Source: Candidatus Margulisiibacteriota bacterium (GTDB taxonomy: Bacteria > Margulisbacteria > Marinamargulisbacteria > SXXA01 > SICP01). From it: 64,000 nt of DNA. The position numbers and the translations under genes were made by a program. Location of the stretch: the NCBI GenBank assembly GCA_009691415.1, contig SICP01000002.1, positions 36,547 through 100,546 of the forward strand. Reading direction: 5' to 3'. The notes under the pieces are model-generated. The model worked only from the letters and a program-made list of their open reading frames with translations, had not been told where the DNA came from and ran no database searches. This document shows, piece after piece, positions 1 to 64,000 of this stretch (positions within the stretch are counted from its first letter, which is position 1; each line of letters begins with the position of its first letter).

Positions 1-2168
1 TGTGTTAGTGGCACCGTGTCTAGGCGGCCATCGGCATGATGCACAACCAAACTCAACTTAGACTCTGGATTAAAGAGGGTTAATCCCAACAAATCTAACG
101 TGTCATCTTCCTGAATTTTTTCATAATCATCTGCATTCTCAAACGTTAGCGCCAACAACCCTTGTTTCTTTAAGTTGGATTCATGAATACGAGCAAAAGA
201 ACGAACAATAACGGCCCTCACCCCCAAATATCGAGGCTCCATAGCCGCATGCTCACGCGACGAACCCTCCCCATAATTCTCATCCCCAATAACAATAGAC
301 CCCAAGCCCTGAGCCTTATAAAATCGGGCCGTATCAGGAACAGCTCCATAACTATGAGTAATCGTATTTTTGACTGAATTGTGTATACCCGTAAACGCAT
401 TCATCGCGCCAATCAATAAATTGTCCGAAATCTTATCCAAATGCCCCCGATACTTAAGCCATGGCCCCGCCATCGAAATATGATCCGTTGTGCATTTGCC
501 TTTAGCTTTAATCAGCAACGGAAGACCCATTAAATCTTTACCTTCAAAAACAGGAAAAGGGGCTAAAAGCTGAAGCCGATCAGACACAGGACTCACCACA
601 ACCTGCACCTTACTACCGTCCGGAACAGGCTCTTGATACCCCGCATCTTTGACATCAAAACCCTTAGGAGGAAGCTCCACACCGACAGGCGCATCCAACT
701 TTACAGATTCACCCGCTTCATTAATCAATGAATCCGTAAGGGGATTGAAACACAAGGTCCCCGCCAAGGCAAAAGCTGTCACAATTTCTGGAGACGCCAC
801 AAACGCATGTGTATTAATATTGCCATCATTTCGTTTGGCAAAATTTCTATTAAACGAAGTCATGATCGAGTTTTTACGACTTGGATCATCCGAATGTCGC
901 GCCCACTGGCCTATACAAGGCCCACAAGCGTTTGCGAGAACCGTTCCGTCAATAGCCAAAAACGCATCAAGAAGGCCATCCCGATCAGCCGTATAACGTA
1001 CCATTTCTGAACCAGGAGTAATGGTAAATTCTGACTTGGCTTTTAGATTTTTAGTGACCGCCTGCTGTGCAATGGATGCCGCTCTCGTCAAATCTTCATA
1101 GGATGAATTGGTACAAGACCCTATCAGACCCACCTCTAATTTTTCTGGCCAACCATTTTCGCGCGCTTTTTGTGCAAACTGAGAAACAGGCGTGGCTAAA
1201 TCAGGTGTAAAGGGCCCATTAATATAAGGCTCCATTTCTGACAAATCGATCTCAATAATTTGGTCATAAAAAGCGCCTTCGTCCGGCACCAAATGCTCTC
1301 GAATCTCTTCTGCCAATTTCACAATATCCGAACGGCCCGTAACATTTAAATAAGCGGCCATTTTGTCGTCATAGCCAAACAAAGAGGTCGTCGCCCCAAT
1401 CTCTGCACCCATGTTACAAATAGTCCCTTTCCCCGTACATGAAATCGTCTCTGAACCTGGGCCAAAATATTCCACAATCGCACCCGTCCCCCCTTCAACC
1501 GTCAAAATACCTGCCACTTTCAAAATGACATCTTTTGGAGACACCCATCCCGACAATTTTCCCGTTAATTTAATGCCAATTAATTTGGGGAATTTAAGTT
1601 CAAATGGCAAGCCCGCCATCACGTCCATTGCATCCGCGCCACCTACACCAATAGCTACCATACCCAATCCACCAGCATTGGGTGTATGAGAATCGGTACC
1701 AATCATCATGCCCCCAGGAAATGCATAATTTTCTAAAACCACTTGGTGAATAATACCCGCCCCAGGCTTCCAAAATCCAATACCATATTTATTAGAAATG
1801 GATGCCAAAAAATCATAAACTTCTTTATTGGTTTGATTAGCTGCAATCAAATCTTCATCGGCACCTAATTTCGCTTGAATTAAATGATCACAATGCACCG
1901 TAGAAGGAACAGCAACCTTACGTTTACCCGCCTGCATAAATTGCAATAAAGCCATCTGCGCAGTCGCATCTTGCATCGCAACACGATCCGGCGCAAAATC
2001 CACATAATCCTTGCCCCGCTCATAAGAAACTGCTGGCAACGAATCTGATAAGTGGGTATATAAAATCTTTTCCGTCAGCGTTAAGGGCCGATTAACTAAG
2101 TTTCTTAATGCAGAAACCCTAGCAGGAAATACAGAATAAACGTGTTTAATAAGATCTAAATCAAACAT
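1..2168 (-). CDS. acnA: aconitate hydratase, mitochondrial-type (AcnA/Acn-mito family). The N-terminus starts at the ATG at 2168..2166; the C-terminus runs off the window start
   Basis: Reverse-strand translation from the ATG at 2168 gives MFDLDLIKH...[17 protein letters not shown]...[13 protein letters not shown]...[11 protein letters not shown]...[10 protein letters not shown]...[15 protein letters not shown]. These are classic aconitase Fe-S and substrate motifs across all four domains. The ORF is open to coordinate 1. A GGAGG Shine-Dalgarno sits 8 nt upstream of the ATG. Confidence 0.9.
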
Positions 2169-2194
2169 AAGAAACGCCTCCTAGTTGATAAAAA

Positions 2195-2992
2195 CTAAAG
2201 TGTATACGGCTTCAAAGCCCGACACAACTGCTCAAACTCACTCAATGATAAAAGCTCTCCACGAATAGCGAGTCGCCCTTCAAAAAAAGGCAACGCTTCG
2301 ATCCCTGGCTTCAAATTCAAAAACGGACTCTTCCGCAAACAACTTAACAATGGCTTACGACGCCCCCAAAAAGAGGTCTGCACCACCGCCGAAAAAAACG
2401 CTGGATCTATATCCATGGGACGCTCTACACGGGGAATCAAAAGCAACATCGCCGAATCAATTTTGGGAACCGGTCGAAATGAATTCTTAGAGATTACAAA
2501 TTCCAAGCTAGGTTTAAAATAAAATTGCGTATACACCGCCAAAGACGAATACAGTGCGTCTCCTGGACCCGCCACCAATTTTTGCGCGAACTCTTTTTGA
2601 AGCATCAATAAAGCCGAACTCACACGGTCACAATGGGCCACGATTAACTGAATAATTTTTGCTGAAATATAATACGGAATATTGGCTACGATTTTAAATG
2701 TTGGCGCCGAAACTCCCTCAAATTCTACCTTCAAAATATCGCCTCTTACAAACGTGACATTATTTCGATCCGACAGGCGCTCTTGCGTATCTTCCAACCA
2801 CCGTTCATCCAATTCTACAATCGTTAAAGACCCTGCCGATTCTGACAAACGTCGCGACAACCAACCCTCGCCACACCCAATTTCTAAAACAGCATCATCT
2901 AAAGTTAAGTCTGCGAATCGAATAATTTTTTCTATAATATTTTTGTCTTTAATAAAGACCTGTCCCAATGCCTGCCTAACGCGATATTTCAT
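2195..2992 (-). CDS. rsmA: 16S rRNA (adenine1518/1519-N6)-dimethyltransferase RsmA/KsgA. The start is chosen at internal Met MKYRVRQALGQVFIKD; the ORF is open further upstream to 3103
   Basis: SAM-binding motif LEIGCGEGWLS, then IVANIPYYIS. Length and order match KsgA. The MKYR start gives the canonical N-terminus and a 17-nt overlap with the pdxA stop. TAG stop at 2195-2197. Confidence 0.85.
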   Translation of the reverse strand: MKYRVRQALGQVFIKDKNIIEKIIRFADLTLDDAVLEIGCGEGWLSRRLSESAGSLTIVELDERWLEDTQERLSDRNNVTFVRGDILKVEFEGVSAPTFKIVANIPYYISAKIIQLIVAHCDRVSSALLMLQKEFAQKLVAGPGDALYSSLAVYTQFYFKPSLEFVISKNSFRPVPKIDSAMLLLIPRVERPMDIDPAFFSAVVQTSFWGRRKPLLSCLRKSPFLNLKPGIEALPFFEGRLAIRGELLSLSEFEQLCRALKPYTL

Positions 2993-3959
2993 TAGTTCCC
3001 AAACGCACAGCCAATTGCATCGCCGCCACAATAGACGTTGCCGAGGCTTGTCCGGTATAAGCAATATCAAACGCTGTCCCATGATCCGGAGACGTCCGCA
3101 CATAAGGCAATCCCACCGTCACATTCACAGCTTCTTCAAAGGCCAACAACTTAATCGGAATAAGTCCTTGATCATGATACAAAGACACCACCAAATCAAA
3201 CCGGCCATCATAGGCTAGGCGATACACCACATCCGGCGGAAATGGCCCCGATAAATCCACACCTTTTTCACGCATTTTTTCTGCAAATGGAATCAACAAA
3301 CTCGCTTCTTCTGTTCCAAAAAGCCCCCCTTCACCCGCATGCGGATTCAAACCCGCCAACGCTAACCTAGGAGCTAAAATTCCCAAAGTCTGACAAAACA
3401 AAAGTGCGTGATCTACAGTTTGTGTAAGCAAGGCCTCCGTCAAAAGACTACTCACTTTCATCAAAGGCACATGAACCGTCGCCAAAATAGTCTTAAGTTT
3501 CGGCGTATAAAACGCCATACTCACAATTTCGTCGCCCGCCAATCGGCCCAGCAATGTCGTATGGCCAGACTCCAAAACCCCCGCCATTCGCCAGGACGTT
3601 TTAGAAATAGGAGCCGTCACCAACACATCAATTTCTTCCAATAACGCATGAATCGCCGCACATTCAACAGATCGGCAGGACACAGCGCCATTATCAGAAT
3701 TGGGTTTTCCAATCTCCAATTCCGCCTCTAACGGAATGTCCATCCAATACCATTCACCGGCAACAACATGCTTGCGCCCAGACCAAGGCAAAAATTCTCT
3801 CTTAAGAAACGACACCAAAAAGGGGTGCTTTAATATTGATTTAGGCCCAAACACAACCGGAACAATATCAGACCCAAAATCAAACCCCGCCAAAGCCTTC
3901 AACACAATCTCCGGGCCAACACCCCCAGGATCTCCCAACGTTACCCCTAAAATTCTCAT
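2976..3959 (-). CDS. pdxA: 4-hydroxythreonine-4-phosphate dehydrogenase PdxA
   Basis: 327 aa. MRILGVTLGDPGGVGPEIVLKAL N-terminus. HAGEGG and DQGLIPIKLLAFEEAVNVTVGLP motifs typical of PdxA. Conserved pdxA-ksgA linkage. Confidence 0.9.
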   Translation of the reverse strand: MRILGVTLGDPGGVGPEIVLKALAGFDFGSDIVPVVFGPKSILKHPFLVSFLKREFLPWSGRKHVVAGEWYWMDIPLEAELEIGKPNSDNGAVSCRSVECAAIHALLEEIDVLVTAPISKTSWRMAGVLESGHTTLLGRLAGDEIVSMAFYTPKLKTILATVHVPLMKVSSLLTEALLTQTVDHALLFCQTLGILAPRLALAGLNPHAGEGGLFGTEEASLLIPFAEKMREKGVDLSGPFPPDVVYRLAYDGRFDLVVSLYHDQGLIPIKLLAFEEAVNVTVGLPYVRTSPDHGTAFDIAYTGQASATSIVAAMQLAVRLGTNEISR

Positions 3960-4178
3960 AACACTATACTACTCAAAAGAAGCCAAAAAGAGAAATAGTG
4001 AAATTTTTTACAAAAAAAACGACACCTAAAAAGCCCCCCCCTCACACTATTTAAAAAAGATTGGCCAAAGGATTCCGAAATATCAAAAGAAACGGTCAAA
4101 TCAATAAGCACTTCCATTCAAGAATTTCAAAAAGCAGATACCAAACCATTACGAACCAATTTCCTATTACTCTCTGCA

Positions 4179-4990
4179 ATGCACGAAAAAAGTACAGACA
4201 ATAACGAAAAAGAACAATTAAACATCTTAATGGCAAAAGCAATCGCAACACGTGTCGAAGACGATCCTATGCCGATCATATTAAGAAAGACTCTTATTCC
4301 ACCAATTTGGATACCAAAAACTGCAACAGAAAAAGAAGCAGTTACAACTTTTATGGCCCAACAAATGACAGCCCTGAACGAAGCGACATTTACAGCATTT
4401 GCACAAACCAGAATTCTAGAACAACCACTTGAAGCCGCTTCTAACAAAACCCTATACAATTTACAAAAGGAGATTTCGCCTCCGCATTTCAGATTTATAC
4501 AGCACTCCTTCATAACTCAGTTCAACGACTAAGCGCCATCAAAACCTATGTAGAAATGGAGGTTTATAATGCAAACAAAACCGCACAAACTGTATTTAAT
4601 CCTACAAAAAACTTTAGCGCACTTAATAGTGAAATAGCAAAACACGAAACCTATACTCCCATGATTCCCCAATGGTTTGGTCACCTAGAAACTGCTCGAA
4701 TTATCTCTAATCAGAAAGAAGCCAGCCGCTAGACAAAATGTTATTATTTAAGCCCCTCATTAAGCAACAAAAACTTAGAAAGGCTTCCAAAAAGAAATCG
4801 CCCAAGCAGCACTTGATTTTGCATATAGAGAAACAAAGGAAAGAATACGCAAAATTAGCGAAAATACACACACAGAAAATTCAACAGCTACAGCACCACT
4901 TATGCAGAAAACGATGAGCAGAGCATTCAGTGGCATTTGGACAAACAATCCTCTTTCCCAAGCTTTGGAAGAAGCATCCAAACTAGTGTA
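4179..4990 (+). pseudogene. Possible frameshifted gene remnant (hypothetical protein, about 270 aa if contiguous)
   Basis: Three consecutive same-strand protein-like ORF fragments: 4179..4532 in frame 0, 4535..4732 in frame +2, and 4779..4990 back in frame 0. Frame 0 between them contains stops. No recognisable family. Confidence 0.3.
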
Positions 4991-4995
4991 AGGTT

Positions 4996-5706
4996 CTAAA
5001 TGATCCTCACATCCCCAACCCCGCGGGTATGCAATAACCGTTTAATAAACAAATGATGCGTCAAGGATGTCGCTGTATATGTGACATCCAAATGTAACGA
5101 GTCTTGCTTCATCATCCGCTTTTGCTCAACTATTAATCCAAATTTCTCAATCATATCTTCTACTACCGCTAACGCACTCATTGTCCTAGCATCAATACTC
5201 AGCGAGTATAAATTCTGTATCGACGCACTCTTGCAAAAAACCCAGCTTACAAGTGAGCAACACAACGACACAACAGTTAACAAAATAGCCGCCTGCCAAA
5301 ACATCCCCCCCAATAAAACCCCCACCGATCCCGCCACCCAAATCCCCACCGCATACTTCAACCCTTTCAAAAATTGACGGGCATACACCATCACCGCACC
5401 ACCCAAAAGACCCACGCACAAAATCACCTGAGAAACAACATGCCCCGGATCAGATTTAGAAGACAAATGAAACGCAAAATACGTTAAAACAGTTGCCACA
5501 AAACAGATCAATAATATAGAGCGAAAACCAACAGGTTTCTGCCGATATTCCCGCTCCATCCCCAAAAGCCCCCCACAAAACAAAGCCCCCAGACACACAC
5601 TTAAAAAACCCATTTGGTCAGAAAAAGAAAGTAACATAAATCGATTATACCAACGCATGCAAAGACACACAAAGAAAATAACACTCATCCCCACCTTGTG
5701 TAACAT
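4996..5706 (-). CDS. MgtC/SapB family membrane protein
   Basis: 236 aa, with several TM helices. GGLLGMEREYRQKPVGFRS matches the MgtC signature GxEREx3KxAGxRT. The alternative start MSVIFFV at 5688 is possible. Confidence 0.7.
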   Translation of the reverse strand: MLHKVGMSVIFFVCLCMRWYNRFMLLSFSDQMGFLSVCLGALFCGGLLGMEREYRQKPVGFRSILLICFVATVLTYFAFHLSSKSDPGHVVSQVILCVGLLGGAVMVYARQFLKGLKYAVGIWVAGSVGVLLGGMFWQAAILLTVVSLCCSLVSWVFCKSASIQNLYSLSIDARTMSALAVVEDMIEKFGLIVEQKRMMKQDSLHLDVTYTATSLTHHLFIKRLLHTRGVGDVRII

Positions 5707-5760
5707 TCATCCCCCCCTCAAATTCCCGAATGGGAATTTGAGGGGGGGATGAATGTTACA
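5699..5760. promoter_or_regulatory. 29-bp perfect inverted repeat with a 4-nt loop (tgtaacattcatccccccctcaaattccc-gaat-gggaatttgagggggggatgaatgttaca)
   Basis: Read directly: arms 5699..5727 and 5732..5760 are exact reverse complements. It spans the stop codon of the M32 carboxypeptidase (5756-5758) and the annotated start codon of the MgtC-family gene (5704-5706). It contains C7 and G7 homopolymer tracts. Confidence 0.8.
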
Positions 5761-7231
5761 AATATTTCCCCAAAAGATAAGCAATAAACGCCTCCTGAGA
5801 CAACGATTTTCCGGTCACATCTTTCACCAATTCCTGAGGTGTTTTCCCGCGCCCAACACCATGAATATTTTTTCTCAGCCAAGACGTAATCGGCGCAAAT
5901 TCTGCTCGCGAAATACATCCGTCCAAATCTAAAATCTCTTCTTTCATTTTTTCAAAAAATTGCGCCGCATATAAATTCCCCAACGTATACGTCGGAAAAT
6001 ATCCAAAAAGACCACAAGACCAATGCACATCCTGTAATACACCTTGACTTGCATCCGGCGGACAAATCCCTAAATAATCTTCATACTTTTTATTCCAAGC
6101 AGCCGGTAAATCTGACACTTTCAATGTCCCGTCCATTAACGCAATTTCCAATTCATACCGAATTAAAATATGTAAATTATAAGTCACTTCATCCGCGTCT
6201 ACTCTAATCAACGACGGCTTCACGCGACACACAGCTTTATAAAAAGTTTCCCAATTAATATCTGACAAAGCTTCAGGAAATAATGCCTGGAAACGACCAT
6301 ACTGCCCCTTCCAAAATGATGCGCTCTTCGCAATTTTATTTTCCCACATCCGAGACTGACTTTCATGAATACCCAACGACATCGCCTCGCCCAATGGCGT
6401 CCCAAACCAAGCAGGATCTAGCCCTTGCTCATACAACGCATGGCCTCCTTCGTGCACCGTACTCGAAAACCCATCCATCACATGATGCGCATCCAAACGC
6501 GTCGTAATCCGTACATCATGCGGATGGAACTGCGTCGTAAACGGATGTGTAGATTTGTCCTGACGGCCATGCGAAAAATCAAATCCCATCTGCGTCAAAA
6601 ACCAGATGCCAAAATCCCATTGTTTATCAACCGGAAACACACGATCAGACAAAACATCTTCATGAGATGGAAGACGATGTAAAATCTCGACAAGCCCTTC
6701 TCGCAATGTCGCAAAAAGCGGGGTCAAATAGGCCGTAGTCATGCCAGGCTCATACGTATCTAGCAAGACATCATAGGCCGGTTTTTGAGCATCGATATAC
6801 GCTGCTTTTTCTCTGCTTTTTTCGACCAGCTTTTCTAAGTGGGGTTGAAACAAAGTAAAATCAGATTTTTCCCTCGCCTCTTGCCAAACATGCTGGGCAT
6901 GAGACACCAACTGGCTATACTCCGACACAAAAGATGTGGGCAAACATATCGCCCGTTTCCAATCGCGATGGACTTCCATTAATAATCGCTTTTCTGAATT
7001 AGAAAAATCGTCCATATCGCTATTCATTAAATCTGAAAGAAAACCAGAAAATCGGTCCCCCGTAAATTTTTCGTGCACCAAACTTGCCAAAAGCGCAGAC
7101 TGCTCCGACCGTACACCGATGGCACCCGAGGGCATATACGTTTCCTGATCCCAAGACAACAAAGATCCCACCCCAACCAACAGACCCATTTCTCGCAATT
7201 CTTTAACCAACACTTCAAGACGATGATGCAT
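5756..7231 (-). CDS. M32 family metallocarboxypeptidase (carboxypeptidase Taq-like)
   Basis: 491 aa. HEGGHALYEQG zinc motif (HExxH). HPFTTQF and DVRITTR motifs typical of peptidase M32. Confidence 0.9.
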   Translation of the reverse strand: MHHRLEVLVKELREMGLLVGVGSLLSWDQETYMPSGAIGVRSEQSALLASLVHEKFTGDRFSGFLSDLMNSDMDDFSNSEKRLLMEVHRDWKRAICLPTSFVSEYSQLVSHAQHVWQEAREKSDFTLFQPHLEKLVEKSREKAAYIDAQKPAYDVLLDTYEPGMTTAYLTPLFATLREGLVEILHRLPSHEDVLSDRVFPVDKQWDFGIWFLTQMGFDFSHGRQDKSTHPFTTQFHPHDVRITTRLDAHHVMDGFSSTVHEGGHALYEQGLDPAWFGTPLGEAMSLGIHESQSRMWENKIAKSASFWKGQYGRFQALFPEALSDINWETFYKAVCRVKPSLIRVDADEVTYNLHILIRYELEIALMDGTLKVSDLPAAWNKKYEDYLGICPPDASQGVLQDVHWSCGLFGYFPTYTLGNLYAAQFFEKMKEEILDLDGCISRAEFAPITSWLRKNIHGVGRGKTPQELVKDVTGKSLSQEAFIAYLLGKYL

Positions 7232-8045
7232 AAAAACTCCTTTAGTAAAAACATATACTACCCTAATATAAAAACTAACTTATGGCAGGATTAGCATGGA
7301 GTATAACAAAAAGAGCTACAAGAATAGCCCCCCAGATTTATCGTAGCTTTAGCAGTAAGGCTGCGTGAAGATCCCGTCTGGATGAGATTAAACCCATCAA
7401 TTACAACATAATCATCCCAATTAGAAAAACACCCCTTGAAGCAATGTCATTTCGACCTTTTTGACCTCCACTCGATAACGAAACCCCGGATGCTTATGAT
7501 GCAAGATTAGCAGCACAACCTAGTGTTCTCTGAAAGGACAAAAATCCAAATTTATGCTCGAATGAACACAAAATGATTGTGAATAACATTCACGAAAATG
7601 ATATGTTTCTTGGCACTCATACCAATCCTATAACACATGCAGAAGAACGCTATCTCGTTAAAGGATTCCCAAAAGAAGACCTGTTTGTATTACGTCAATT
7701 TGTACGAGGAATGGATATACGCCATATTATTGACATCCAAAAAAATCCCAACACATATCGTCAGCACGCTTTATCTTGTACACGTTTTATTTCAAGAAAA
7801 CGATATCGATAATATCAGAAACGCAATTATTACCCACAACTCAGCAATTGTTCATCAACCACTGATACATAAACTTCGAAAATCCTACGATTTTTCAATC
7901 GTCCATAGCTCATGTTTTTCTGCCACTTGATTCCTTATTTCTTGAACAAAATACGGCGCTAAAAATACTTATATGAGAGTCCAAAAAAAACAGTCGATCT
8001 GACCCGTAAGACCTTAAAAAAAAGATAGGATTTTAGAATTGAAAG

Positions 8046-11000
8046 TTAGCGATTCGGTCTAAATCTAAGCAACCACTCACGCAATCGCTCGATATAGCCA
8101 TAGGCCGCAGGAACCACTACTAACGTCAATAACGTCGAGCTAAATAATCCGCCAATAACCACAACCCCCAAACTCACCCGTTGCTTCGACGCTTCATTCA
8201 ATCCTAAAGCAATCGGTAACGTACCTGCAATCAATGCAAATGTCGTCATCAAAATAGGTCGAAGCCGCACTTTACCGGCCTGTATTAGAGCGTCTGTTTC
8301 TGACATACCCGTCTTAACCAATTGACGCGTATAATCCACCAGCAATATCGAATTCTTGGTTGAAATTCCCAACAACATCACACACCCAATCATCGAGAAA
8401 ATATTTAACGACTCTCCAGTAATAAACAATGCATAAAAAGCCCCACAAGCTGCCAACGGCAACACCAACATAATCGTAATCGGCGTAATAAACGATTCGT
8501 ATAAACTAGCCAAAACCAAATAAATAAACAAGACACCTAAAAGAGCTGCAATCGCCATATTTTGGCCCAATTCTTTAAAGTTTTCAGCCTGGCCTAAAAA
8601 GTCATAGCTCATTCCTTCAGGTAATTTTATATCTGTCTGAAACATCTTTTTGATATCAGAAACTGCACCACCTAAACCAGGGCCTTTGGGTGCTACGTCA
8701 GCAGAAATTTGTATATATCGTCCGCGATCTTGACGCGTAATATTCGCAGGCCCCTCTGCTTCCACCGCAGAAGCAACATCAGCCACATGGATCAACGACT
8801 GATTAATGTTGGGAATATACGTTTCTGAAAAATCACGCTTCAAATTACGCTGATCATCTCGAAGTCTAACCCGAATATCGTACTCAACGCCACCATCACG
8901 AAACACCGCCGGCAAAGCCCCTTCAATTTGTGTTCTTAATTCTTGCCCAGCCATTAATTTCGAAACCCCCAATCGCCCCACTTGTTCATCACTAAACCTC
9001 ACCTGAATTTCTGGTTTACCTGGCTTATAACTGGTCTCAACATCCGAAAGTGCCGGATGCTTTTTCAATCTCGCCAACACGATCATTGAAATACGATCCA
9101 ACTCTTTAAAATCATGTCCAATAATAACCAAATTAAATTGACGATCACCCCCACCACTAATATCACTTTCTTTCACAACTGGCTGCGCATAGGCAAATAG
9201 TTTCATTTGCTCACGAACACGATCTTTAAACTGAGACGTGTTCATCTTTCTCTGCTTAGAAGAAACCAGGGTCACATACATAGACGCCACGTTTGCTTGC
9301 CCTGCATCCCCACCTACCGTAAGCACCGTATTTACGACTTCTTTATTAGTGTGTAACTGGTAATCCACTTTTTTGGCAATCACATGCATCGCGCTTAAAC
9401 TTGTACCCGGCGGCATTTCTAAAGACACCACAAATTCACCAAAATCTTGCGCCGGCAAAAAAGTCTTAGGCACATGCTTCATCACCTGAATACTTACCAC
9501 AAAAATACCAATCGCAATTAAAATAACAACAACCCGATGTCTAAGCGTAAACCGCAGCACATGCTCATACCCGCGCTCTAAAGCGACCTGAAACTTTCCA
9601 AAATATTTTGGAAATAGGCCAATCGTACTTTCCAAAAACACAGACAAAAACCCTGATTTATCTGTAGAACGTCCCGCGAAATAAGCAGATAACATCGGGG
9701 CAATCGTTAGCGCATCAAACAAACTAATAATCATGACAAAACAAACCGTCAGTCCAAATTCTTTAAAAAATTGACCAACAATTCCATGTAAAAACGCAAT
9801 AGGTCCAAATACCGCTAACACCGAAAAAGTCGTCGCAACCACCGCTAACGTCACCTCTTTTGTCCCTTCTAAAGCCGCCTGAATCGGTGTTTTCCCCATT
9901 TCCAAATGCCTAAAAATATTCTCCCGAACCACAATCGCATCATCAATTAAAAGCCCAACCGAAAGACTCAGTGCCAACAACGTCATAATATTGATTGAAA
10001 ATCCAAATAAAGACATCAGGACAAAAGCTCCCAGCAAAGAATTAGGTAACGCCAAGCCCGTAATCACCGTCGAACGCACACTCCCCAAAAAGAGATACAC
10101 CACAATAATCGTCAATACTATTCCAAACAAAATAGACTCTTTGACATCCAACACGTTCGCACTAATTCGCAATGACCCATCTCTAACAACAGTCAAAGAC
10201 GGATGTCCCGGACTATCTTTAATTTGAGAATTAATCACAGCCAACCGTTTCTTTAACGCATCCGCAACAGCAATCGTATTAGACCCAGATTGACGATAAA
10301 TATTCAAAAATATCGCCTTCTTCCCATTCACAAATGCACGGCCCGTTTCATCCGCCAACGTATCTTTTACCGTCCCCAAATCAGACACCCTCACAGGCAC
10401 ATCATTCCCCAAGAAATTAACAATCGCAGAACCCACATCAGACAAATGCTTGTAGTCCCCCAATGTACGCAAAACCGTCTCTTTCTCTTGCCCTTTTATT
10501 TTTCCAATCGGAACATTTTGACCAGAGGCAGCAATCGCATTACTCACGCGCGTCGCAGAAAGTTCTCTCGCCTTCAATTGATTTCGATCTAATTCGACCA
10601 AAATCTCTCGCTTACGACCCCCTCTCAAATCGACCAGACCCACATGATTCACTTGCTCAAGGCGAGGCTTAATCCGTTCATCTGCCAAATCAAAAAGGGC
10701 CCCTTCCGGCAAGTCTGCATTCAAAGCCAACACCAAAATCGGCTGATCCGCAGGGTCCAAACGACGAATGACAGACGCTTTCGCCTCCATAGGAAATTTA
10801 TTTCTAACGGCAGTCACCCGATCTCTCACATGTTGTTCTGCATCTTTAATATCCGTCTCTAAAGCAAACTCCACAACAACCGTACTCAACCCTGCCTGAC
10901 TCGTCGAACGAATGCGTTTAATCCCAGAAAGAGAACTCAACTCATCTTCCAAAACTTTCGAAATTTGCGTCTCAATCTCGCCAGACCCCGCCCCCGGATA

Positions 11001-11150
11001 AGGCGTATTGACCATTACTACAGGAAACGTGACATTAGGAAACAAATCAACAGGGATTTTCTTGATCGCAAGCACACCCAACGCCAACATCAAAATCACC
11101 AGACACGTAATAAAAATCGGTCGTTTTACAGATAAAGTGGCCAGATCCAT
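8046..11150 (-). CDS. RND family efflux transporter permease (AcrB/HAE1-like), 1034 aa
   Basis: 12-TM architecture with two large periplasmic loops. N-terminus MDLATLSVKRPIFITCLVILMLALG...FPNVTFPVVMVNTPYPGA is typical of AcrB-type pumps. Confidence 0.9.
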   Translation of the reverse strand: MDLATLSVKRPIFITCLVILMLALGVLAIKKIPVDLFPNVTFPVVMVNTPYPGAGSGEIETQISKVLEDELSSLSGIKRIRSTSQAGLSTVVVEFALETDIKDAEQHVRDRVTAVRNKFPMEAKASVIRRLDPADQPILVLALNADLPEGALFDLADERIKPRLEQVNHVGLVDLRGGRKREILVELDRNQLKARELSATRVSNAIAASGQNVPIGKIKGQEKETVLRTLGDYKHLSDVGSAIVNFLGNDVPVRVSDLGTVKDTLADETGRAFVNGKKAIFLNIYRQSGSNTIAVADALKKRLAVINSQIKDSPGHPSLTVVRDGSLRISANVLDVKESILFGIVLTIIVVYLFLGSVRSTVITGLALPNSLLGAFVLMSLFGFSINIMTLLALSLSVGLLIDDAIVVRENIFRHLEMGKTPIQAALEGTKEVTLAVVATTFSVLAVFGPIAFLHGIVGQFFKEFGLTVCFVMIISLFDALTIAPMLSAYFAGRSTDKSGFLSVFLESTIGLFPKYFGKFQVALERGYEHVLRFTLRHRVVVILIAIGIFVVSIQVMKHVPKTFLPAQDFGEFVVSLEMPPGTSLSAMHVIAKKVDYQLHTNKEVVNTVLTVGGDAGQANVASMYVTLVSSKQRKMNTSQFKDRVREQMKLFAYAQPVVKESDISGGGDRQFNLVIIGHDFKELDRISMIVLARLKKHPALSDVETSYKPGKPEIQVRFSDEQVGRLGVSKLMAGQELRTQIEGALPAVFRDGGVEYDIRVRLRDDQRNLKRDFSETYIPNINQSLIHVADVASAVEAEGPANITRQDRGRYIQISADVAPKGPGLGGAVSDIKKMFQTDIKLPEGMSYDFLGQAENFKELGQNMAIAALLGVLFIYLVLASLYESFITPITIMLVLPLAACGAFYALFITGESLNIFSMIGCVMLLGISTKNSILLVDYTRQLVKTGMSETDALIQAGKVRLRPILMTTFALIAGTLPIALGLNEASKQRVSLGVVVIGGLFSSTLLTLVVVPAAYGYIERLREWLLRFRPNR

Positions 11151-11153
11151 AAT

Positions 11154-12611
11154 CTAATTTCCAAACATCTTAAGTTGTGTAAACAAACGCAATAAATCCG
11201 CCTCAATACGAATTCGAGAAGAGTACGCAGTAGTATAATCTTGCTCAAACAAAATCACCTGATACGTCGTCGTACGACCTTGACGATGACGATCCAATTC
11301 ATAAGACCATTTTTCTTTTTGAATCTCTTCCATTTTCTGAGAGATTACTAACCGTTTTTTTGTATCTTTAAATTTCTGTGTTAAATCTTTCCACTCACGA
11401 TCTTGCTCAAACACCTTACGGTCAAAACTCAAAGCCGCCGATTCTACTTCTTTTAAAATCCCCTGATGCACATCCGAAAGTCGCGTCCCGTCCAAATACA
11501 TCTTGTACTTCACCCCCACCATATCCGTCGGATAAGACAAAGAAAACGAACTCAGCACCGCATCTATCCCATTATTATCCCGACGATTTAGCGCAAAAGA
11601 CGCCACCAAATCCAAACTTGGCGCATGCACCGCATCCGACAATTTAGCATTTAAACTAGCCAACCGATACAATTGCTTCGCGACCAAAACATCCTCTCTA
11701 AATAGAGCTCGATTAGGAATCTCTAACATACTCAAAGCAATACTACCCAAAGAAACCAAGTCTTCCGAAACCGTCTCGGCTTCTTCACCACGTGCCACAT
11801 TAAAAGCACGTGAAGCAGCAGACAATTCATCTTTAGCAGACTGTAAATCCAACTCACGTAATTGCACTATAGCGTTCACCTGTAACAAATCAGACCGGTC
11901 CGCCAATTGCAATTTCACACGATTAGCACTCCAGTCTCGAATCTGATAGGACTTCTGCAAAATACGCGTCTGAATATCCACCATCTCATTCGCCAAAATC
12001 AAACGCCAATAGGCCGTCTCAGCATCGGCCAAAAGCTGCTTCACTCTATACGATTCCGAATGGAATTTAACTAAAGACTGGGCCTCAATCAAATCAAAAG
12101 CCGCCCGCGTTTCTTTGCCACCAGCATTACGCAACAGTGGATAATTAAGAGACACCAAAGGCCGAGCTTCAACATACTTAGACTCTGGAATAAAAACAGA
12201 ATTAGCACCCATTACAGATATATAAGAAAGCTGATAACTCAACGACGCTTGAAGACCAAATTCAGTCTGAATCCCAACCCCAGAAGCACCCATCATATAA
12301 TCCGTTTTAGACCCTTGAAACGTAGGATTCTGTGGCTTTTTGGAATCAGAAATTGCCTGAAAATCAGCAAAAAAAGTAGGTGAATACAAAAACCCCGCCT
12401 CTTTCGCCCGCAACACAGAAGCCTCCACCGACATCATCGACGAACGCACGGCCTGATTCCCCAATTGGACTTGCTTTAAATAGACATCCAACGAAAGCGT
12501 TTCCGCAACACTTATACCAGATAAAAAACAAAAAAAGACAAAAACACCCCGTCTAAAGAAAGAAGAAAATAACATCTCTCGAAAGATAAAAGAAAGCCCC
12601 CAGTCTGTCAA
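11154..12611 (-). CDS. TolC-family outer membrane efflux protein (OEP), 485 aa
   Basis: Signal-peptide-like N-terminus (alternative start MLFSSFF at about 12575). Two-repeat alpha-helical/coiled architecture typical of outer membrane factor proteins. Lies 3 nt upstream of the RND gene. Confidence 0.8.
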   Translation of the reverse strand: MTDWGLSFIFREMLFSSFFRRGVFVFFCFLSGISVAETLSLDVYLKQVQLGNQAVRSSMMSVEASVLRAKEAGFLYSPTFFADFQAISDSKKPQNPTFQGSKTDYMMGASGVGIQTEFGLQASLSYQLSYISVMGANSVFIPESKYVEARPLVSLNYPLLRNAGGKETRAAFDLIEAQSLVKFHSESYRVKQLLADAETAYWRLILANEMVDIQTRILQKSYQIRDWSANRVKLQLADRSDLLQVNAIVQLRELDLQSAKDELSAASRAFNVARGEEAETVSEDLVSLGSIALSMLEIPNRALFREDVLVAKQLYRLASLNAKLSDAVHAPSLDLVASFALNRRDNNGIDAVLSSFSLSYPTDMVGVKYKMYLDGTRLSDVHQGILKEVESAALSFDRKVFEQDREWKDLTQKFKDTKKRLVISQKMEEIQKEKWSYELDRHRQGRTTTYQVILFEQDYTTAYSSRIRIEADLLRLFTQLKMFGN

Positions 12612-12704
12612 ACAAACCTTTACCGTTATACTGACTTTCCAAACCTGAAATTAACCAATAAGATAAGGTAAAATTTTATTTACAAAAGAAAAGGAACCTT
12701 CCTT

Positions 12705-14390
12705 ATGAAAAAAAAAACCAGAACCTATTCATCCCAAGTTGTTGACGGCGTCGACCGCGCTCCCTCTCGTGCCATGCTTAGAGCCGTTGGATTTAAAGAC
12801 GATGATTTCCAAAAACCACAAATCGGCATCGCCTCCACATGGAGCATGGTCACCCCCTGCAACATGCATATTCACGACCTCGCAAAAGCAACTGAAGCTG
12901 CCACCAATTTAGCCGGGGGAAAAGCCGTCATCTTCAACACCATCACCATCTCCGACGGCATCTCCATGGGCACAGAAGGCATGAAATACTCACTCGTTTC
13001 TCGCGAAGTCATCGCAGATTCCATCGAAACAGTCACCGGCTGCGAAGGCTTTGACGGCCTCGTCACCATCGGCGGCTGCGACAAAAACATGCCCGCCTGC
13101 GTCATGGCCATGATCCGCCTCAATCGCCCTTCTATCTTCGTCTACGGCGGCACCATCTTACCTGGCTGTCACAACAATAAAGACCTCGACGTCGTCTCCG
13201 TTTTCGAAGCCGTCGGTGCACACGCCAACAAAAAAATAACCGATGCCGAGCTCTACGCCATAGAAAGTTGCGCCATACCAGGCCCAGGTTCCTGCGGCGG
13301 CATGTACACAGCCAACACCATGGCCTGCGCAATCGAAGCCCTAGGACTCAGCCTTCCAAACAGTTCTGCCCAAGCAGCCATCTCAGATGCTAAAAAAATC
13401 GATTGCGCAAATGCCGCAAAAGCCGTCCTATCTCTACTAGAAAATGGCATCGCCCCACTCAACATTCTCACTAAAAAATCCTTCGAAAATGCCATCACCG
13501 TCGTCACGGCACTAGGTGGATCAACTAACGCAGTTCTCCACCTACTTGCCATCGCAAGCACCGCAGATATAGACCTCAGCATCGATGATTTTACACGCAT
13601 TGGCGCAAACGTCCCCGTACTTGCCGACCTCAAACCAAGTGGCAAATACACCATGTCCAAACTCGTCGAAATCGGCGGTGTTACCCCCCTCATGAAACTA
13701 CTTCTTGAGGCAGGCCTATTACATGGCGACTGCCTCACCGTCACAGGAAAAACCCTCGAAGAAAATCTAGCCAACGTCGCACCCTACCCAGTCGGACAAG
13801 AAGTCATCAAACCGCTTACAGATCCCATCAAAAAAAATAGCCACCTCGTCATCTGCTACGGCAACCTAGCACCAGGCGGCGCGGTTGGAAAAATCTCCGG
13901 AAAAGAAGGCCTACAATTCACTGGCATTGCCCGCGTCTACAATTCCGAAGAAACCGCCCTCACCCAAATCCTAGACGGCACCATACAAAAAGGAGACGTC
14001 ATCGTCATCCGATACGAAGGCCCCAAAGGCGGCCCAGGCATGCGAGAAATGCTCTCCCCCACTTCCGCAGTGATGGGCAAAGGCCTAGGCAAAGACGTCG
14101 CTCTCATCACAGACGGACGCTTCTCCGGCGGCAGCCACGGATTCGTCATCGGACACATCACCCCCGAAGCCTACGAAGGCGGCCCCATCGCACTCCTAAA
14201 AGACGGAGACACCATCACCATTGACGCCGAAAAACGCGAAGTCAACGTCCACCTCTCCGAAAGCGAACTCGCCTCACGCAAACTCACCTGGAAAAAACCA
14301 GAACCCCTCTACACAAGAGGCGTCCTAGCCAAATACGCCAAGCTCGTCAGTTCCGCGTCAGAGGGTGCTGTTACAGACAAAAATCTATGA
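12705..14390 (+). CDS. ilvD: dihydroxy-acid dehydratase IlvD
   Basis: 561 aa. CDKNMPA, GSCGGMYTANTMA and PGMREML motifs of the IlvD/EDD family; short-form IlvD length. Confidence 0.95.
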   Translation: MKKKTRTYSSQVVDGVDRAPSRAMLRAVGFKDDDFQKPQIGIASTWSMVTPCNMHIHDLAKATEAATNLAGGKAVIFNTITISDGISMGTEGMKYSLVSREVIADSIETVTGCEGFDGLVTIGGCDKNMPACVMAMIRLNRPSIFVYGGTILPGCHNNKDLDVVSVFEAVGAHANKKITDAELYAIESCAIPGPGSCGGMYTANTMACAIEALGLSLPNSSAQAAISDAKKIDCANAAKAVLSLLENGIAPLNILTKKSFENAITVVTALGGSTNAVLHLLAIASTADIDLSIDDFTRIGANVPVLADLKPSGKYTMSKLVEIGGVTPLMKLLLEAGLLHGDCLTVTGKTLEENLANVAPYPVGQEVIKPLTDPIKKNSHLVICYGNLAPGGAVGKISGKEGLQFTGIARVYNSEETALTQILDGTIQKGDVIVIRYEGPKGGPGMREMLSPTSAVMGKGLGKDVALITDGRFSGGSHGFVIGHITPEAYEGGPIALLKDGDTITIDAEKREVNVHLSESELASRKLTWKKPEPLYTRGVLAKYAKLVSSASEGAVTDKNL

Positions 14391-14821
14391 AACTCACACA
14401 CAGCGCCGGCGGCATTGTCATCAATCCCTTTGGAGAAATTCTCATCGTCAGCCAAAGAGGTAAATCTTGGACTCTCCCAAAAGGACACCTCAATAAAAAA
14501 GAAACACACCTAGCCGCCGCAAAACGTGAAATTCACGAAGAAACCGGGGTCACAGAACTCACTCTCATAGAAGAACTGGGATCCTACGAACGACACAAAT
14601 CAAGTAAAAATAACGGAGAAGATCCCAATGAACTAAAAACAATCACACTCTTTCTCTTCACAACAACACAAATGGCCCTCTCCCCTCTCGATCCCAAACA
14701 TCCAGAAGCCATCTGGGCAGATCGAGACACTATCCTTGATCTACTCACTCATCCCAAAGACAAAGAATTTTTTAGCACAGTTCTAGAAAAACTACCTACC
14801 AAAGAACAATGCAACGCCTAA
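14387..14821 (+). CDS. NUDIX hydrolase
   Basis: Nudix box GHLNKKETHLAAAKREIHEETGV (Gx5Ex7REUxEExGU). 4-nt overlap with the ilvD stop. Confidence 0.85.
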   Translation: MKLTHSAGGIVINPFGEILIVSQRGKSWTLPKGHLNKKETHLAAAKREIHEETGVTELTLIEELGSYERHKSSKNNGEDPNELKTITLFLFTTTQMALSPLDPKHPEAIWADRDTILDLLTHPKDKEFFSTVLEKLPTKEQCNA

Positions 14822-15132
14822 TCACTATCCTAACCACCATACCAGACAAGAAAACGGCTCAACTTATAGCTAACAAACTACTACAAAACAAACTCGCAGC
14901 ATGCGTCCAAATATCGGGGCCTATTGAAAGTCACTACACTTGGAATAACAAGAAAGAAATCTCTAAAGAGTATCAATGCACCATCAAAACACAATCTCAC
15001 TTATATAAAAAAATAGAAGCCCTAATCAGTGCTAACCACCCTTATGAGACACCTCAAATAATAGGCATCCCAATTTTAAATATAAGCCAAAATTATGCCG
15101 ATTGGATAAGAAAAGAAACTACAATTTCTTAG
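14809..15132 (+). CDS. cutA: divalent-cation tolerance protein CutA
   Basis: 107 aa. AACVQISGPIESHYTWNNK and HPYETPQIIGIPI match the CutA1 fold signature. Confidence 0.85.
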   Translation: MQRLITILTTIPDKKTAQLIANKLLQNKLAACVQISGPIESHYTWNNKKEISKEYQCTIKTQSHLYKKIEALISANHPYETPQIIGIPILNISQNYADWIRKETTIS

Positions 15133-16555
15133 AAAGCTGAGAACGCTTTAGATCTGAAACTTTGGCATTAAATCGGCCAATTGCCGCTTGAACCTGATGC
15201 AGACGTGCGCCATCTTTAGATTTTTCAAATAGTTTCTTTAAGGTATTCAAAGACACAATATCCAGCTCAGCTGTTTTGATCGCACGATCATATTCTGCAT
15301 CCACCAAAGCCGACTCACCATTTTTCTTGTACAAATCCACGAGAGTCAAATGCACAACCGACAAATCAACACTAGGAAGCAATTCCCCTTTCACCTCTGC
15401 ACGCTTGAGTTCTTCCAAAGCTTTCTTTTCATCTCCCGCCGCCATATATACCTTTGCAAGCATATAATGGGGAATAGGAGATGTCGGAGATTGAGAAATT
15501 TGTGCTTGATACGCAGCCACAGCCTCCTGAATATCCCCCTTCATCTTCGCCTGATAAGCACGTAGAGTCACGTCCAAAACTTTGAGTAAATTCTGATTCA
15601 AAAAAGTCTGCACATACGATTGCAACACATATCCACGCTTCGCCGCCAGTATAGATTCTTTTTCTTTTCCATAGTCCAAATCTAGTGGGCGCGGGCGATC
15701 TCTACGGTCTAAAACTTGTACAATTTCATATCCCAACGACGTCTGAATAGGCTCTGACACTTGACCATTTTTTAGAGAAAACAAAACATTATCAAGTGAA
15801 ATTTCGGTTGAACCACCCGCTACCCATCCCAAATCCCCACCAGAAGCCTTGGTTGAAAGATCATCAGAATAGAAACGAGCAGCCTCTTGAAAAGACAACC
15901 CTTTAGTTATTTTTTGAGTAATATCCAGTGCTTTCGCTTTTGCGGTAGCATCCATCGTAGGAGACGTCACGCGTACAATTAAATGTCTTACTTTCAGTTC
16001 CGTATATTTTTTGTCTACATCTTCATCTGAAACAGACAGCCCATCTTGCAATTTCTTAGAAAATTTTTGCACCATGTACTCATTTTCTTGGTTTTCCAAA
16101 AACGTATTATAAGTAATATTTCGAGACGCCAAAAGTGCTTTCAATTCTTTCTTACCTGATAATTTTAATTGCAAATAAACAGAATCCAACAACTGACTCC
16201 GCTCAGACCGACTTACACTAATATCTGCTTTCTTTGCACCCTCTAATAAAACTTCAAATTGAAGCGCTCTTAAGAAAGAATTCCATTGAAAAACTTCTAA
16301 ATAATCCGGCGTCAAATTTTCATACGGTCGTTCCTGACGAAATTGCTCCAAAATAACAGATAGGTTCTGGTAATAATGAGCTTGACTAACAGCAAGATTC
16401 CCCGCCATTGCAACCATTTTAGATAAATCTTGAGGCGTCGATTTTTTAGAAAAAGAATTACCAAAAAAAACAGCCCCCACAAACATCGTTACCCCAAATG
16501 CAATGACAATAGACCAAACAATAAACGATGCTTTTTCTCTAAAAAATTTCAACAT
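15119..16555 (-). CDS. membrane-anchored parvulin-type peptidyl-prolyl isomerase (PpiD/SurA-like periplasmic chaperone)
   Basis: N-terminal TM anchor, then a parvulin domain (VRHLIVRV...ASGGDLGWVAGG...GYEIVQV), then a C-terminal TPR-like segment. Overlaps cutA by 14 nt in convergent orientation. Confidence 0.75.
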   Translation of the reverse strand: MLKFFREKASFIVWSIVIAFGVTMFVGAVFFGNSFSKKSTPQDLSKMVAMAGNLAVSQAHYYQNLSVILEQFRQERPYENLTPDYLEVFQWNSFLRALQFEVLLEGAKKADISVSRSERSQLLDSVYLQLKLSGKKELKALLASRNITYNTFLENQENEYMVQKFSKKLQDGLSVSDEDVDKKYTELKVRHLIVRVTSPTMDATAKAKALDITQKITKGLSFQEAARFYSDDLSTKASGGDLGWVAGGSTEISLDNVLFSLKNGQVSEPIQTSLGYEIVQVLDRRDRPRPLDLDYGKEKESILAAKRGYVLQSYVQTFLNQNLLKVLDVTLRAYQAKMKGDIQEAVAAYQAQISQSPTSPIPHYMLAKVYMAAGDEKKALEELKRAEVKGELLPSVDLSVVHLTLVDLYKKNGESALVDAEYDRAIKTAELDIVSLNTLKKLFEKSKDGARLHQVQAAIGRFNAKVSDLKRSQLSKKL

Positions 16556-16566
16556 TTAGCACTCCT

Positions 16567-17454
16567 TTAAAACGTGGTTTTCAACGAACGTGATACCGCA
16601 ATAAATGCGCCAATCACACCCAAGAAAACCCCCATACCTGCTAACATCAAATAAATGGTTCGTAACGTATTTACATCATACATAAGCGGAAAATACGGAA
16701 TCGTATCCTGAAACCATTGTACAAAAAACACATAAAAAAACTTTAAAATAATAATTGAAACACCCGACCCTAAAGACCCAATAATTAACCCTTCGATTAA
16801 AAAGGGCCAGCGCACAAATTGATTGGTAGCGCCCACAAGCTGCATAATCTCAATCTCGTGCTGCCTAGCAATAACCGTCAAACGAATCGTATTCATCACA
16901 ATAAGCAACGTCGCTAAAGTTAATAATCCAACCAACACAAACCCACTATAACGCAAAAAATTAGAGACCGTTTTAATCTGCTGCGCAATTACACCGCCAT
17001 AAACAACATCATCAATTAAAGAATCCATACGCCTAAAATAAGCCGCCATCGATTCAATATCTTTCTGATCAATCAACTTCACATAAATGGTATCTGGCAA
17101 TGGATTTGAGCGCACCCAATCCGCCAAAGGCATGTTCGGATAATTCGTCTGAAACTTCTTCCAAGCCTGATCACGTGTCACCAATTTAACCGACTTTACT
17201 TCTTTCATTTTTGCAATGCGCGCTCTCAGATCAGATTCCCCACCTTCCGAAGCAGACTGCCTCAAATACAAACGAATCTCCAACTTAGACGCCATAAAAT
17301 CACCCAAATTTGCAATATTGGCTGACATCAACAAAAACATACCCAACACAATCAAAGAAACCGAAATCGTTGCAATAGAAATTAAAATCATAAGACCAGA
17401 ACGACGCATTCCCGTAATCGCTTCAGAAAGAAAAAAAATAAAATCCGTCATCAT
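16567..17454 (-). CDS. ftsX: cell division permease-like protein FtsX
   Basis: 295 aa, four TM segments with a large periplasmic loop. Overlaps ftsE by 4 nt. Confidence 0.85.
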   Translation of the reverse strand: MMTDFIFFLSEAITGMRRSGLMILISIATISVSLIVLGMFLLMSANIANLGDFMASKLEIRLYLRQSASEGGESDLRARIAKMKEVKSVKLVTRDQAWKKFQTNYPNMPLADWVRSNPLPDTIYVKLIDQKDIESMAAYFRRMDSLIDDVVYGGVIAQQIKTVSNFLRYSGFVLVGLLTLATLLIVMNTIRLTVIARQHEIEIMQLVGATNQFVRWPFLIEGLIIGSLGSGVSIIILKFFYVFFVQWFQDTIPYFPLMYDVNTLRTIYLMLAGMGVFLGVIGAFIAVSRSLKTTF

Positions 17455-18131
17455 CCTTCGTACGGCCCCAATTCTTTATCTCGCACTACTTTGCCATTTT
17501 CAAGACCCACCACACGCTTTCTAATATCATCAACAATGCTCTTATTATGTGTCGCCACAACCACTGTCGTTTGACGCGCATTAATCTTGCTCAACAATTG
17601 CATAATTTCCCAAGAGGTATCAGGATCCAAACTACCCGTAGGCTCATCTGCAAGCAAAATAGGTGGATTATTCACAATAGCACGTGCAATACAAATACGT
17701 TGCTGCTCACCACCCGATAACTCGGAAGGATAATGGTTCAATTTCTCAGAAAGCCCCACCAATTCTAAAACCTGTGTCACCTGACGTCTAATCCGCGCCC
17801 GAGAATAGTGCATCACTCTTAATGCAAAGGCAATATTTTCATACACCGTACGACGAGGTAATAACTTGTAATCCTGAAAAATCATACCTATTCCACGACG
17901 AAAATAAGGAATTTGATTTTTCTTAATCGAATTAAGCGCAAAATTATCAATATATATCTCACCCGAGCTGGGTACTTCAGAACGAAAAATCAAATTCAAT
18001 AAACTAGACTTTCCAGCACCAGAAGGCCCGACCAAATATACAAACTCACCTCTGCCAATATGCAAGGTTACATCTTCTAAAGCAACAAATCCATTAGGGA
18101 AAACTTTACTAATATTTTTAATCCGAATCAT
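17451..18131 (-). CDS. ftsE: cell division ATP-binding protein FtsE
   Basis: Walker A GPSGAGKSS, ABC signature LSGGEQQR, Walker B ILLADEPTGSLD. 226 aa. Confidence 0.9.
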   Translation of the reverse strand: MIRIKNISKVFPNGFVALEDVTLHIGRGEFVYLVGPSGAGKSSLLNLIFRSEVPSSGEIYIDNFALNSIKKNQIPYFRRGIGMIFQDYKLLPRRTVYENIAFALRVMHYSRARIRRQVTQVLELVGLSEKLNHYPSELSGGEQQRICIARAIVNNPPILLADEPTGSLDPDTSWEIMQLLSKINARQTTVVVATHNKSIVDDIRKRVVGLENGKVVRDKELGPYEG

Positions 18132-18138
18132 ACGCCTA

Positions 18139-20124
18139 CTATATCCTCACTTTTCGCATACGCTCTACAATGGCTTCCAAAGTAAATCCAAAATGTTTCT
18201 TCAAAACAGGTGCGGGAGCACTCTCACCAAATGTATCAATAGAAACCACATGCCCCTCACGTCCTACAAAACGATGCCAACCAAAAGATGTCCCTGCCTC
18301 AATAGCCCAAAACTGCTTCACATTCCCATCAAAAATTGAGGCCCGATAGGCCGAATCTTGACGATCAAATAATTCAAAAGAAGGCACCGAAACAACCTTT
18401 ACAGAATATCCCTGCTCTTCCTGATATGTCGCAACGTCCAACGCCAAAGACACTTCTGCTCCAGTCGCAAACAAACAATAATCGATATCTATTCTAGAAG
18501 GCGTCTTCACAACATAAGCGCCGCGCGAAACCCCCTCAAACGAAGACTGTGTCAAATCCGGAACAGAAAGCCGACTTAAAATCAAAGCCACAGGCCCCTC
18601 TTCACGTACTGCTGCAGCCCATGCACCACGAACTTCAGTCACATCTGCAGGACGAATCACCACAAGCCCTGGCATCGAACGAAGCGAAGCAACATGTTCA
18701 ACAGGTTGATGTGTCGGACCATCTTCACCCAAAAACACACTATCATGCGTAAAATGATAAATCACTTTTTGCTTCATCAGCGCAGACAATCGAATCGCAT
18801 TACGCATATAATCCGAAAACGTTAAAAACGTGCCGCACGTTGCAGACAACATCCCATGAAGAGACAATCCCGTACTCATCGCACCCATCGCAAATTCCCG
18901 CACACCATATTTAATATTTCGACCCGAAAATGACGTGGTTGCAACCGTACCCATACCAGCCAAAAGCGTATTATCCGAAGACGATAAATCTGCAGATCCC
19001 ACCACCAACCAAGGCAACGCTTTCCCAACAACCTGCAACACTGCATTAGAAGACTGCCGCGTCGCCAAATTAGGTTTAATCTGAACAGACTGAATCTGAG
19101 CATCCAAATCCGAAACAAGCGATTTTTCAATGCACTGTTTCCACAATCTTGATTTCTCAAGGTTCACGGTAGACCATGCCAAAAAACGACGATGCCACTC
19201 TGTATAATATGCCGCATCACGCGCCTGCTTCTCTTTAAAGTACGCCTTAACCGTACCAGGCACATCAAACAGCGAAGTCGTCGAAATTCCTAAAATTTCT
19301 TTTGCACGTAAGGTTTCTTCTGTTCCCAAAGCTTTACCATGTGCCTCATTAGAACCCTGCACAGAAAGAGCCCCATATCCAATCACCGTTTTAGCAATAA
19401 TAAGAACAGGCCGATCTGCTAACTGAGCTTGCAAAAATGCATCATGAATTTGATCAAAATCATGTCCATTCGTCTCTAAAACAAACCACCCATAGGCCTC
19501 ATATCTAGCACGCGTATTCTCAGTAAAACACTCCGCTGTTGTTCCATCTAAACAAATATCATTAGAATCATAAATCACTACCAAATTATCCAAATTTAAA
19601 TGTCCAGCCAGAGAACTTGATTCAGAAGTAATCCCTTCCATCAAATCCCCATCTCCCACTAACACATACACCTTTGCATCCAATAATTTATCAGCAGCAA
19701 CATCAAAACGTGCTTGCACCATTTTCTGAGCAAGCGCAATACCAGTAGCAGTCGCCAACCCTTGCCCCAAAGGGCCCGTAGTCGTTTCAACCCCAGGTGT
19801 TAACAAATATTCAGGATGTCCAGGCGTCTTAGAATGTAACTGTCTAAATTGCTTTACTTCATCAAGAGAAAGATCAAATCCAGCTACATGTAAAGTCGCA
19901 TACAAAAGGGCACTCCCATGTCCCGCAGACAAAACAAAACGATCCCGATTAACCCACTTTGGATCTTTTGGATGATGCCTTAAAACAAAGCCATACAGAT
20001 AAGCCATTAAATCTGCACATCCCAATGGTAATCCTGGATGCCCACACCCCGCAGCTTCTACCGCATCGATAGATAACCCACGCAAAGTTTTTGCAATATC
20101 CCGCAATCCTAACCATTTATCCAT
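18139..20124 (-). CDS. tkt: transketolase
   Basis: 661 aa. TPP-binding N-terminus ...AGCGHPGLPLGCADLMAYLY...LSAGHGSALLY, and GDGDLMEG motif. Confidence 0.95.
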   Translation of the reverse strand: MDKWLGLRDIAKTLRGLSIDAVEAAGCGHPGLPLGCADLMAYLYGFVLRHHPKDPKWVNRDRFVLSAGHGSALLYATLHVAGFDLSLDEVKQFRQLHSKTPGHPEYLLTPGVETTTGPLGQGLATATGIALAQKMVQARFDVAADKLLDAKVYVLVGDGDLMEGITSESSSLAGHLNLDNLVVIYDSNDICLDGTTAECFTENTRARYEAYGWFVLETNGHDFDQIHDAFLQAQLADRPVLIIAKTVIGYGALSVQGSNEAHGKALGTEETLRAKEILGISTTSLFDVPGTVKAYFKEKQARDAAYYTEWHRRFLAWSTVNLEKSRLWKQCIEKSLVSDLDAQIQSVQIKPNLATRQSSNAVLQVVGKALPWLVVGSADLSSSDNTLLAGMGTVATTSFSGRNIKYGVREFAMGAMSTGLSLHGMLSATCGTFLTFSDYMRNAIRLSALMKQKVIYHFTHDSVFLGEDGPTHQPVEHVASLRSMPGLVVIRPADVTEVRGAWAAAVREEGPVALILSRLSVPDLTQSSFEGVSRGAYVVKTPSRIDIDYCLFATGAEVSLALDVATYQEEQGYSVKVVSVPSFELFDRQDSAYRASIFDGNVKQFWAIEAGTSFGWHRFVGREGHVVSIDTFGESAPAPVLKKHFGFTLEAIVERMRKVRI

Positions 20125-20152
20125 TATCAGTTGCCTACTTTTAATTTAATTT

Positions 20153-21235
20153 TTAAGGAAATAACCGCTTAAACAAATGCATACGATCTTGCCAATGCAC
20201 TACATCATTGATCAAAATGATCACCATAAGAGACACTAAAATTACAATGCCCGCAGCATTAACACGCGCTTCCCATTTTTTATTGATCGGTTTCCCAATG
20301 ATCGCTTCCAAAAATAAAAAAACCATATGACCCCCATCTAAAACAGGAAAGGGAAATAAATTAAATACACCAAGACTGATACTAATCATGGCCATAATAT
20401 TCAAAAAGTAGACCACTCCCTGATGTAACCCAAAAGCCGCAAATTGAACAATACCAATCGGCCCCGACATTTCTTTTAATCCCGCTTTGCCATGAATCAA
20501 ATAAGAAATACTGTGGAAAACACCCCAAATACGATTCCCAGTCGCTTGGATACTTAAAAGAATCCCCTGAAAAACCCCATAATGCTTAACTTCTTGTTTA
20601 AAGATAATCCCTATCAAAGCCTCTTTAGACTCGGCCTTCAAAATTTCAGGTTGAATCAAAACAGAAGACAATGTTCCGTTACGAATAAACTCAAAATTCA
20701 ACGATTTTCCTGCAGACTGATGAATCACCCGCACCATATCCGAAACATGCTCAGAATCAACTTTCATAGTCTCAAAGCGAACAATCTTATCACCAGAAAT
20801 CAACCCCGCTCTTGCCGCAGGAGAAGCAGGGACAACACCAGACACAATAGACGTTTGCACAGGAACTCCCAAACCTATATACATCACAAGAAAAATAACA
20901 AACCCTAAAAATATATTCATGAGGGAACCAGCAGAAATAGTCAAAAGACGTGCAGGAACTGATTTTTTATAATAATTTAAATGATCAGGAACATCCGCAT
21001 CTGTTTCATCCATACCAGCCAGTTTTACAAATCCCCCAAAAGGGAAAATACGCAAAGAATAGTCCGTCTCGCCAACTTTTTTCCCACAAAGACGCGGACC
21101 CATACCAATACTAAATTCCAGAACACCTACGCCAGCTCTTTTAGCCGCCCATAAATGTCCTAATTCGTGGATAAAAATAACAAAACCCAACGACAAAATT
21201 GTAATCAAAAAACCCATATAATGATCATACCCCAA
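20153..21235 (-). CDS. rseP: RIP zinc metalloprotease RseP (site-2 protease, M50 family) with PDZ domain
   Basis: HELGHLWAAKRAG (HExxH) in TM1, a central PDZ-like segment, and the LDGGH motif near the C-terminus. Confidence 0.85.
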   Translation of the reverse strand: MGYDHYMGFLITILSLGFVIFIHELGHLWAAKRAGVGVLEFSIGMGPRLCGKKVGETDYSLRIFPFGGFVKLAGMDETDADVPDHLNYYKKSVPARLLTISAGSLMNIFLGFVIFLVMYIGLGVPVQTSIVSGVVPASPAARAGLISGDKIVRFETMKVDSEHVSDMVRVIHQSAGKSLNFEFIRNGTLSSVLIQPEILKAESKEALIGIIFKQEVKHYGVFQGILLSIQATGNRIWGVFHSISYLIHGKAGLKEMSGPIGIVQFAAFGLHQGVVYFLNIMAMISISLGVFNLFPFPVLDGGHMVFLFLEAIIGKPINKKWEARVNAAGIVILVSLMVIILINDVVHWQDRMHLFKRLFP

Positions 21236-21238
21236 CTA

Positions 21239-21904
21239 TTATCCTAACGTCGAGCATGAACTCCCTGCCTCTATAAAATCAGACGTCTTTTGCTTCAAAA
21301 CCTCTTCTGAATCAACACCCAATTGTCTCGCTATGTTCACAATAGAAAACAGCATGTCCCCTATAGACTCTTTCAAAACCAACAAATTATCCTGGTCGCA
21401 CAATTGTTTTAACTTCTGAAGCTCTAAAGAAACATCAGAAAAAACAGAACCATTTCTCTCTGCACGCTTTAGCACTTTATGAGCACGCATTAAAGAGGGC
21501 AAAGCCTTCGGAATAGAGGCATAGATTCCAGTATCTTTCTTCTCTTCTTTTTTTATACGCTCCCAATTTTCCCAGACCTCTGAAACCGTAGAAATTTCAG
21601 CATCAGAAAAGACATGTGGATGCCGACGAATCATTTTCTCCGTCACATCCTCCACAACATCCAAAATACCAAAAACGCCCATCTCTTTAGCCATGCCAGA
21701 CAACATCACAACATGAAACAAAACATCCCCCAGCTCTTCCCGCATCGCCGACAGATCACTCTCACGAAGAGACTCCGCCAATTCATAAGCTTCCTCCAAG
21801 ATATGAGGGAGCAACGAAGAAAAAGTTTGCTCACGATCCCAAGGACACCCGTCAGGCTCCCTAAGGCGCCTAACGACCTCAACTAACCCATCAAATACTT
21901 GCAC
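21239..21904 (-). CDS. mazG: nucleoside triphosphate pyrophosphohydrolase MazG
   Basis: CPWDREQTFSSLLPHILEEAYE and the tandem EExxE motifs of the MazG family. Confidence 0.85.
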   Translation of the reverse strand: MQVFDGLVEVVRRLREPDGCPWDREQTFSSLLPHILEEAYELAESLRESDLSAMREELGDVLFHVVMLSGMAKEMGVFGILDVVEDVTEKMIRRHPHVFSDAEISTVSEVWENWERIKKEEKKDTGIYASIPKALPSLMRAHKVLKRAERNGSVFSDVSLELQKLKQLCDQDNLLVLKESIGDMLFSIVNIARQLGVDSEEVLKQKTSDFIEAGSSCSTLG

Positions 21905-21916
21905 AAAAAGAAAAAA

Positions 21917-22378
21917 CTATCCGACAGCAGCTCGCTTGAAAAAGACTTCCTTCTCTTCTTGCTCAACACCTTGTTCAAACGTTGTTTTTTCTGAAGCATC
22001 TGCAATCATAATATTCGATGGGGTAAATATAAATATATTCTCACCAATCTTCATCATATGCCCATTAATCGCATAGGCTGTTCCACAAACAAAATCAATC
22101 AAACGACGGCCAGAATCTGCATCTAAATATTTCAAGTTAACAATAACCGGCTTACCCTCTCTCAGACATGTTGCAATATTTAAAGAATCTTCATAAATAC
22201 GTGGTTCTTCCACCTTTATTTCAGAAGCACCAAATTTCTGAACTAACGAATTATTAGGGTTAATCAAAGACCCTTTGAATGATTTAACCACAGGCTGTCT
22301 CTCTTGCACTACAGGAGATTCATCATGAAAATCCTCCTCAAAACCAAAAAACTCACGCATTTTTTTCCAAGAACTCAT
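21917..22378 (-). CDS. sepF: cell division protein SepF (YlmF-like)
   Basis: 153 aa. C-terminal REGKPVIVNLKYLDADSGRRLIDFVCGTAYAINGHMMKIGENIFIFTP matches the SepF (DUF552) core. Overlaps yggS by 4 nt. Confidence 0.75.
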   Translation of the reverse strand: MSSWKKMREFFGFEEDFHDESPVVQERQPVVKSFKGSLINPNNSLVQKFGASEIKVEEPRIYEDSLNIATCLREGKPVIVNLKYLDADSGRRLIDFVCGTAYAINGHMMKIGENIFIFTPSNIMIADASEKTTFEQGVEQEEKEVFFKRAAVG

Positions 22379-23025
22379 TTGTCATCTCCTTCAAAAATTA
22401 AGCTACCTATTCTCACAAAATTTGCACCGCATGATATTGCCATTTTATAATCTTCACTCATACCCATACTCAAAGTATCCACACTAGGAAAACGGCGTTT
22501 CATCTGTTGAAATATAGCATGTATTTCTTGAAAATAACGCATTTTTACTAAATCATCATCTTCACTGGGAATTATGGCCATTATACCTCGAATTTCTATA
22601 TTTAAAAATGTATTAGAGTATTTCGATATAAACTGCTCAAAGACACCTCGATCAAACCCATGTTTTCTTGAATCTTGCGCAATGTTTATTTGGAATAGAA
22701 TGGGCATAACCTTGCCAATGGCAAGTGACTCAGAATTAATCTTCTCAAGCAAAGCTTCACTATCTACAGACTGCAAACAATCAAACAACTTAACAGCACG
22801 CTTTATTTTATTACTCTGCAAATGACCTATCATATGCCACGACACAGGATAAACTCGTAAAGTCTTTATTTTAATTTCGGCATCTTGAACACGGCTTTCA
22901 CACAAAACTGTCGCGCCCGCTTGAATAACAGACTCCGTAGCCTCTATAGAAGCCGCCTTACTTACCACACCCAATTGAACAGGATAAACAACAGACCGAA
23001 TCGCACAAAAATTATTCGAAATCAT
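22375..23025 (-). CDS. yggS: YggS/YlmE family pyridoxal-phosphate homeostasis protein
   Basis: 216 aa. ...VSKAASIE...WHMIGHLQSNK...LSMGMSEDYKMAISCGANFVRIGSLIF, the alanine-racemase-N fold signature of PLPHP. Confidence 0.85.
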   Translation of the reverse strand: MISNNFCAIRSVVYPVQLGVVSKAASIEATESVIQAGATVLCESRVQDAEIKIKTLRVYPVSWHMIGHLQSNKIKRAVKLFDCLQSVDSEALLEKINSESLAIGKVMPILFQINIAQDSRKHGFDRGVFEQFISKYSNTFLNIEIRGIMAIIPSEDDDLVKMRYFQEIHAIFQQMKRRFPSVDTLSMGMSEDYKMAISCGANFVRIGSLIFEGDDK

Positions 23026-23040
23026 GGTTCATTTTCTCCC

Positions 23041-23076
23041 AAAAAAAAACGGCCTGCCAAATTGACAGACCGTTTT
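23041..23076 (-). terminator. intrinsic terminator downstream of cspA
   Basis: On the minus-strand transcript: a 10-bp stem (23049..23058 / 23064..23073, with two G-U wobbles) and a 5-nt loop, followed by a 9-U tract (plus-strand A9 at 23041..23049). Lies 26 nt after the cspA stop. Confidence 0.65.
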
Positions 23077-23101
23077 TATCAAAACAAGATAGACTCTAAA
23101 A

Positions 23102-23317
23102 TTAAGCTTTTAATTTAACGTCTTTGGCCTCTAAGCCTTTTGCGCTAGTTGCTACATGAAACTCAACTTGCTGACCTTCTTCCAAAGTGCGGTAACCACT
23201 ACCTTGAATAGAATTAAAGTGAACAAAAACATCATCACCGGACGAACGGCTTACAAAACCGTATCCCTTTGTTGCATTAAACCACTTGACTGTACCTATT
23301 TCGCGTTGTTCTGACAT
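23102..23317 (-). CDS. cspA: cold-shock protein (CspA family)
   Basis: [38 protein letters not shown]... The RNP1/RNP2 motifs KGYGFV and VFVHF are present. Start taken at MSEQ rather than the longer ORF, which extends to 23353. Confidence 0.9.
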
Positions 23318-23503
23318 ATGACTACCTACCTTTAATGATAACTTGCCACCCATAAAGAGGGATAGCGTAGAAAATTTTAAGGCGAAATTTATAGTATGTC
23401 AAGCTTTTTCTAGAGACCCCACAAAAATAAAATGCAAGTTCTCCAGAAAAACTTACGATACTACAGCCATACAAAGAAAAAAATAAAATGAAGGCAGATT
23501 AAA

Positions 23504-24133
23504 ATGAGTACAATTAAAACAAACATCCTAATACAAACATCCCTCACAATCCTCAGCATCATTGTATTAGGCTCTAGTTTTAACACTTCATCTGCAGAGA
23601 CGATCGACACAGAGATCGACACAGACAAGAGCTCACTCACCATAGACACACTTCTTCACTTTGGATCTGGCTTCAGCGATACTTTTCAAGCCCCTAGCGG
23701 CAGCAAAGATTCTGTTAACCTCAACAACAAAACCAACTCATTATCCATACTCAGCGCCGGCTTTAAAGTGCTCGCGCAAGAAATGGATCAATACAATCGT
23801 GAGGCAAGCAGTACAGCAACAGGTACTGGCCCAGCAAGAGTAACCAGCCCCCCACTCGTCTACCCCAATCCTTTTCGCCAAAAAAACGGCGCAAAATTAG
23901 GTTACGGGCTAGCTGGAGAGATCAATGAAATTGAAATACAAATCTATGACATGATGGCCAATTTAATCACCAAAAAAACATTCAAAGATCAAGGCGCAAG
24001 ACAAGGTTACAATTTTATCGATATTAATCTCCAAACATTCGATGGCCACTATCTTTCTGCAGGCGTTTATTTCTTACTCATCCTAAACGACGGGAAAGTA
24101 CTAGCTAAAGGAAAGGTTGCGGTGATCCCATGA
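23504..24133 (+). CDS. small secreted protein with a C-terminal FlgD-Ig-like / T9SS-type (Por_Secre_tail-like) beta-sandwich domain
   Basis: Signal peptide MSTIKTNILIQTSLTILSIIVLGSS. C-terminus ...LVYPNPFRQKNG...IEIQIYDMMANLITKKTF...LSAGVYFLLILNDGKVLAKGKVAVIP resembles the YPNP...IxIYD...GVYF...K motif set of TIGR04183 and FlgD_ig domains. Confidence 0.6.
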   Translation: MSTIKTNILIQTSLTILSIIVLGSSFNTSSAETIDTEIDTDKSSLTIDTLLHFGSGFSDTFQAPSGSKDSVNLNNKTNSLSILSAGFKVLAQEMDQYNREASSTATGTGPARVTSPPLVYPNPFRQKNGAKLGYGLAGEINEIEIQIYDMMANLITKKTFKDQGARQGYNFIDINLQTFDGHYLSAGVYFLLILNDGKVLAKGKVAVIP

Positions 24134-25059
24134 AAAGACTAGCGCTAGCAACATGTATCGCAGTGCTTCTATTGAATACTTCTGCAAAAGCAACGGGAGA
24201 CTTCTTCATCTCAACAGATGTAGGATCGTCAGCAGAAATGATTGGCCAAGCCAACATAGAAGGCTTCACCGACAAAGCCAATAACGTTTTCGACAATCCT
24301 GCAGGCCTTTATAGGATAAATCAATTTTCCACCAGTCTCTTCACCACAACATTTTTGAACGAAGTGACTTATAAAAATCTATCTGTCGCAATGAGATTGC
24401 CAGAAGGCATTTTGGGATTAGGATACATGTCTACAGAGGTAAGCGGACTGATCTCAACAACTGCCAGCAGAAATGAAAACCAAGAAATCACAGAAATCAC
24501 ATCAGATGGCAACACGTTCGGTTATAATAACACCATGATCAAAGCAAGTTATCAATGGTCTCAAACGGAACATCTCCATTGGGGAACATCCGCAGTATTT
24601 TATACAACTTCCATAGGGAATGTTACCGGAAAAGGTATTAATCTAGACGCAGGAGTTATCCTAGATTACTATCCTTTAGTACTTTCTATATCAGCAAAAA
24701 ATCTACTTGGGGGCAAAGCAAAGTATTCTAATGGGGGCGAAGAAAATCTTCCAGTACAAACTACTTACGGGGCACAATATAATTTTAATGAATTCCAAGT
24801 TGCTGGACAATTAAAAAGCAAAGGAAGCAATCACAACATGATAAAATCAGCATCGATTGCTTACCACCCAAGCACGCTACCTTTTCTAGAATTATCAGGT
24901 GGTTACAAAGAGTACAGCGTATTAGATGCAGTAAAGAGTAATTTAACATTTGGATTCGGATTAAACCTCTCAACAATCAGCTTCAACTATGCGTATGAGT
25001 CTAGCGAGAACATTCAATTCAACCACAAACATTATTTTTCAGTCAGCCTTTCTTTGTAA
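24130..25059 (+). CDS. predicted outer-membrane beta-barrel protein (possibly PorP/SprF-like)
   Basis: Signal peptide MKRLALATCIAVLLLNTSAKA. Alternating amphipathic beta-strand pattern throughout and an aromatic-rich C-terminal strand. The NVFDNPAGLY segment weakly resembles the NPAxAG signature of PorP/SprF. 4-nt overlap with the upstream gene; lies 17 nt upstream of giant gene 1. Confidence 0.45.
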   Translation: MKRLALATCIAVLLLNTSAKATGDFFISTDVGSSAEMIGQANIEGFTDKANNVFDNPAGLYRINQFSTSLFTTTFLNEVTYKNLSVAMRLPEGILGLGYMSTEVSGLISTTASRNENQEITEITSDGNTFGYNNTMIKASYQWSQTEHLHWGTSAVFYTTSIGNVTGKGINLDAGVILDYYPLVLSISAKNLLGGKAKYSNGGEENLPVQTTYGAQYNFNEFQVAGQLKSKGSNHNMIKSASIAYHPSTLPFLELSGGYKEYSVLDAVKSNLTFGFGLNLSTISFNYAYESSENIQFNHKHYFSVSLSL

Positions 25060-25075
25060 AAAATGAGGACATAGC

Positions 25076-28000
25076 GTGAAACGCAAATTATTACTCACAC
25101 TTTTAACCTGGCTTATCCTCTTCGCAACAGCTGAATTTGCGCAAGTCACCTTTACATTTAAAGGCAGTTTAATGCGCGCAGACAAAACGTTCATAAATGG
25201 CACCTACAACAACGTAAAAGTAGGCATATATTCTGACGTTGATGAAAGCGTTGCTGACGTTTGGTCAGAAATACAAAATGGAGTGGTCTTTGAGACAGGC
25301 CGTTTCAGCATTCTTGTAGGCAATGTAGACCCAGTTGCGAACCCCCTTAGAATCAGAACGTTCAACATCAACCTCCCCCACTTAGGATTTACAATCAATG
25401 GCAGCGAATTCTTCATCCCTTTTACCTCAACCCCTTATAGTATGCGAACAAAAGTAGCAGAAAAAACAAGCGCCGTTTCAGCACAATACATCGTAGGAAC
25501 ATTCACAAAGCCCGTTGCCATAAAATCTACATTAACCATTACAAGTGGCAATACAACATTACTTAAAACAACCGCCTTAAGCCAAGTAGGAATCGGCAAA
25601 GACAACCCCTTAACAAAAATCGTCAATGGTAAAACTGTCGCAGCAGCACAACTGGACGTCAATGGCCCCGTCAATAGTAGTAGTGGCTTTAAACTAAATG
25701 GCATTGATATCGCAAGAACATTGTCCTGGAAACAGAATGCCCCTATTACTAAAAATATTTATTATGCCAGCGGAAATGTAGGAATCGGACTTCAAAATCC
25801 ACAGTATGCTCTAGATGTGCAAGGAACACTCAATGCAACACAACTACTTCTAAAAGGGAAACGCTTATCTGCCGGACTAGATTGGCAACACGAAGTAAAT
25901 GCCAGTCAAAATTTATACTTCAAAACAGAAGCAGACAATCGCGTGGGTATCGGTAGAGTAGACCCCCAGCAATCGCTTGATGTTAACGGTAGCATAGCAG
26001 TGTCGAGCAACATCACTGATCAAACTACACCACTCCGCGGCATGATCAGAATGTCCCCCACAAGCAATGAAATACAAGGCTTCCGAGACAACCAATGGAT
26101 TCAACTAACAGGATTGAGAGGGCAAGGTCAAAAAAACCAGATCAGTTTTTTCACAAATAAATTTGTACTTTCTGGCTACACACCCTTTTCTTGGAAATCT
26201 CAAACAAACTTACTAGGTATCGGAACCACCTCGCCTCTATCCCAATTGCATTTAGTTAAAACCGAGACCCTCGCCCCATCGCTATACATACAAACAGCAA
26301 CAAACCTCCCTCTATTGGTAGTAACCTCAAATGGAAATATTGGTGTAGGAACTTCTAATCCCAACCAAAAATTAGTTGTAAAAGGAACCCTCAACTCAGA
26401 ACAACTAACAGTAAATGGCCTAGACTTATCATTAGCCGTCTCAAATTCATCTGTATGGATATTGAACAAACAGAGTAGTCTCTTTTACAAATTAGGAAAC
26501 ATAGGAATTGGAAAAATCGACCCGAACAGTCCACTTACTATCGCACAAAGAGTGAATCATCCTGATGAAGACCCAGCCATCACCTTTCGTCAAAACAGTG
26601 GCAACAGCTACACAATGGGCATAAGCAGTAAAAGACCTGATATTTTCCGAGTAGAACGCGGCGACAAATTAAATACCACAACACCCCTATTCGTCATGAA
26701 AAATTACTCTTTTGGCACGGGACTAACTGATCCGTTAGCGCTACTTCACGTTAGCGGCAACGAAGGCGCCGTCTTCAATGGGAAGTTCTTTGGCGTCATA
26801 GACGAAACTTTCCCTGATGTAGACTCAGCAGGAAAACCCATTCTTCCACAAGTAGTACAAGAGGGGGAAGGAACACGTTTTATTTGGCATCCATTACGCG
26901 CTGTTTTGCGAGCGGGTACAGTAACAGGAAATCAATGGAACAATATTAACCTTGGCAAATTCTCCGTAGCATTTGGGTTAAATAATACTGCCAGTGGTAA
27001 TTTCACAACCATCCTAGGCGGAAAAAACAACCTCGCCACGGGTGCGTATTCCACAATATTAGGAGGCGAAAACAACAAAGCTATGGGCGATTTTTCTTTA
27101 GCCAGCGGATACCGAGCAAAAGCACTTCACCATGGATCGTTTGTCTGGGGAGATCGTTCAGGTACAGCATTAAGCACCATCGCACTTAATCAATTTTTAG
27201 TAAAAGTCTCAAATGGTGTAGGAATAGGAACAGCCCTTACCTCAATAGAAGGCAAAAAAAGTACATTAACAATCAAAAAAGTAACCCCCAGTGGTAATAT
27301 TTTTCAAATAGTCGGCAAAAATCTAGCTACTGACATCTTTCAGGTAAGTACTTCTGGCAATGCCATTATAGGATCTAGATCCAGAACAACAGCAGGTTTA
27401 AGCGTCATGGGTAAAACCCAATTTGGAAACAAACAAGTGCCCCCCACGATCAATAGCTTCTTAACCATTTCCAGCGAATCCCCAACCCAAGCCATTTGGA
27501 TTTCAAATAGTAATGAAGATATCAACACCACTCCCAATTTTATTCTTACAAGCTCAGGAAATTTAGGCACCAACATCATTCCTTTGCCAGACGTTATTAC
27601 GAAATTTAAAAATGGAACAGTACAGATAGGAAGAGGCGGCATATTAGGCAATAGTTATGAACTCCCTGATGGAACAAAAATCGGGACAAAGGCTACAGAA
27701 GTCTGGGGCTTAGACGCAGCACCCAATGTCTATTTCACCACTGGAAATGTAGGTATTGGGACAACACGACCTACAAGTCTTCTAACCATTTCAAACGTTG
27801 CCAGCAAACTCTTTCAATCACCCAAAAATCCTGCCATCACATTCTCAAAAAATACAACCCACTACATTTTAGGAATAGAAAATAATGTACCCGATACATT
27901 AAAAATGTTATCTGGTTACGACCTAGCACAACCATCAAAACTTGCGTTTAAATATTCAGAAAATACGCTTGGAAGAATAGGCGTAGGAACAGAAAATCCA

Positions 28001-31000
28001 AGAACTGTATTTCACGTCAATAATCCCGCAATCTTAGGAAAAAGGGTATCCATTGCTACTACAAATACCAATGTAAAATACAACTTAATTACAGGATCCG
28101 CTTCTTTTAGGCCTCTATTTTTAGACAAGCAATTTATGTCTGCATCTGGAACACCTTGGACAACAACAAGAAATTTTAGCCTATATTTTACAAATGGGAA
28201 AATTGGAATTGGCACAACCGCGCCAACAGTAGCTCTCTCAATAGCAGGAAATATAAAAGCAACAGCCGTCCGCATCAAAGATGCATTTACTGTCAAAGAA
28301 ACAGCAACTTTAATTCGACTTGATTTCTTAAATCCCGATGGCATCTCATTAAAATTAGGGGTAAGCGCCTCGAAGTTACGCCTTGGAGACATCTCTATTT
28401 CAGACATACTCTCAAGGGGAAATAATACAGCACAAACAAAAGGGCCATTACTCTTATGGCAAAGCGCCAATATCATAGGAGACACAAACCTAATATGGTC
28501 ATCTGATTCCGCACCCCCCCATCAAACGGGCACCTTAACCTCTACTAAAAATATCCGAATCCCAACAACACTAACCAAAACAAACTCATTCCAGCAAACA
28601 ACATTGGTACAAGTAGGATCTGCGAACATTACAAACGTACTTAATGTCGCCTCAGATCTCACCCATAACGGAAATTTCTCTAACTCAGAATCACATGCCA
28701 GTCAAAAGATAACCGTCAATTTAGAACCTGGTAATTGGGCAGACCCTATCAATACGACACAACCTATATTCACAGGACTCGACATAAGAATAGTTAATAA
28801 GGCTAATCTAAGTGGTGCTACAAATTTTACAACACAAGCACAAGCAATAGGATTAAATATTGATGTAAGCAAAATAAATACCCAACAAACTGGAGAACCC
28901 GGATTCAATTTTGCCGCTCTTTTTAATGGTAACGTGGGCATTAATACATTCCCATCTCCAACTACTCCAACCAGAGCCATATTGGATATAAAAGGCACCG
29001 TACAAGCAGATTCATTTATCATATCCAAAAGACTCAGCATTTCCACGCTGAACGTAACAGGAGACACGTTAACAATAAAACAAACAAGACCTATTAAAAT
29101 TGGAAATCCTAAACCAACAAACCCTATCTACGATCTTCTGGTACAAGGAACTGTACAAGCAACAAACGGCATTATTGGAACATTAGAATCTGGAGCACTA
29201 AATGCTGCAAATGGGGCTCTTCTCGTAAATACATCCGGGCAAATAGGGATTGGCACAACAGCCCCAGAAGGTACCTTTCACATCAAAAAATTATTTACCA
29301 CAACAACAGGCAGAGATTATTTCGCTAACAGAGTGCATAGCACCGTTGATATTCTGGAAAACCCAAAAAAATTAACAGAAAATCTTACAGGCCTGGGACT
29401 CAATCTAAACACAAAAACAAACAATAAAGTAGGGACGCCACAAACACCTCAAACAGCAACAGGCTTATCCATCAATCTCAGCAATATGACTTCAAACGAT
29501 AATGGTACGGTAATCGGGATTTCCAGCAAAACCAATAAAACCAAAAACCAAACGAAATCTGCCATATTTTCAGGAGGAAATGTTGGCATCGGCGTCACAC
29601 AACCAACCGACACACTCGTTGTAGTTGGAACCATCCGAGCCAAAGCGGTAGACAATACACGCTTATTAACACAACAAGAAGCCGCCTCATTTAATAGACT
29701 TGTTGTAACTAGTAATGCACTCTTTAAAGGCCACGTAACTGCAAACGCAATCTTCGCTACAACCATCATCACCAAAACCGATCAACTCACCATTAACGGT
29801 AGTATCCTTCTCCCTTCAATCGCACTAACTATACAAGAAACTCCAGGATTATTAATTAGCAGAGCACTTTCAATAACAGCTAACACAAAAATAAACGCCC
29901 TCTCCCTCAACGAAAAGCTCGTAGGTACAGCCGCAACATTTAACAAGCTTACTTTGACCAATTCACTCACCACCACCACGCTCAATATCTTGAGCTTACA
30001 AGCAAGTGCCTCTATTGAATTAAATGCCGCACAAGCAAACTTAAATTCACATACAATTATTGCCAGCGGAAAAGTTGGCATTAGCATAACAGACGCAACA
30101 GAACGCCTCGCTATCGCTAGCGATAAAAAAGAATCTACAATCTTCCGTGCTCAAAACCTCTCAGCAACTAAAAATACTGCAGCAGGAATTTTATTGGTTC
30201 CTGACATCAAATCAGACCAAAATACAGGCTCCGGCATTGCAGCCATTAAAGTCACCGCCGCAGGTTCAAATTCACCGGGCTCAGAACTGGCTTTCATCAC
30301 AGATCCCATCAATGGATCTCCTACAGAACGCGCACGTCTTACACAGATCGGAAATTTTGTAATTGGCACAAAAAATGCCTCCAGTACATTATATGTAAAT
30401 CAAACTTCCCTAATACAAGGAGCGGCTACATTTAATACAAAGGTCACCACAAAAACCCTAGCTTCAGCAAGCGACATCATCATCAAAAAAACAACCGTAT
30501 TTAACAACCCAACTGAAATAAGTACGCTCTTAACACAAAAACCTATCCAGATTAAATTGGCAACACTTGGCACCGTTACATCTGGCACCAGCGCATTAAG
30601 TCCCTCCGCATCCGAAAAATTAATATACAAAACGATCCTAGATGACAACTCAGTGGTCGCATCGGATATCACTTCACTCGTAACAGGTTCTGTCGGAAGA
30701 CTTCCCTATTACAACAGCAGTCATAGATTGACAGATAACACATCTTTGACCTGGGCAACACAAAATATATCCAGCATTCCCTATAGCACCCTCGTTATCG
30801 GAAAAGTAAGTTCCGGTAGCATGGCCATCGTAACAACATTCAAAAATACATTAACCGGTACCCCAACCGCAGAAGATATCCAACTCACATTTAAAGACCG
30901 CACTTCTGATATTTCCACATTTGGAGAAAGAAAATTCTACGGAATGCAAATTATCGCTTCCAAAAATACCAATGCGAGCGTTGCTCCTGGGGAAACAGCA

Positions 31001-34000
31001 AGAGGTCTATCTGTTGACCTCTCCACCCTTAAATCAGAAAGCACCACTTTTCAAGGTAACGGCACTATCCTTAAAGGAACAAAATATGCAGCCCTTTTCA
31101 ATGGTGGAAACGTCGGAATTGAAACAATCTCTCCAAACGCTACATTACAAATTCAACCGAAAGATACTATTACCTCCCTACAAATCGACACCAAAACACA
31201 GGCCGGCACAGTCATCACCAAAGCTCTCATGGTCAATACCAGTGGAAATACTAGCATCGGCGCAACCTCAAACACCAAACTAACCCTTAAGCTATTAAAC
31301 ACAACGTCATCAGACTCCACCCTACTGATCACAGATTCAAACAAAAACTCCCTTCTCGCTCTCAAAAATAACAATAGAATCGGCATAGGAAATGTAGCAC
31401 TTACCACCGAATTTAATGTGGCTGACCCAATCAAAGCCAAAACACATACAGCACGAACATTGCTCGCAAATACACTCACCATCAACACCGATAAATTAGT
31501 CGTTCTAACCAACGGAAATGTGGGCATTGGTAATACAAATCCTCAAGCTCAACTCCATCTGATTCAAAAACTCACCCGACAACCTGCCTCCAACTTTATT
31601 ATAGAAAACTTAGGCCTTACGGTTGGAGGCACTCCCCTTAGAACAACGTTAACAGGACTCGCGTTAACAATTACATCCAATGCTTACAATTTATTAGGAT
31701 TCGAGAACACACCAAATAAAGGAACCGGCATTAAATTTTCTGCAACTTCTTTGGCACTCGCCACAACATCCACTTTAGTAGGTATCAACGTTAATGTACC
31801 AAAAGGCACCAGCTCAAACAGTACATTAATCAGAGGAGGAAACGTAGGGATAGGAATAACCAATCCAAGCGCCACACTCCATATCGCAGGCACATTAAAA
31901 GTAAGCGGAAATATTCTTCAAACAACAACTGGAAACCTGTCTATTCCTGGAGTAACCGCAAATAAATTAACATCAACCGGAAGAAATACATTTAACACGT
32001 TTAAAGTCCGTGGCTCAGTAAAAAAAGTAGTGATTACAAATAGATTAATTATTAAAGAATCTTCTGTTTCTCTTCTACAAAAAGCCCCCACCACAAATTT
32101 CATTTTATTAAAAAGCAAGACGCTTGCTCGCTTTACACAAGCATCAACAGGAACAAGCAACATCCCATCAAAAAGCGTATTCAATATCGCTGCTCAATTA
32201 CCAACACAAACAGCTATGACACTTCAAAAAGGAACCGTTATAGCAACAAACATGTCCACACTTACGACAAACCGAGGACTCGTAACACTCACGCATGATA
32301 GTTCATTAGATACACCCCCAATACCCGCGTTAAAAATCGGAACAACCGTAACCCCAAATGCACTATTCGTCAGTAATACGGGACAAGCCAGCGTCGGAAC
32401 CTCTTCAAGCCTTGCAAAATTAACAATCATAGAAGGAAGTGCACGATCAACAGCAAAAGCACTCTTAATTACAAGTTCTGCTGGATCCCCTTTATTAACA
32501 GCACTCAACAACACAACAATAGGCTTAGGAACAAAAACTCCGGAAGCCTTAATCCATATCGTAGGTCAAAGTACCCAGCCTAAAGTTCTAAAATTAGCTT
32601 CATCCGTTTCTGAAAACATATTAACCATGCTAGCAAACGGTGCCATTGGCATTGGCATAACTGCCCCCGATAGCGCGCTACAGGTTCAAGGCACATTCAA
32701 AGTTTCATCAGTAAGTACCCCCAATCTTATTTCTGTATCTAATGCAGGAAACGTAGGAATTTGGAAGACCGCAACCGCAAACTATCCTCTCTATCTTGAC
32801 CAAAATATGCGACTAGGAAACAGCACCGACGGAACACTTCCTAAGTATTTTAGGGACCAGTCTAGAAAAAACAGAGGCTTTATTACACAGACTGGCAGTA
32901 ACCACACATTCTTTGGACTTAGAGAAACAGTCACCGGAAATAGCAACTACGCTCCAGTCATTTATTGGGGAAGCAGCAATACAGATGCCTTAACATTCGA
33001 AACCAGCGCCGGACTTGAAGCTGCCAGATTAATCAATAAATCGGTAAGTATCGGCGGCATCATACCAAGTGCAACATTACATATCAGCAATATCAATAAT
33101 ACCACCGCAGCACTACTCACCTTAAAAACTGCAAAACTACCCAATCTACTTACTGTCACAGCAAATGGCTCAATAGGGATTGGAATCGCGCCAACAATTA
33201 ACGCCGATGTCTTTGTCTCAGGATCCATCAAAGCCAAAGGCCTCAAACAACCACCAGGAGGTACAGAATTAACAGCGCCTACTATTAACATCGTCAATTC
33301 AACAACAACCTATTCAAGTTTTTCAGTATCCTCAAATATCCTGTCAGATCATGCGCAAACAGCAGAAGCTATAACTCTTCAACTTGATAAAGATTCTACA
33401 GGAACCTTGATTGGAAAAAGCATAACGTTGTTATCATCTGTTACACAAAACAACGTAAACAAACTCGCTACGACACAACACGGACTACGTGTAGATATAA
33501 GCAATCTTTTTATCGACAAAAATCCAACATTTGGAGACAATATCGCACAAAAATTTGCAGCTGCTTTTAAAGGAGGCAATGTAGGTGTAGGCACAAAAAC
33601 ACCCAAAACAACGTTTGAAGTAACTACCAGAAAAAACGCGCCTGGCAATATCGCTAGTTTCCGAGCAACCCCCAACATCATCCCTGGTGGTAGCACTCCC
33701 GTAAAACAAGCTGATCTCACCTTCACAAGCTACGCCACAGTCAATATTTCCGGACAAAAATTATCTGTCCCTACAGACTCCTTTAAAACCATCGCATACA
33801 CACTAAAAAATGGCCAACTCTTTAATGGCGGCAACACATTCTACGTAACAGACGACATCGCAAAAGATATCATGTCAAAACTTATCCAAAGTAACATCAT
33901 TGACCCCACTACTAGAAACGTACTCCAAACAACTAAAGCGGCCCTGATCACGGCGATTGGTACAGGTTCATCTCCCGGATATTTTAGAGACTACATCACC

Positions 34001-35449
34001 ACAAAAAATGTCTTATCTATTCTCTTACCCTTCATCGAAAAACACACCATTGTTCTGCAACATACAGATCTTAGTAGCGCAGCAACTAGTTACAACGTAC
34101 TAAGTTTTAGCTCAGGACTCGTAGCAAGAAGACCCAATATTGATAGTCCCGTCAATACAACCAAATTATTACAAAACGCCTTTAAATTTTCGGGCAGCGT
34201 GGGTATTGATGTTAAAAAAATTGATATACCGTCACAAAACACCACACTAACCGTCAGTGGCAATATTAGGATCGGTACCATCTTCAATACTTTTAGCGTA
34301 GAACCCGTCGCGGTTGGACCTAGTCTTCGATTCTCTGGTGGTTACCTAGTCAGCGACACAGCCCCTAATAGTGACAACAAAGAAGCGTTTTCTATACTTC
34401 GCAACAATATTGAAGACGGAATCTCTCAATTACGTATCACAGTCGGAGCAGAAAGCACCAGACCAAATGCACTATTCACTGTTGGATATAATACAAAAGG
34501 ACGCACTACAGAATTCAGTGGCGGCTCTTGGAAAAATGTACTCAATGTTCTCGCAACACAAAATGGAACAACTCCTGTTGAACGCGTTGGCATAGGAACA
34601 ACAACACCACGGGCTACGTTACATATTGTAGGAACAGGCAGTTTTAACGAGCTTACTGATACCCCCACAAATATCGCCAAAACCGCACTGGCTCTATTCG
34701 AAAACCAATCCTCTTCTGGCGCACAAACATTAGCTATTAAAAATAGTACAGAGGCTGGACTAACCTCAGAAGCCAATTTTATTACCTTCCTAAGTTCAAC
34801 CACCAATACCAGTACAATAGCGACATTGGGATCTATCGAAGGAAATACAGACGGTGGCGTCAAATTTACATCCCCTGAGGGAGACTATGCAGAGTACATT
34901 CTTAAAGAGAATCCCCAAGAAAATTTAGAGCCCGGAACCGTTGTCGGTATTCATAAAGGCACTATCAGTAAAAACACACAGGGCGCTGATCAAATCATGG
35001 TCATCAGTTCCTCACCTATTATAGTTGGAAACGCAACCAAAGAAACACATAAAAACAGTGCTATGGTTGCCTTCCTAGGACAAGTGCCCATCAACGTCAC
35101 AGGAACAGTGAACGCGGGAGATCTTCTCATCGCATCTGGTCAAAATGACGGCTTAGCCATTGCCCTGTCTGCCAACAAAATTACAGCCTCTCAAATCGAT
35201 CTTATTCTGGGTCGCGCTTGGGAAAGTTCAGACCAAGTAACTGTTAAATCTATAAAATCAGCGATCGGATTTTCTTATGGATTACAAATTTTTGGAACCC
35301 AATTGTCAAGCATAAAAACAATGACATCCAATGTAAAAACCCTACAAAAAGAACTCGCACAAAAACGAAAAGACTCCCTAGAAATACTCGAAAAACGTCA
35401 GAATAAAATCAACCTATTAAAAGAAAAAATAGGGACGGCCATCCCATGA
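25076..35449 (+). CDS. giant secreted fibre-like repeat protein, 3457 aa (GTG start)
   Basis: Uninterrupted 10.4-kb ORF with signal peptide MKRKLLLTLLTWLILFATAEFAQV. A degenerate repeat architecture is punctuated more than 30 times by G-N-V-G-I-G-T-x-x-P-x-x-x-L-x-V. There is an SxAxG-rich block around 26860..27200. It is T/N/S/G-rich. The C-terminal module carries a GDYAEY motif and a terminal coiled coil. It is a paralogue of the gene at 37426..47187. Confidence 0.85.
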   Translation: MKRKLLLTLLTWLILFATAEFAQVTFTFKGSLMRADKTFINGTYNNVKVGIYSDVDESVADVWSEIQNGVVFETGRFSILVGNVDPVANPLRIRTFNINLPHLGFTINGSEFFIPFTSTPYSMRTKVAEKTSAVSAQYIVGTFTKPVAIKSTLTITSGNTTLLKTTALSQVGIGKDNPLTKIVNGKTVAAAQLDVNGPVNSSSGFKLNGIDIARTLSWKQNAPITKNIYYASGNVGIGLQNPQYALDVQGTLNATQLLLKGKRLSAGLDWQHEVNASQNLYFKTEADNRVGIGRVDPQQSLDVNGSIAVSSNITDQTTPLRGMIRMSPTSNEIQGFRDNQWIQLTGLRGQGQKNQISFFTNKFVLSGYTPFSWKSQTNLLGIGTTSPLSQLHLVKTETLAPSLYIQTATNLPLLVVTSNGNIGVGTSNPNQKLVVKGTLNSEQLTVNGLDLSLAVSNSSVWILNKQSSLFYKLGNIGIGKIDPNSPLTIAQRVNHPDEDPAITFRQNSGNSYTMGISSKRPDIFRVERGDKLNTTTPLFVMKNYSFGTGLTDPLALLHVSGNEGAVFNGKFFGVIDETFPDVDSAGKPILPQVVQEGEGTRFIWHPLRAVLRAGTVTGNQWNNINLGKFSVAFGLNNTASGNFTTILGGKNNLATGAYSTILGGENNKAMGDFSLASGYRAKALHHGSFVWGDRSGTALSTIALNQFLVKVSNGVGIGTALTSIEGKKSTLTIKKVTPSGNIFQIVGKNLATDIFQVSTSGNAIIGSRSRTTAGLSVMGKTQFGNKQVPPTINSFLTISSESPTQAIWISNSNEDINTTPNFILTSSGNLGTNIIPLPDVITKFKNGTVQIGRGGILGNSYELPDGTKIGTKATEVWGLDAAPNVYFTTGNVGIGTTRPTSLLTISNVASKLFQSPKNPAITFSKNTTHYILGIENNVPDTLKMLSGYDLAQPSKLAFKYSENTLGRIGVGTENPRTVFHVNNPAILGKRVSIATTNTNVKYNLITGSASFRPLFLDKQFMSASGTPWTTTRNFSLYFTNGKIGIGTTAPTVALSIAGNIKATAVRIKDAFTVKETATLIRLDFLNPDGISLKLGVSASKLRLGDISISDILSRGNNTAQTKGPLLLWQSANIIGDTNLIWSSDSAPPHQTGTLTSTKNIRIPTTLTKTNSFQQTTLVQVGSANITNVLNVASDLTHNGNFSNSESHASQKITVNLEPGNWADPINTTQPIFTGLDIRIVNKANLSGATNFTTQAQAIGLNIDVSKINTQQTGEPGFNFAALFNGNVGINTFPSPTTPTRAILDIKGTVQADSFIISKRLSISTLNVTGDTLTIKQTRPIKIGNPKPTNPIYDLLVQGTVQATNGIIGTLESGALNAANGALLVNTSGQIGIGTTAPEGTFHIKKLFTTTTGRDYFANRVHSTVDILENPKKLTENLTGLGLNLNTKTNNKVGTPQTPQTATGLSINLSNMTSNDNGTVIGISSKTNKTKNQTKSAIFSGGNVGIGVTQPTDTLVVVGTIRAKAVDNTRLLTQQEAASFNRLVVTSNALFKGHVTANAIFATTIITKTDQLTINGSILLPSIALTIQETPGLLISRALSITANTKINALSLNEKLVGTAATFNKLTLTNSLTTTTLNILSLQASASIELNAAQANLNSHTIIASGKVGISITDATERLAIASDKKESTIFRAQNLSATKNTAAGILLVPDIKSDQNTGSGIAAIKVTAAGSNSPGSELAFITDPINGSPTERARLTQIGNFVIGTKNASSTLYVNQTSLIQGAATFNTKVTTKTLASASDIIIKKTTVFNNPTEISTLLTQKPIQIKLATLGTVTSGTSALSPSASEKLIYKTILDDNSVVASDITSLVTGSVGRLPYYNSSHRLTDNTSLTWATQNISSIPYSTLVIGKVSSGSMAIVTTFKNTLTGTPTAEDIQLTFKDRTSDISTFGERKFYGMQIIASKNTNASVAPGETARGLSVDLSTLKSESTTFQGNGTILKGTKYAALFNGGNVGIETISPNATLQIQPKDTITSLQIDTKTQAGTVITKALMVNTSGNTSIGATSNTKLTLKLLNTTSSDSTLLITDSNKNSLLALKNNNRIGIGNVALTTEFNVADPIKAKTHTARTLLANTLTINTDKLVVLTNGNVGIGNTNPQAQLHLIQKLTRQPASNFIIENLGLTVGGTPLRTTLTGLALTITSNAYNLLGFENTPNKGTGIKFSATSLALATTSTLVGINVNVPKGTSSNSTLIRGGNVGIGITNPSATLHIAGTLKVSGNILQTTTGNLSIPGVTANKLTSTGRNTFNTFKVRGSVKKVVITNRLIIKESSVSLLQKAPTTNFILLKSKTLARFTQASTGTSNIPSKSVFNIAAQLPTQTAMTLQKGTVIATNMSTLTTNRGLVTLTHDSSLDTPPIPALKIGTTVTPNALFVSNTGQASVGTSSSLAKLTIIEGSARSTAKALLITSSAGSPLLTALNNTTIGLGTKTPEALIHIVGQSTQPKVLKLASSVSENILTMLANGAIGIGITAPDSALQVQGTFKVSSVSTPNLISVSNAGNVGIWKTATANYPLYLDQNMRLGNSTDGTLPKYFRDQSRKNRGFITQTGSNHTFFGLRETVTGNSNYAPVIYWGSSNTDALTFETSAGLEAARLINKSVSIGGIIPSATLHISNINNTTAALLTLKTAKLPNLLTVTANGSIGIGIAPTINADVFVSGSIKAKGLKQPPGGTELTAPTINIVNSTTTYSSFSVSSNILSDHAQTAEAITLQLDKDSTGTLIGKSITLLSSVTQNNVNKLATTQHGLRVDISNLFIDKNPTFGDNIAQKFAAAFKGGNVGVGTKTPKTTFEVTTRKNAPGNIASFRATPNIIPGGSTPVKQADLTFTSYATVNISGQKLSVPTDSFKTIAYTLKNGQLFNGGNTFYVTDDIAKDIMSKLIQSNIIDPTTRNVLQTTKAALITAIGTGSSPGYFRDYITTKNVLSILLPFIEKHTIVLQHTDLSSAATSYNVLSFSSGLVARRPNIDSPVNTTKLLQNAFKFSGSVGIDVKKIDIPSQNTTLTVSGNIRIGTIFNTFSVEPVAVGPSLRFSGGYLVSDTAPNSDNKEAFSILRNNIEDGISQLRITVGAESTRPNALFTVGYNTKGRTTEFSGGSWKNVLNVLATQNGTTPVERVGIGTTTPRATLHIVGTGSFNELTDTPTNIAKTALALFENQSSSGAQTLAIKNSTEAGLTSEANFITFLSSTTNTSTIATLGSIEGNTDGGVKFTSPEGDYAEYILKENPQENLEPGTVVGIHKGTISKNTQGADQIMVISSSPIIVGNATKETHKNSAMVAFLGQVPINVTGTVNAGDLLIASGQNDGLAIALSANKITASQIDLILGRAWESSDQVTVKSIKSAIGFSYGLQIFGTQLSSIKTMTSNVKTLQKELAQKRKDSLEILEKRQNKINLLKEKIGTAIP
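25777..34640 (+). repeat. array of degenerate protein-level repeats in giant gene 1 marked by the ggaaaYgtNggNatYgg (G-N-V-G-I-G) signature
   Basis: Examples at 25777, 26338, 26497, 27739, 29578, 31108, 31513, 31843 and 32749. The units are diverged at nucleotide level, so these are not identical tandem DNA repeats. Confidence 0.7.
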
Positions 35450-35973
35450 ACGAAAAACATATCCATTCCGAACAAATTTATAAGGGCCGTATTATAAATC
35501 TGAAAAAAAATACGGTACTCCTTACCAATGGAAAAACCGCCACCAGAGAAATTGTTGAGCACGATCCCGCAGTCGTTATCATCGCCTACGATACAAATAA
35601 AACAATTCGGCTAGTCAAACAATACCGCACCCCCGTACAACAAGTTCTACTCGAAGCCCCTGCCGGAATAATTAATAAAGGTGAGCTTCCTCTCAACGCA
35701 GCTAAACGAGAATTACAAGAAGAGACAGGCCTCACCGCAACACAGTGGACCTCCTTAGGCGAAGCCTACCCTGCCCCAGGATTTTGCAATGAATACCTTT
35801 ATTTTTTTCTTGCACAAGACCTTCAGCAAGGGCCACCAAATCCAGATGAAGATGAATTTTTAGAACAGGTAACACTCTCAATGCCAGAATACAAACACCA
35901 CATCCAAACAAAACAAATTATCGATGCCAAAACCATTATGTCTTTTTTTTACATAAAGGAGCACGGATTATGA
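35446..35973 (+). CDS. NUDIX hydrolase (ADP-ribose pyrophosphatase-like)
   Basis: Nudix box GIINKGELPLNAAKRELQEETGL. 175 aa. ATGA overlap with the stop of giant gene 1. Confidence 0.85.
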   Translation: MNEKHIHSEQIYKGRIINLKKNTVLLTNGKTATREIVEHDPAVVIIAYDTNKTIRLVKQYRTPVQQVLLEAPAGIINKGELPLNAAKRELQEETGLTATQWTSLGEAYPAPGFCNEYLYFFLAQDLQQGPPNPDEDEFLEQVTLSMPEYKHHIQTKQIIDAKTIMSFFYIKEHGL

Positions 35974-36839
35974 AAAACCATATGCCCGCATTTTTTCACT
36001 ATCTCTCCTATGAAAAAAGAGTCTCTCCCAACACCATAACTGCATACAAACAAGATCTCACACAGTTTTTTGAACGCCACTCAGAACTCTCAGGAAATAC
36101 CATTTCTCAGTTTATAGCAGACCTAACACAACACGGTTACAAAAATGCATCCATCACACGCAAAACATCTTCTCTTAAAACATTCACAACATTTCTCTAT
36201 CGAGAAAAATATATACCCACCCATCCCATCGCACTTTTAACACGTCCGAAACATGAGAAACGCCTCCCAACAATACTACATTCACACGAAATTAATGCTA
36301 TATTGAATACCTCGTCTGATCATACTAAAACCCCACTGAGAGATACCGCGCTAGTCGAAATACTTTATGGATGCGGACTTAGAATTACAGAATGTCTAAA
36401 TATCAAACTCACCGACATCAACAACGCTCAACAAACCTTACTTGTAACAGGAAAAGGGCAAAAACAACGTCGACTACCTATTGGCACCAAAGCCCATGAA
36501 GCCCTTACAACCTACATCAAAAACGAACGTCCCTTGTTAGAAAAAACCAATCCATCGGACTATCTCTTTATCACGCGCTCCGGAAAAAAATTATCCAGAC
36601 AAAACAGCTTCAACCGCATCAAAGCTCTCGCCAAACAAGCATCTATAACCAAAAAAATGAGTCCTCATACCCTTAGACATACCTACGCCACCCATTTGCT
36701 AGACGGCAACGCAACGCTTCTAGAAGTACAATCTCTCCTCGGACACAGTCACATAACAACAACCCAGCTCTATACAAAAGTTTCTACAAAGCGTCTCAAA
36801 GAAAGCTATTACCAAGCACACCCGAGGGCATTAGCATGA
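35970..36839 (+). CDS. xerD: tyrosine site-specific recombinase XerD/XerC-like
   Basis: 289 aa. N-terminal SAM-like core-binding domain (LSYEKRVSPNTITAYKQDL). Catalytic residues sit in GLRITE (R), HTLRHTYAT (H-x-x-R) and LGHSHITTTQLYTKV (H, Y). ATGA overlaps at both ends. Confidence 0.9.
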   Translation: MKNHMPAFFHYLSYEKRVSPNTITAYKQDLTQFFERHSELSGNTISQFIADLTQHGYKNASITRKTSSLKTFTTFLYREKYIPTHPIALLTRPKHEKRLPTILHSHEINAILNTSSDHTKTPLRDTALVEILYGCGLRITECLNIKLTDINNAQQTLLVTGKGQKQRRLPIGTKAHEALTTYIKNERPLLEKTNPSDYLFITRSGKKLSRQNSFNRIKALAKQASITKKMSPHTLRHTYATHLLDGNATLLEVQSLLGHSHITTTQLYTKVSTKRLKESYYQAHPRALA

Positions 36840-37429
36840 TTATAGCCATCAGCATTCTCTCGCTTCTCATAGCCGTTATCTTCCATGAAGTAGCCCATGG
36901 TTATGTAGCCTATCGATTTGGAGATCCCACAGCCAAACTTCAAGGACGAATTAGCCTCAACCCACTTGTTCACATTGACTGGTTAGGCTCTATTATCTTG
37001 CCAGGCATCCTTATCCTTTCGGGAGCTCCATTTCTAATAGGATGGGCAAAACCGGTACCCATCAACCCCAATTATTTTCAAAATCCTCTCCGGGACATGA
37101 TGTGGGTAGCCATCGCAGGGCCACTAACAAATATCACGATAGCCCTCTTTGCCAGCACAGTTTTAAAATTCCATCTCAACAGTGTTCTCGACTATTTTTT
37201 AGTCGTTTCAATTAGTATTAATATCGTACTTGCACTCTTCAATCTTTTCCCCATCCCACCGCTTGATGGATCTCGGATACTCATGTACATAGCCCCAAAA
37301 TCCATCCAACACTTTTTAACATCCATAGAGCCTTACGGGTTTGTTATTCTATTTTTCTTAGTCTATCTCAACGTTTTTCAGAAGATCTTGCCGTTTCTAA
37401 TCCACCCCATATTGGAGGCACTATTATGA
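36836..37429 (+). CDS. site-2 protease family (M50B) integral membrane zinc metalloprotease, 197 aa
   Basis: HEVAHGYVAYRFGD (HExxH) in TM1, LNPLVHIDWLGS, and the ...FNLFPIPPLDGSRIL motif typical of M50B proteases. ATGA overlap with the start of giant gene 2. Confidence 0.8.
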   Translation: MIIAISILSLLIAVIFHEVAHGYVAYRFGDPTAKLQGRISLNPLVHIDWLGSIILPGILILSGAPFLIGWAKPVPINPNYFQNPLRDMMWVAIAGPLTNITIALFASTVLKFHLNSVLDYFLVVSISINIVLALFNLFPIPPLDGSRILMYIAPKSIQHFLTSIEPYGFVILFFLVYLNVFQKILPFLIHPILEALL

Positions 37430-40400
37430 AATGCAAGTTTTTCCAGAAAAGACTCGATATGAAAAATAAGAAAATCAAAAAAAATAAGGGTATAATTGTG
37501 AAAACACTCATGAAAACAAAAACGTTAATCACCCAAGCCCACCTATGGATAGCTATCCTCTTCCTAACTTTGCTTACATCTGTGAGCTTTGCGACTACCC
37601 CAATGGTCTTAACATTTCAGGCTACCCTAGCCAGACAACAAGGAGGACTTATTCAAGGAAGAAACAAAGTAACGATTGGAATATATCCGGGAAATTCAAT
37701 TGAACCCACCTGGATTGAGCCTCACAATAACGTACTCTTTATCAACGGTAGTTGCAGTATCATTCTGGGAAATATACAACCGCTTACCCCAGACCATCTC
37801 AATGTTCCAAATCCTCGCTTCGGACTAAAAGTGGGTAACACTTCACAAATTGCCTATTTTCCTGTTCCATCAACCCCGTATTCCATACAATCTAAACTAG
37901 CTGACAGTGCACTCTCCGTTTCAGCCAACAATATTTCAGGAACCTTCACAAATCCAGTTAGGATTAACGCAAACCTAACTGTAGGCGACACAACCCTATA
38001 TGCCAATCCAACCACAGGAAAAGTAGGTATCGGGACTACCGCCCCCACTTACAAACTGGATGTTGCAGGAATCATTAATGCAACCGGATTTAAAATTAAC
38101 GGCATCGACTTAGAATCTTCATTATCTTGGCAAAAAAAAGCCAATAACGCTCTATACTACACACAAGGAAACGTCGGAATAGCAACACAAAATCCAAAAA
38201 CACGTCTAGAAGTCGCTGGGACCATCAATGCACAAGAAATACGAATCAAAGGCGTTGAACTCTCAATCCTACTTGCCACTCAACTTGCCTGGCGTGAAGG
38301 TGCTAGACCTAAAGACATCTATTTTAATGACGGTACTCAAGAAGGCAATGTAGGAATTGGCACATCGATACCACGATCAAAACTAGATGTTGCTGGAGCT
38401 ATTCGCGTAGGAGAAGCCCAAAGTAACACACTGGGAAGCATTCAATATAAAAACAATGATTTCCAAGGATTTACAAAAACAGGATGGACTTCTTTTGCCT
38501 CTCTATCCGGTATCGGCGCAGCTAATCAAATTCCTTTCTGGACAAATTCCACAGAACTTTCCGGAAGCACTAATTTAGTCTGGGATCGCACACGAAATAG
38601 ATTAGGCATTGGAACAAATAACCCTACAGCACAACTCAGCATGACTGCCATTGACGCCAATCGTGCACTTGTACGCATCGACAATTCATTAGGGAAAACA
38701 CTATTTTATGTAGGCAGTCAAAATGTTGGGATTGGAACATCAACCCCAAATAGCAAACTAACCGTAAAAGGAGTCGTTGATGCGGAAGCCTATCTCGTCA
38801 AAGGGGTTCCTATCGCACAAGCCCTGTCTTCAAACTCATTTTGGGTTTTCCAAAACGATGGACGTATTTACTATGATAAAGGCAACGTGGGAATTGGCAC
38901 AATAAATCCTAAAAATCTTTTAGAACTAGCCGCAGCCCCATCACGAGACCCCATCATTACATTTGATATTGCAAGCAACCCCGCTTTCAGTTTAGGTATA
39001 TCAGCATCAAATCCAAATGCCTTCATATTAGGAAAAGGAGGGGATCTCAAAAACCCAATTTTTGTTTTTAATGGCAATAAAATTGGCGTAGGTCTCACCT
39101 CACCGAGCGCCAATTTACATGTGAGTGGAAACAGCGGCGTTCTTTTCACAGGAACACTAAATAATGGAACTCCCCTTGGCTTAAAAGGTGAAGGCACACG
39201 ACTCGTTTGGCACCCAGGAAAAGCCGCATTTAGAGCAGGTTATGTTAATAGAAAACAATGGGATGAAGAAAATATTGGTCTGTATTCTGTAGCAATGGGA
39301 TATAATCCCTCAGCCAATGGACTTGCATCGGTAGCAGCGGGTGGTTACGAAAGTGATGCAGGCGGAAATTATGCAGTGGTTGCCGGTGGATTCAAAAATA
39401 AGGCAAAAGGTATCCATAGTTTCGCTGCAGGGCACCAAGCATTAGCTCTCCATGCCGGATCATTCGTATGGAGTGATTATTCTCCAACTGCATCAGAAAC
39501 AAGCTTTAAATCAGTAATGTCCAACCAATTTGTTATACGTGCTACAAATGGTGTCGGTATTGGAACAAACCTAACAGCAGGAAATGGGCTCACTGTTGCA
39601 TCAGATTTTAATGACACTTATATCGTAAATGCACTAAAACCAGATGGAACAAGCGCCATGATCATCAACGTATCAGGCAATGTTGGATTGGGAACAACCG
39701 ATCCAGGAATCGCTAAACTTGCTGTCATGAACGGAAAAGTTGGGATAGGAACAACCACACCGATCGCGCAATTAACTCTATCGGGAAGTACACCTGACGG
39801 ATTCCAATTTGTCGCTTATAAAAAAACAGGAGTACCCGCATTCTTTATAAAAAACGACGGCAGAATCGGAATCGGAAAACCTCTAAACTATGTATTCGCT
39901 GATGACATCTATTTGGCTATTTCAGGCGCTATTGTAGGCAATGCCTTTGCCATACAAAATCCAAATGGAAGTCAGACACAGTTAGAAAGTAATCCAGGAT
40001 CACCTTGGGCCATCCCTTCTGAAAATCTTAACAGCACTTTCTTCAATAAAGGCTTTGTAGGAATAGGAACAAAAGCACCTGCAAGTCTTCTGGAATTGTC
40101 CAACGCCGCCTCATCAACTCGAAATCCAGTCATTACATTCGACACAGATGGCGTCAAAAGATTTAGTTTAGGTACAACTGCAAATGTATTTACTATTCAA
40201 AAAGGTGGCACTATCAATAGTAAAAACCCACTTTTCGCACTCACAGATAATGGTAACGGGGGTGGTGGCGTTGGCATTGGCATTGGTTACAAAACCCCCA
40301 GCGCCTCTCTACATGTCAGTGGCAATTCTATGTTTACCAGTAAAGTCGTCATTGCCACAACCAATACCACGCAGATCTATGACTTAACTGTAGAGGGAGC

Positions 40401-43400
40401 AATAAATGTCAAAACACTATTTATAAACGGAGATCAATTTATCCCTCAACCTAACCCATGGAAAACAAATGAACTAGACATCTACTACCCAAGCGGAAAC
40501 GTGGGAATCGGAACAAGAACCCCTAGTGCAAAACTTGAAGTTATTGGAACTGTTTCTGCCAATCAGATCATACAACGTGATGCATTCATACTAAACGGAA
40601 ACCTCACGACAAACAAATTGAGACTCAAAGATACCAGCGCCAATGTAACCCAGTACGGAGAACTTGCAGTCACAAACGAAGAACTGATTTACATAGATCC
40701 CGCTAGAAACCTCAAAGTTATTTCATCTCCATTAAGACGAAATTCTAATGCAGCTTTTGACGGAAAACTTGCGTATTGGATCGACAACTCTACTGTCGGC
40801 GTAAGCAATATTTTATGGAAACATGCAACTAACGAATTAGTCCTATCAGGCAATTTGGTTGTGAATGCCTCTTCACAAGAAACAGATGGATTCACAGCGC
40901 TCTCTCATGTGTCAATGGGACTTCCAAATGCTCTCGAAATCACAAGCACTATCAATCATGGAGGTGATTTAAGAACAGTAAGAAGCTACACAGGACAAAA
41001 CATCCTCGTAAACGTACAGAAAAACTGGGGAAATATTAACTCCGCTGTTTCGGTAAAAGGTCTAGACATTATCATGCAACAAACTGCTAACAATCTCTTT
41101 TTAAACAAAGCCAAAGCCATAGGCCTCAACGTCGATATGTCTAGAGTAAATGTTGATGTAATAGGAGGCGGAAAAAAAGCAGCTGCCATCTTTACAGGAG
41201 GCTTTGTAGGTATTGGCACAACAAATCCTAAAACAGCACTCGAAGTAGTAGGAACTGTTTCCGCAAATTATTTTAACCTAACCGGCGGATTAACTGTTCC
41301 AGAACTCTTTGTTAATACAGATGCACTTGTTGCATACAAAGATGTATCCACACAAACTCCTCGCGTAGGTATAGGCACAACAAGTCCTAGAACAGAATTA
41401 GATATTATTGGAACGGTATCTGCAAATGTATTTAATGTCGCAAATACATTTACAGTAGCAACACTCAATGTAAATAAAGGCGCTTTATTCGTAAATAGTG
41501 CTGGAAATATTGGAATTGGTACCACACAACCCAATGGGCAAATTGAATTAAAGAAAATACTCAGCACCACCCCTAGCTCACCTTTCTTTGCAGAAAAGAT
41601 TGGCGTCACAATAGATGGTGCAGGAAAAGATCAAACCTTTGCCTTCAATAAAAATTTAAGCGGTTTAGACATTACCTTAGACTCAGAAACAGGAAGCCAA
41701 ATTGGAAACGGTAAAATCGCAACAGGTGTAAGTGTCAATTTAACAAATCTAGAACTTGATCCAGCAAGCACCGCTGTAGGACTTAATGTGAATGTAACAG
41801 GCACAACAGGCAAAAGATTTGCCGCCATTTTTACAGGGGGCCGTGTAGGTATAGGCGTCACACAACCCTTAGCAGAACTACACGTAAGTGGCAGTATCAA
41901 AGCAGACAATCTAGTACTTGAAGGTACTTTAGAAGCAAATATAGCCACATTTAACAGACTCACAATCAATCAAACCGGTCTATTTAACAATTCTGTAACT
42001 ATTAATACACTTACTGTACTTGGAAAGCTAAGCGCAAATTCACTTGTACTCAGCACCCCCTTAATAGCCGGACAAGGAACCTTTTCAACCCTTAATGCAC
42101 AAGTCGCATCCTTCAATAAAGTCACGCTAAATACACTCACCGTAAACAGTATAAATGGCAGCGCTACAACAGCCACACTTAATACACTCACCGTTACAGG
42201 AAAAACACGTGCGCAATCCGTCATAATCACCAAGAGCCTAACCCTCACAAATGCAACGATGAACATCAATAACAATACACTCGTGGTCACGACTAGTAAA
42301 AATGTAGGTATCGGTACAAGAACCCCCCTTACCATCCTACATGTCGAAAATGCCAATGCAAACGTATTTTCAGCTGAAAATAACAATACATGGAATACAA
42401 TACGCATTCAAAACAACAACAATGCCGCAAATTCCGCAGCATCTATTTTATTGGTTCCTGATGAGAGACACCCCTCATTCAGCATTGGCTCAGGCATCTC
42501 CGCAGTCAGAAGTAATAGCAGCATAAATTCTGGGTCAGACCTAGTATTTGTCACCGATAGAAATAGCAGTGCTCCAGTAGAGGGAATGCGCATTACAGAA
42601 GCAGGAAATATTGGTATTGGCACATCAACACCCAAAGCCCAACTCGATGTACAAGGAACAGCTTGGTTCAATAGCACTGTAACCATAAATGGCACATTAG
42701 GTGTAGGAACACTCAATAGCACAAACAATTTAACGATTAATACACCCAGGGGGAAAAGTATCTTTCAAAATACCGTTTCTGCCAATGCCAGCATACAAAT
42801 ACAAAACGGTTTATTTTTCAAAGGAACCACACCACCTACAACACAAGCAGGTTATGGAGCTCTCTATATGCTTAGTACAGACAAAAATCTATACTACCAA
42901 AGTCCAGCAGGAACCAGCATTAACCTAACCGCCGCCTATACAGGTAGAAATGGTATTATTCCATTCTTTAACGCCAAAAACAGCCTCGATGATACAGCGC
43001 CCCTTTACTGGAACAACACCAGCAAAACACTCACCGTAGGAACCGGCAATATCGTGAGCAATGTCAAAATTGTCAGTGTGATTGATAACAGTACCAATCC
43101 AACAGAATTTGCAGGACAAAATATATCGCTTGAATTCGGAAACCGTACAACAGCCAGCACCACTGTATTTTCAGGATTAAATATACAGCTTAAAGGCCAA
43201 ACCCCTAACGATCCCTTTACATTCGGACGCTTAGCTCAAAACGAAGTTGCAATAGGATTAAATGTAGATGTCAGTAACCTAGCTGCACGTCGAACCAATT
43301 CTCTAGGAAACAATCTCACAGGATTTAAGTACGCCGCAATATTTACTGGTGGCAGTGTCGGCATCGGCAATAAAACGCCCATTGCATCACTACATATCAC

Positions 43401-46400
43401 TACAGATGTAACAGGAAATCCAAGTCTAATTGTAGATAGCAAAAGTTCTTCAGGAACCCTCATACAAAATGCACTCGTTGTCTCCAGTAACAGTTTTGTA
43501 GGTATAGGAACGGCCGCACCATTAGCAAGACTTCATGTCGTTGGCTCTGACAGCAGCACAAACAATGCCGCCTTAAGAATTGTAGATACTGGAGGCAGCA
43601 CGCTACTAATCGTTAAAAATAACGGTAACGTAGGTATCGGCAAATCCAACCCACAATCCAAACTAGATATCAACGGAACATTAACCGCGACAACCGGTAG
43701 TTTTGATGGTGTGACCGCAACAACATTAAATGTTGGCAATGGAAATCTTTTTGTGAATGCCAGCGGCAATGTAGGTATCGGTACCATAACCCCCACTGGA
43801 AATATTAACTTTTTCAAGAGAATTACTTCATCCAATATCCCTGTTGGAAGCTTCACTTCACAAAAAATGGACCTCATCATATCTGGAGGAACCGTCAATA
43901 ATTTATTTAGCCTTAATAAAGACATTACAGGTATTAATCTATCCCTAAGCTCCGAAGCCAATAACGTCCTTGCTGCCAGTAAAACAGCAACAGGAATTAA
44001 AATTGATATGAGTCCATTAAAAACGGAAACAAACACAACCGTAACCGGGTTAGATATTGATGTAACAGGTACAACGGGCACTCGATATGCCGCGCTCTTC
44101 CAAGGAGGTAATGTAGGAATTGGGCTGACACAACCCACCACCGCACTACACGTCTCTGGAAATATCAAAACAACCTCTTTAATCAGTGATGGAAGTATCA
44201 ACGTCGGGACTGTCACAGCCAATAGCTTACACATAGCAGGAGACGCTAGGTTTACAGGCAGTGTAACCATTAACACATTAGAAGCAACCACCGTGTCTGC
44301 AAACAATTTAACACTCACAGGAACACTCACATTAGAAAAAGCAAATCTTAGTATACTCACTGGCACAACAGCCAAATTCACCCAACTAGGAATCGGAGTC
44401 TCTCCTAATAACGCCTTAGACGTCAGTGGAAACTTAACAGTGGCCAAAGGAAGAATCGGTATCGGAATCACTGCTCCAACAGCCCTGCTCCATCTCTCAT
44501 CCCTCAACCAAAACGCTCTGGTGATTGATGTCAAAAACAGCACAACAACGACACGAAATGTACTCTTGGTAAATAGTATAGGATACGTCGGCATCAGCAC
44601 TGCCAACCCAAGTGCCAAACTCAGCATCGTGGCAGACAATAGCAGCGCCACCAACTATGCCTTAAAAATTAACAACCTCACTAAAAATATTTTAACGTTA
44701 CAAAATGATGGCAACATGGGCGTTGGAACCGCCAATCCACAAGCGATTCTCCACACCGTTGGCACAGCCAGCACGGCTCCACTACGAATTGACACCAATA
44801 CGATCTCCTTTGCATTGGTTGCAAGCCAAAACGGTAGAATTGGTGTAGGCACAGCCAATCCACAAGCATTACTACATATCGTCAACAGTAATATCTCTCC
44901 ATTCAAAGTAGGCACTGCTACACAACCCAACGCACTATTGGTTGATAACAATGGACGTGTAGGAATTGGTAGTAGTAGTTTAACCTTCCCATTAAATGTG
45001 AGTGGAAACATGTTATTAGGATCAGACCCTTCCGGCAGCAGCATAGCCTCTTGGATTAGCAGCTCAAAAACAGCAGGGGTACTCGCAAGTAGAGGAACTA
45101 AATATGCATTCTTCGGAGCGAAAGAAAAAACATCTGGATCCAATAATTACAATGCAGTAGTCAGCTGGAAAACCGGCGACACACTTACATTTGAAAATAG
45201 CACCAACCCATTATTATACATTCAAGGAAATGGACAAGTTGGAATAGGGTCTACCTCAAATGCACAATTAAACGTGAGTGGAAACAGTACTACGCCACTC
45301 CTTCAAATCGGTACGGCAAGCTCACCTTTTGCACTGATCGTTTCAGGAAATGGCCGCGTAGGAATTGCGACTTCCAACCCCTCCGCAGAACTAGCCATCA
45401 ACGGAACTTTAATGGCCAAAAAACTAACCATCTTAAGTGATACAGTCAGTGTATCTACCCTCAACGTCACAAAGCAATTAACAATATTTCGCACGATTAC
45501 AAATGTAACTAAGCCAGCAACAGCGCAAAGTATTACACTCAATTTAGGAGCAGACGTTGCCAACAACATCGTTGGATTAGACATCAATCTCAAATCATCC
45601 TTACACAGCTCTTTAAGTAGAAACAATGCCCTATACAACGCAAATGCCTATGGATTAAAAGTAGATATGACCAATCTTGAAATCACAGATCCCACTCTTG
45701 GAAATTCCTCTAATGGCAATAAATACGCAGCAACATTTACAGGAGGTGCAGTCGGTATCGGAACATCCAAACCATCCGTATTATTCCAAGTCATCGGTGC
45801 TGCGGGTGGAGACATTGCTCAATTTGGCACACTCGAAAATGCAGCCCTCACAATCCAAGATGTGGATACAGGGTTAATGCGAATAAATTTAGTAGATCAA
45901 ACAGATACGTTAAGCAAACACGAAACCCTCGTCTTTTATAAAGACATCGTTGGTATCGGCACAAATACAGACACCATCAAAGCAGAAGATTCTAATACTA
46001 AATTACTTGTAAATGGTGATGTGAGAGTCGGTGTATTAAGAACCACAGGCCAACTTAACATGGCAGGAGTCACAGACCCACTAAATGAACCCAGAGCCTA
46101 TGGAGCAAAACTTTATTTCTCAGGAGCGGCAGACGTATCAACCCAATATGATAACGACAACAATAGTCCTTTATGGATGGCCCGATATAATAGAGGCAAC
46201 GAAATTTCTGAATTACGCGTCAACGTCGGGAATGGAGACGGTGATAAATTTGTTGTAGGTACCGGAATAGGCGGCAGCACCTTCAAACCTATTCTAATTG
46301 CTATTCCAAAAAGTACTTCAGGTGCAAATAGAGTTGGCATCACAGATGGAACCGTCAATAACTTTACCCCCACCGCACCATTACACGTCATCGGTAGTAC

Positions 46401-47187
46401 ATCAGGATCTTCAGGATCCGCATCAAGCCATCTTGTAGTGATAGAAAATACAGGGGGTGCAAGTTCAGACAGTCTTGTTATCTGGCATAATGGCTACCTC
46501 GGATCACCAGGCAATACAAAAGTACCAACCACGTCCAACTTCATTACATTCATGGACAAAACAAATATACTGGGTGAAATCGAAGGGAGTGACGGGAACG
46601 GTGTACGGTTTAAAACAGCCGGAGCAGATTATGCAGAATATCTTCCTAAAATAGACCCTGCCGAAAAAATTAATAAAGGGGATATCGTCGGGGTCTTTAA
46701 CGGCAAGATCAGCAAAAATACAGACGGTGCAACACAAATCATGGTCCACAGTACAGCCGCAGGTGTTGCAGGAAACTGGCCTGGCAAGAAAAATATCGGA
46801 AATTATGAACTCATCGCATTTTTTGGGCAAGTCAAAGTCAACGTTACAGGTCCTGCACATAAAGGTGATTTCATTCTACCGTCCAATAAAAATGACGGGA
46901 CTGGCATAGCCGTACCAGAACAAAATATTCACTCCGAACAAATCTCACAAATTCTAGGACGCGTATGGGAAGATAAGCCTGGAAATGAAACCGCAACCGT
47001 TCTAACGGCAGTTGGATTCAATTTTAGTATCCCATCACTCAGAAGTGAGAGTGCCGCCATTTCAACACTTAAAACTGAACTAGAAAATCTCCAAAATCAA
47101 CAGCAAGAATTAAGTAATCAATTCGAACAAAAACTAGAAGCACAAAATAAAGAAATTGACGCATTGCTACTAAAGCTGAAAAAATAA
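37426..47187 (+). CDS. giant secreted fibre-like repeat protein, 3253 aa (paralogue of 25076..35449)
   Basis: Uninterrupted 9.8-kb ORF. The hydrophobic signal-like segment LWIAILFLTLLTSVSFA follows a Lys-rich 45-aa leader; an alternative start MKTKTL lies at about 37510. It has the same architecture as giant 1. The conserved N-terminal domain (FPVPSTPYSIQSKLAD is equivalent to FTSTPYSMRTKVAE) is present. The SxAxG block is at 39185..39480. The GxVGIGT signature is very frequent. The conserved C-terminal module begins at about 46538, with GADYAEY and a terminal coiled coil. Confidence 0.85.
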   Translation: MKCKFFQKRLDMKNKKIKKNKGIIVKTLMKTKTLITQAHLWIAILFLTLLTSVSFATTPMVLTFQATLARQQGGLIQGRNKVTIGIYPGNSIEPTWIEPHNNVLFINGSCSIILGNIQPLTPDHLNVPNPRFGLKVGNTSQIAYFPVPSTPYSIQSKLADSALSVSANNISGTFTNPVRINANLTVGDTTLYANPTTGKVGIGTTAPTYKLDVAGIINATGFKINGIDLESSLSWQKKANNALYYTQGNVGIATQNPKTRLEVAGTINAQEIRIKGVELSILLATQLAWREGARPKDIYFNDGTQEGNVGIGTSIPRSKLDVAGAIRVGEAQSNTLGSIQYKNNDFQGFTKTGWTSFASLSGIGAANQIPFWTNSTELSGSTNLVWDRTRNRLGIGTNNPTAQLSMTAIDANRALVRIDNSLGKTLFYVGSQNVGIGTSTPNSKLTVKGVVDAEAYLVKGVPIAQALSSNSFWVFQNDGRIYYDKGNVGIGTINPKNLLELAAAPSRDPIITFDIASNPAFSLGISASNPNAFILGKGGDLKNPIFVFNGNKIGVGLTSPSANLHVSGNSGVLFTGTLNNGTPLGLKGEGTRLVWHPGKAAFRAGYVNRKQWDEENIGLYSVAMGYNPSANGLASVAAGGYESDAGGNYAVVAGGFKNKAKGIHSFAAGHQALALHAGSFVWSDYSPTASETSFKSVMSNQFVIRATNGVGIGTNLTAGNGLTVASDFNDTYIVNALKPDGTSAMIINVSGNVGLGTTDPGIAKLAVMNGKVGIGTTTPIAQLTLSGSTPDGFQFVAYKKTGVPAFFIKNDGRIGIGKPLNYVFADDIYLAISGAIVGNAFAIQNPNGSQTQLESNPGSPWAIPSENLNSTFFNKGFVGIGTKAPASLLELSNAASSTRNPVITFDTDGVKRFSLGTTANVFTIQKGGTINSKNPLFALTDNGNGGGGVGIGIGYKTPSASLHVSGNSMFTSKVVIATTNTTQIYDLTVEGAINVKTLFINGDQFIPQPNPWKTNELDIYYPSGNVGIGTRTPSAKLEVIGTVSANQIIQRDAFILNGNLTTNKLRLKDTSANVTQYGELAVTNEELIYIDPARNLKVISSPLRRNSNAAFDGKLAYWIDNSTVGVSNILWKHATNELVLSGNLVVNASSQETDGFTALSHVSMGLPNALEITSTINHGGDLRTVRSYTGQNILVNVQKNWGNINSAVSVKGLDIIMQQTANNLFLNKAKAIGLNVDMSRVNVDVIGGGKKAAAIFTGGFVGIGTTNPKTALEVVGTVSANYFNLTGGLTVPELFVNTDALVAYKDVSTQTPRVGIGTTSPRTELDIIGTVSANVFNVANTFTVATLNVNKGALFVNSAGNIGIGTTQPNGQIELKKILSTTPSSPFFAEKIGVTIDGAGKDQTFAFNKNLSGLDITLDSETGSQIGNGKIATGVSVNLTNLELDPASTAVGLNVNVTGTTGKRFAAIFTGGRVGIGVTQPLAELHVSGSIKADNLVLEGTLEANIATFNRLTINQTGLFNNSVTINTLTVLGKLSANSLVLSTPLIAGQGTFSTLNAQVASFNKVTLNTLTVNSINGSATTATLNTLTVTGKTRAQSVIITKSLTLTNATMNINNNTLVVTTSKNVGIGTRTPLTILHVENANANVFSAENNNTWNTIRIQNNNNAANSAASILLVPDERHPSFSIGSGISAVRSNSSINSGSDLVFVTDRNSSAPVEGMRITEAGNIGIGTSTPKAQLDVQGTAWFNSTVTINGTLGVGTLNSTNNLTINTPRGKSIFQNTVSANASIQIQNGLFFKGTTPPTTQAGYGALYMLSTDKNLYYQSPAGTSINLTAAYTGRNGIIPFFNAKNSLDDTAPLYWNNTSKTLTVGTGNIVSNVKIVSVIDNSTNPTEFAGQNISLEFGNRTTASTTVFSGLNIQLKGQTPNDPFTFGRLAQNEVAIGLNVDVSNLAARRTNSLGNNLTGFKYAAIFTGGSVGIGNKTPIASLHITTDVTGNPSLIVDSKSSSGTLIQNALVVSSNSFVGIGTAAPLARLHVVGSDSSTNNAALRIVDTGGSTLLIVKNNGNVGIGKSNPQSKLDINGTLTATTGSFDGVTATTLNVGNGNLFVNASGNVGIGTITPTGNINFFKRITSSNIPVGSFTSQKMDLIISGGTVNNLFSLNKDITGINLSLSSEANNVLAASKTATGIKIDMSPLKTETNTTVTGLDIDVTGTTGTRYAALFQGGNVGIGLTQPTTALHVSGNIKTTSLISDGSINVGTVTANSLHIAGDARFTGSVTINTLEATTVSANNLTLTGTLTLEKANLSILTGTTAKFTQLGIGVSPNNALDVSGNLTVAKGRIGIGITAPTALLHLSSLNQNALVIDVKNSTTTTRNVLLVNSIGYVGISTANPSAKLSIVADNSSATNYALKINNLTKNILTLQNDGNMGVGTANPQAILHTVGTASTAPLRIDTNTISFALVASQNGRIGVGTANPQALLHIVNSNISPFKVGTATQPNALLVDNNGRVGIGSSSLTFPLNVSGNMLLGSDPSGSSIASWISSSKTAGVLASRGTKYAFFGAKEKTSGSNNYNAVVSWKTGDTLTFENSTNPLLYIQGNGQVGIGSTSNAQLNVSGNSTTPLLQIGTASSPFALIVSGNGRVGIATSNPSAELAINGTLMAKKLTILSDTVSVSTLNVTKQLTIFRTITNVTKPATAQSITLNLGADVANNIVGLDINLKSSLHSSLSRNNALYNANAYGLKVDMTNLEITDPTLGNSSNGNKYAATFTGGAVGIGTSKPSVLFQVIGAAGGDIAQFGTLENAALTIQDVDTGLMRINLVDQTDTLSKHETLVFYKDIVGIGTNTDTIKAEDSNTKLLVNGDVRVGVLRTTGQLNMAGVTDPLNEPRAYGAKLYFSGAADVSTQYDNDNNSPLWMARYNRGNEISELRVNVGNGDGDKFVVGTGIGGSTFKPILIAIPKSTSGANRVGITDGTVNNFTPTAPLHVIGSTSGSSGSASSHLVVIENTGGASSDSLVIWHNGYLGSPGNTKVPTTSNFITFMDKTNILGEIEGSDGNGVRFKTAGADYAEYLPKIDPAEKINKGDIVGVFNGKISKNTDGATQIMVHSTAAGVAGNWPGKKNIGNYELIAFFGQVKVNVTGPAHKGDFILPSNKNDGTGIAVPEQNIHSEQISQILGRVWEDKPGNETATVLTAVGFNFSIPSLRSESAAISTLKTELENLQNQQQELSNQFEQKLEAQNKEIDALLLKLKK
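38166..45400 (+). repeat. array of degenerate protein-level repeats in giant gene 2 marked by the G-N-V-G-I-G-T-x-x-P signature
   Basis: Examples at 38166, 38350, 38722, 38884, 40498, 42298, 42607, 43636, 43765 and 44110. A near-tandem subarray lies at 44700..45000 (VGTANPQAILH / VGTANPQALLH). Confidence 0.7.
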
Positions 47188-47216
47188 AGCGCTAATACAC
47201 AGGAGGATACACCATT

Positions 47217-47681
47217 ATGTATGTCAACAGATCTGTAGAACTATCATCTGAAAACGAACACCGTTTTCAAAATTTCATTGTATTTGAGCCCGCATCATCT
47301 AGGGTTGGCGACTGTGACATCTTGATAAAAAGCGAAAAAGTGAGAGACCTATACGAACGCATTTATACCTCTCTTGAAGAAAGCCACGCCATCAAAGATC
47401 GCATCCTTAAAAACAGACTTGTTAAAATAGGCCAAATGTTAGACCTACTTGTGGTCTATGATCACGTCATTATTACCAAATTTTTCGACCGCATCTGGAG
47501 ACGCTATTCATACATCAGTAGCATCGGCGAACTCTTTTTGGACTACCCTACTTTCATTCATCATTTCCCAGAATACAAAGATAAAAAAACAGAGTTACTT
47601 GCGCAACGCATTGACGATGATGATGACGAAGAAACCGATGGAGATGACGTAGAAATAGCAGACCCTGTAAAAAAAGAGTAA
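47217..47681 (+). CDS. hypothetical protein with a strongly acidic C-terminal tail
   Basis: 154 aa, with AGGAGG RBS 8 nt upstream. Ends with ...QRIDDDDDEETDGDDVEIADPVKKE. No recognised family. Confidence 0.5.
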   Translation: MYVNRSVELSSENEHRFQNFIVFEPASSRVGDCDILIKSEKVRDLYERIYTSLEESHAIKDRILKNRLVKIGQMLDLLVVYDHVIITKFFDRIWRRYSYISSIGELFLDYPTFIHHFPEYKDKKTELLAQRIDDDDDEETDGDDVEIADPVKKE

Positions 47682-47683
47682 CG

Positions 47684-48778
47684 ATGGCCTTATCTGTCGG
47701 TATCGTCGGCCTCCCAAACGTCGGAAAATCTACCTTATTCAATGCCATCACAAATGCATCTGTCGACGCACAAAATTACCCATTTTGTACGATTGAACCC
47801 AATTCTGGAATTGTCCCCATCAATGACCCACGCATCGATAAGCTATCGGAAATAAGCCAAACACAAAAACGCATTTATGCAACCATCGAATTCACAGATA
47901 TTGCAGGCCTCGTCAAAGGGGCTTCAAAAGGTGAAGGCCTCGGGAATAAATTCTTAACAAACATTCGAGAAACATCCGCCATCGCACATATTGTACGTTG
48001 TTTTGAAGACGATAATATTATCCATATAGAAGGGAAAGTAAACCCCATCGCCGATATAGAAATCATTAATTTAGAACTCATTTTAGCCGACTATGATATG
48101 GTCGAAAGATTGGTGGACTCTCAAAGAAAACGTACTAAATCCAATCAAAAAGATGAGGTCAAAAAATTAGAACTCCTAGAACGCATTAAAGCACAACTTG
48201 AAAAAGAAAACCCTATCCGACATCTTCAATTCACAGAAGAAGAATCACTCATATTAAAAGGCATCCATTTTCTAACCGCCAAAAAAGTCATCTACGTCGC
48301 CAATATTTCCGAAGCTTCGATAGGCCAACCCAATCCACTCGTCGATATCGTCAAAAAATATGCAGCTGAAAATGGTGAGCCTTGCTTAGAAATATGCGCC
48401 AAACTTGAATCTGAACTTTCCCAATTAACCCCCGAAGAAAAACAAGCTTATCTACAAGAATTTGGACTAGAACACACAGGTCTAGATCAATTAGCTTCTG
48501 CTTGTTTTACGCTTCTAGATCTTCAAACCTATCTTACAACTGGGGTCAAAGAAACTCGTGCATGGACTATTCCATTGGCATGCACTGCACCCCAAGCCGC
48601 TGGCGTCATTCATACCGATTTTGAAAAAGGGTTTATACGAGCCAATATCATGAGCTATGAACAATTTGTAAACTGTGGCGGATGGAAAAATGGCAAAGAC
48701 AAAGGTCTCGTCAGACAAGAAGGAAAAGAATACATGATGCAAGATGGAGACGTGGTTGAATTTTTATTCAACGTTTAA
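47684..48778 (+). CDS. ychF: ribosome-binding ATPase YchF (Obg family GTPase)
   Basis: 364 aa. G1 GLPNVGKST, FCTIEPN, DIAGLVKGASKGEGLGNKFL, and a C-terminal TGS domain. Confidence 0.95.
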   Translation: MALSVGIVGLPNVGKSTLFNAITNASVDAQNYPFCTIEPNSGIVPINDPRIDKLSEISQTQKRIYATIEFTDIAGLVKGASKGEGLGNKFLTNIRETSAIAHIVRCFEDDNIIHIEGKVNPIADIEIINLELILADYDMVERLVDSQRKRTKSNQKDEVKKLELLERIKAQLEKENPIRHLQFTEEESLILKGIHFLTAKKVIYVANISEASIGQPNPLVDIVKKYAAENGEPCLEICAKLESELSQLTPEEKQAYLQEFGLEHTGLDQLASACFTLLDLQTYLTTGVKETRAWTIPLACTAPQAAGVIHTDFEKGFIRANIMSYEQFVNCGGWKNGKDKGLVRQEGKEYMMQDGDVVEFLFNV

Positions 48779-48806
48779 ACTGCTTCTAAAGGGCATATTG
48801 ATCGGC

Positions 48807-49568
48807 ATGACTGCCGTCATACCTGGTATTAATTTTTCTGCAATGAGTGTAATTACAGGCACCTATGACAAACTCATTCTCTTAATCACGCACCCCACCC
48901 ACAAAAAACCGTGGCCGTTTCTTATCTTTCTGATAACAGGCATTCTATTTGGAGTCTTCTACATTTCAAAAATAACGGACACCCTCCTAACTCAACATCC
49001 CCAACCCTGCTACTTCCTCATGATCGGACTCGTCCTAGGAACCCTTCCAGGCCTATACAAAAGTAAACGTGAGATGAAATTTTCTATCACTAAATGCCTA
49101 GCACTCTTAGCAACACTTGCCATTATCCTAGGACTCAATTTATTCCCAGGCGCAGCAGATGTAAGCACATCAGAACAATTTAACCCAGCATCAACCAGCA
49201 ACATCGCCTACTTATTTATATCAGGCCTCGTCACCAGTGCAAGCCTCTTACTTCCAGGTACAAACGGTTCCTTCATGCTCCTAATGCTCGGCAGCTACCA
49301 CATCATCGCTGGCTCTCTCATGAGCTGGAATATCTCCGTCTTACTACCCTCTGCATTCGGCATGATTATTGGCCTTCTCTTAATCTTTAAACTACTAGAC
49401 TGGGGAATCAGAAAATTCCGAGGACACACACACTATGCATTACTTGGCCTCGTCATTGGCAGCATCCCTAAATTATGGCCAGGTGTAAACTTAGATCTCA
49501 CAACCCTCCTAAGTATCGCCATAGGGATCTTAGGAATTGGAATCGGGTATCAGTTGCAAGAACACTAA
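48807..49568 (+). CDS. DUF368 family membrane protein
   Basis: Two internal repeats with PG(I/T)N(F/G)S motifs (AVIPGINFSAMSV and LLPGTNGSFMLL), similar to the PGISRSG repeats of DUF368. The ORF is open from 48744; the start was chosen to avoid a 35-nt overlap with ychF. Confidence 0.65.
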   Translation: MTAVIPGINFSAMSVITGTYDKLILLITHPTHKKPWPFLIFLITGILFGVFYISKITDTLLTQHPQPCYFLMIGLVLGTLPGLYKSKREMKFSITKCLALLATLAIILGLNLFPGAADVSTSEQFNPASTSNIAYLFISGLVTSASLLLPGTNGSFMLLMLGSYHIIAGSLMSWNISVLLPSAFGMIIGLLLIFKLLDWGIRKFRGHTHYALLGLVIGSIPKLWPGVNLDLTTLLSIAIGILGIGIGYQLQEH

Positions 49569-49578
49569 AACAATATTC

Positions 49579-52200
49579 TTATTTCTGAAAAACAAACACC
49601 TGCGGATTCACCAAATATTTTTTAGCCGTTTCAATCACATCTTCTTTCTTTAATTTAGAAATTTCATCCAAAACCCGCACATAATAATCTTGTCCTAATC
49701 CATACAAAAGATCCGTTGAAGACGCCATCAATTTGGACTCTAACGAAGACACACGATCCTGATAGGAAAATCGTAATTGCGCAATCGCTTCTGAAAATTC
49801 TGTATCACTAATAGGCTTTTGTTTAATATCTTCAATCTGAGCCAACATGATTTTCTGAACCTCGACTACTTTATCGGGACTCGTCAAGGCATTAGCCACA
49901 AAAACCCCTCTTTCTAGGCCCGCCTGACTATCCGCATGCACCATATACACATACCCTTTATCACGCAAAATATGATGAAATCTACCGCCAGGATAACTTG
50001 CCCCAGACAAAACCGCATCTACCAAATCTAATTTTAAAACTTCACTTGGCTCTTCATAAGATACGCCATCAAACGCAATAAAAAGCCCCGAAACATCTTG
50101 AGCAATTTTAGGTCTCTCTAAAGACGATTGCGTATGCAATATACGATCTGTTTTAGCAGTAGCATCAAATAAATTTTGAGAAGGCTTAAACACTAGAAAT
50201 TGCTTCTCAATTTCCTTCAGAACTGTTTTCTCATCAAAATCACCAAAGACACTCACCACCATCGCACCAGGATTAAGTAAATACTGATAATGCGCCTTCA
50301 CATCCGCCAATGAAATTGACTTTACAGAAGCCTCTTCACCTAGGGCAGATAGACCATAGGGATGCCCAGAAAAAAACGACTTACGCGTGTAATAACTACC
50401 ATAACGAAACCAATCATCCTGACGCTGACCAATAGATTTAAGAACCTTACGACGGGTTTCATCACATTCGGCTTTATCCACAAATTTTGCATGTAAAAAA
50501 GTATGAAAAAAAACAGGAAATAATGTTCCTACATCTTCAGACAAGCAATCCAATCCATAATAAAACGTATTTTGCCCCATACTCGCATGCATAATCGCAC
50601 CATTATCTTCCATCAGCGTTTGAATTTTTTGCTTCGAATAAAGATCCGAGTCTTTACCCATTAAATCTGCTAAAAAATTTCCTATGCCATTCTGTGAAAC
50701 CGTTTCTGCACGCAATCCACCCAAAACAAAAATTTTAGTAAACACCTGGGGCAATGCATGATCAGGATAAAGCAACACACGCACACCATTTTTTAATACA
50801 TGCTCATGAGGAGTCGGCAGAACAACACATGCAACAGTTTGATTAGAACTCGCCAACTTACCTTTTTTATCTGGATACATAACGGTACTTACCATGCGTT
50901 CTGCATCCAAATAGTGCGTTGCTACATTCACAACATCTTGCTTTTTCACACTACGAAATCTGCGGATATAATCGTCATAAAAGGATGTCGAATGCCCATA
51001 TAAAACCCCTGTTCCATAACGGGACACACGATCATCAATAGACGTGATAGAGAAAATATCTTCCGAAAATTTCTGCTTACACGCACGTGCCAAACGCGCC
51101 TCATCAAACTTGCCGACCTTAATAGAAGACAAAATAGTGAGGACTTCTTTTTTTGCAGACTCTACTTTATCTGCGTCCACTTCCATCACAACTTCAAAAT
51201 ATCCCGTTGTAAAAGAAGGTGTATACGACGACGCCCTCACCGCATACGCCAATTTCTTCTCTTCCACTAATTGGCGATGCAAAAATGAATCCTCACCCTC
51301 AGATAAAATAAATTCCAACAAATCCAATGCATACAAATCTTTAGAAAATAAATCGATCGTTGGAAAACGCATGCTTACAAACGTCACCGATGTATCCCCT
51401 TTCGTCTCAATCGACCGGGCTGAAAAAGGCATGGGCTCATTACCCACATGTACTATAGGAGGAGCCACTGCTGGCGCTTTTCCAAAAGTTTCTCGAACAT
51501 GCGCCATCACGACATCTTCATTAAAATTTCCGCCTATGACCAACAACATATTCGACGCAACATATCGGGATTGATAATACGCACGCACATTATCCTGTGT
51601 AAGGCGTTTGAAGTTATCCAAATAGCCAATCACCGGATAACGAATCGAATTTACTTTATAAAAATTTTCATTTGAAATTTGATAAAACTTACGATGAACA
51701 CTGGCATCATCTTTTTCAATTTCTTTAATAATCACGTCCCGCTCACGCTTAAATTCTGACGTCGAAAACTCACACTGAAACATCCATTCGGATAACATTG
51801 AAATCGCAGTACCCATTTCAGATGGTACCGTATTAATAAAATACGACGTATGATCTACAGTGGTATACGCGTTATAAGCGCCACCCAATTGAGCGATCAA
51901 ACGGCGATACGTTTCTTCTGAACGGGCCTTCGTCGTACCCCCAGCCACCAAGTGTTCTAAGTAATGCGACACCCCAGAACCCAACACCGCATCTTCGTCA
52001 ATCGAACCCGCCCGAATAAACGTCCGAACCGATACGAGCGACGCACTGGCATCATTAACCAAAATCACTTTCAAGCCATTATCCAATAAAATTTCTTTAA
52101 CCATCTGCTTACCCCAAACCATTGGCGAACCCAAAAAGAGAACACCCAAAAAAATTAATACAAGTCGTTTAACACTAAACATCTCGTGATAGTAAATCAT
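49579..52200 (-). CDS. M16 family zinc peptidase (insulinase/pitrilysin-like), two-unit, secreted, 873 aa
   Basis: Signal peptide. Inverted zinc motif HYLEHLVAGGT (HxxEH) with a downstream E. A second inactive M16-like half. Confidence 0.85.
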   Translation of the reverse strand: MIYYHEMFSVKRLVLIFLGVLFLGSPMVWGKQMVKEILLDNGLKVILVNDASASLVSVRTFIRAGSIDEDAVLGSGVSHYLEHLVAGGTTKARSEETYRRLIAQLGGAYNAYTTVDHTSYFINTVPSEMGTAISMLSEWMFQCEFSTSEFKRERDVIIKEIEKDDASVHRKFYQISNENFYKVNSIRYPVIGYLDNFKRLTQDNVRAYYQSRYVASNMLLVIGGNFNEDVVMAHVRETFGKAPAVAPPIVHVGNEPMPFSARSIETKGDTSVTFVSMRFPTIDLFSKDLYALDLLEFILSEGEDSFLHRQLVEEKKLAYAVRASSYTPSFTTGYFEVVMEVDADKVESAKKEVLTILSSIKVGKFDEARLARACKQKFSEDIFSITSIDDRVSRYGTGVLYGHSTSFYDDYIRRFRSVKKQDVVNVATHYLDAERMVSTVMYPDKKGKLASSNQTVACVVLPTPHEHVLKNGVRVLLYPDHALPQVFTKIFVLGGLRAETVSQNGIGNFLADLMGKDSDLYSKQKIQTLMEDNGAIMHASMGQNTFYYGLDCLSEDVGTLFPVFFHTFLHAKFVDKAECDETRRKVLKSIGQRQDDWFRYGSYYTRKSFFSGHPYGLSALGEEASVKSISLADVKAHYQYLLNPGAMVVSVFGDFDEKTVLKEIEKQFLVFKPSQNLFDATAKTDRILHTQSSLERPKIAQDVSGLFIAFDGVSYEEPSEVLKLDLVDAVLSGASYPGGRFHHILRDKGYVYMVHADSQAGLERGVFVANALTSPDKVVEVQKIMLAQIEDIKQKPISDTEFSEAIAQLRFSYQDRVSSLESKLMASSTDLLYGLGQDYYVRVLDEISKLKKEDVIETAKKYLVNPQVFVFQK

Positions 52201-52229
52201 TTAAGATTGCCATACAATACAACATTCGT

Positions 52230-52925
52230 ATGAAAGACACCCTATTCCAAAACCCAACCAATCGGCCCTTTGCTTTCGACTCCGATGTCACCTCTGTTTT
52301 TGACGACATGATCGAACGCAGCATCCCCTTCTATAACGAAATTCAAAACCAAATCCAAGAACTCACACATCGATTCGCCCAACCCCATACAACTATTTAC
52401 GATTTGGGATGTTCCACAGGCACGACTCTCTCCAAACTCAAACAAGACACACTTACCTTAGTAGGCATCGACTCTAGCGCACCCATGCTTGAAAAAGCCA
52501 AAAAAAAATATCCAGAAACCACCTACATTCTTCATGATCTCAACACCCCTCCCCCACTCCAAAATGCAAGTATCGTCATCATGAATCTATGTCTACAATT
52601 TATTCGACCAGAAAATAGACCTACTCTTCTAGATCATATTTACAAACATTTGTTACCAGGGGGGCTCTTTATTTTAATAGAAAAAATAACGCCAGATAGC
52701 ATAGAAAACACAGCACTATTCGAAACCCTTTATCACGCATTCAAAAAAAGAAATCATTATAACGACAACGAAATTCAAAACAAAAAAAAAGCTTTAGAAA
52801 ACGTTCTGATTCCACTATCACCCCAACAAAACAAAGACCTATTAAAACACAGTGGATTTACCCGGATAGATACCTTTTTTCAATGGTATTCTTTCATAGG
52901 ACTAATAGCCATCAAGGAGCATTAA
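52230..52925 (+). CDS. cmoA: carboxy-S-adenosyl-L-methionine synthase CmoA
   Basis: 231 aa. Collinear with E. coli CmoA: FDxxVxxVFDDMIERSIPFYNEI, YDLGCSTG, IVIMNLCLQFIRPENR, LENVLIP, FQWYSFIGLIAIK. Confidence 0.9.
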   Translation: MKDTLFQNPTNRPFAFDSDVTSVFDDMIERSIPFYNEIQNQIQELTHRFAQPHTTIYDLGCSTGTTLSKLKQDTLTLVGIDSSAPMLEKAKKKYPETTYILHDLNTPPPLQNASIVIMNLCLQFIRPENRPTLLDHIYKHLLPGGLFILIEKITPDSIENTALFETLYHAFKKRNHYNDNEIQNKKKALENVLIPLSPQQNKDLLKHSGFTRIDTFFQWYSFIGLIAIKEH

Positions 52926-52929
52926 CGAC

Positions 52930-54198
52930 ATGAACACCTTATTAGAAAAATTAAAACCATATCAAAAATCAATTGCTATTGCAGTCGTTATACTCATCAG
53001 TCTAACTATGGGGATAAAATATATAATGACTCCTTCTGGATCCATGAAAATCACCCACCAACCAACCCTCCAAAAACCAACAGAAAAACCACAAATGACT
53101 CATATCAAAACCCCTGCCTCCACCCGAGTTATCTACATCACAAGCTGGGTTGCTTCACAAAAACAATGGCGTGAACAACTCATAAAATTTGTTGAAAAAT
53201 CAGAAATTAACAGCGTGATTATCGACATTAAAGATTATTCTGGATACGTCGCCTTCGATACAAAAGATCCGTACATTAAATCCCTCAACACAGAACAAAT
53301 CCGTGTAAAAGATATGAAAGAATGGCTAGCCGACCTTCACAAACGCGGCATATACACCATCGCTCGCATCACCGTTTTTCAAGATCCTATTTACGCAAAA
53401 TCTCATCCCGCAGAAGCCGTGCAAACACGTCAAGGCGCCGTCTGGACTGACAAACATAAACTAGCTTACGTAGACGTCGCTTCAAAAAGTTTCTGGACCT
53501 ATATTGTTCACATCGCACGTGCCGCCGAACAAGCTGGATTCGACGAAGTTAATTTTGACTACATCCGATACCCAACCGACGGCAATTTAAAAGACATCAA
53601 ATTTCCGCTATCCGGCCCCAGCGTACTTTTCAAAGATTCCCGTCTCTATACAAGAGTAACAAGTAACGCAACCACTTCAGCCAAGGCAGGCACAAAAAAT
53701 GTAACCACACGTCTTGTATCCGCTAGAGAAAAACACCTAAGTGAATTTTTTATCTACCTACATAAGGAATTAAAAAATTTGGGAATTCCCATGTCAGCCG
53801 ATGTCTTTGGAATGACCATGACCAACCACGATGACGTAGGTATCGGACAAGTTTTAGAAAGTATAGAACCCAATTTTGATTTCGTGTGCCCTATGGTTTA
53901 TCCATCACATTATCCACCAGGATTTAATAATTTCGCAAAACCTGCCGAACACCCGTACGAAATAGTGCGCTATGCCATGCAACACGGCGCAGACCGTCTC
54001 AAAAAACTAGGGAAAAACCCCAATAAGCTAAGACCTTGGCTACAAGACTTCAATCTAGGTGCAAAATACGATGCCCCCAAAATACGTGCCCAAATCAAAG
54101 CAACACATGATTCTAATCTCAACAGTTATTTAATCTGGGACCCCAGAAATAAATATACACAAGCCGCCTATCTACCCTCAAAGAATGAGCATCTTTAA
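52930..54198 (+). CDS. putative glycoside-hydrolase-like TIM-barrel protein (DUF4015/YngK-like), N-terminally membrane-anchored
   Basis: 422 aa. N-terminal TM helix. Central GFDEVNFDYIRYP motif characteristic of the GH-like DUF4015 family. Confidence 0.55.
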   Translation: MNTLLEKLKPYQKSIAIAVVILISLTMGIKYIMTPSGSMKITHQPTLQKPTEKPQMTHIKTPASTRVIYITSWVASQKQWREQLIKFVEKSEINSVIIDIKDYSGYVAFDTKDPYIKSLNTEQIRVKDMKEWLADLHKRGIYTIARITVFQDPIYAKSHPAEAVQTRQGAVWTDKHKLAYVDVASKSFWTYIVHIARAAEQAGFDEVNFDYIRYPTDGNLKDIKFPLSGPSVLFKDSRLYTRVTSNATTSAKAGTKNVTTRLVSAREKHLSEFFIYLHKELKNLGIPMSADVFGMTMTNHDDVGIGQVLESIEPNFDFVCPMVYPSHYPPGFNNFAKPAEHPYEIVRYAMQHGADRLKKLGKNPNKLRPWLQDFNLGAKYDAPKIRAQIKATHDSNLNSYLIWDPRNKYTQAAYLPSKNEHL

Positions 54199-54536
54199 AC
54201 AATATTTAATAAATGCTCTTGAACAAGATCGCCATGCACAACCAGTAAGTCCAACCGCATGGCACCCTTGTATGTAGGCTGGTTCAAAAGATAATACTCA
54301 GCAGTCTTACGAATGCGTTTTAATTTTGTAGCCGTCACCGCATCAAACGGAGAGACAAAGCTTTTAGATTTATAAGTTTTAACTTCACAAAAAACCAAAA
54401 CATTGTGAGGGTCATACGCAATAATATCTATCTCTCCCAATCGAGAAAAAAAATTAGTCTCGACAATACGATACCCCTTCTTCACTAAATAAAGCCCCGC
54501 AATCCGTTCACCCTCACGCCCCTTTTTCGTTGACAT
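54195..54536 (-). CDS. yraN: YraN family (UPF0102) endonuclease
   Basis: 113 aa. ...GEIDIIAYDPHNVLVFCEVKTYKS... PD-(D/E)xK-like YraN signature. Confidence 0.85.
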   Translation of the reverse strand: MSTKKGREGERIAGLYLVKKGYRIVETNFFSRLGEIDIIAYDPHNVLVFCEVKTYKSKSFVSPFDAVTATKLKRIRKTAEYYLLNQPTYKGAMRLDLLVVHGDLVQEHLLNIV

Positions 54537-55099
54537 TAGAATAAACTCTGCTGCCGATGCAAATTAAACGTCTTTCGATGTACATCAGAAATTCCATGCA
54601 CAAACAAAGCCTCATAATGCAACGACGTTCCGTATCCCTTATGAATCTTAAACCCATACGCCGGAAACTTTTTGTCCAAACAATCCATCATACGATCTCG
54701 TAATACTTTCGCCACAATAGACGCGGCAGAAATTGCTGGAATTAATCGATCCCCATGCACAATAGCCCGCATAGTAAACCCAGGCAAAGTCGGGATTTTA
54801 TTCCCATCAATTAATACTTCATTCGGCTTATAATTTAATGACAAAATACTATGGCGCATTGCAGACAGCGTGGCTTTCAAAATATTTTTTTGATCTACAT
54901 AAAAAGCACTATGGACCCCAACACCAATATAAGACTCAGACGTCTCTAAAATAGCAAACAAAGCCTCTCTCCTAGCCGCTGTTAATTGCTTAGAATCTGA
55001 AAATAAATCAGGAGGAAGTGCAGGATCTAATACCACAGAAGCAGCGACAACAGGCCCAGCTAACGCGCCTCTCCCAGCCTCATCAACCCCCGCAATCAC
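54536..55099 (-). CDS. rnhB: ribonuclease HII
   Basis: MIAGVDEAGRGALAGPVVAASVVL N-terminus with the DEAGRG catalytic motif. 187 aa. Confidence 0.9.
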   Translation of the reverse strand: MIAGVDEAGRGALAGPVVAASVVLDPALPPDLFSDSKQLTAARREALFAILETSESYIGVGVHSAFYVDQKNILKATLSAMRHSILSLNYKPNEVLIDGNKIPTLPGFTMRAIVHGDRLIPAISAASIVAKVLRDRMMDCLDKKFPAYGFKIHKGYGTSLHYEALFVHGISDVHRKTFNLHRQQSLF

Positions 55100-56335
55100 T
55101 TAACTAAATTTTTTAAGAACCAAAACCCCGTTATGACCACCAAATCCAAATGAATTTGAAATCGCCACATTAATATCTCTGGCAATCGCTTTATTAGGCG
55201 TATAGTTCAAATCGCATTCAGGATCTATTGTCTCATAGTTCATCGTAGGGGGCACAATACCATTCTTAATCGCAAGCGCAGAGGCTATCAATTCAATGCC
55301 ACCCGCAGCTCCCAACAAATGTCCCGTCATCGACTTAGTAGAACTCACTGCCATCTTATAAGCATGCTCACCAAATGCAGTTTTAATCGCCGCTGTTTCA
55401 TTTTTGTCATTTAAGTAAGTAGACGTGCCATGTGCATTTACATAATCCACATCTTCAGGAGAAATCTTAGCCATAGCAAGCGCCATCTTTATCGCACGAG
55501 CCGCACCTTCACCTTCTGGTGCTGGAGCCGTCAAATGATACGCATCCCCACTAGATCCAAATCCAACGACTTCCGCATAAATCTGCGCGCCTCTAGCCTT
55601 GGCATGTTCCAACTCTTCAAATACCAAAATACCCGCGCCTTCACCCATCACAAACCCATCTCTGGTTTTATCAAAAGGACGAGACGCATGTTCTGGATCA
55701 TCATTAGCAGTAGACAAAGACCGAGCTGCACAAAAAGCACCTAATCCCAAAGGGGTAATACAGGCTTCAGACCCACCTGTAATCATTGCAACGGCATCCC
55801 CAAGCTGAATCAAACGAAATGCATTACTCATCGAATGTGCTGAAGACGCACATGCCGTAACCGAACAAGAATTGGGCCCTTTTGCACCGGTCTTCATTGC
55901 CACCTGGCCAGCAGCCATATCACAAATCATCATCGGTACGGTAAACGGACTCATTTTGGAAGGTCCTCGATTAAGCAAAACCTCGCAAGCCTGTTCCAAA
56001 ATTTCAATACCGCCAATACCAGATCCAATCTCAACACCAACATGCTCAGGATCTTTAGAAATATCCAAACCAGAATCACGAACCGCCTCTTGAGCTGCCG
56101 CAACAGCGAGCAAAATAAAGCGCGATGAACGACGCACTTCTTTTGCATCAAAAAAAGGAGAAAAATCAAAACCAACTACTTCCGCTGCAATTTGTGTAGA
56201 AAATTGAGACGTATCAAAAGCCTGAATTTTACCCACGCCGTTACGACCTGAAATCAACCCTTCCCAAAAATCAGGAACAGAGGTACCAATGGGGGTAACC
56301 GCCCCCATACCGGTAATAACGACGCGTTTCAACAT
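55100..56335 (-). CDS. fabF: 3-oxoacyl-ACP synthase II FabF
   Basis: 411 aa. Active-site Cys context NSCSVTACASS. HGTSTYLNDKNE and NSFGFGGHN motifs. Confidence 0.95.
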   Translation of the reverse strand: MLKRVVITGMGAVTPIGTSVPDFWEGLISGRNGVGKIQAFDTSQFSTQIAAEVVGFDFSPFFDAKEVRRSSRFILLAVAAAQEAVRDSGLDISKDPEHVGVEIGSGIGGIEILEQACEVLLNRGPSKMSPFTVPMMICDMAAGQVAMKTGAKGPNSCSVTACASSAHSMSNAFRLIQLGDAVAMITGGSEACITPLGLGAFCAARSLSTANDDPEHASRPFDKTRDGFVMGEGAGILVFEELEHAKARGAQIYAEVVGFGSSGDAYHLTAPAPEGEGAARAIKMALAMAKISPEDVDYVNAHGTSTYLNDKNETAAIKTAFGEHAYKMAVSSTKSMTGHLLGAAGGIELIASALAIKNGIVPPTMNYETIDPECDLNYTPNKAIARDINVAISNSFGFGGHNGVLVLKKFS

Positions 56336-56338
56336 AGC

Positions 56339-56587
56339 TTACTTAACAGTAGAAAGAATGAAATCAACCGTTTTCCCAACAGTGGTCAATTTCTCAGCTT
56401 CCTCGTCAGCAATCTCAGTACCGAATTCTTCTTCTAGAGCCATAACCAATTCAACTGTATCCAAAGAGTCTGCGCCTAAGTCATCTGTAAAAGACGCCTC
56501 ACGTGCAACTTCTTCTTCCGACACGCCTAACTGCTCAACGATAACCGATTTTACTTTTTCATAAACTTCTTGTTCTGATAATGCCAT
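56339..56587 (-). CDS. acpP: acyl carrier protein
   Basis: [21 protein letters not shown] phosphopantetheine attachment site. Confidence 0.95.
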
Positions 56588-56642
56588 ATTAGTACACCTT
56601 CCTTAACGAAATTGAGTGATATTGCTAGTGTAACATGCAGAC

Positions 56643-57392
56643 CTACATCTGCATCCCCCCATCAACATGAAGTACCTGGCCTGTTGTGTAAGCTGCCAAA
56701 TCAGAGGCCAAAAATGAAACCATCTCTGCAACTTCACGAGCAGAACCTAATCGCTTCTGAGGGATAGAAGCCATTATAGTATCAAGATAATCTTTAGGTA
56801 AAGATTGAATCATGTCTGTCTCAATAAATCCGGGGGCCACAACATTGCACGTAATATTTTTTGCACCAAATTCACGCGCAATCGATTTGCTAAATCCGAT
56901 AATCCCCGCTTTAGATGCAGCATAGTTAGCCTGTCCAGCATTACCCATCACCCCAACAACTGAACTAATATTCACAATACGACCATACCGATTTTTAAGC
57001 ATGGGTTTTAAAACTGCCTTCGTAAAATTAAACACCGAATTTAAGTTCACAGAAATCACATCCGTCCATTCTTCCAAAGACATACGCAACATTAAATTAT
57101 CCCGAGTAATCCCCGCGTTATTCACCAAAATATCAACACGACCAAATTTTCCTATAACCGTTTTTACAACAGAGGCCCCATCTTCAAAAGAAGAAACATC
57201 CGCCGCAATCCCTATACAAGCTACGCCATACGTTTCTTGCAACGCAGCCGCTACTTCATCACACACCGATTGCCGCGTCGACACACACACGATATTGGCA
57301 CCATATGACGCCAACGTATCCGCAATCGCATACCCAATCCCGCGCGACGCACCTGTAACAATCGCTATTTTATTACTGAGGTCCATTTTCAA
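56643..57392 (-). CDS. fabG: 3-oxoacyl-ACP reductase FabG
   Basis: SDR fold: TGASRGIG, NNAG, YAASKAG. 249 aa. Confidence 0.95.
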   Translation of the reverse strand: MKMDLSNKIAIVTGASRGIGYAIADTLASYGANIVCVSTRQSVCDEVAAALQETYGVACIGIAADVSSFEDGASVVKTVIGKFGRVDILVNNAGITRDNLMLRMSLEEWTDVISVNLNSVFNFTKAVLKPMLKNRYGRIVNISSVVGVMGNAGQANYAASKAGIIGFSKSIAREFGAKNITCNVVAPGFIETDMIQSLPKDYLDTIMASIPQKRLGSAREVAEMVSFLASDLAAYTTGQVLHVDGGMQM

Positions 57393-58299
57393 TTCCTTTA
57401 ATACTTTCTAAGTCCGACACCGAAACCATCGGCAACTCCGGCACAATCTTTCGACACAATCCCGATAATACTTTACCTGGTCCACATTCGACCAACCGAT
57501 CTACATGCTGCGCCATATACTGAATCGAACCAATCCAGTTAACAGGAGAAATCACCTGCAAAGACAAATTCTCTTTTAACTGAGTCGCGTCTATTTCTGA
57601 AAGCGCAGTACGATTTAAAATGACAGGAATCTGAGCAGAAGAAAAAAAATTATCTTGCAAAAAATCGCCTAATTTTTGAGATCCAGAAGCCATCAAAGGT
57701 GAATGAAAAGCCCCACTCACATTCAATACAATCGCACGACCACCCTCTTTAGATAAGAGCTCGCAGGCTTCAGCTACCCCAGCTTTTTTACCAGAAATAA
57801 CAATCTGACCTGGGCAGTTCAAATTGGCAGCAACCACGGGCCCTTCTTTGACAGAAGAAACAATCCGTTGAATCACTTTCAACTCCACTTTCATAATAGC
57901 CGCCATAGCAGAATCGTCGGACGGATAAGACGCCGCCATAGCCGCCCCTCGCACCTGAATCACGCGCAACGCATCTTCAAAACTAAGAACGCCCGCCGCA
58001 TAATACGCTGTAATTTCACCCAAGCTATGTCCAGCAACCATCGCAGGCACAATTCCGGATCTCTTCAACAACAACAACAAAGCTGCTGATACCAAAAAAA
58101 TAGCAGGCTGGGCATTAGCAGTCTGTGTTAAAATCTCATCCGGCCCGTCAAAACAAATAGACGAAATATCGTAGCCCAACACTTTATTCGCGCTTATAAA
58201 TAACTCTCGTACTTCAAAATATTGATCATAAAGATCTTTCCCCATCCCCACTTTTTGAGAGCCCTGCCCGGGAAAAACAAATCCAATTCGTGTCATCAA
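57373..58299 (-). CDS. fabD: malonyl CoA-ACP transacylase FabD
   Basis: GQGSQ and GHSLGE active-site motifs. 308 aa. Confidence 0.95.
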   Translation of the reverse strand: MMTRIGFVFPGQGSQKVGMGKDLYDQYFEVRELFISANKVLGYDISSICFDGPDEILTQTANAQPAIFLVSAALLLLLKRSGIVPAMVAGHSLGEITAYYAAGVLSFEDALRVIQVRGAAMAASYPSDDSAMAAIMKVELKVIQRIVSSVKEGPVVAANLNCPGQIVISGKKAGVAEACELLSKEGGRAIVLNVSGAFHSPLMASGSQKLGDFLQDNFFSSAQIPVILNRTALSEIDATQLKENLSLQVISPVNWIGSIQYMAQHVDRLVECGPGKVLSGLCRKIVPELPMVSVSDLESIKGIENGPQ

Positions 58300-58361
58300 A
58301 ATGCCATCCTATTCATTAAAATAAAGTCACAAAATCATTCTAACAAACAAGATGGCTTTTA

Positions 58362-59074
58362 GTAACTAACGACTCTGCGTTTCCAACCGAACCATACGCT
58401 TCAACAAATCGTCCTGATCCTCTTTCAATTTCTTATTTTCTTTTTCAAGCGCAATCACATAAAGCGTCAATTCTTCAATTTTCTGCATATACAATTTCTA
58501 CATCGCACCCACACTCACCCCCTTCGCAACAACTACTTTTTCCGAAGGCACATCAGACAAGTGTTTTTGGATCAAAATAAACGATAATAGTCCCAACCAA
58601 TTCAAGTTTTTGTGTGGGCGCAACCATCACATCTCGAAAACCATACCGTGTTCCATCATAGTATTGAGGCTGGAATTTTATAATCCCTGAGTATCCACCC
58701 AGACTCGCTTTTCCGACGGAAATTCTTGCAACTCCAAACGTTTCTCTATTCCAACCACCTACCATTTCAAGAGAAACATCTTGTTTATTACTTACGTCTA
58801 CAATAGACAGTTTTGATGTTGGAGATGTAGTCCCAACCCCAACATTACCAGCATCTTTTATCCGGACAAGCTCCCCAGATCGGTGCTTTGTACTTGATAA
58901 AAATATAATATCTGCCCCCTGTCTATTTTGTATATATGTCGCACGCCTATCTCTATTATGATAAATCTCAGACCCACTATTATTCCCATTCAAATAAATA
59001 GAACTACTCTGCACGAAAGCAAGTGACTACATGCCACAGAAAAGAAAATTTAAACTTAAGTTTTTGATTTTCAT
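58362..59074 (-). pseudogene. decayed miniature paralogue of the giant fibre-protein family (signal peptide + one GNVGVGT unit + C-terminal coiled coil) inserted in the fab operon
   Basis: On the minus strand, ATG 59074 with an AAGGAG RBS gives MKIKNLSLNFLFCGM, then an in-frame TAG (59027-59029). The same frame then continues as the 153-aa ORF 58553..59014 containing AGNVGVGTTSPTSKLSIVDVS. After a TGA and a +1 shift, a second in-frame TAG is followed by MQKIEELTLYVIALEKENKKLKEDQDDLLKRMVRLETQSR (58488..58365). This mirrors the coiled-coil C-termini of the giant proteins. Confidence 0.55.
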
Positions 59075-59083
59075 ATATCTCCT

Positions 59084-59123
59084 TTTTCTTGCAAAGATAT
59101 ACGATGATACAAAGTAACGTCAA
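59084..59123 (-). promoter_or_regulatory. putative sigma70-like promoter (TTGACG -16- TATATC) plus AAGGAG RBS upstream of the mini-paralogue remnant, inside the fab operon
   Basis: Read from the minus strand: ttgacgttactttgtatcatcgtatatctttgcaagaaaaaggagatatATG. It could also act as an internal promoter for fabD-fabG-acpP-fabF. Confidence 0.35.
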
Positions 59124-59154
59124 TGCTTTTTTAATACAAATAAATACTTACGTC

Positions 59155-60114
59155 CTAATAGGCCCAGCGGAGCAATGTCGTACCCCAGGTAAACCCTGCG
59201 CCAAAACCTGCCAAGAGTACTACGCTCCCCCGCTTTAGACGTCCACCCTGTTTCGCATCGCATAAGGCCATAGGAATTGACGCCGCTGACGTATTACCAT
59301 AGATCTCAATCATCTTCATGACATGATCTTCAGGAATACCCAAACGCTCCCGTGTGGCCTCTATTATACGCAAGTTGGCTTGATGCATCACAAGCAAATC
59401 CACGTCCGAACCCACCAGTCCATTTTTTTTCAAAATCGCCTCTACTGCAGGAACAACCGCATTGACAGCCACTTTAAATACAGCGCGTCCATCCATATAA
59501 ATATGAGACGGCCCGTCTGGCTTTACTTGTAAAATATCTGCATAAGATCCATCAGAATATAATTTCGAATCAATCAGCCCAAAACCGTCTGGAACCCGGC
59601 CAACAACACAAGCCCCTGCACCATCCCCAAACAAAATACAAATACTACGATCCGTCCAATCCACATGACGACTCAGCACATCTCCTGCCACAACCAAAAC
59701 GTATCGACAAGCTCCCGTCGCTACATATTGCTCCGCCATAGAAAGCGCATAGTTAAATCCGGTACAGGCAGCAGAGACATCTACTGCCCCAATATCTGTT
59801 CGTAAACCCAAACGATCCTGAAGTAAACAAGCCGTCGAAGGAAACAATGCATAATCGGGAGTCGAAGTTGCCACAATGACCATATCAATATCTGTAGGCT
59901 GAATCCCTGCATCTTTAATAGCTTCTTGAGAAGCGCCATACGCCAAATGAGACGTCCGAGTCTCAGCGTCCGCGATACGTCGCTCACGAATACCTGTACG
60001 CGAAACAATCCACTCATCTGTTGTATCCAAACCACCAGCCACTAGATCCTGATTAGTCACAATAGTATTGGGCACGCATTTTCCGACACCTACAATGCCG
60101 ACAGGGAAATTCAC
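59155..60114 (-). CDS. fabH: 3-oxoacyl-ACP synthase III FabH
   Basis: 319 aa. Active-site AACTGF Cys context, and HQANLRI / GNTSAAS motifs. Confidence 0.95.
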   Translation of the reverse strand: MNFPVGIVGVGKCVPNTIVTNQDLVAGGLDTTDEWIVSRTGIRERRIADAETRTSHLAYGASQEAIKDAGIQPTDIDMVIVATSTPDYALFPSTACLLQDRLGLRTDIGAVDVSAACTGFNYALSMAEQYVATGACRYVLVVAGDVLSRHVDWTDRSICILFGDGAGACVVGRVPDGFGLIDSKLYSDGSYADILQVKPDGPSHIYMDGRAVFKVAVNAVVPAVEAILKKNGLVGSDVDLLVMHQANLRIIEATRERLGIPEDHVMKMIEIYGNTSAASIPMALCDAKQGGRLKRGSVVLLAGFGAGFTWGTTLLRWAY

Positions 60115-61112
60115 GTACGCAATGCAGCAGAAATCTGCTGAACAATCTGACCTTCAACCGAACGCATCGCTGTACCAATAGCATTCTTGATAGCTAACGC
60201 GCTTGAGCTTCCATGAGCAATAATAGAAACGCCATCAACACCCAATAACGGCGCCCCACCATACTGCTCATGATCATATCGTTTTATAAATTTCTTTAAA
60301 CTCGACTTCAATAAAAAAAGACCCAACATAGAGAGAAGAGATCTTTTAGCTTCTGTTTTAAAAAAATTCATAAAAAGAGACGTCACCCCTTCTCCAAATT
60401 TCAATAACGTATTTCCCACAAACCCATCACACACCACTACATCTACACTTCCAGACAAAATATATTTACTCTCAATATTACCCACAAAATTCAGAGGTAA
60501 TTGCTGCAATAATTCAAAAGCAGCTTGTGTTTGCTGATTCCCTTTTTCAACTTCTTCACCAATATTTAACAACGCCACCCTGGGTTTTTGAACACCCAAC
60601 ATAATTTTTGAAAAACAATTCCCCATCGTCGCAAATTGCGCCAAATGCTCCGGCTTACAATCAATAGAAGACCCAATATCTAACAAAACAAACGGCGTGG
60701 TCTTTGTCGGCAAAACAGACGCAATAGCAGGACGTTCTACATTGGGAATTCTACCCAATATAAACGTAGACGCCATCATTACAGCTCCCGTATTCCCAGC
60801 AGACACAAACGCATCTGCACCGCCCTCTTTGACCAACCGCAAACCTACCTGGATGGACGACTCTTTTTTCTTACGAAAAGATACCGCGGGAGATTCCCCC
60901 ATACCCACCACATCTGGAGCATGGTGAATTGAAAGACGTGGATGGGGCCAACACGATTTAAATTCAGATACAGAAAGAGCAGCCATAAGCTGCTCTTGGG
61001 GACCCACTAAAATAATTTCAACCGAAAATTCATCAACCGCTAGAAAAGCCCCCTTAAGAACTTCTCCAGGGGCATAATCACCGCCCATCGCGTCTAGTCC
61101 GATTTTAAGCAA
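60111..61112 (-). CDS. plsX: phosphate acyltransferase PlsX
   Basis: 333 aa. MLKIGLDAMGGDYAPGEVLKGA N-terminus typical of PlsX. 4-nt overlap with fabH. Confidence 0.95.
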   Translation of the reverse strand: MLKIGLDAMGGDYAPGEVLKGAFLAVDEFSVEIILVGPQEQLMAALSVSEFKSCWPHPRLSIHHAPDVVGMGESPAVSFRKKKESSIQVGLRLVKEGGADAFVSAGNTGAVMMASTFILGRIPNVERPAIASVLPTKTTPFVLLDIGSSIDCKPEHLAQFATMGNCFSKIMLGVQKPRVALLNIGEEVEKGNQQTQAAFELLQQLPLNFVGNIESKYILSGSVDVVVCDGFVGNTLLKFGEGVTSLFMNFFKTEAKRSLLSMLGLFLLKSSLKKFIKRYDHEQYGGAPLLGVDGVSIIAHGSSSALAIKNAIGTAMRSVEGQIVQQISAALRT

Positions 61113-61310
61113 TTAATCTGCCTTTTTTGTTTTTTCTTTGATAACCAATACCTGTTTCCCGTTATAGACACCACAGTCAGGACACACACGATGTTGAACA
61201 ATCAACGCGCGGCAAGCTGCACAAGGAACCAAATTTGGTGTTTCAATTTTCCAATTAGCGTGATGTGAACGTTTTTTAGACTTGGATCGTCTACGTTTTG
61301 GTACTGGCAT
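61113..61310 (-). CDS. rpmF: 50S ribosomal protein L32
   Basis: MPVPKRRRSKSKKRSHH... C4 zinc ribbon: CxxC...CxxC. Confidence 0.9.
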   Translation of the reverse strand: MPVPKRRRSKSKKRSHHANWKIETPNLVPCAACRALIVQHRVCPDCGVYNGKQVLVIKEKTKKAD

Positions 61311-61386
61311 TTTTTTTCCTACCTACTAAAAATTAAAAACAAGAGAACTCATAATACGGGCTCTCACAACTATCGTCAAGAAAGGT

Positions 61387-62808
61387 CTATACGTCATAAT
61401 ACAGCGCGAACTCCCAAGGATGTGGACGCAAGTTCATTTCATGCACTTCTTTAGTCATCTTATACTGAATCCAAGTTTGGATCACATCTTCCGTAAACAC
61501 ATCGCCCTTCAATAAAAACGCATGGTCTTTTTCAAGTTCAGCTAAAGCTTCTCTTAATGTCTCTGGAGTCTGAGGAATCTTAGATAACTCTTCAGGCGGA
61601 AGCTCATAGATGTCTTTGTCCATAGGTTCGCCCGGATCAATCTTATTAGCAATACCATCAAGCGCCGCCATTAAGATCGCTGAAAATGCCAAATACGGAT
61701 TGCTACTTGCATCTGGACATCTAAACTCAAACCGCTTCGCCTTCTCTGAAGAATGGTACATCGGAATGCGAATAGCAGCGCTTCTGTTACGTCGTGAATA
61801 CGCAAGATTAACAGGGGCTTCAAATCCAGGAACCAACCGCTTGTAGCTATTGGTCGTAGGGTTTGTAAATGCCAACAACGCTCGTGCATGCTTCAAAATG
61901 CCACCAATCGCATACATCGCCATCTCGGTCATGCCACCATACCCATCGCCTGCAAATAAATTTTTATTGGCTTTCCAAATTGAAAAGTGAACATGCATGC
62001 CCGATCCATTATCGTTATACAAAGGCTTAGGCATAAAAGTAACCGTCTTATCATGTTGATTCGCTACATTTTTGATAACATATTTATATTTCATCAAATT
62101 ATCAGCCATCGTCACAAGAGAGTTAAAGCGAATAGCAATTTCGCCTTGTCCACCTGTAGCAACTTCATGATGCTGGGCTTCTGTCTCAATACCAACATCT
62201 TGAAGAGTCAACATCATCTCACTGCGAAGATCATGATGTTTATCCGTAGGCGGAACTGGAAAATAACCTTCTTTGTTACGCGGCTTATATCCCAAATTAG
62301 GATATTCTTCACGACCTGTATTCCATCGTCCTTCCACAGAATCCAAATGATAAAAACCTTGATTTTGTGTTTGGTCAAACCGAACATCGTCAAAAATAAA
62401 AAACTCTGCTTCCGGTCCAAAAAAGGCAATATCCCCTACACCCGTAGAAGCCAAATATTTCTCTGCTTTTTTCGCAACATTACGAGGGTCACGACTATAA
62501 TCTTCGCCTGTAACGGGGTCGCAAATATCACAAACCATCACCAATGTTTTATGCTCCATAAACGGATCCATAAACGCCGTATTGGCAACAGGCTTAACCA
62601 ACATGTCAGACTCATTAATCGCCTGCCAACCACGTATACTGGATCCATCAAAACCAAATCCTGTTTCAAATGCATCTTCGTCAATACGATGTGAAGGAAC
62701 TGTAAAATGCTGCCAAGCCCCCAAAAAATCAACAAACCTCAAGTCAACCAGAGCAATTTCTTCTCTCTTAAGTAAATCCACAACATCTGTGGGTAATTTT
62801 ATATCCAA
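61387..62808 (-). CDS. glnA: glutamine synthetase type I
   Basis: 473 aa. ...[16 protein letters not shown]..., [28 protein letters not shown]. Confidence 0.95.
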
Positions 62809-62884
62809 AACAAGTCTCCTATTTGATAAAACAGAATATTTAAGAGCATTATAGCGATAACTTTATGGATTTTGAATAGGCCGA

Positions 62885-64000
62885 TTAGGCTTTTAAAGAG
62901 GCTTTGATAAAATCACGGAACAACGGATGTGCTCTATAGGGACGTGACTTAAATTCTGGATGAAACTGACACGCTAAAAACCATGGATGGTCTGTAAGTT
63001 CGACAACTTCTACCAAAGTACCTTCGGGAGAAAGTCCTGAAAAAACCAACCCGTTAGCTTCTAACAATTGTTTAAATTCATTGTTAAATTCATAACGATG
63101 CCGATGCCGTTCCTGAATTTTTGTCGTGTTATATGCTGCAAACAACAACGTATCTTTTTTAACTTTACAAGGATATCCACCCAAACGCATCGTGCCACCT
63201 TTTTGAGAAAGCGTCCGTTGGTCAGGAAGAAAATCAATCACAGGGTAAGGCGTCCCATCATTAAACTCAGAACTATGCGCAGCTTCAAGACCCGCCACAT
63301 GGCGCGCAAAATCAATCACCGCTACATGCATCCCCAAACACAATCCAAAATAAGGAATCTTATGTTCTCGTGCGTATTTAGAGGCCAAGATCTTGCCTTC
63401 AATGCCACGGTCTCCAAACCCACCAGGCACCACAATACCATCTGCATACTCCAAGAAATGCTTCGCGCCATGACGCTCTACTTCTTCCGCTTCCACCCAC
63501 AAAATTTTGGCATGACATTGGTTAGCTGCAGACGCATGATGAATCGCTTCTACAACACTCAAATAAGAATCTGACAAACTGGTATATTTCCCAACAATCG
63601 CAATTTTTACTTCTGGAGAATCTTTTTTATGAATCATTTCTACATAAGATCTCCACTCTTCCATCTGATTCGGACGATGAGTTAATCCCAATTTTTTACA
63701 CACGGTTTGATCTAATTTTTCAGCTTCCATCATCAAAGGCACATCATAAATGCTAGGCGCATCCACACAAGCAACAACCGCCTCTGGAGCGACATCACAA
63801 AACAACGCAATTTTATGACGCACTTCTAAAGTAATCGGCGCTTCTGAACGACATACAATCACATCTGCATGAATACCAATTTCGCGAAGCTCTTTAACGC
63901 TGTGTTGTGTCGGTTTTGTTTTAAATTCACCTGAAGTTTTTAAGAAAGGCACCAACGTCAAATGCAAATGCGCGCAGTCATCTCTATGAATATATTGAAA
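62885..64000 (-). CDS. pyrG: CTP synthase PyrG. The C-terminal glutamine amidotransferase domain is within the window; the N-terminus lies beyond the window end
   Basis: ...LTLVPFLKTSGEFKTKPTQHSVKELREIGIHADVIVCRSE... GLCLGMHVAVIDFARHVAG (GATase Cys). The reading frame stays open upstream of the first Met through to 64000. Confidence 0.9.
   Translation of the reverse strand, partial: FQYIHRDDCAHLHLTLVPFLKTSGEFKTKPTQHSVKELREIGIHADVIVCRSEAPITLEVRHKIALFCDVAPEAVVACVDAPSIYDVPLMMEAEKLDQTVCKKLGLTHRPNQMEEWRSYVEMIHKKDSPEVKIAIVGKYTSLSDSYLSVVEAIHHASAANQCHAKILWVEAEEVERHGAKHFLEYADGIVVPGGFGDRGIEGKILASKYAREHKIPYFGLCLGMHVAVIDFARHVAGLEAAHSSEFNDGTPYPVIDFLPDQRTLSQKGGTMRLGGYPCKVKKDTLLFAAYNTTKIQERHRHRYEFNNEFKQLLEANGLVFSGLSPEGTLVEVVELTDHPWFLACQFHPEFKSRPYRAHPLFRDFIKASLKA

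Follow-up and report, generated by a model that had tools for sequence, protein, structure and literature searches.

A type A-like C-terminal sorting domain (CTD), a PorV/PorQ-type barrel and a giant fibre gene, found together in one conserved and translationally coupled operon in a phylum next to Cyanobacteria, raise the question of whether CTD-barrel pairs can work without a type IX secretion system (T9SS) translocon or whether the T9SS exists outside the FCB group. Type IX secretion, together with the logic by which CTD proteins are handled by PorV-family carriers, is regarded as a hallmark of Bacteroidota and their FCB relatives, and Margulisbacteria, a sister lineage of Cyanobacteria, lie outside the FCB superphylum. 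We examined the locus in a 64-kb stretch of DNA (hereafter the window) from a Margulisbacteria MAG. An original prediction had read the two small genes upstream of the giant gene as a CTD protein and a barrel, possibly PorP/SprF-like, that might serve the export and anchoring of the giant fibres. This reading is partly supported, in that the CTD, the barrel and the link to the giant gene hold up and the PorP/SprF identity does not.

Two coupled genes precede a giant fibre gene

Both small open reading frames are present exactly as predicted on the + strand. The first (23504..24133, ATG start) encodes the 209-aa small protein, in which the signal peptide precedes a conserved stretch of predicted disorder, a linker and the type A CTD, and the second (24130..25059, ATG start) encodes a 309-aa protein that is a PorV/PorQ-like outer-membrane beta-barrel according to NF033709, AlphaFold2 and Foldseek. 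The expected 4-nt overlap between them is an ATGA, by which the two genes are translationally coupled. Between the last base of the barrel gene (25059) and the GTG start of the giant ORF (25076) lie 16 nt rather than the 17 nt originally given, and this gap contains a GAGGA ribosome-binding site. Directly 3' of the barrel gene lies giant fibre gene 1 (25076..35449, + strand, 3457 aa), which is presumably the module's client; giant fibre gene 2 (37426..47187, + strand, 3253 aa) shares with giant 1 both the N-terminal domain and the C-terminal auto-chaperone. Scanning of the + strand found no terminator-like site between the module genes or up to 25300. A tentative promoter-like site (23368..23395, + strand; TAGAAA-16-TATAGT, 9/12 matches) falls within the 150-nt intergenic region between a divergent cold-shock gene and the small-protein gene, although it is a consensus match only and the scanned region holds 11 such sites against 5.6 expected by chance. 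All three proteins have signal-peptide-like starts as judged by reading the sequence (SSA/E, AKA/T and EFA/Q, with the slash at the cleavage site). When the window was extended along its source contig, only housekeeping genes were encountered, at one end. The chromosomal context of the two small genes is a housekeeping one, and we therefore rejected the idea that they derive from a phage.

The small protein carries a type A sorting domain and almost no passenger

An identical 209-aa protein (P0053) exists in NCBI, where it bears the title 'T9SS type A sorting domain-containing protein [Candidatus Margulisbacteria bacterium]'. Its predicted Sec signal peptide (residues 1-31, 23504..23596, + strand), read from the sequence, consists of a hydrophobic core, LIQTSLTILSIIVLG, followed by SSA/E with cleavage after SSA, and AlphaFold2 places a helix at residues 8-23. 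A conserved N-terminal region follows at residues ~43-95 (23630..23788, + strand), where the motifs LLHFGSGF and N.LSILSAGF are maintained in the alignment. Modelled alone, this region has a pLDDT of 46-66 and is predicted to be disordered, from which we infer that it may fold on a partner.

The remainder of the protein is a T9SS type A-like CTD (residues 112-209, 23837..24130, + strand) with the motifs YPNPF, IYDM.ANL, GVYF and KGK.AVIP. The C-terminal sequence quoted in the original prediction is correct, and its reading as a T9SS CTD is supported by the type A model TIGR04183, which it passes at 28.3 bits (cutoff 23), with residues 119-206 aligned to model positions 1-70 of 72. All 32 family members match this model (best E 7.2e-10); the PorU CTD model is matched by 14 of these 32 and the PorZ model by three. 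The corresponding Pfam model, PF18962, reaches 24.1 bits, under its cutoff of 27. AlphaFold2 models the domain as a seven-stranded beta-sandwich spanning residues 112-208 with a pLDDT of 91-96 over most of its length, and it extends to the last residue of the protein, as type A CTD membership requires. A Foldseek search returned the CTDs of PorU and NucA among its matches, which were mostly generic Ig-like folds, and for that reason the fold search has no power to tell a T9SS CTD from other sandwiches. The small protein consists of little besides a ~50-residue conserved segment, a linker and the CTD, with almost no passenger, and the model set out below predicts that this CTD is retained rather than removed.

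The 309-aa protein is an outer-membrane barrel that groups with PorV and PorQ

The AlphaFold2 model of the 309-aa protein, with a pLDDT of 91.9 and a pTM of 0.83, bears out the prediction that it is an outer-membrane beta-barrel. As modelled, it is of the FadL type, with about 14 strands as counted from DSSP and an N-terminal plug. The predicted signal peptide (residues 1-21, AKA/T, 24130..24192, + strand) was read from the sequence and coincides with an AlphaFold2 helix at residues 2-15. The plug segment that follows (residues ~27-62, GSSAEMI..GNIEGF..NPAGL, 24208..24315, + strand), defined by alignment and model, includes the NPAGL element noted earlier, at residues 56-60. It is the best-conserved part of the barrel family, with G32, S34, A35, G45, F46, N56, P57, A58 and L60 invariant or nearly so in the alignment, and in the model it forms, before the first strand, short helices at residues 35-39, 50-53 and 57-62. 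By comparison with FadL-type barrels we take this segment to be a hatch, and this naming also leans on the N-terminal tail described for BamG (PMC12611786). The transmembrane barrel itself occupies residues 66-308 (24325..25053, + strand), with its approximately 14 strands delimited by the DSSP elements of the model, and includes a long extracellular hairpin (strands 93-114 and 120-144) with a tip of variable sequence and length, as reflected by indel-rich columns in the alignment.

The barrel was compared with the PorV/PorQ family models NF033709, NF033710 and NF033711. It matches NF033709 (PorV/PorQ) with an E-value of 7.9e-13 over nearly the full model (residues 30-308 against positions 10-325 of 326), at 48.7 bits under a curated cutoff of 90, and scores 30.7 bits on the PorQ model, whose cutoff is 220; the PorV equivalog model gives no match. 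Barrels of related loci likewise score under the PorV/PorQ cutoffs, and the relationship recurs throughout the family, with NF033709 matched by 44 (best E 8.7e-26) and PorQ by 42 of its 47 members. Judged by these sequence matches, the barrel is a distant relative of the T9SS carrier/anchor proteins PorV and PorQ, and because its score lies under the curated cutoff its mode of partner binding may differ from theirs. Structural comparison points the same way. The top Foldseek matches are 8gl6_F (E 9e-10, TM 0.76) and 6h3i_F (TM 0.67), both from SprA-PorV complexes of Flavobacterium johnsoniae, and we take chain F of each to be PorV on the basis of chain length, fold and the published account of what the complex contains (PMC10994853). 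FadL and TodX rank 3rd to 16th in the same list. Sequence searches of the PDB with the single barrel sequence or a 47-sequence profile returned nothing at E-values up to 10, so that among the PDB comparisons the structural one alone was informative.

The proposed PorP/SprF identity fared differently. TIGR03519 scores the barrel at 19.5 bits against a cutoff of 90.55, over a partial alignment (residues 148-294) and in only 3 of the 47 family members, and a Pfam scan of the protein yields no PorP_SprF match; we therefore rejected PorP/SprF membership in favour of the better-fitting PorV/PorQ family. Two distant barrel homologues carry a precomputed PF11751 label, which we take to be PorP_SprF. 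For the NCBIfam label 'PorV2' no description could be traced in the literature.

The giant fibres share an N-terminal domain and end in an auto-chaperone

Fibre 1 begins, after its signal peptide, with a conserved domain (residues 23-130, 25142..25465, + strand) that was delimited by homology to other fibres and is a candidate attachment point to the module. According to phmmer, this N-terminal domain of ~110 aa is common to giant 2 and to the downstream fibres of 13 of 14 related module loci, and it is all that these fibres have in common, their bodies and C-termini being different. The exception is the fibre of locus L015, which has no phmmer match to the domain and whose N-terminus resembles by eye that of the fibre at L019. 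The domain has no Pfam or PDB match, and used as a query in homologue searches it retrieved only seven short proteins.

The original prediction held that the giants end in a coiled coil instead of a CTD. They indeed have no CTD match, but the coiled coil is part of a C-terminal auto-chaperone of the phi29 gp12 or Peptidase_G2 type, located in giant 1 at 34883..35446 (+ strand) by PF11962 and a PDB profile search. The isolated domain of giant 1 scores 30.6 bits on PF11962 (cutoff 25), all three sequences tested match this model, and the profile search of the PDB with the C-domain of the giants found 3gqh, 6qz9 and 3suc, the first two of which are a phi29-type pre-neck appendage protein. The DYAEY motif of the giants aligns with the DFAEY of gp12 that forms residue 1 of the 3gqh fragment. 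This alignment predicts that giant 1 cleaves itself just before D3270 of DYAEY, and the gp12-type auto-chaperone of the giants is thus probably cleaved off. In giant 2, which matches giant 1 by phmmer in both the N-domain (E 1.8e-40) and the C-domain (E 2.6e-41), the motif lies at residue 3068. Since giant 2 has the same N-domain and auto-chaperone but is not accompanied by its own barrel or adaptor gene, the module may serve it as a second client.

The gene trio recurs across Margulisbacteria

The predicted association of the barrel pair with a giant gene is conserved well beyond the window. The order small CTD protein, barrel, fibre is found in 13 other distinct Margulisbacteria loci, whose barrels are 34-92% identical to ours, and a further locus, L025, has the order barrel, small protein, fibre. 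Thirteen of the 15 distinct module loci, the window included (12 besides it), have the ATGA overlap between the small-protein and barrel genes, and in all 14 loci with the order small protein, barrel, fibre a large ORF begins no more than 57 nt after the barrel gene or overlaps it. A scan of a genome collection with an 11-sequence barrel alignment as the query revealed one genome that encodes four modules, each with its own fibre. Given the size of the families (52 barrel and 45 small-protein homologues were found) and the synteny over many loci, chance can be excluded as the source of this arrangement. The divergence of the CTD tracks that of the barrel across loci with a Spearman coefficient of 0.77, a correlation of little weight given that common descent contributes to it as well. 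Cluster look-ups for ten profile-search matches yielded little taxonomy, namely a single Margulisiibacteriota name and a single Tara Oceans sample.

Pairing of a barrel with a CTD protein is seen in this phylum in other settings too. At locus L001 a PorQ-like barrel adjoins an S8 peptidase with a TIGR04183 CTD, and at L008 a 1106-aa CTD protein adjoins a barrel-fusion protein; these pairs are independent examples of the same pairing rule. Together with the ATGA coupling, they lend genetic support to the idea that the barrel binds its CTD protein at the cell surface. There is also a closely related 'solo' barrel paralogue in a housekeeping context without adaptor or fibre, and hence the barrel fold is not exclusively linked to fibres.

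A proposed barrel-plus-adaptor carrier and anchor for the fibre

We propose, with moderate confidence, that the small-protein, barrel and giant genes make up a single conserved module for a surface fibre, in which a cognate barrel-plus-adaptor pair acts as carrier and anchor of the fibre in an arrangement most like PorQ-PorZ. The 209-aa protein would be exported by Sec, and its CTD, rather than being a cleaved export tag, would dock stably on the extracellular face of the cognate barrel in the way that the uncleaved CTD proteins PorZ and PorU do on PorQ and PorV. The N-terminal segment of the small protein would fold onto a partner, either the N-domain of the giant fibre or the extracellular hairpin of the barrel, and adaptor and barrel together would constitute the carrier and membrane anchor. 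At the opposite end of the fibre, the gp12-type auto-chaperone would be cut off after trimerisation. With this disposable auto-chaperone as its C-terminus, the fibre would be unable to end in a sorting domain itself; the domain for sorting and anchoring would come in trans and join the fibre at its N-terminal end, and the probable cleavage of the auto-chaperone could explain why this domain resides on a separate protein. Precedents exist for such anchoring, since PorV and PorQ retain PorU and PorZ at the surface (PMC5562754) and in BamG, a barrel of the FadL type, a pillar of strands bears the extended tail through which the extracellular protein BamH is held (PMC12611786).

Several considerations count against this carrier and anchor reading. 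A short passenger joined to a type A CTD could equally be ordinary cleaved cargo, and the proposal leaves unexplained how a fibre of more than 3000 aa crosses the outer membrane. Giant 2 has no module of its own, the barrel and PF18962 scores lie under their thresholds, the fold matches of the CTD are generic, and the solo barrel paralogue has neither adaptor nor fibre.

The most probable of the alternatives is a canonical T9SS. Under this explanation a full system (SprA/Sov, GldKLMN/PorKLMN, PorU and others) would be encoded elsewhere in the genome, the small protein would lose its CTD by cleavage like any ordinary type A cargo, the barrel would be a specialised shuttle from the translocon, and the link to the fibre would be indirect, with the released peptide for example capping or priming it. 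Such a system would account for a CTD above the cutoff of the curated type A model, for a barrel homologous to the PorV/PorQ shuttles, and for other typical cargo in the phylum such as the S8 peptidase with a CTD, and in Flavobacterium cognate shuttle genes do adjoin cargo genes (PMC12618676). We nonetheless consider it unlikely. SprA has been described as specific to the FCB group (PMC12611786), the T9SS has been placed in the FCB superphylum (PMC11205867), and the literature that we searched contained no paper linking Margulisbacteria to the T9SS or type IX secretion. No T9SS core gene is present in the window or among the inspected neighbours of related loci (flanks of up to 10 kb, assessed by precomputed Pfam labels or ORF ends). 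Moreover, all type A CTDs of known systems depend on a single general PorV, not on barrels of their own (PMC12618676), and a passenger of ~80 residues would be unusual for cargo.

The barrel could instead be a self-contained translocator, itself the outer-membrane conduit for the fibre, the adaptor or both, with the small protein as a plug, cap or chaperone and the fibre N-domain recognised as TpsB recognises the TPS domain or in the way that the 14-strand Slam (type XI) barrels work. A barrel gene directly upstream of a client with a conserved domain right after its signal peptide is the gene logic of two-partner secretion, and the locus has precisely this layout before its giant secreted protein; no other translocon is evident, and the modules have multiplied along with their fibres. 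The barrel, however, lacks an Omp85/POTRA or DUF560 signature, and we rejected two-partner secretion proper because neither the barrel nor the giants match Omp85, POTRA or TPS models. In addition, the modelled FadL-type barrel is occluded by its own conserved N-terminal plug, its relatives PorV, PorQ, BamG and FadL are carriers, anchors or small-molecule channels and not protein conduits (PMC10994853, PMC12611786), and folding of a trimeric fibre that ends in an auto-chaperone presumably takes place before or during export. Taken together, we judge a conduit role quite improbable.

Finally, it is highly improbable that the barrel takes up hydrophobic compounds as a FadL-like channel, that the small protein is an unrelated periplasmic or surface protein with an Ig domain and that their proximity to the giant gene is meaningless. 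FadL and TodX do form the second tier of structural matches and solo paralogues do sit in housekeeping contexts, but no FadL-family or Toluene_X model in Pfam or NCBIfam matches the barrel at E-values up to 10 whereas PorV/PorQ matches are consistent across the family. The coupled trio is kept in 13 other distinct loci, even where barrel identity has fallen to 34%, and whole units have been duplicated within genomes. With synteny this strong and no sequence support we rejected a FadL transporter identity and regard the whole explanation as strongly disfavoured.

Implications for surface anchoring outside the FCB group

If the carrier and anchor reading is correct, it would suggest a new design principle, whereby a mini-adaptor delivers a sorting and anchoring domain in trans to a client whose own C-terminus is discarded. 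More tentatively, and with considerable doubt on our part, Margulisbacteria may use pairs of a CTD and a PorV/PorQ-like barrel as a self-standing surface-anchoring device that operates without SprA and GldKLMN, the domain being supplied in trans on a mini-protein in the fibre modules. The CTD-barrel pair would in that case be an older modular unit on which the T9SS of Bacteroidota was later built; should core genes instead be present in these genomes, the T9SS itself would extend beyond the FCB superphylum. The module is also a candidate molecular basis of surface fibres in a marine lineage that is uncultured and widespread. Electron microscopy of Ca. Ruthmannia eludens, a symbiont belonging to the Marinamargulisbacteria, has shown fimbriae-like structures (PMC6784892), and a connection between these and the module fibres is only a lead.

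Comparison with known systems

The module draws together features of several characterized systems. The C-domains of the giants resemble the phage phi29 gp12 pre-neck appendage (tailspike) in passing PF11962 and in an alignment that begins at residue 1 of the auto-chaperone fragment 3gqh, but differ from it in belonging to cellular, Sec-exported proteins of more than 3000 aa that have an extra terminal coiled coil and whose cleavage is a prediction. A second resemblance is to BamG-BamH of the Bacteroidota BAM. BamG is a 14-strand FadL-family barrel whose extended extracellular strands form a pillar that docks an extracellular partner, and the extended N-terminal tail of that partner lies in a groove on the barrel (PMC12611786); the module likewise combines a barrel with a long extracellular hairpin and a partner with a conserved, extended N-region, and the BAM complex chain 9n2d_B is among the structural matches of our barrel. 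The BamG model, on the other hand, is matched by just one of 47 barrel family members and weakly so, the module partner is no lipoprotein, unlike BamH, and no link of the module to BamA is known.

The partner arrangement originally offered as an analogy was SprB-SprF of gliding Bacteroidetes. In F. johnsoniae the sprF gene lies downstream of sprB, whereas the module barrel gene lies upstream of its giant. The module barrel is not PorP/SprF by HMM, and its CTD is type A-like rather than type B and is carried by a separate small protein rather than by the giant. The giants cannot be classed as type B CTD clients either, as they have no CTD match and end in a Peptidase_G2 auto-chaperone, the sole CTD of the locus being on the small protein. 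What the module does share with SprB-SprF and other pairs of type B CTD and PorP-like proteins is the linkage of a giant adhesin gene to a cognate barrel of the PorV/PorQ/PorP kind that is both carrier and anchor (PMC9143113, PMC12618676), as well as the multiplication of private paralogous pairs with their clients.

Because the barrel belongs with PorV/PorQ and not with PorP/SprF, the closer analogy is to PorQ-PorZ or PorV-PorU, sub-complexes of the T9SS attachment complex of Porphyromonas gingivalis. These pairs and the module each combine a PorV/PorQ-family barrel with a Sec-exported type A CTD protein, and the kinship extends to the models themselves, in that the module barrels are recognised by the models for PorQ and PorV/PorQ, and some small proteins by those for PorU and PorZ. 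The module differs from the P. gingivalis pairs in scoring under the curated family cutoffs, in having a host outside the FCB superphylum, and in a partner of ~200 aa that has no enzymatic or LPS-binding domain. Its genes are, furthermore, translationally coupled and followed by a giant fibre gene, and where the known PorQ-PorZ and PorV-PorU systems operate as one general complex, each fibre locus described here has a private barrel.

Results

The two ORFs of interest lie on the + strand where the original prediction had placed them, and the sequences it quoted from them are correct. Gene 1, which encodes the 209-aa small protein, spans 23504-24133, and gene 2, which encodes the 309-aa barrel protein, spans 24130-25059, the two sharing the predicted 4-nt overlap (ATGA). 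The barrel gene does lie just 5' of giant 1, the first fibre gene (25076-35449, + strand, 3457 aa, GTG start), at a spacing of 16 nt and not the 17 nt claimed, and a GAGGA ribosome-binding site precedes the GTG codon. On inspection, the products of all three genes have signal-peptide-like N-termini. No terminator-like site was found on the + strand between gene 1, gene 2 and giant 1, so these genes look like one operon. Between giant 1 and the second fibre gene, giant 2 (37426-47187), are three genes of housekeeping type, encoding a Nudix hydrolase, a XerD-like recombinase and an M50-family peptidase of just 197 aa, linked by 4-nt overlaps (35446-37429), and 23504-47187 seemingly forms one very long string of co-oriented genes. 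Directly 3' of giant 2, a 154-aa ORF (47217-47681) encodes a protein with a strongly acidic C-terminal tail and no family match in Pfam or NCBIfam.

The presence of a C-terminal sorting domain (CTD) of type IX secretion (T9SS) on the small protein is borne out by both profile and structure: residues 119-206 score 28.3 bits on the curated type A CTD model TIGR04183, whose cutoff is 23, and AlphaFold2, run with the family alignment, models residues 112-208 as a seven-stranded sandwich with pLDDT of 91-96 over most of its length. Pfam PF18962 scores 24.1 bits, slightly below its cutoff of 27. Among 32 aligned family members, TIGR04183 is matched by all 32, the PorU CTD region by 14 and the PorZ model by three. 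A Foldseek search of the PDB with the modelled protein returned mainly generic Ig-like domains, the CTDs of PorU and NucA among them, an outcome that is compatible with a T9SS CTD and does not discriminate it from other sandwich domains. Residues 24-110 are predicted by AlphaFold2 to be disordered and still contain two well-conserved motifs (LLHFGSGF and N.LSILSAGF), as is typical of regions that fold upon a partner. The protein consists of a signal peptide, a conserved region of ~50 residues, a linker and the CTD, with a passenger essentially absent.

The 309-aa protein was rightly predicted to be an outer-membrane barrel, as AlphaFold2 (pLDDT 91.9, pTM 0.83) and fold matches in the PDB both indicate. 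In the model a short helical segment at the N-terminus leads into a barrel for which we count 14 strands, with one long extracellular hairpin; the N-terminal segment (GSSAEMI..GNIEGF..NPAGL) is the best conserved portion of the family and the hairpin tip the most variable. Pfam yielded nothing useful. The NCBIfam PorV/PorQ family matches at full length (residues 30-308 aligned to positions 10-325 of the 326-position model; E 7.9e-13), with a score of 48.7 bits that falls short of the curated cutoff of 90. The PorQ model scores 30.7 bits. Among 47 homologues, 44 match PorV/PorQ (best E 8.7e-26), 42 match PorQ and 25 a 'PorV2' model. The PorP/SprF assignment originally proposed clearly fails, with a partial match of 19.5 bits and hits in three of the 47 homologues, and 'distant PorV/PorQ-like' is the better label. 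The closest folds are chain F of 8gl6 (TM 0.76) and of 6h3i (TM 0.67), both Flavobacterium johnsoniae translocon complexes; from its length, its fold and the stated composition of the complexes (PMC10994853), this chain is PorV. FadL and TodX rank next, and the matches also include 9n2d_B, the FadL-type chain of the Bacteroidota BAM complex. A filter-free search with the family profile recovered 480 clusters at E ≤ 1e-30, indicating that the barrel family is large in metagenomes.

HMMs built for the small-protein and barrel families were mapped onto the window and 25 related loci (L001-L025, 22 distinct). Genes for a small CTD protein, a barrel and a large ORF follow one another, in this order, in the window as well as in L001, L003, L004, L005, L007, L008, L009, L010, L012, L015, L019, L022 and L024; in L025 the barrel precedes the small protein and the fibre. 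Of 15 distinct module loci, 13 (the window plus 12 more) preserve the ATGA overlap between small-protein and barrel genes, at barrel identities that span 92% to about 35%. The CAYGHZ01 genome carries four modules with one fibre apiece. CTD and barrel divergence correlate across loci (Spearman 0.77), which is weak evidence because shared ancestry contributes. A second, closely related group of 'solo' barrels (L013, L014, L016, L017, L018, L020 and L021) sits in conserved housekeeping surroundings without adaptor or fibre, in most cases after ORFs that by eye resemble def, dcd and an exonuclease and close to an lpxB-like gene; the solo barrel may be a general-purpose member of the family. Two further pairs of a PorV/PorQ-like barrel and a CTD protein occur in the phylum. 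In L001 the pair adjoins the fibre module in divergent orientation (6756-9237, - strand) and comprises a PorQ-like barrel of 312 aa and, after it, an S8 peptidase of 530 aa that ends in a CTD (TIGR04183, 24.4 bits). In L008 (2059-7650, - strand), a protein of 1106 aa carries a weak type A CTD, and the protein encoded directly after it, of 756 aa, is possibly a barrel fusion: ~250 residues at its N-terminus match the PorV/PorQ model and the rest has no assignment.

Proteins encoded 3' of the barrels are usually longer than 1500-3300 aa and share a stretch of ~110 residues directly behind the signal peptide; their bodies and C-termini differ. Giant 2 has the same N-terminal domain as giant 1 and lacks a barrel or adaptor of its own. 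Scanned alone, the C-terminal ~200 residues of the giants match Pfam Peptidase_G2 (30.6 bits, cutoff 25). The phi29 gp12-type auto-chaperone, which starts at a DYAEY motif, and the coiled coil behind it occupy 34883-35446 in giant 1 and 46621-47184 in giant 2. A profile of three giant C-terminal domains also matches the phi29-type pre-neck appendage protein (3gqh, 6qz9 and 3suc), and the alignment to 3gqh begins at DYAEY in the giants and at DFAEY, residue 1 of the 3gqh fragment. The giants do end in a coiled coil, as predicted, with the refinement that it lies downstream of DYAEY, behind the auto-chaperone. The phage protein gp12 frees its C-terminal fragment by auto-cleavage. If the giants cleave themselves likewise, the coiled coil would be absent from the mature fibre, and a sorting domain at the C-terminus of a giant would be lost because it would be discarded with the cleaved fragment. 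As annotated, giant 2 begins with a long basic stretch ahead of the hydrophobic signal sequence (37426-37560), and an internal methionine (MKTKTLITQAHLW...) is more likely the true start. Type A-like CTD mini-protein, PorV/PorQ-like barrel and giant gp12-type fibre are encoded as one conserved, translationally coupled unit.

The remainder of the window is ordinary chromosome, with genes for transketolase, RseP, MazG, SepF, YggS, FtsEX, a SurA-like protein, an RND pump with a TolC-like protein, IlvD, fatty-acid synthesis, GlnA, PyrG and YchF. No T9SS components were found among the genes of the 64-kb window. The TolC-like and SurA-like proteins indicate that the host cell is diderm. In related loci an lpxB-like ORF, called by eye from its N-terminal sequence alone, lies close to a barrel paralogue. 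The 209-aa product has an identical NCBI entry, named 'T9SS type A sorting domain-containing protein [Candidatus Margulisbacteria bacterium]'. All barrel loci in species-representative genomes (22 of 22) are from Margulisbacteria, as are all but one of the homologues with a specific lineage named, the records including some labelled just 'bacterium' and one Thermoproteota archaeon; among the carriers are Marinamargulisbacteria, UBP8_UBA817 and one single-cell genome. In electron micrographs, the Marinamargulisbacteria symbiont Ca. Ruthmannia eludens bears fimbriae-like structures (PMC6784892), which may be fibres of the giant kind. Across the whole window (1-64000), the + strand has negative GC skew and positive AT skew regardless of gene strand, which fits a location inside a single replichore; GC skew is weakest across parts of the giant genes.

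Discussion

We propose, at roughly even odds, that the cognate barrel and the CTD adaptor together act as carrier and anchor of the fibre. The CTD of the small protein would dock stably on its barrel, much as PorQ holds PorZ and PorV holds PorU (PMC5562754), or as linked PorP-like barrels hold type B CTD proteins (PMC9143113, PMC12618676). The adaptor's conserved, extended N-region would bind either the conserved N-terminal domain of the fibre or the extracellular hairpin of the barrel, for which the BamH tail resting on the BamG pillar offers a precedent (PMC12611786), and the pair would then carry and anchor the fibre.

Alternatively, the genome may encode a canonical T9SS outside the window, the barrel serving as its private shuttle; we consider this explanation unlikely. 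Somewhat less probable again is that the barrel is itself the translocator, after two-partner secretion or Slam. Coincidental linkage to a FadL-like channel is very improbable.

Under the carrier-and-anchor proposal, the module would work most like PorQ-PorZ, and it shares with SprB-SprF the logic of a cognate barrel beside a giant adhesin. It differs from known systems in its host phylum, which lies outside the FCB superphylum: T9SS has been placed in the FCB group (PMC11205867), SprA has been called 'FCB-specific' (PMC12611786), and we found no link between Margulisbacteria and T9SS in the literature searched. It differs also in that a type A-like CTD goes with a private barrel, in that the CTD is borne by a separate mini-protein and not by the client, and in that the client is presumably recognised through its N-terminal domain.

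What the first reader, a model, noticed from the sequence alone, without database searches (positions are those of the whole stretch)
25076..47187. Two giant paralogous fibre-like secreted proteins (3457 and 3253 aa) take up about one third of the window
Two intact ORFs of 10.4 kb and 9.8 kb lie on the same strand. Both have signal peptides, a conserved roughly 100-aa N-terminal domain with an STPYS motif, dozens of degenerate units each carrying G-N-V-G-I-G-T-x-x-P-x-x-x-L-x-V, a shared SxAxG-rich block, and a shared C-terminal module ending in a coiled coil. The composition is T/N/S/G-rich with very few charged stretches. This suggests a long beta-solenoid or triple-beta-helix surface fibre, that is an adhesin, S-layer-like or contact-dependent appendage. 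The nucleotide sequences of the two copies are well diverged (for example the GDYAEYIL versus GADYAEYLP regions differ at most wobble positions). They are therefore old paralogues, not an assembly duplication. I cannot assign them to a named family from sequence alone. The G-N-V-G-I-G-T signature is also seen in so-called tail-fibre-domain proteins of several phyla, which would make this a largely uncharacterised class of giant surface protein.
Basis: partly seen in the sequence, partly recalled or inferred. Interest (0 to 1): 0.85.

Follow-up and report, generated by a model that had tools for sequence, protein, structure and literature searches.

The report
Giant tail-fibre-like surface fibres, Margulisbacteria
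Two intact 10-kb genes of an uncultured Margulisbacteria genome encode old paralogous secreted proteins built from the same parts as phage tail fibres and Bdellovibrio surface fibres, about three times longer, and they probably form cell-surface filaments roughly 0.1 µm long.

Summary
ORF A (25076-35449, 3457 aa) and ORF B (37426-47187, 3253 aa) are intact, collinear paralogues (32% aa identity) with almost no DNA similarity. A is under purifying selection (dN/dS 0.12 against an orthologue); B was not tested.

They can be placed. The GNVGIGTxxPxxxL unit is the 'capping loop' of trimeric beta-helical fibres, solved in the Bdellovibrio MAT fibres. It occurs about 19-30 times in A, 30-39 times in B, and never in shuffles. 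The last ~185 aa are a phi29-gp12 / Peptidase_G2-type intramolecular chaperone. Its invariant DYAE motif aligns with the first residues of the released phi29 fragment, so the coiled-coil end is probably cut off after trimer folding. A roughly 95-aa beta-sandwich follows the signal peptide.

The organism is Candidatus Margulisbacteria. About 70 relatives of 2,900-5,650 aa carry the same ends.

A-type giants are always preceded by a small protein with a T9SS-type C-terminal domain and a PorV/PorQ-like outer-membrane barrel. This pair is a candidate anchor.

Verdict: a real, new variant of a known kind. Trimerisation, cleavage, surface location and function are inferred, not shown.

The parts
23504..24133 (+). 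209-aa small protein: N-terminal signal/anchor segment, low-complexity middle, C-terminal T9SS type-A sorting domain (aa 119-206, YPNPF...IYD...GVYF signature)
   Evidence: It scores 28.3 bits on TIGR04183 Por_Secre_tail (cut-off 23), and all 3 orthologues tested also hit this model. Orthologues are 37-41% identical and sit in the same position upstream of A-type giants.
24130..25059 (+). 309-aa PorV/PorQ-like outer-membrane beta-barrel protein with a signal peptide; its start overlaps the stop of the previous gene
   Evidence: It scores E 7.9e-13 (48.7 bits) on NF033709 PorV_fam, aligned end to end (30-308 against profile positions 10-325 of 326) but below the curated cut-off of 90. All 3 orthologues tested hit this model, best 5.4e-17, and also hit PorQ. 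The search found 52 relatives, and every one that a source assigns to a phylum is Margulisbacteria except one MAG labelled 'Thermoproteota archaeon' (probably mislabelled), while the other named rows say only 'bacterium' or 'hypothetical protein'. In 6 of 6 genome loci with enough DNA a giant ORF starts 4-18 nt downstream.
25076..35449 (+). Giant A, 3457 aa (GTG start, GAGGA 8 nt upstream)
   Evidence: Intact ORF. dN/dS is 0.12 against the L006 orthologue. Orthologues are P0045, P0048 and P0069.
25076..25141 (+). A: Sec-type signal peptide (aa 1-22)
   Evidence: Read from the sequence: n-region KRK, hydrophobic core, AEFA|Q.
25142..25450 (+). A: N-terminal beta-sandwich domain plus the STPYS linker (aa 23-125)
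   Evidence: It aligns with the B domain and with all relatives.
26921..27286 (+).
   Evidence: phmmer against PDB UspA1 3pr7 gives E 3.7e-4. Pfam LbR_Ice_bind gives 18.5 bits, below its cut-off.
34883..35446 (+). A: C-terminal G2-type intramolecular chaperone (aa 3270-3457); predicted self-cleavage G3269|D3270; ends in a coiled coil
   Evidence: Pfam Peptidase_G2 gives 21.7 bits (cut-off 25). DYAE is invariant in the family. The family profile hits phi29 gp12 3gqh.
36836..37429 (+). 197-aa M50-type membrane metalloprotease-like protein (HEVAH, LDG motifs); overlaps the start of B by 4 nt. Conserved neighbour of B-type giants; its link to the fibre is unproven
   Evidence: Pfam Peptidase_M50 gives 5e-16. 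Motifs were read. Synteny is shown.
37426..47187 (+). Giant B, 3253 aa (ATG start, GGAGG 9 nt upstream)
   Evidence: Intact ORF. The identical product occurs in an independent assembly. About 50 B-type orthologues at 33-88% identity were found.
37426..37593 (+). B: extended signal peptide (aa 1-56; 28-aa lysine-rich extension, then a hydrophobic core and SFA|TT)
   Evidence: Read from the sequence. In one search the alignment with A starts at M29.
37594..37884 (+). B: N-terminal beta-sandwich domain plus STPYS (aa 57-153)
39295..39525 (+). B: YadA/UspA1-head-like beta-roll repeats (aa 624-700)
   Evidence: Weak match to PDB UspA1 3ntn, E 0.23. It aligns with the A block. PF05658 YadA_head is precomputed in several relatives.
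41881..42030 (+). B: bactofilin-like beta-helix stretch (aa 1486-1535)
   Evidence: Pfam Bactofilin gives 35.2 bits (cut-off 27.9) in 2 stretches. I read this as beta-helix mimicry inside a secreted protein.
46627..47184 (+). B: C-terminal G2-type intramolecular chaperone (aa 3068-3253); predicted self-cleavage A3067|D3068
   Evidence: AF2 gives pLDDT 86-96 from the DYAE motif onwards. The top Foldseek PDB hits are 3suc and 3gqh_A, both phi29 gp12, prob 1.00. The profile alignment puts DYAEY on residues 1-5 of the released phi29 fragment.
47041..47181 (+). B: terminal 47-residue helix (aa 3206-3252), the 'coiled coil'
   Evidence: The AF2 model has a helix at 378-424 of the segment that starts at aa 2829.

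Best explanation
Proposed mechanism.
1. A and B are exported by Sec through an N-terminal signal peptide.
2. Each assembles into a homotrimeric, largely beta-helical fibre of the phage tail-fibre / Bdellovibrio MAT type.
3. Folding starts at the C-terminus. The last ~185 residues form a phi29-gp12 / Peptidase_G2-type intramolecular chaperone that registers the three chains through a beta domain and a coiled coil.
4. The chaperone then cuts itself off just before the invariant Asp of DYAEY (A: G3269|D3270; B: A3067|D3068).
5. The mature fibres would be about 3,250 aa (A) and 3,010 aa (B) per chain.
6. They would be punctuated by about 20-35 'capping loops' (GNVGIGTxxPxxxL), a YadA-head-like beta-roll, and beta-sandwich inserts.
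7. Scaled from the solved Bdellovibrio tip, they would be on the order of 0.12 µm long.
8. The N-terminal beta-sandwich holds the fibre at the cell. The new C-terminal tip points outwards and binds a target, such as another cell or a surface.
9. For the A-type fibre, the co-transcribed pair just upstream is the best candidate for the outer-membrane docking site. The pair is a small protein with a T9SS-type CTD and a PorV/PorQ-like barrel, and would work by analogy with PorQ:PorZ.

Shown here: sequence and fold homology of the parts, conservation, synteny, and selection on A.

Inferred: trimer state, cleavage, surface location, adhesion, and anchoring.
For: C-terminal chaperone.
- DYAE lies about 185 aa from the end in A, B and about 70 relatives. 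D, Y, A and E are invariant in 29 of 29 aligned sequences.
- The family profile hits the phi29 gp12 C-terminal fragment 3gqh (E 5.5e-5). Family DYAEY aligns with DFAEY at residues 1-5 of that released chain.
- The same profile hits the 'chaperon domain D4' of tailspike Dpo31 (E 6e-5).
- 27 of 29 members hit Pfam Peptidase_G2, best 1.2e-8.
- In the AF2 model this region has pLDDT 86-96. Its best PDB fold matches are 3suc and 3gqh_A, prob 1.00, TM 0.56 on the target.
- Mature phi29 gp12* ends at residue 691 (PMC6542822).

Fibre body.
- The motif HMM finds 19-30 copies in A, 30-39 in B, and 0 in shuffles.
- The motif is identical in form to the Bdellovibrio MAT and MyRF capping loops (NVGIGATAPTAKLE and others).
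- phmmer gives a weak hit to the Bd2133 structure 8ond.
- PHROG tail-fibre families match at 1.6e-39 and 3.3e-35.
- BFVD fold hits are to tail-fibre, S74 and endosialidase proteins.
- There is a UspA1-head-like block.

Export and envelope.
- Signal peptides are present.
- The window encodes diderm envelope genes: AcrB, a TolC-like protein and a SurA-like protein.

Real genes.
- dN/dS of A is 0.12.
- The identical B product occurs in an independent assembly.

Candidate anchor.
- The triad CTD protein, PorV-like barrel, giant is found in L004, L005 and the P0051 contig.
- It is also found in 6 of 6 informative genome loci.
- PorV_fam and Por_Secre_tail hits are seen in all orthologues tested.
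- In Porphyromonas, PorZ and PorU are held on the surface by PorQ and PorV, and PorU keeps an uncleaved CTD (PMC5562754).
Against: - The Peptidase_G2 scores of A and B themselves (21.7 and 22 bits) are below Pfam's cut-off of 25. The assignment rests on the family profile and on fold.
- tblastn of the B chaperone domain finds nothing in 50,697 phage records, so the relationship is remote.
- Only monomers could be modelled. Outside the two terminal domains the models are of low to middle confidence.
- Trimerisation and cleavage are untested.
- No route across the outer membrane is identified. The giants carry no T9SS CTD, no autotransporter barrel and no T1SS signal.
- The PorV-like protein scores below the NCBIfam cut-off and has no sequence match in the PDB.
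- B-type giants have no such partner pair.
- Homology of the N-terminal sandwich to the Bdellovibrio MAT N-domain could not be tested.
Confidence: 0.7

Rival explanations
1. The proteins form a continuous surface coat (an S-layer-like or sheath-like lattice) rather than discrete adhesive fibres. The giants would pack side by side to cover the cell.
For: - Two conserved housekeeping-like paralogues occur per genome, in fixed chromosomal positions next to ychF and xer.
- Purifying selection is strong and uniform along the whole length of A, with no hypervariable tip.
- The collinearity of A and B suggests a structural rather than a diversifying role.
Against: - All recognisable modules (capping loops, G2 chaperone, YadA-like head) come from elongated trimeric fibres and spikes, not from lattice-forming S-layer proteins.
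- No SLH or other S-layer anchoring domain was found.
Confidence: 0.12
2. The giants are exported by, or piggy-back on, a type IX-like secretion pathway. The small CTD protein would act as an adaptor and the PorV-like barrel as a shuttle, rather than as a static anchor.
For: - A Por_Secre_tail domain scores above its cut-off in the 209-aa protein.
- PorV/PorQ/PorP-family similarity is seen in the 309-aa protein and its orthologues.
- Both genes are tightly linked to A-type giants.
Against: - The giants themselves have no CTD. Their C-terminus is the G2 chaperone.
- No other T9SS gene lies in the 64-kb window.
- No paper in the library links Margulisbacteria with T9SS.
- B-type giants lack the pair.
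- Whole-genome presence of SprA and PorKLMN was not tested.
Confidence: 0.1
3. They are tail fibres of a prophage, tailocin or other phage-derived particle that happens to lie in this window.
For: - PHROG tail-fibre hits.
- A phage-type chaperone.
- A tyrosine recombinase gene lies between the two giants.
Against: - There are no capsid, portal, terminase, sheath, tube or baseplate genes. The neighbours are AcrB, transketolase, RseP, YchF and similar.
- The recombinase is a 289-aa Xer-type protein. Its position, together with NUDIX and M50, is conserved next to B-type giants in distantly related Margulisbacteria at 45% identity.
- Both giants have Sec signal peptides, which virion proteins lack.
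- Composition is uniform across the window.
Confidence: 0.03
4. They are intracellular cytoskeletal polymers (bactofilin-like), as one JGI annotation of a relative suggests.
For: - A Pfam Bactofilin hit above its cut-off in B (35.2 bits).
- JGI's name for P0023.
Against: - The hit covers about 50 of 3,253 residues.
- The proteins have signal peptides, extracellular-type modules and a tailspike chaperone.
- The bactofilin fold is a beta-helix, so the hit is expected mimicry.
Confidence: 0.02

Closest known systems
Bdellovibrio bacteriovorus MAT ('mosaic adhesive trimer') fibres, e.g. Bd2133, Bd1334, Bd3182 (Caulton et al. 2024, PMC10769870; PDB 8ond, 8oml)
   Same: - A signal peptide is followed at once by a conserved beta-rich N-terminal domain.
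- A long fibre body carries the same capping-loop motif (V-G-G/N-pi-x-x-P-x-x-x-L; NVGIGATAPTAKLE and others).
- It is a cellular, non-phage protein of a diderm bacterium, present as paralogues.
- Some MATs end in an autoproteolytic chaperone.
- There is weak direct sequence similarity to 8ond.
   Different: - MATs are about 1,000 aa; these are 3,250-3,460 aa, and relatives reach 5,650 aa.
- The MAT chaperone, when present, is S74 (SDxxxK). Here it is G2 (DYAE), and no SDxxxK lies near the end.
- MAT tips are highly variable ('tip swapping'). Here the region before the cut site is conserved and collinear.
- The phylum differs: Margulisbacteria rather than Bdellovibrionota.
- A-type giants have a conserved PorV-like/CTD gene pair, which is not reported for MATs.
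- Homology of the N-terminal domains was not tested.
Bacillus phage phi29 gp12 pre-neck appendage (tailspike) and MEROPS/Pfam Peptidase_G2 (PF11962); PDB 3gq7, 3gqh, 3suc; also the Klebsiella phage depolymerase Dpo31 chaperone domain D4 (28nb)
   Same: - The C-terminal ~160-190 aa autochaperone matches by profile (E 5.5e-5 and 6e-5) and by fold (prob 1.00).
- The D-[YF]-A-E-Y motif sits exactly at the start of the released fragment.
- A beta domain is followed by a helical end.
- The chaperone sits behind a trimeric beta-helical body.
   Different: - gp12 is an 854-aa virion protein without a signal peptide. It has a right-handed single-chain beta-helix enzyme body.
- Here the body is about 3,000 aa of capping-loop fibre in a cellular secreted protein.
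- Identity is about 15-18%.
- tblastn against phage genomes finds nothing.
S74-type tail fibres and spikes with an intramolecular chaperone (K1F endosialidase, T5 pb1, eukaryotic MyRF); NCBI 'tail fiber domain-containing protein'
   Same: - The same capping-loop stalk units.
- More distant hits of B (P0078, P0079, P0085, P0086, P0091-P0093 and others) end in PF13884 with SDxxxK. Several of them (P0079, P0085, P0096) share the N-terminal sandwich.
   Different: The catalytic chaperone family differs: Ser-Lys S74 there, G2 here.
PorQ:PorZ and PorV:PorU attachment sub-complexes of the Porphyromonas type IX secretion system (PMC5562754)
   Same: An outer-membrane barrel of the PorV/PorQ family is encoded together with a protein carrying a type-A CTD. 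In Porphyromonas such pairs hold the CTD protein on the cell surface.
   Different: - The scores are below the family cut-off.
- The CTD protein is only 209 aa, with no PorZ or PorU body.
- No other T9SS genes were seen.
- The phylum lies outside Bacteroidota.
- The link to the fibre rests on gene order only.
Trimeric autotransporter adhesins (YadA, UspA1)
   Same: A short block of head-type beta-roll repeats, and a long trimeric adhesive fibre concept.
   Different: There is no C-terminal membrane-anchor barrel, and the orientation is the reverse: N-terminus proximal and C-terminus distal.

Membership tests
MAT fibre family (Bdellovibrio; PMC10769870) | Sec signal peptide | tested here: met
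   Read from the sequence. No signal-peptide predictor was available.
MAT fibre family (Bdellovibrio; PMC10769870) | Conserved beta-rich domain of about 130 aa immediately after the signal peptide, homologous among MATs | tested here: inconclusive
   A beta-sandwich of about 95-120 aa lies in exactly that position (pLDDT 86-98) and is very widespread. Like the MAT N-domain, it has no specific PDB homologue. No Bdellovibrio N-domain sequence or AFDB library was available, so homology was not compared.
MAT fibre family (Bdellovibrio; PMC10769870) | Fibre body with capping-loop motif V-G-G/N-pi-x-x-P-x-x-x-L | tested here: met
   19-30 copies in A, 30-39 in B and 0 in shuffles. The form is the same as in Supplementary Fig. 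18 of the paper.
MAT fibre family (Bdellovibrio; PMC10769870) | Homotrimeric meandering fibre displayed on the cell surface | not testable with these tools
   Only monomer AF2 was offered, and there are no experimental data.
MAT fibre family (Bdellovibrio; PMC10769870) | C-terminus is either an S74 chaperone (SDxxxK) or a variable adhesive tip domain | tested here: not met
   No SDxxxK lies near the end. The terminus is a G2-type chaperone, and the preceding region is conserved.
Peptidase_G2 / phi29 gp12-type intramolecular chaperone (PF11962) | Sequence match to the family model above its threshold | tested here: inconclusive
   A scores 21.7 bits and B 22 bits against a cut-off of 25. 27 of 29 relatives match at E<=0.1, best 1.2e-8. 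The family profile against PDB gp12 gives E 5.5e-5.
Peptidase_G2 / phi29 gp12-type intramolecular chaperone (PF11962) | Same fold as the gp12 C-terminal fragment | tested here: met
   The top Foldseek hits are 3suc (E 5.8e-4) and 3gqh_A (E 1.3e-3, TM 0.56 on the target), both prob 1.00.
Peptidase_G2 / phi29 gp12-type intramolecular chaperone (PF11962) | Conserved Asp and Glu (D-x-x-E) at the cleavage site, at the first residues of the released fragment | tested here: met
   DYAE is invariant and aligns with DFAE at residues 1-4 of chain 3gqh_A. That these two residues are catalytic is from my own recollection of Xiang et al. 2009, which I did not re-read here.
Peptidase_G2 / phi29 gp12-type intramolecular chaperone (PF11962) | Autoproteolytic release after trimer assembly | not testable with these tools
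   Needs expression and mutagenesis.
Type IX secretion cargo | C-terminal sorting domain (CTD, type A or B) on the cargo itself | tested here: not met
   Neither giant has a Por_Secre_tail or type-B CTD hit. Only the neighbouring 209-aa protein has one.
PorV/PorQ family (NF033709) for the 309-aa neighbour | Full-length match above the curated cut-off | tested here: not met
   48.7 bits against a cut-off of 90, although E is 7.9e-13 and coverage is end to end. Orthologues reach 5.4e-17. It is best called PorV/PorQ-like.
Trimeric autotransporter adhesin | C-terminal 12-stranded membrane-anchor barrel (YadA_anchor) | tested here: not met
   No such hit was found. Only a short head-like repeat block is present.
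Prophage or tailocin tail fibre | Embedded among phage structural and assembly genes | tested here: not met
   The neighbours are chromosomal housekeeping genes, and the synteny is conserved across the phylum.

The most novel reading that the evidence does not exclude
The conserved operon 'small CTD protein, PorV/PorQ-like barrel, A-type giant' would be a self-contained outer-membrane docking system that works without a type IX secretion system.

In this reading the barrel grips the uncleaved CTD of the small protein, as PorQ grips PorZ. The exposed part of the small protein, or the barrel itself, holds the trimeric N-terminal sandwich of a fibre about 0.12 µm long.

This would be the first identified cell-surface anchor for MAT-type or tail-fibre-type bacterial fibres. 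The Bdellovibrio study explicitly left that question open.

It would also show that T9SS attachment parts have been re-used outside Bacteroidota, in a sister lineage of Cyanobacteria. There the two ancient fibre paralogues would mediate cell-cell attachment (epibiosis, symbiosis or predation).
Probability: 0.2. Interest if true: 0.8.

Novelty: new variant of a known kind. Interest (0 to 1): 0.55.

Why it matters
- Margulisbacteria are uncultured relatives of Cyanobacteria. They have been flagged as unusually rich in huge proteins that carry no functional assignment (PMC11573180; bioRxiv 10.1101/2023.11.21.568195).
- This finding gives two such proteins per genome a concrete architecture and a testable assembly mechanism. 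They take up about a third of this window.
- It extends the recently defined bacterial 'phage-fibre-like adhesin' class in three ways: to a new phylum, to three- to five-fold greater length, and to a second chaperone type (G2 instead of S74).
- It offers a candidate answer to an open question, namely what holds such fibres on the outer membrane.
- If the fibres mediate attachment, they bear on how these bacteria live, whether free, epibiotic or symbiotic.

Tried and rejected
- The AFDB fold library was not available, so the N-domain could not be compared with Bdellovibrio models.
- The search for homologous proteins with the N-domain alignment returned one hit. Full HMMER over the representatives then found 15,750. 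I treat the first result as a word-index failure.
- Names for ten mid-length N-domain proteins were uninformative.
- PDB profile searches with the PorV-like and CTD-protein alignments found nothing.
- tblastn of the chaperone domain against phage genomes found nothing.
- P0032 could not be located by exact look-up.
- NCBIfam gave no hit for either giant.
- No tRNA was found that would hint at an integration site.
- Prophage tail fibre, bactofilin cytoskeleton, autotransporter adhesin, T9SS cargo and contact-dependent toxin were all considered and rejected. The reasons are given under the rivals and in the membership table. For the toxin reading, there is no toxin or Rhs domain, and the C-terminus is the chaperone.


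Full report
**Observation**

ORF A is 25076-35449 (3457 aa, GTG start) and ORF B is 37426-47187 (3253 aa). BLASTP aligns them collinearly over 2,990 columns at 32% identity.

At the DNA level megablast finds nothing. Sensitive blastn finds only six patches of 25-101 nt. The two are therefore old paralogues, not a duplicated assembly.

Both start with Sec-type signal peptides. B has an extra 28-residue lysine-rich extension, and a GGAGG 9 nt upstream of its first ATG supports that start. STPYS lies at aa 118 in A and aa 149 in B.

An HMM built from the strict GNVGIGTxxPxxxL instances finds 19-30 copies in A and 30-39 in B. It finds none in 40 shuffled controls. Composition is as described.

**Are the genes real?**

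- The identical 3253-aa product is called on an independently assembled contig.
- Copies of about 88% identity and the same length occur in two more assemblies.
- About 70 relatives keep both the N- and C-terminal domains.
- Gene A compared with its orthologue in another MAG (L006) gives dN 0.11, dS 0.98 and dN/dS 0.12 over 3,325 codons. The ratio is even in all four quarters.

**Organism and context**

The best hit to B is a 100%-identical 'hypothetical protein EXS67_00915 [Candidatus Margulisbacteria bacterium]'. The close relatives that a source assigns to a phylum are Margulisbacteria or Marinamargulisbacteria, with two exceptions: one MAG is labelled 'Thermoproteota archaeon', probably wrongly, and several rows say only 'bacterium'.

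The surroundings are ordinary chromosome: AcrB, a TolC-like protein, IlvD, a SurA-like protein, FtsEX, transketolase, RseP, MazG and YchF. These genes also indicate a diderm envelope. There are no phage structural genes and no tRNA.

**C-terminal module**

A DYAE motif lies about 185 residues from the end in A, B and some 70 relatives. D, Y, A and E are invariant in a 29-sequence alignment.

The evidence that this module is a G2-type chaperone is as follows.

- A profile of the alignment hits the released C-terminal fragment of the phage phi29 pre-neck appendage gp12 (3gqh, E 5.5e-5). The family's DYAEY aligns with DFAEY at residues 1-5 of that chain.
- The same profile hits the 'chaperon domain D4' of tailspike Dpo31 (E 6e-5).
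- 27 of 29 members hit Pfam Peptidase_G2, best 1.2e-8. A and B themselves score 21.7 and 22 bits, just under the cut-off of 25.
- An AF2 model of B aa 2829-3253 is confident (pLDDT 86-96) exactly from the DYAE motif onwards, and ends in a 47-residue helix.
- The best PDB fold matches of that model are 3suc and 3gqh_A, both phi29 gp12, at probability 1.00.
- Mature gp12* ends at residue 691 (PMC6542822), which is directly before the fragment that starts with D.

I conclude that the shared 'C-terminal module ending in a coiled coil' is a G2-type intramolecular chaperone. It most probably cuts itself off at G3269|D3270 in A and at A3067|D3068 in B. That Asp and Glu are the catalytic residues is from my memory of Xiang et al. 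2009, which I did not re-read here.

**Fibre body**

The repeated unit is the 'capping loop' that Caulton et al. solved in the trimeric beta-helices of the Bdellovibrio MAT fibres. They also found it in phage S74 fibres and in MyRF. Their consensus is V-G-G/N-pi-x-x-P-x-x-x-L, and instances such as NVGIGATAPTAKLE are the same in form as those here (PMC10769870).

Further links to known fibres:

- B has a weak direct match to the Bd2133 structure 8ond.
- B has strong matches to two PHROG tail-fibre families (1.6e-39 and 3.3e-35).
- The modelled repeat region finds tail-fibre, S74 and endosialidase proteins in the viral structure library.

More distant hits of B end in S74 chaperones instead, and several of them share the N-terminal domain. 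This Margulisbacteria family is therefore a G2-capped branch of a much larger tail-fibre-like superfamily.

**N-terminal domain**

This matches the position and description of the MAT N-terminal domain. I could not test homology, because no Bdellovibrio N-terminal sequence or AFDB library was available.

**Synteny**

Two conserved neighbourhoods exist.

- B-type giants follow NUDIX, a Xer-type recombinase and a ~200-aa M50-like protease. They precede a 154-aa protein and ychF. This holds in genomes where the giant is only 45% identical.
- A-type giants are preceded by two small genes. This holds in L004, L005 and the contig of P0051, where A- and B-type genes are not adjacent. It also holds in 6 of 6 genome loci with enough sequence, where a giant ORF starts 4-18 nt after the second gene.

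The first small gene encodes a ~200-aa protein. Its C-terminus is a T9SS type-A sorting domain (28.3 bits, cut-off 23), and all orthologues tested hit the same model.

The second encodes a ~310-aa protein that aligns end to end with the PorV/PorQ family. It scores E 7.9e-13, and orthologues reach 5.4e-17, but all are below the curated cut-off. Its 52 detectable relatives that carry a phylum name are Margulisbacteria, again apart from the 'Thermoproteota' MAG, and many share contigs with giants.

In Porphyromonas, PorQ and PorV hold the CTD-bearing PorZ and PorU on the cell surface (PMC5562754). By analogy, this pair is the best candidate for the outer-membrane docking site of the A-type fibre. 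The argument rests on gene order and remote homology only.

**Mechanism proposed**

1. The protein is exported by Sec.
2. Three chains are brought into register by the C-terminal chaperone.
3. A long fibre zips up. It has capping loops, a YadA-like roll and beta-sandwich inserts.
4. The chaperone removes itself by autoproteolysis.
5. The fibre is held at the N-terminal sandwich.
6. The new C-terminal tip is displayed about 0.12 µm away.

The length is scaled from the 370-aa, 150-Å Bd2133 tip to 3,010-3,250 residues. It is an inference.

What is shown is homology of the parts, conservation, synteny, and selection on A. What is inferred is the trimer state, cleavage, location and adhesive function. 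How the fibre crosses the outer membrane is unknown. The giants have no CTD, no autotransporter barrel and no T1SS signal.

**Rivals**

- An S-layer-like coat is not excluded. It fits the fixed gene positions, the even selection along A and the collinearity of A and B.
- A T9SS-like export route is possible, but nothing beyond the two neighbouring genes supports it.
- A prophage origin is contradicted by the context, the phylum-wide synteny and the signal peptides.
- A bactofilin cytoskeleton is contradicted by the signal peptides and by the tiny extent of the hit.

**Novelty**

The kind is known since 2024: bacterial surface fibres made of phage tail-fibre modules with a self-cleaving chaperone. 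The following are new here.

- The size, about 3,300 aa, with relatives up to 5,650 aa.
- The G2 rather than S74 chaperone on a capping-loop fibre.
- The phylum.
- The two ancient, collinear paralogues per genome.
- The conserved PorV-like/CTD partner pair.

I found no paper describing any of this. Two surveys only note that Margulisbacteria are rich in huge, unassigned proteins. I rate it a new variant of a known kind, of moderate interest. The anchor hypothesis is the part that could matter most.

Noticed in passing
window 37426-37593: B carries a 28-aa lysine-rich extension ahead of the hydrophobic core of its signal peptide (MKCKFFQKRLDMKNKKIKKNKGIIVKTL...). A GGAGG 9 nt upstream supports the first ATG, while NCBI's copy starts at M12. 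Several relatives also have long N-terminal extensions. This recalls the extended signal peptides of very large type V secreted proteins.
   Followed up: partly
window 35446-37429: The NUDIX hydrolase, Xer-type tyrosine recombinase and 197-aa M50-like metalloprotease (HEVAH and LDG motifs intact) form a trio. Across distant Margulisbacteria (L003, L005, the contig of P0024) the recombinase and the protease stay immediately upstream of B-type giants, but NUDIX is absent in L005. The M50 gene overlaps the start of B by 4 nt. Whether the protease acts on the fibre or its signal peptide is unknown.
   Followed up: partly
window 47217-47681: A 154-aa protein with a strongly acidic tail has no family hit. 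It is conserved between the B-type giant and ychF in other Margulisbacteria.
   Followed up: no
window 1-64000: GC skew of the + strand is negative in every 2-kb bin, whatever the orientation of the genes, and AT skew is positive throughout. This suggests one replichore, with the two giant genes on the strand opposite to most upstream genes. The skew is weakest inside the giants.
   Followed up: no
P0030 / P0263 (NCBI ACFL96_00555 and ACFL96_00585, same 107-kb contig): A MAG labelled 'Thermoproteota archaeon' carries a B-type giant and the PorV-like gene of this bacterial locus. The bin is probably mislabelled or contaminated.
   Followed up: no
P0133 (6287 aa): The N-terminal sandwich domain normally occurs as a single copy right after the signal peptide. 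In one 6,287-aa protein it occurs in 12 stretches, so it can also act as a repeat module.
   Followed up: no
L009 8597-9169 (Marinamargulisbacteria SAG AG-343-D04): A 191-aa ORF containing DYAE, which is the chaperone end of another giant, lies directly upstream of the CTD-protein / PorV-like pair. In that genome, giants flank the pair on both sides.
   Followed up: no
window 41881-42030 and relative P0023: A ~50-aa stretch of B passes Pfam's Bactofilin threshold, and JGI names a relative 'cytoskeletal protein CcmA (bactofilin family)'. This looks like an annotation trap caused by beta-helix mimicry.
   Followed up: yes
alignment A6: The word-indexed protein search returned a single hit for the N-domain alignment. 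Exhaustive HMMER over the representatives found 15,750. This is a tool limitation to keep in mind, not biology.
   Followed up: yes

Follow-up and report, generated by a model that had tools for sequence, protein, structure and literature searches.

The closest described counterparts of the locus analysed here come from several fields. Xer-type tyrosine recombinases are represented by the XerC/D-dif system, and in Bacilli xerD is reported within the scpA/scpB cluster (PMC8136486). Tyrosine recombinases adjoining surface-protein genes are found among FimB/E, the Bacteroides invertases and the shufflons. M50 proteases of the RseP/SpoIVFB type play a role in sigma-factor activation, and M. jannaschii MJ0392 (3b4r) represents the core fold of the M50 site-2-proteases. 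Described fibres include the MAT fibres of Bdellovibrio (PMC10769870), phi29 gp12 with its autochaperone (3gqh, Pfam PF11962) and the fibres of eCIS. Finally, the FliA promoters of E. coli have the form TAAAGTTT-N11-GCCGATAA (PMC4183435, Table 2).

The window, i.e., the whole stretch of 64 kb analysed here, harbours genes for a Nudix hydrolase, an Xer-type recombinase and a small M50 protease between two giant genes, giant1 and giant2, coding for fibre-like proteins (Table 1). The explanation that we regard as probable when taken as a whole is that a housekeeping trio lies between duplicated fibre genes, with transcription from two promoters, no rearrangement and fibres that mature by themselves.

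Table 1. Features of the locus, in window coordinates.
Feature	Position	Strand	Basis or remark
Canonical RseP with PDZ domain, separate gene	20153-21235		
P1, GCAAGTT-N15-CGATAC	23434..23461	+	43 nt 5' of ATG 23504, first gene of the + strand cluster
CTD protein, 209 aa, T9SS-type C-terminal sorting domain	23504..24133	+	TIGR04183 28.3 bits, cut-off 23
PorV/PorQ-like outer-membrane protein, 309 aa	24130..25059	+	NF033709 PorV_fam E = 7.9e-13, below cut-off
giant1, 3457-aa secreted fibre-like protein	25076..35449	+	GIGT-type repeats, C-terminal Peptidase_G2/phi29 gp12-like autochaperone domain (DYAE motif)
Nudix hydrolase, ADP-ribose pyrophosphatase (NudF/NudE) type, 175 aa	35446..35973	+	Pfam NUDIX E = 3e-18
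Xer-type tyrosine recombinase, XerD-like, 289 aa	35970..36839	+	NCBIfam/PRK00283 scores, catalytic residues, 1a0p
Small PDZ-less M50 site-2-protease family protein, 197 aa	36836..37429	+	Pfam M50 59.2 bits, cut-off 27.2
106-nt invariant block	37403..37508	+	spans M50 3' end, ATGA junction, P2 and giant2 leader
giant2, fibre-like paralogue of giant1, 3253 aa from first ATG	37426..47187	+	start uncertain
P2, GCAAGTT-N15-CGATAT	37433..37460	+	exact match; begins 4 nt past the M50 stop codon

The recombinase shares with XerD the two-domain architecture (Phage_int_SAM_1 and Phage_integrase, Xer type, by Pfam/NCBIfam) and the full R-K-H-R-H-Y set (R138, K162/K165, H233-x-x-R236, H259, Y268), thus bearing out the complete catalytic set read from the sequence in the earlier note. 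E. coli XerD (1a0p) is its best solved match (E = 1.5e-51), its nearest named homologues are XerD proteins of many phyla (40-42% identity), and its PRK00283 score of 294.7 exceeds the cut-off of 279. It differs from XerD in falling just under the NCBIfam equivalog cut-offs for XerD (299.7 bits, cut-off 329.6) and for XerC, while FimB/E-like NCBIfam models reach only about 52-60 bits. By these comparisons the recombinase groups with housekeeping XerD and not with the invertases, and it would serve as the cell's Xer-type chromosome-dimer resolvase. No second Xer gene was found within the window.

The products of the two genes flanking the recombinase gene could also be assigned to families. The Nudix protein contains an intact Nudix box (G74-x5-E80-x7-R88-E-L-x-E-E-x-G-L), and its best solved matches are ADP-ribose pyrophosphatases (NudF/ADPRase; 1mk1, 1v8i, 5c7q), with full-length similarity down to E = 2e-34; it is predicted to have this activity. 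The M50 protein has intact HExxH (17-21) and NxxPxxxLDG (136-145) motifs, resembles MJ0392 in its core fold, crosses the membrane several times with a core of about 200 aa, and carries neither a PDZ nor a CBS domain. RseP, SpoIVFB and similar M50-family proteases are its nearest solved relatives, and RseP and SpoIVFB are distant ones. Homologues 41-50% identical occur in 80 genomes of many phyla, and the protein would belong to a near-universal PDZ-less site-2-protease family, the usual neighbours of which are xerD, trpS and scpA/scpB.

The neighbourhoods of these homologues place the trio in a housekeeping setting. At 80 M50 loci taken from GTDB genomes, the genes that recur nearby, with assignments confirmed by Pfam, are TrpS (17), a CBS/poly(A)-polymerase-like gene (10), ScpA and ScpB (6 each) and an RluB-like gene; Xer is encoded within 3.3 kb at about 12 of these loci, six times immediately upstream. 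Among metagenome M50 loci, 28 of 80 have an Xer gene at most 3.2 kb away. The xerD-M50 pair recurs in many phyla, usually followed by trpS-scpA-scpB, which recalls the xerD-scpA-scpB neighbourhood (PMC8136486); the block in the window differs in that it lacks adjacent scpAB/trpS and is flanked by two giant fibre genes, one of which takes the place of trpS 3' of the M50 gene. The order DUF218-nudix-xer-M50-NYN, with ATGA overlaps and no giants, is found at four loci (L100, L104, L122, L151). The nudix-xerD pairing of these L104-type loci is likewise seen in L158 (pyrG-nudix-xer-...-M50), and two further loci (L091, L092) show xerD-M50 in an ordinary context. Judged from gene content and order, nudix-xerD-M50 is a housekeeping block, presumably an old and tightly coupled one, and the suggestion that a housekeeping XerD has been caught in a large gene cluster is borne out.

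The position of the recombinase between two giants, already considered unusual when the sequence was first read, is indeed so, and it is ancient. The order giant1-(nudix)-xer-M50-giant2 occurs in five divergent lineages, being present in L003, L005 (without the Nudix gene), L095 and L173 (Ca. Marinamargulisbacteria SCGC AAA071-K20; Xer only 35% identical), and it was kept although the Xer proteins diverged to 35-47% identity. Since the arrangement outlasts usual neutral gene order, a selective tie is possible, either for co-expression or to protect the tandem paralogues. The block may have taken up its place between the paralogous giants early in the ancestry of the Margulisbacteria, most likely through tandem duplication of a fibre gene plus its promoter, and the order would have been retained since.

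The giants are paralogues, as stated in the earlier note, and we find them 32% identical across about 3000 aa. Their GIGT-type repeats match the Bdellovibrio MAT fibre Bd2133 (8ond), and their C-terminal profile matches both Bd2133 and the phi29 gp12 autochaperone, which the DYAE domain resembles. PF11962 is present in homologues of the giants, and a cyanobacterial homologue is a fibre gene inside a contractile-injection locus, a likeness to eCIS fibres. The giants are several-fold longer (about 3250-3460 aa) than the solved fibre fragments and compared homologues, and unlike other phage-tail-fibre-like bacterial fibres they form a conserved tandem pair that is split by housekeeping genes. Given this C-terminal domain, the fibres look self-maturing by autoproteolysis of the phi29 gp12 type, and the idea that the M50 protease matures them finds no support.

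An ORF check confirms ATGA at all four junctions from giant1 through the trio to giant2. Three of them are solid, and the fourth (37426/37429) hangs on the choice of the giant2 start. Four-nt overlaps are frequent in the window (9 of 32 same-strand junctions, and 5 of 28 outside the locus), and a single one therefore says little; four in a row fit the pattern of a compact operon. For giant2, ATG 37426 is served by a well-matching Shine-Dalgarno sequence (GGAGG, 37413-37417), the NCBI annotation starts at ATG 37459 (MSR88200.1, 3242 aa), and GTG 37498 and ATG 37510 are further candidates. The giant2 signal peptide begins at ~37510, and giant1 and all giant2 orthologues start at the onset of the signal peptide, a position near GTG 37498 or ATG 37510. 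An ORF bridging the M50 stop and the giant2 start exists in four of five lineages (product of shuffle frequencies 3e-6) and fails in L173, which hints at real translational coupling across this junction.

Between ATG 37426 and the orthologue-type starts lies a conserved promoter-like motif. GCAAGTT-N15-CGATA has two exact matches only in 64 kb, P1 and P2, where 0.28 matches with up to one mismatch are expected by chance, and 2.0 Mb of unrelated loci contain one exact match. P1 and P2 are similar over about 65 nt, a stretch that takes in an A-rich tract as well as a Shine-Dalgarno sequence. The motif, spacing and position of P2 are common to L173, L095 and L003 (four lineages in all). Moreover, P2 lies within a 106-nt block in which the window, L086 and L088 do not differ at all, at an overall three-way identity of 0.756; this block has no second copy in the window.

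The motif resembles a sigma-28-type (FliA/SigD) promoter, being bipartite with a -35-like CAAGTT and a -10-like CGATA(T/C) at fixed spacing, on the coding strand 36-59 nt 5' of start codons. It differs in a spacer 1 nt longer than that of E. coli and in the first -35 bases, which are GC and not TA; an ECF-type promoter would be an alternative. Neither a sigma-28 gene nor flagellar genes were found in the window. Giant2 thus seems to have a conserved promoter of its own, and if the motif is indeed a promoter, giant2 is transcribed from its own start and the 22 kb do not form a single simple unit. The earlier proposal of a single transcription unit stands insofar as the junctions show no terminator-like sites; it is set back by the motif between M50 and the functional giant2 start, with its second copy 5' of the first gene of the cluster. 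Transcription would probably start at P1 and P2 as copies of the same promoter, one of the alternative-sigma type. P1 would serve giant1 together with the two genes 5' of it (CTD and PorV-like) and, via read-through and termination-reinitiation, the trio, and P2 would serve giant2. The 3' end of giant1 yielded no conserved sigma-70-like promoter from which the trio could be transcribed, and a housekeeping recombinase would then need transcription through a 10-kb fibre gene.

That last point, together with the deep conservation of the context, leaves room for a regulatory tie, in which linked expression holds the five genes together as a module. The trio might, for example, be expressed only via read-through from the fibre promoter, or the M50 protease might act on signal or leader peptides of the fibres or on an anti-sigma factor controlling P1/P2. 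The bridging ORF, the position of P2 against the M50 stop codon within the invariant block and the kinship of the protease with RseP and SpoIVFB all agree with such a module. However, many lineages possess the trio and the xerD-M50 pair but no giants, fibre homologues exist without xer or M50 close by, a canonical PDZ-bearing RseP is encoded apart, the giants possess their own autoproteolytic domain and the bridging ORF is broken in L173; on balance, we consider a dedicated module unlikely.

A catalytically complete tyrosine recombinase between paralogous surface-protein genes also invites the idea, in line with the recombinational switching raised in the earlier note, that it inverts, deletes or shuffles the fibre genes and thereby causes phase or antigenic variation. 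P1 and P2, direct copies of a short motif 14 kb apart that flank giant1 and the trio, could be seen in this light, but each is a bipartite box whose halves keep a fixed distance while the spacer sequence is not conserved, and they are not inverted arms. In the window, inverted repeats are weak and not above chance, and a dif-like pattern gives 10 matches versus 13.6 expected, in agreement with the failure to find such sites by eye. The longest exact matches between giant1 and giant2 measure 17 nt (direct) and 14 nt (inverted). All fetched assemblies of the species group of the window are collinear, at 100% and 81% identity (L001 and L002 near-identical, L086-L088 81% identical over 20.6 kb), and none shows an alternative orientation, which, along with the lack of inverted repeats and of an invertase-type enzyme, sets the locus apart from FimB/E, the Bacteroides invertases and the shufflons. 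Given also that the same trio is found without giants, switching is very improbable, and the recombinase would leave the fibre genes as they are. We give hardly any credence to a mobile island comprising the P1-P2 segment of about 14 kb (CTD gene, PorV-like gene, giant1 and trio), with the Xer-like gene as integrase and P1/P2 as att repeats: direct repeats do mark its two ends, one of which has a tyrosine recombinase beside it, but the repeats share just two short boxes, the composition is unchanged across the segment, a tRNA target is lacking, vertical conservation of the arrangement reaches as far as the Marinamargulisbacteria, and the XerD-like recombinase has housekeeping neighbours in other genomes.

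Two minor observations concern the beginning of the cluster. The PorV-like gene shares an ATGA overlap with the gene 5' of it, and in Pfam the 209-aa CTD protein gives a weak match to Por_Secre_tail.

The genes for a Nudix protein, a Xer recombinase and a small M50 protease, which lie between the paralogous giant fibre-like genes giant1 and giant2, probably represent a housekeeping block enclosed by an early fibre-gene duplication, the fibre genes being driven by two copies of an alternative-sigma-type promoter. In this scenario, a promoter-bearing fibre gene would have duplicated early and in tandem around an ordinary Xer/Nudix/M50 block, which would have been kept in place between the giants ever since. 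Fibre gene expression would start from P1, upstream of the first gene of the cluster, and from P2, just past the M50 stop codon, as two copies of one promoter.

The five co-directional ORFs of the locus (window ORF calls) correspond to the NCBI entries MSR88196-MSR88200, labelled as a Candidatus Margulisbacteria MAG, and an ATGA sequence joins them at all four junctions if giant2 is taken as the longest ORF. Of the four ATG/TGA overlaps described in the earlier note, the three inner ones are firm; the one between M50 and giant2 depends on the choice of the giant2 start. The surrounding genes are those of an ordinary chromosome and include ksgA, pdxA, ilvD, ftsEX, sepF, glnA and pyrG, as well as genes for an AcrB-type pump, transketolase and fatty-acid synthesis. 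Since the window also harbours a second Nudix gene, which shares an ATGA overlap with ilvD, and a separately encoded canonical RseP with a PDZ domain, the Nudix and M50 proteins of the trio are additional paralogues and not sole copies.

Features of the locus and its surroundings (window positions unless another locus is named)
Feature	Position	Strand	Remarks
Second Nudix gene	14387-14821
Canonical RseP gene	20153-21235
CspA-family cold-shock gene	23102-23317	-	leader to about 23408
Sigma-70-like promoter of the CspA-family gene	23402-23374	-	strong; divergent from P1
P1	23434 to about 23461	+	exact motif copy, 43 nt upstream of ATG 23504
Gene cluster	23504-49568	+	26 kb
CTD protein gene	23504-24133	+	T9SS-type C-terminal sorting domain
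PorV/PorQ-like gene	24130-25059	+	outer-membrane protein
giant1	25076-35449	+
Nudix gene	35446-35973	+
Recombinase gene	35970-36839	+
M50 gene	36836-37429	+
106-nt block	37403-37508		identical in window, L086 and L088
giant2, longest ORF	37426-47187	+
giant2 start	37426	+	gene calls stored with Logan assemblies (3253 aa)
giant2 start	ATG 37459	+	NCBI annotation (3242 aa)
giant2 start	GTG 37498 or ATG 37510	+	pointed to by orthologues and signal peptide
P2	37433-37460	+	GCAAGTT-N15-CGATAT, within 106-nt block
154-aa ORF	47217-47681
Motif, L173	3557-3584		same spacing, just past M50 stop
Motif, L095	1174-1201		same spacing, just past M50 stop
Motif, L003	2219-2246		one mismatch; same spacing, just past M50 stop
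uORF, L003	2207-2308		33 codons
uORF, L005	4262-4438		58 codons
Cyanobacterial fibre gene, L174/L175	6001-7575		homologue of the giants' C-terminal domain

The recombinase consists of an N-terminal SAM-like core-binding domain (PF02899, E = 7e-16) and a C-terminal catalytic domain (PF00589, E = 4.3e-43). Its catalytic set (R138, K162/K165, H233-x-x-R236, H259, Y268) is complete, as the earlier note had claimed, and invariant in the alignment of homologues. The two-domain build and the R-K-H-x-x-R-H/W-Y set are those of XerD, yet the protein falls just short of the equivalog cut-offs for XerD (TIGR02225, 299.7 versus 329.6 bits) and XerC (284.7 versus 335.15 bits). The sole cut-off passed is that of the subfamily model PRK00283 (294.7 versus 279), whose name, “tyrosine recombinase”, is also the NCBI name of the protein. 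Among solved structures, E. coli XerD (1a0p, E = 1.5e-51) is the best match, and the nearest database relatives beyond the own clade are XerD-named proteins from many phyla (40-42% identity). XerD proteins work with a partner Xer at a dif site near the replication terminus; no second Xer gene is found within the 64-kb window.

The Nudix protein retains an intact Nudix box (GX5EX7REUXEEXGU; G74-x5-E80-x7-R88-E-L-Q-E-E-T-G-L). Its score stays under the NudE equivalog cut-off, and over its full length it matches ADP-ribose pyrophosphatases (E = 1e-26 to 1e-34 for 8wv3, 9jax and 5c7q; E = 1e-21 for 1mk1), which are its best solved relatives and make it a predicted enzyme of this type. The M50 protein (PF02163, 59.2 bits versus a cut-off of 27.2) likewise carries its two metal-site motifs intact, H17-E18-x-x-H21 (HExxH) and N136...P139...D144-G145 (NxxPxxxLDG). 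It belongs to a near-universal family with 41-50% identity in 80 genomes from many phyla. Family scans of the surrounding window genes revealed no sigma or anti-sigma gene near M50.

The genomic company of these genes elsewhere was surveyed by calling ORFs around 80 genome-derived M50 loci, clustering the neighbours and confirming their assignments by Pfam. TrpS is encoded immediately downstream of M50 at 17 loci, ScpA and ScpB downstream at six each, and an RluB-like pseudouridine synthase downstream at four, while a CBS/poly(A)-polymerase-like gene lies upstream at ten. A Xer recombinase gene is found within 3.3 kb of M50 at about 12 of the 80 loci, six times immediately upstream on the same strand; the corresponding count for metagenome loci is 28 of 80 (within 3.2 kb). 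An independent look-up placed xerD-M50 in a plain metabolic context also at the locus of a 40%-identical XerD, and the scpA/scpB cluster includes xerD in an analysis of Firmicutes cell-cycle gene clusters (PMC8136486). The full trio occurs without a giant gene at four loci in the order DUF218-nudix-xer-M50-NYN with ATGA overlaps, where the Nudix proteins are 46-52% identical to that of the window; another locus, L158, reads pyrG-nudix-xer-...-M50. A nudix gene upstream of xer is absent from the genome-derived xerD-M50 loci and found only in loci of the DUF218 type, in L158 and in Margulisbacteria. The M50 scan of GTDB representatives returned no Margulisbacteria locus. Judged by this gene order, the trio appears to be a widespread housekeeping block, and the first alternative of the earlier note, a housekeeping XerD in a large cluster, is supported: XerD is the best solved match, and the trio as well as xerD-M50 occur elsewhere without giants. 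The four DUF218-nudix-xer-M50-NYN(YacP) loci belong to a marine-metagenome lineage, and their M50 proteins bear an N-terminal extension of about 40 extra amino acids.

The arrangement with flanking giant genes recurs in four lineages beyond the window's own species group, one of which (L173) is Ca. Marinamargulisbacteria SCGC AAA071-K20. At the three inner junctions, offsets of -4 in the window and L086-L088 give way to values between -23 and +3 across these lineages. Among the matches listed, the own-group assemblies fetched, which stem from different samples, were checked for collinearity: L001 and L002 are near-identical to the window, and L086, L087 and L088 share 81% identity with it along 20.6 kb. 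All are collinear with the window, with gene lengths and all four overlaps unchanged. The position between the giants appears old and stable, and the locus is a clean case of ancient tandem paralogues that keep housekeeping genes between them throughout a candidate phylum. The possibility that giant2 had been inserted between M50 and the gene that originally lay downstream of it was considered and rejected, since the 154-aa ORF behind giant2 is unrelated to the NYN gene found after M50 in L104.

Gene order and junction offsets (nt between the stop codon of one gene and the start of the gene behind it; overlaps carry a minus sign)
Locus	Xer identity to window	Gene order	Offsets
Window, L086-L088	87% (L086)	giant1-nudix-xer-M50-giant2	-4, -4, -4, -4 (last: longest ORF)
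L003	46%	giant1-C-terminal-tail-like fragment-nudix-xer-M50-giant2	giant1-nudix -23, nudix-xer -11, xer-M50 +3, M50-giant2 +99
L005	47%	giant1-xer-M50-giant2, without Nudix	giant1-xer -4, xer-M50 -4, M50-giant2 +181
L095	47%	xer-M50-giant2; giant1-nudix and nudix-xer junctions off contig	xer-M50 -4, M50-giant2 -4 (longest ORF)
L173	35%	giant1-nudix-xer-M50-giant2	giant1-nudix +2, nudix-xer -4, xer-M50 -7, M50-giant2 +85
L104 (no giants)	34%	DUF218-nudix-xer-M50-NYN	DUF218-nudix -4, nudix-xer -4, xer-M50 +4, M50-NYN -4

A recombinase placed between paralogous fibre genes (32% protein identity over about 3000 residues) had suggested that it might switch them, and this reading is very unlikely. 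Known tyrosine-recombinase switches need flanking inverted sites and show both orientations in populations. A search for dif-like sites (ATAA-N6-TTATGTNAA, up to two mismatches) yielded 10 matches against 13.6 expected and none near the locus. Between 23.0 and 49.6 kb, the only repeats are codon-level GIGT motif families (60-70% identity) and seven weak inverted pairs at chance level. A single orientation is present in every own-group assembly fetched, and tyrosine-invertase NCBIfam models score the recombinase at about 52-60 bits only. An invertible or shuffling switch is disfavoured, and with it goes a tempting but unsupported story of a recombinase that switches giant surface genes. The doubts already voiced in the earlier note are borne out on both counts: site-specific switching meets sites at chance level, and for homologous switching the longest exact match between the giant genes (blastn and exact matching) measures 17 nt in direct and 14 nt in inverted orientation. 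That the locus is an integrative element is extremely improbable; the 64-kb window contains no tRNA gene.

A maturation of the fibres by M50 had also been proposed. In both giants, the last 350 residues fall into a family that often carries the Peptidase_G2 intramolecular-chaperone cleavage domain (PF11962), which stays below the Pfam cut-off in giant1 itself (21.7 versus 25) and is present in homologues. The putative D-x-x-E cleavage motif, DYAE, is invariant in 12 sequences, and the C-terminal profile matches the phi29 pre-neck appendage autochaperone 3gqh (E = 9.8e-5) and, via GIGT repeats, the Bdellovibrio fibre Bd2133 (8ond; PMC10769870). In a cyanobacterium, a homologue of this domain is encoded by the fibre gene of a contractile-injection (eCIS) locus, which also includes PAAR, gp25, Baseplate_J, Tail_P2_I and eCIS_core genes and has no xer or M50 gene nearby. 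The fibres look self-maturing via a predicted C-terminal autoproteolytic domain, so that a role of M50 in their maturation, although conceivable, is not needed. The metagenome scan found no relatives of the giant N-terminus.

When the window, L086 and L088 were aligned along 20.6 kb (overall three-way identity 0.756, strains about 81% identical), a 106-nt block at the M50/giant2 junction emerged as by far the most conserved stretch. No other identical run exceeds 47 nt, and from the end of the block to about position 37533 the three sequences differ at a single site. The block spans the last M50 codons, the ATGA junction and 28 codons before the giant2 signal peptide, and since it lacks even synonymous changes, the constraint acts on the nucleotides themselves. 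A riboswitch or stably folded sRNA was rejected (fold z = +0.56 versus shuffled sequences, no Rfam match), as was a repeated recombination site, a second full copy being absent from the window.

The block contains the promoter-like motif P2; together they are a new feature of this junction. P1 and P2 are the only matches with at most one mismatch in 64 kb (0.28 expected), 2.0 Mb of unrelated loci contain one exact match, and L005 retains the CGATAT box only. The 15-nt gap between the CAAGTT and CGATA(T/C) boxes is invariant in five copies from four lineages. P1 precedes the gene that opens the 26-kb cluster with the genes for the CTD protein and the PorV-like protein, giant1 and further genes, and it is followed by an A-rich tract and a Shine-Dalgarno sequence, much as P2 is. 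Two short boxes, a fixed gap with an unconserved spacer, the coding-strand orientation and a position 36-59 nt before start codons make the motif look built like a promoter and not like a recombinase core site. Sigma-28 (FliA/SigD) promoters, with -35 TAAA(GTTT) and -10 (GC)CGATAA boxes at a fixed distance, look similar, although the spacer in the E. coli FliA list (TAAAGTTT-N11-GCCGATAA; PMC4183435) is 1 nt shorter. P1 and P2 are accordingly termed putative sigma-28-type promoters, an ECF-type promoter being the weaker alternative. The putative promoter motif and the invariant leader mark the giant fibre genes and could guide a search for the regulon of these genes, and for their regulator, among uncultured Margulisbacteria.

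P2 lies inside the 22-kb stretch that had been taken for a single transcription unit. The absence of terminator-like sites at the giant1-to-giant2 junctions agrees with such a unit, but the putative internal promoter does not. For the trio, sigma-70-like promoters lying within the 3' end of giant1 were rejected, as their -10 boxes, present in the window, are not conserved in L086 and L088. An active P2 would make GTG 37498, with an AAGGG seven bases upstream, or ATG 37510 the most plausible start of giant2. The 28-codon extension of the longest ORF is lysine-rich and includes an A8 run.

Four of five lineages have an ORF that begins no more than 12 nt from the M50 stop and reaches or overruns the giant2 start (product of shuffle frequencies 3e-6). 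This bridging ORF is fused in frame with giant2 in the window group and L095; in L003 and L005 it is a separate short uORF across the M50-giant2 gap, and in L173 it ends 22 nt short of giant2. The two uORFs show no peptide conservation, start 1-12 nt past the M50 stop and overlap the giant2 start codon; they may act as a relay for termination-reinitiation. Given P2 and the bridging ORF, an internal promoter and some translational coupling may both exist at this junction.

The main rival to an enclosed housekeeping block explains the retained gene order by a true link in expression or function. The depth of conservation of the arrangement, the bridging ORF from M50 to giant2 and the lack of a conserved trio promoter in the giant1 3' end speak for such a link, which we nevertheless regard as unlikely. 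The 4-nt overlaps, common in this genome (9 of 32 same-strand junctions in the window, 5 of 28 outside the giant1-giant2 locus), are a mark of compact operon packing and not of a special link. A further reading, in which the five-gene order is a selected functional unit of the Margulisbacteria, the chromosome-resolution and membrane-protease genes are expressed solely as passengers of alternative-sigma fibre genes, and M50 or Xer feeds back on fibre production, seems quite improbable. If it were true, the feedback might consist in processing the unusual giant2 leader or in control over the factor by which P1 and P2 are read.

Several observations concern the wider setting of the fibre genes. 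The genes for the CTD protein and the PorV/PorQ-like protein lie directly upstream of giant1, and their products may be export or anchoring partners of the fibres; to our knowledge, the Margulisbacteria lineage is not known for type IX secretion. The GC skew remains constant and strongly negative throughout the window (-0.03 to -0.34), and since it does not switch, no replication terminus lies within this stretch. The 26-kb cluster is on the C-rich strand and most housekeeping genes are on the opposite one; provided that the usual skew rule applies, the giant genes would be transcribed head-on to replication. Finally, the 5' region of the CspA-family cold-shock gene, which is transcribed divergently from P1, resembles the cspA thermoregulator (RF01766, 49 bits, under the gathering score).
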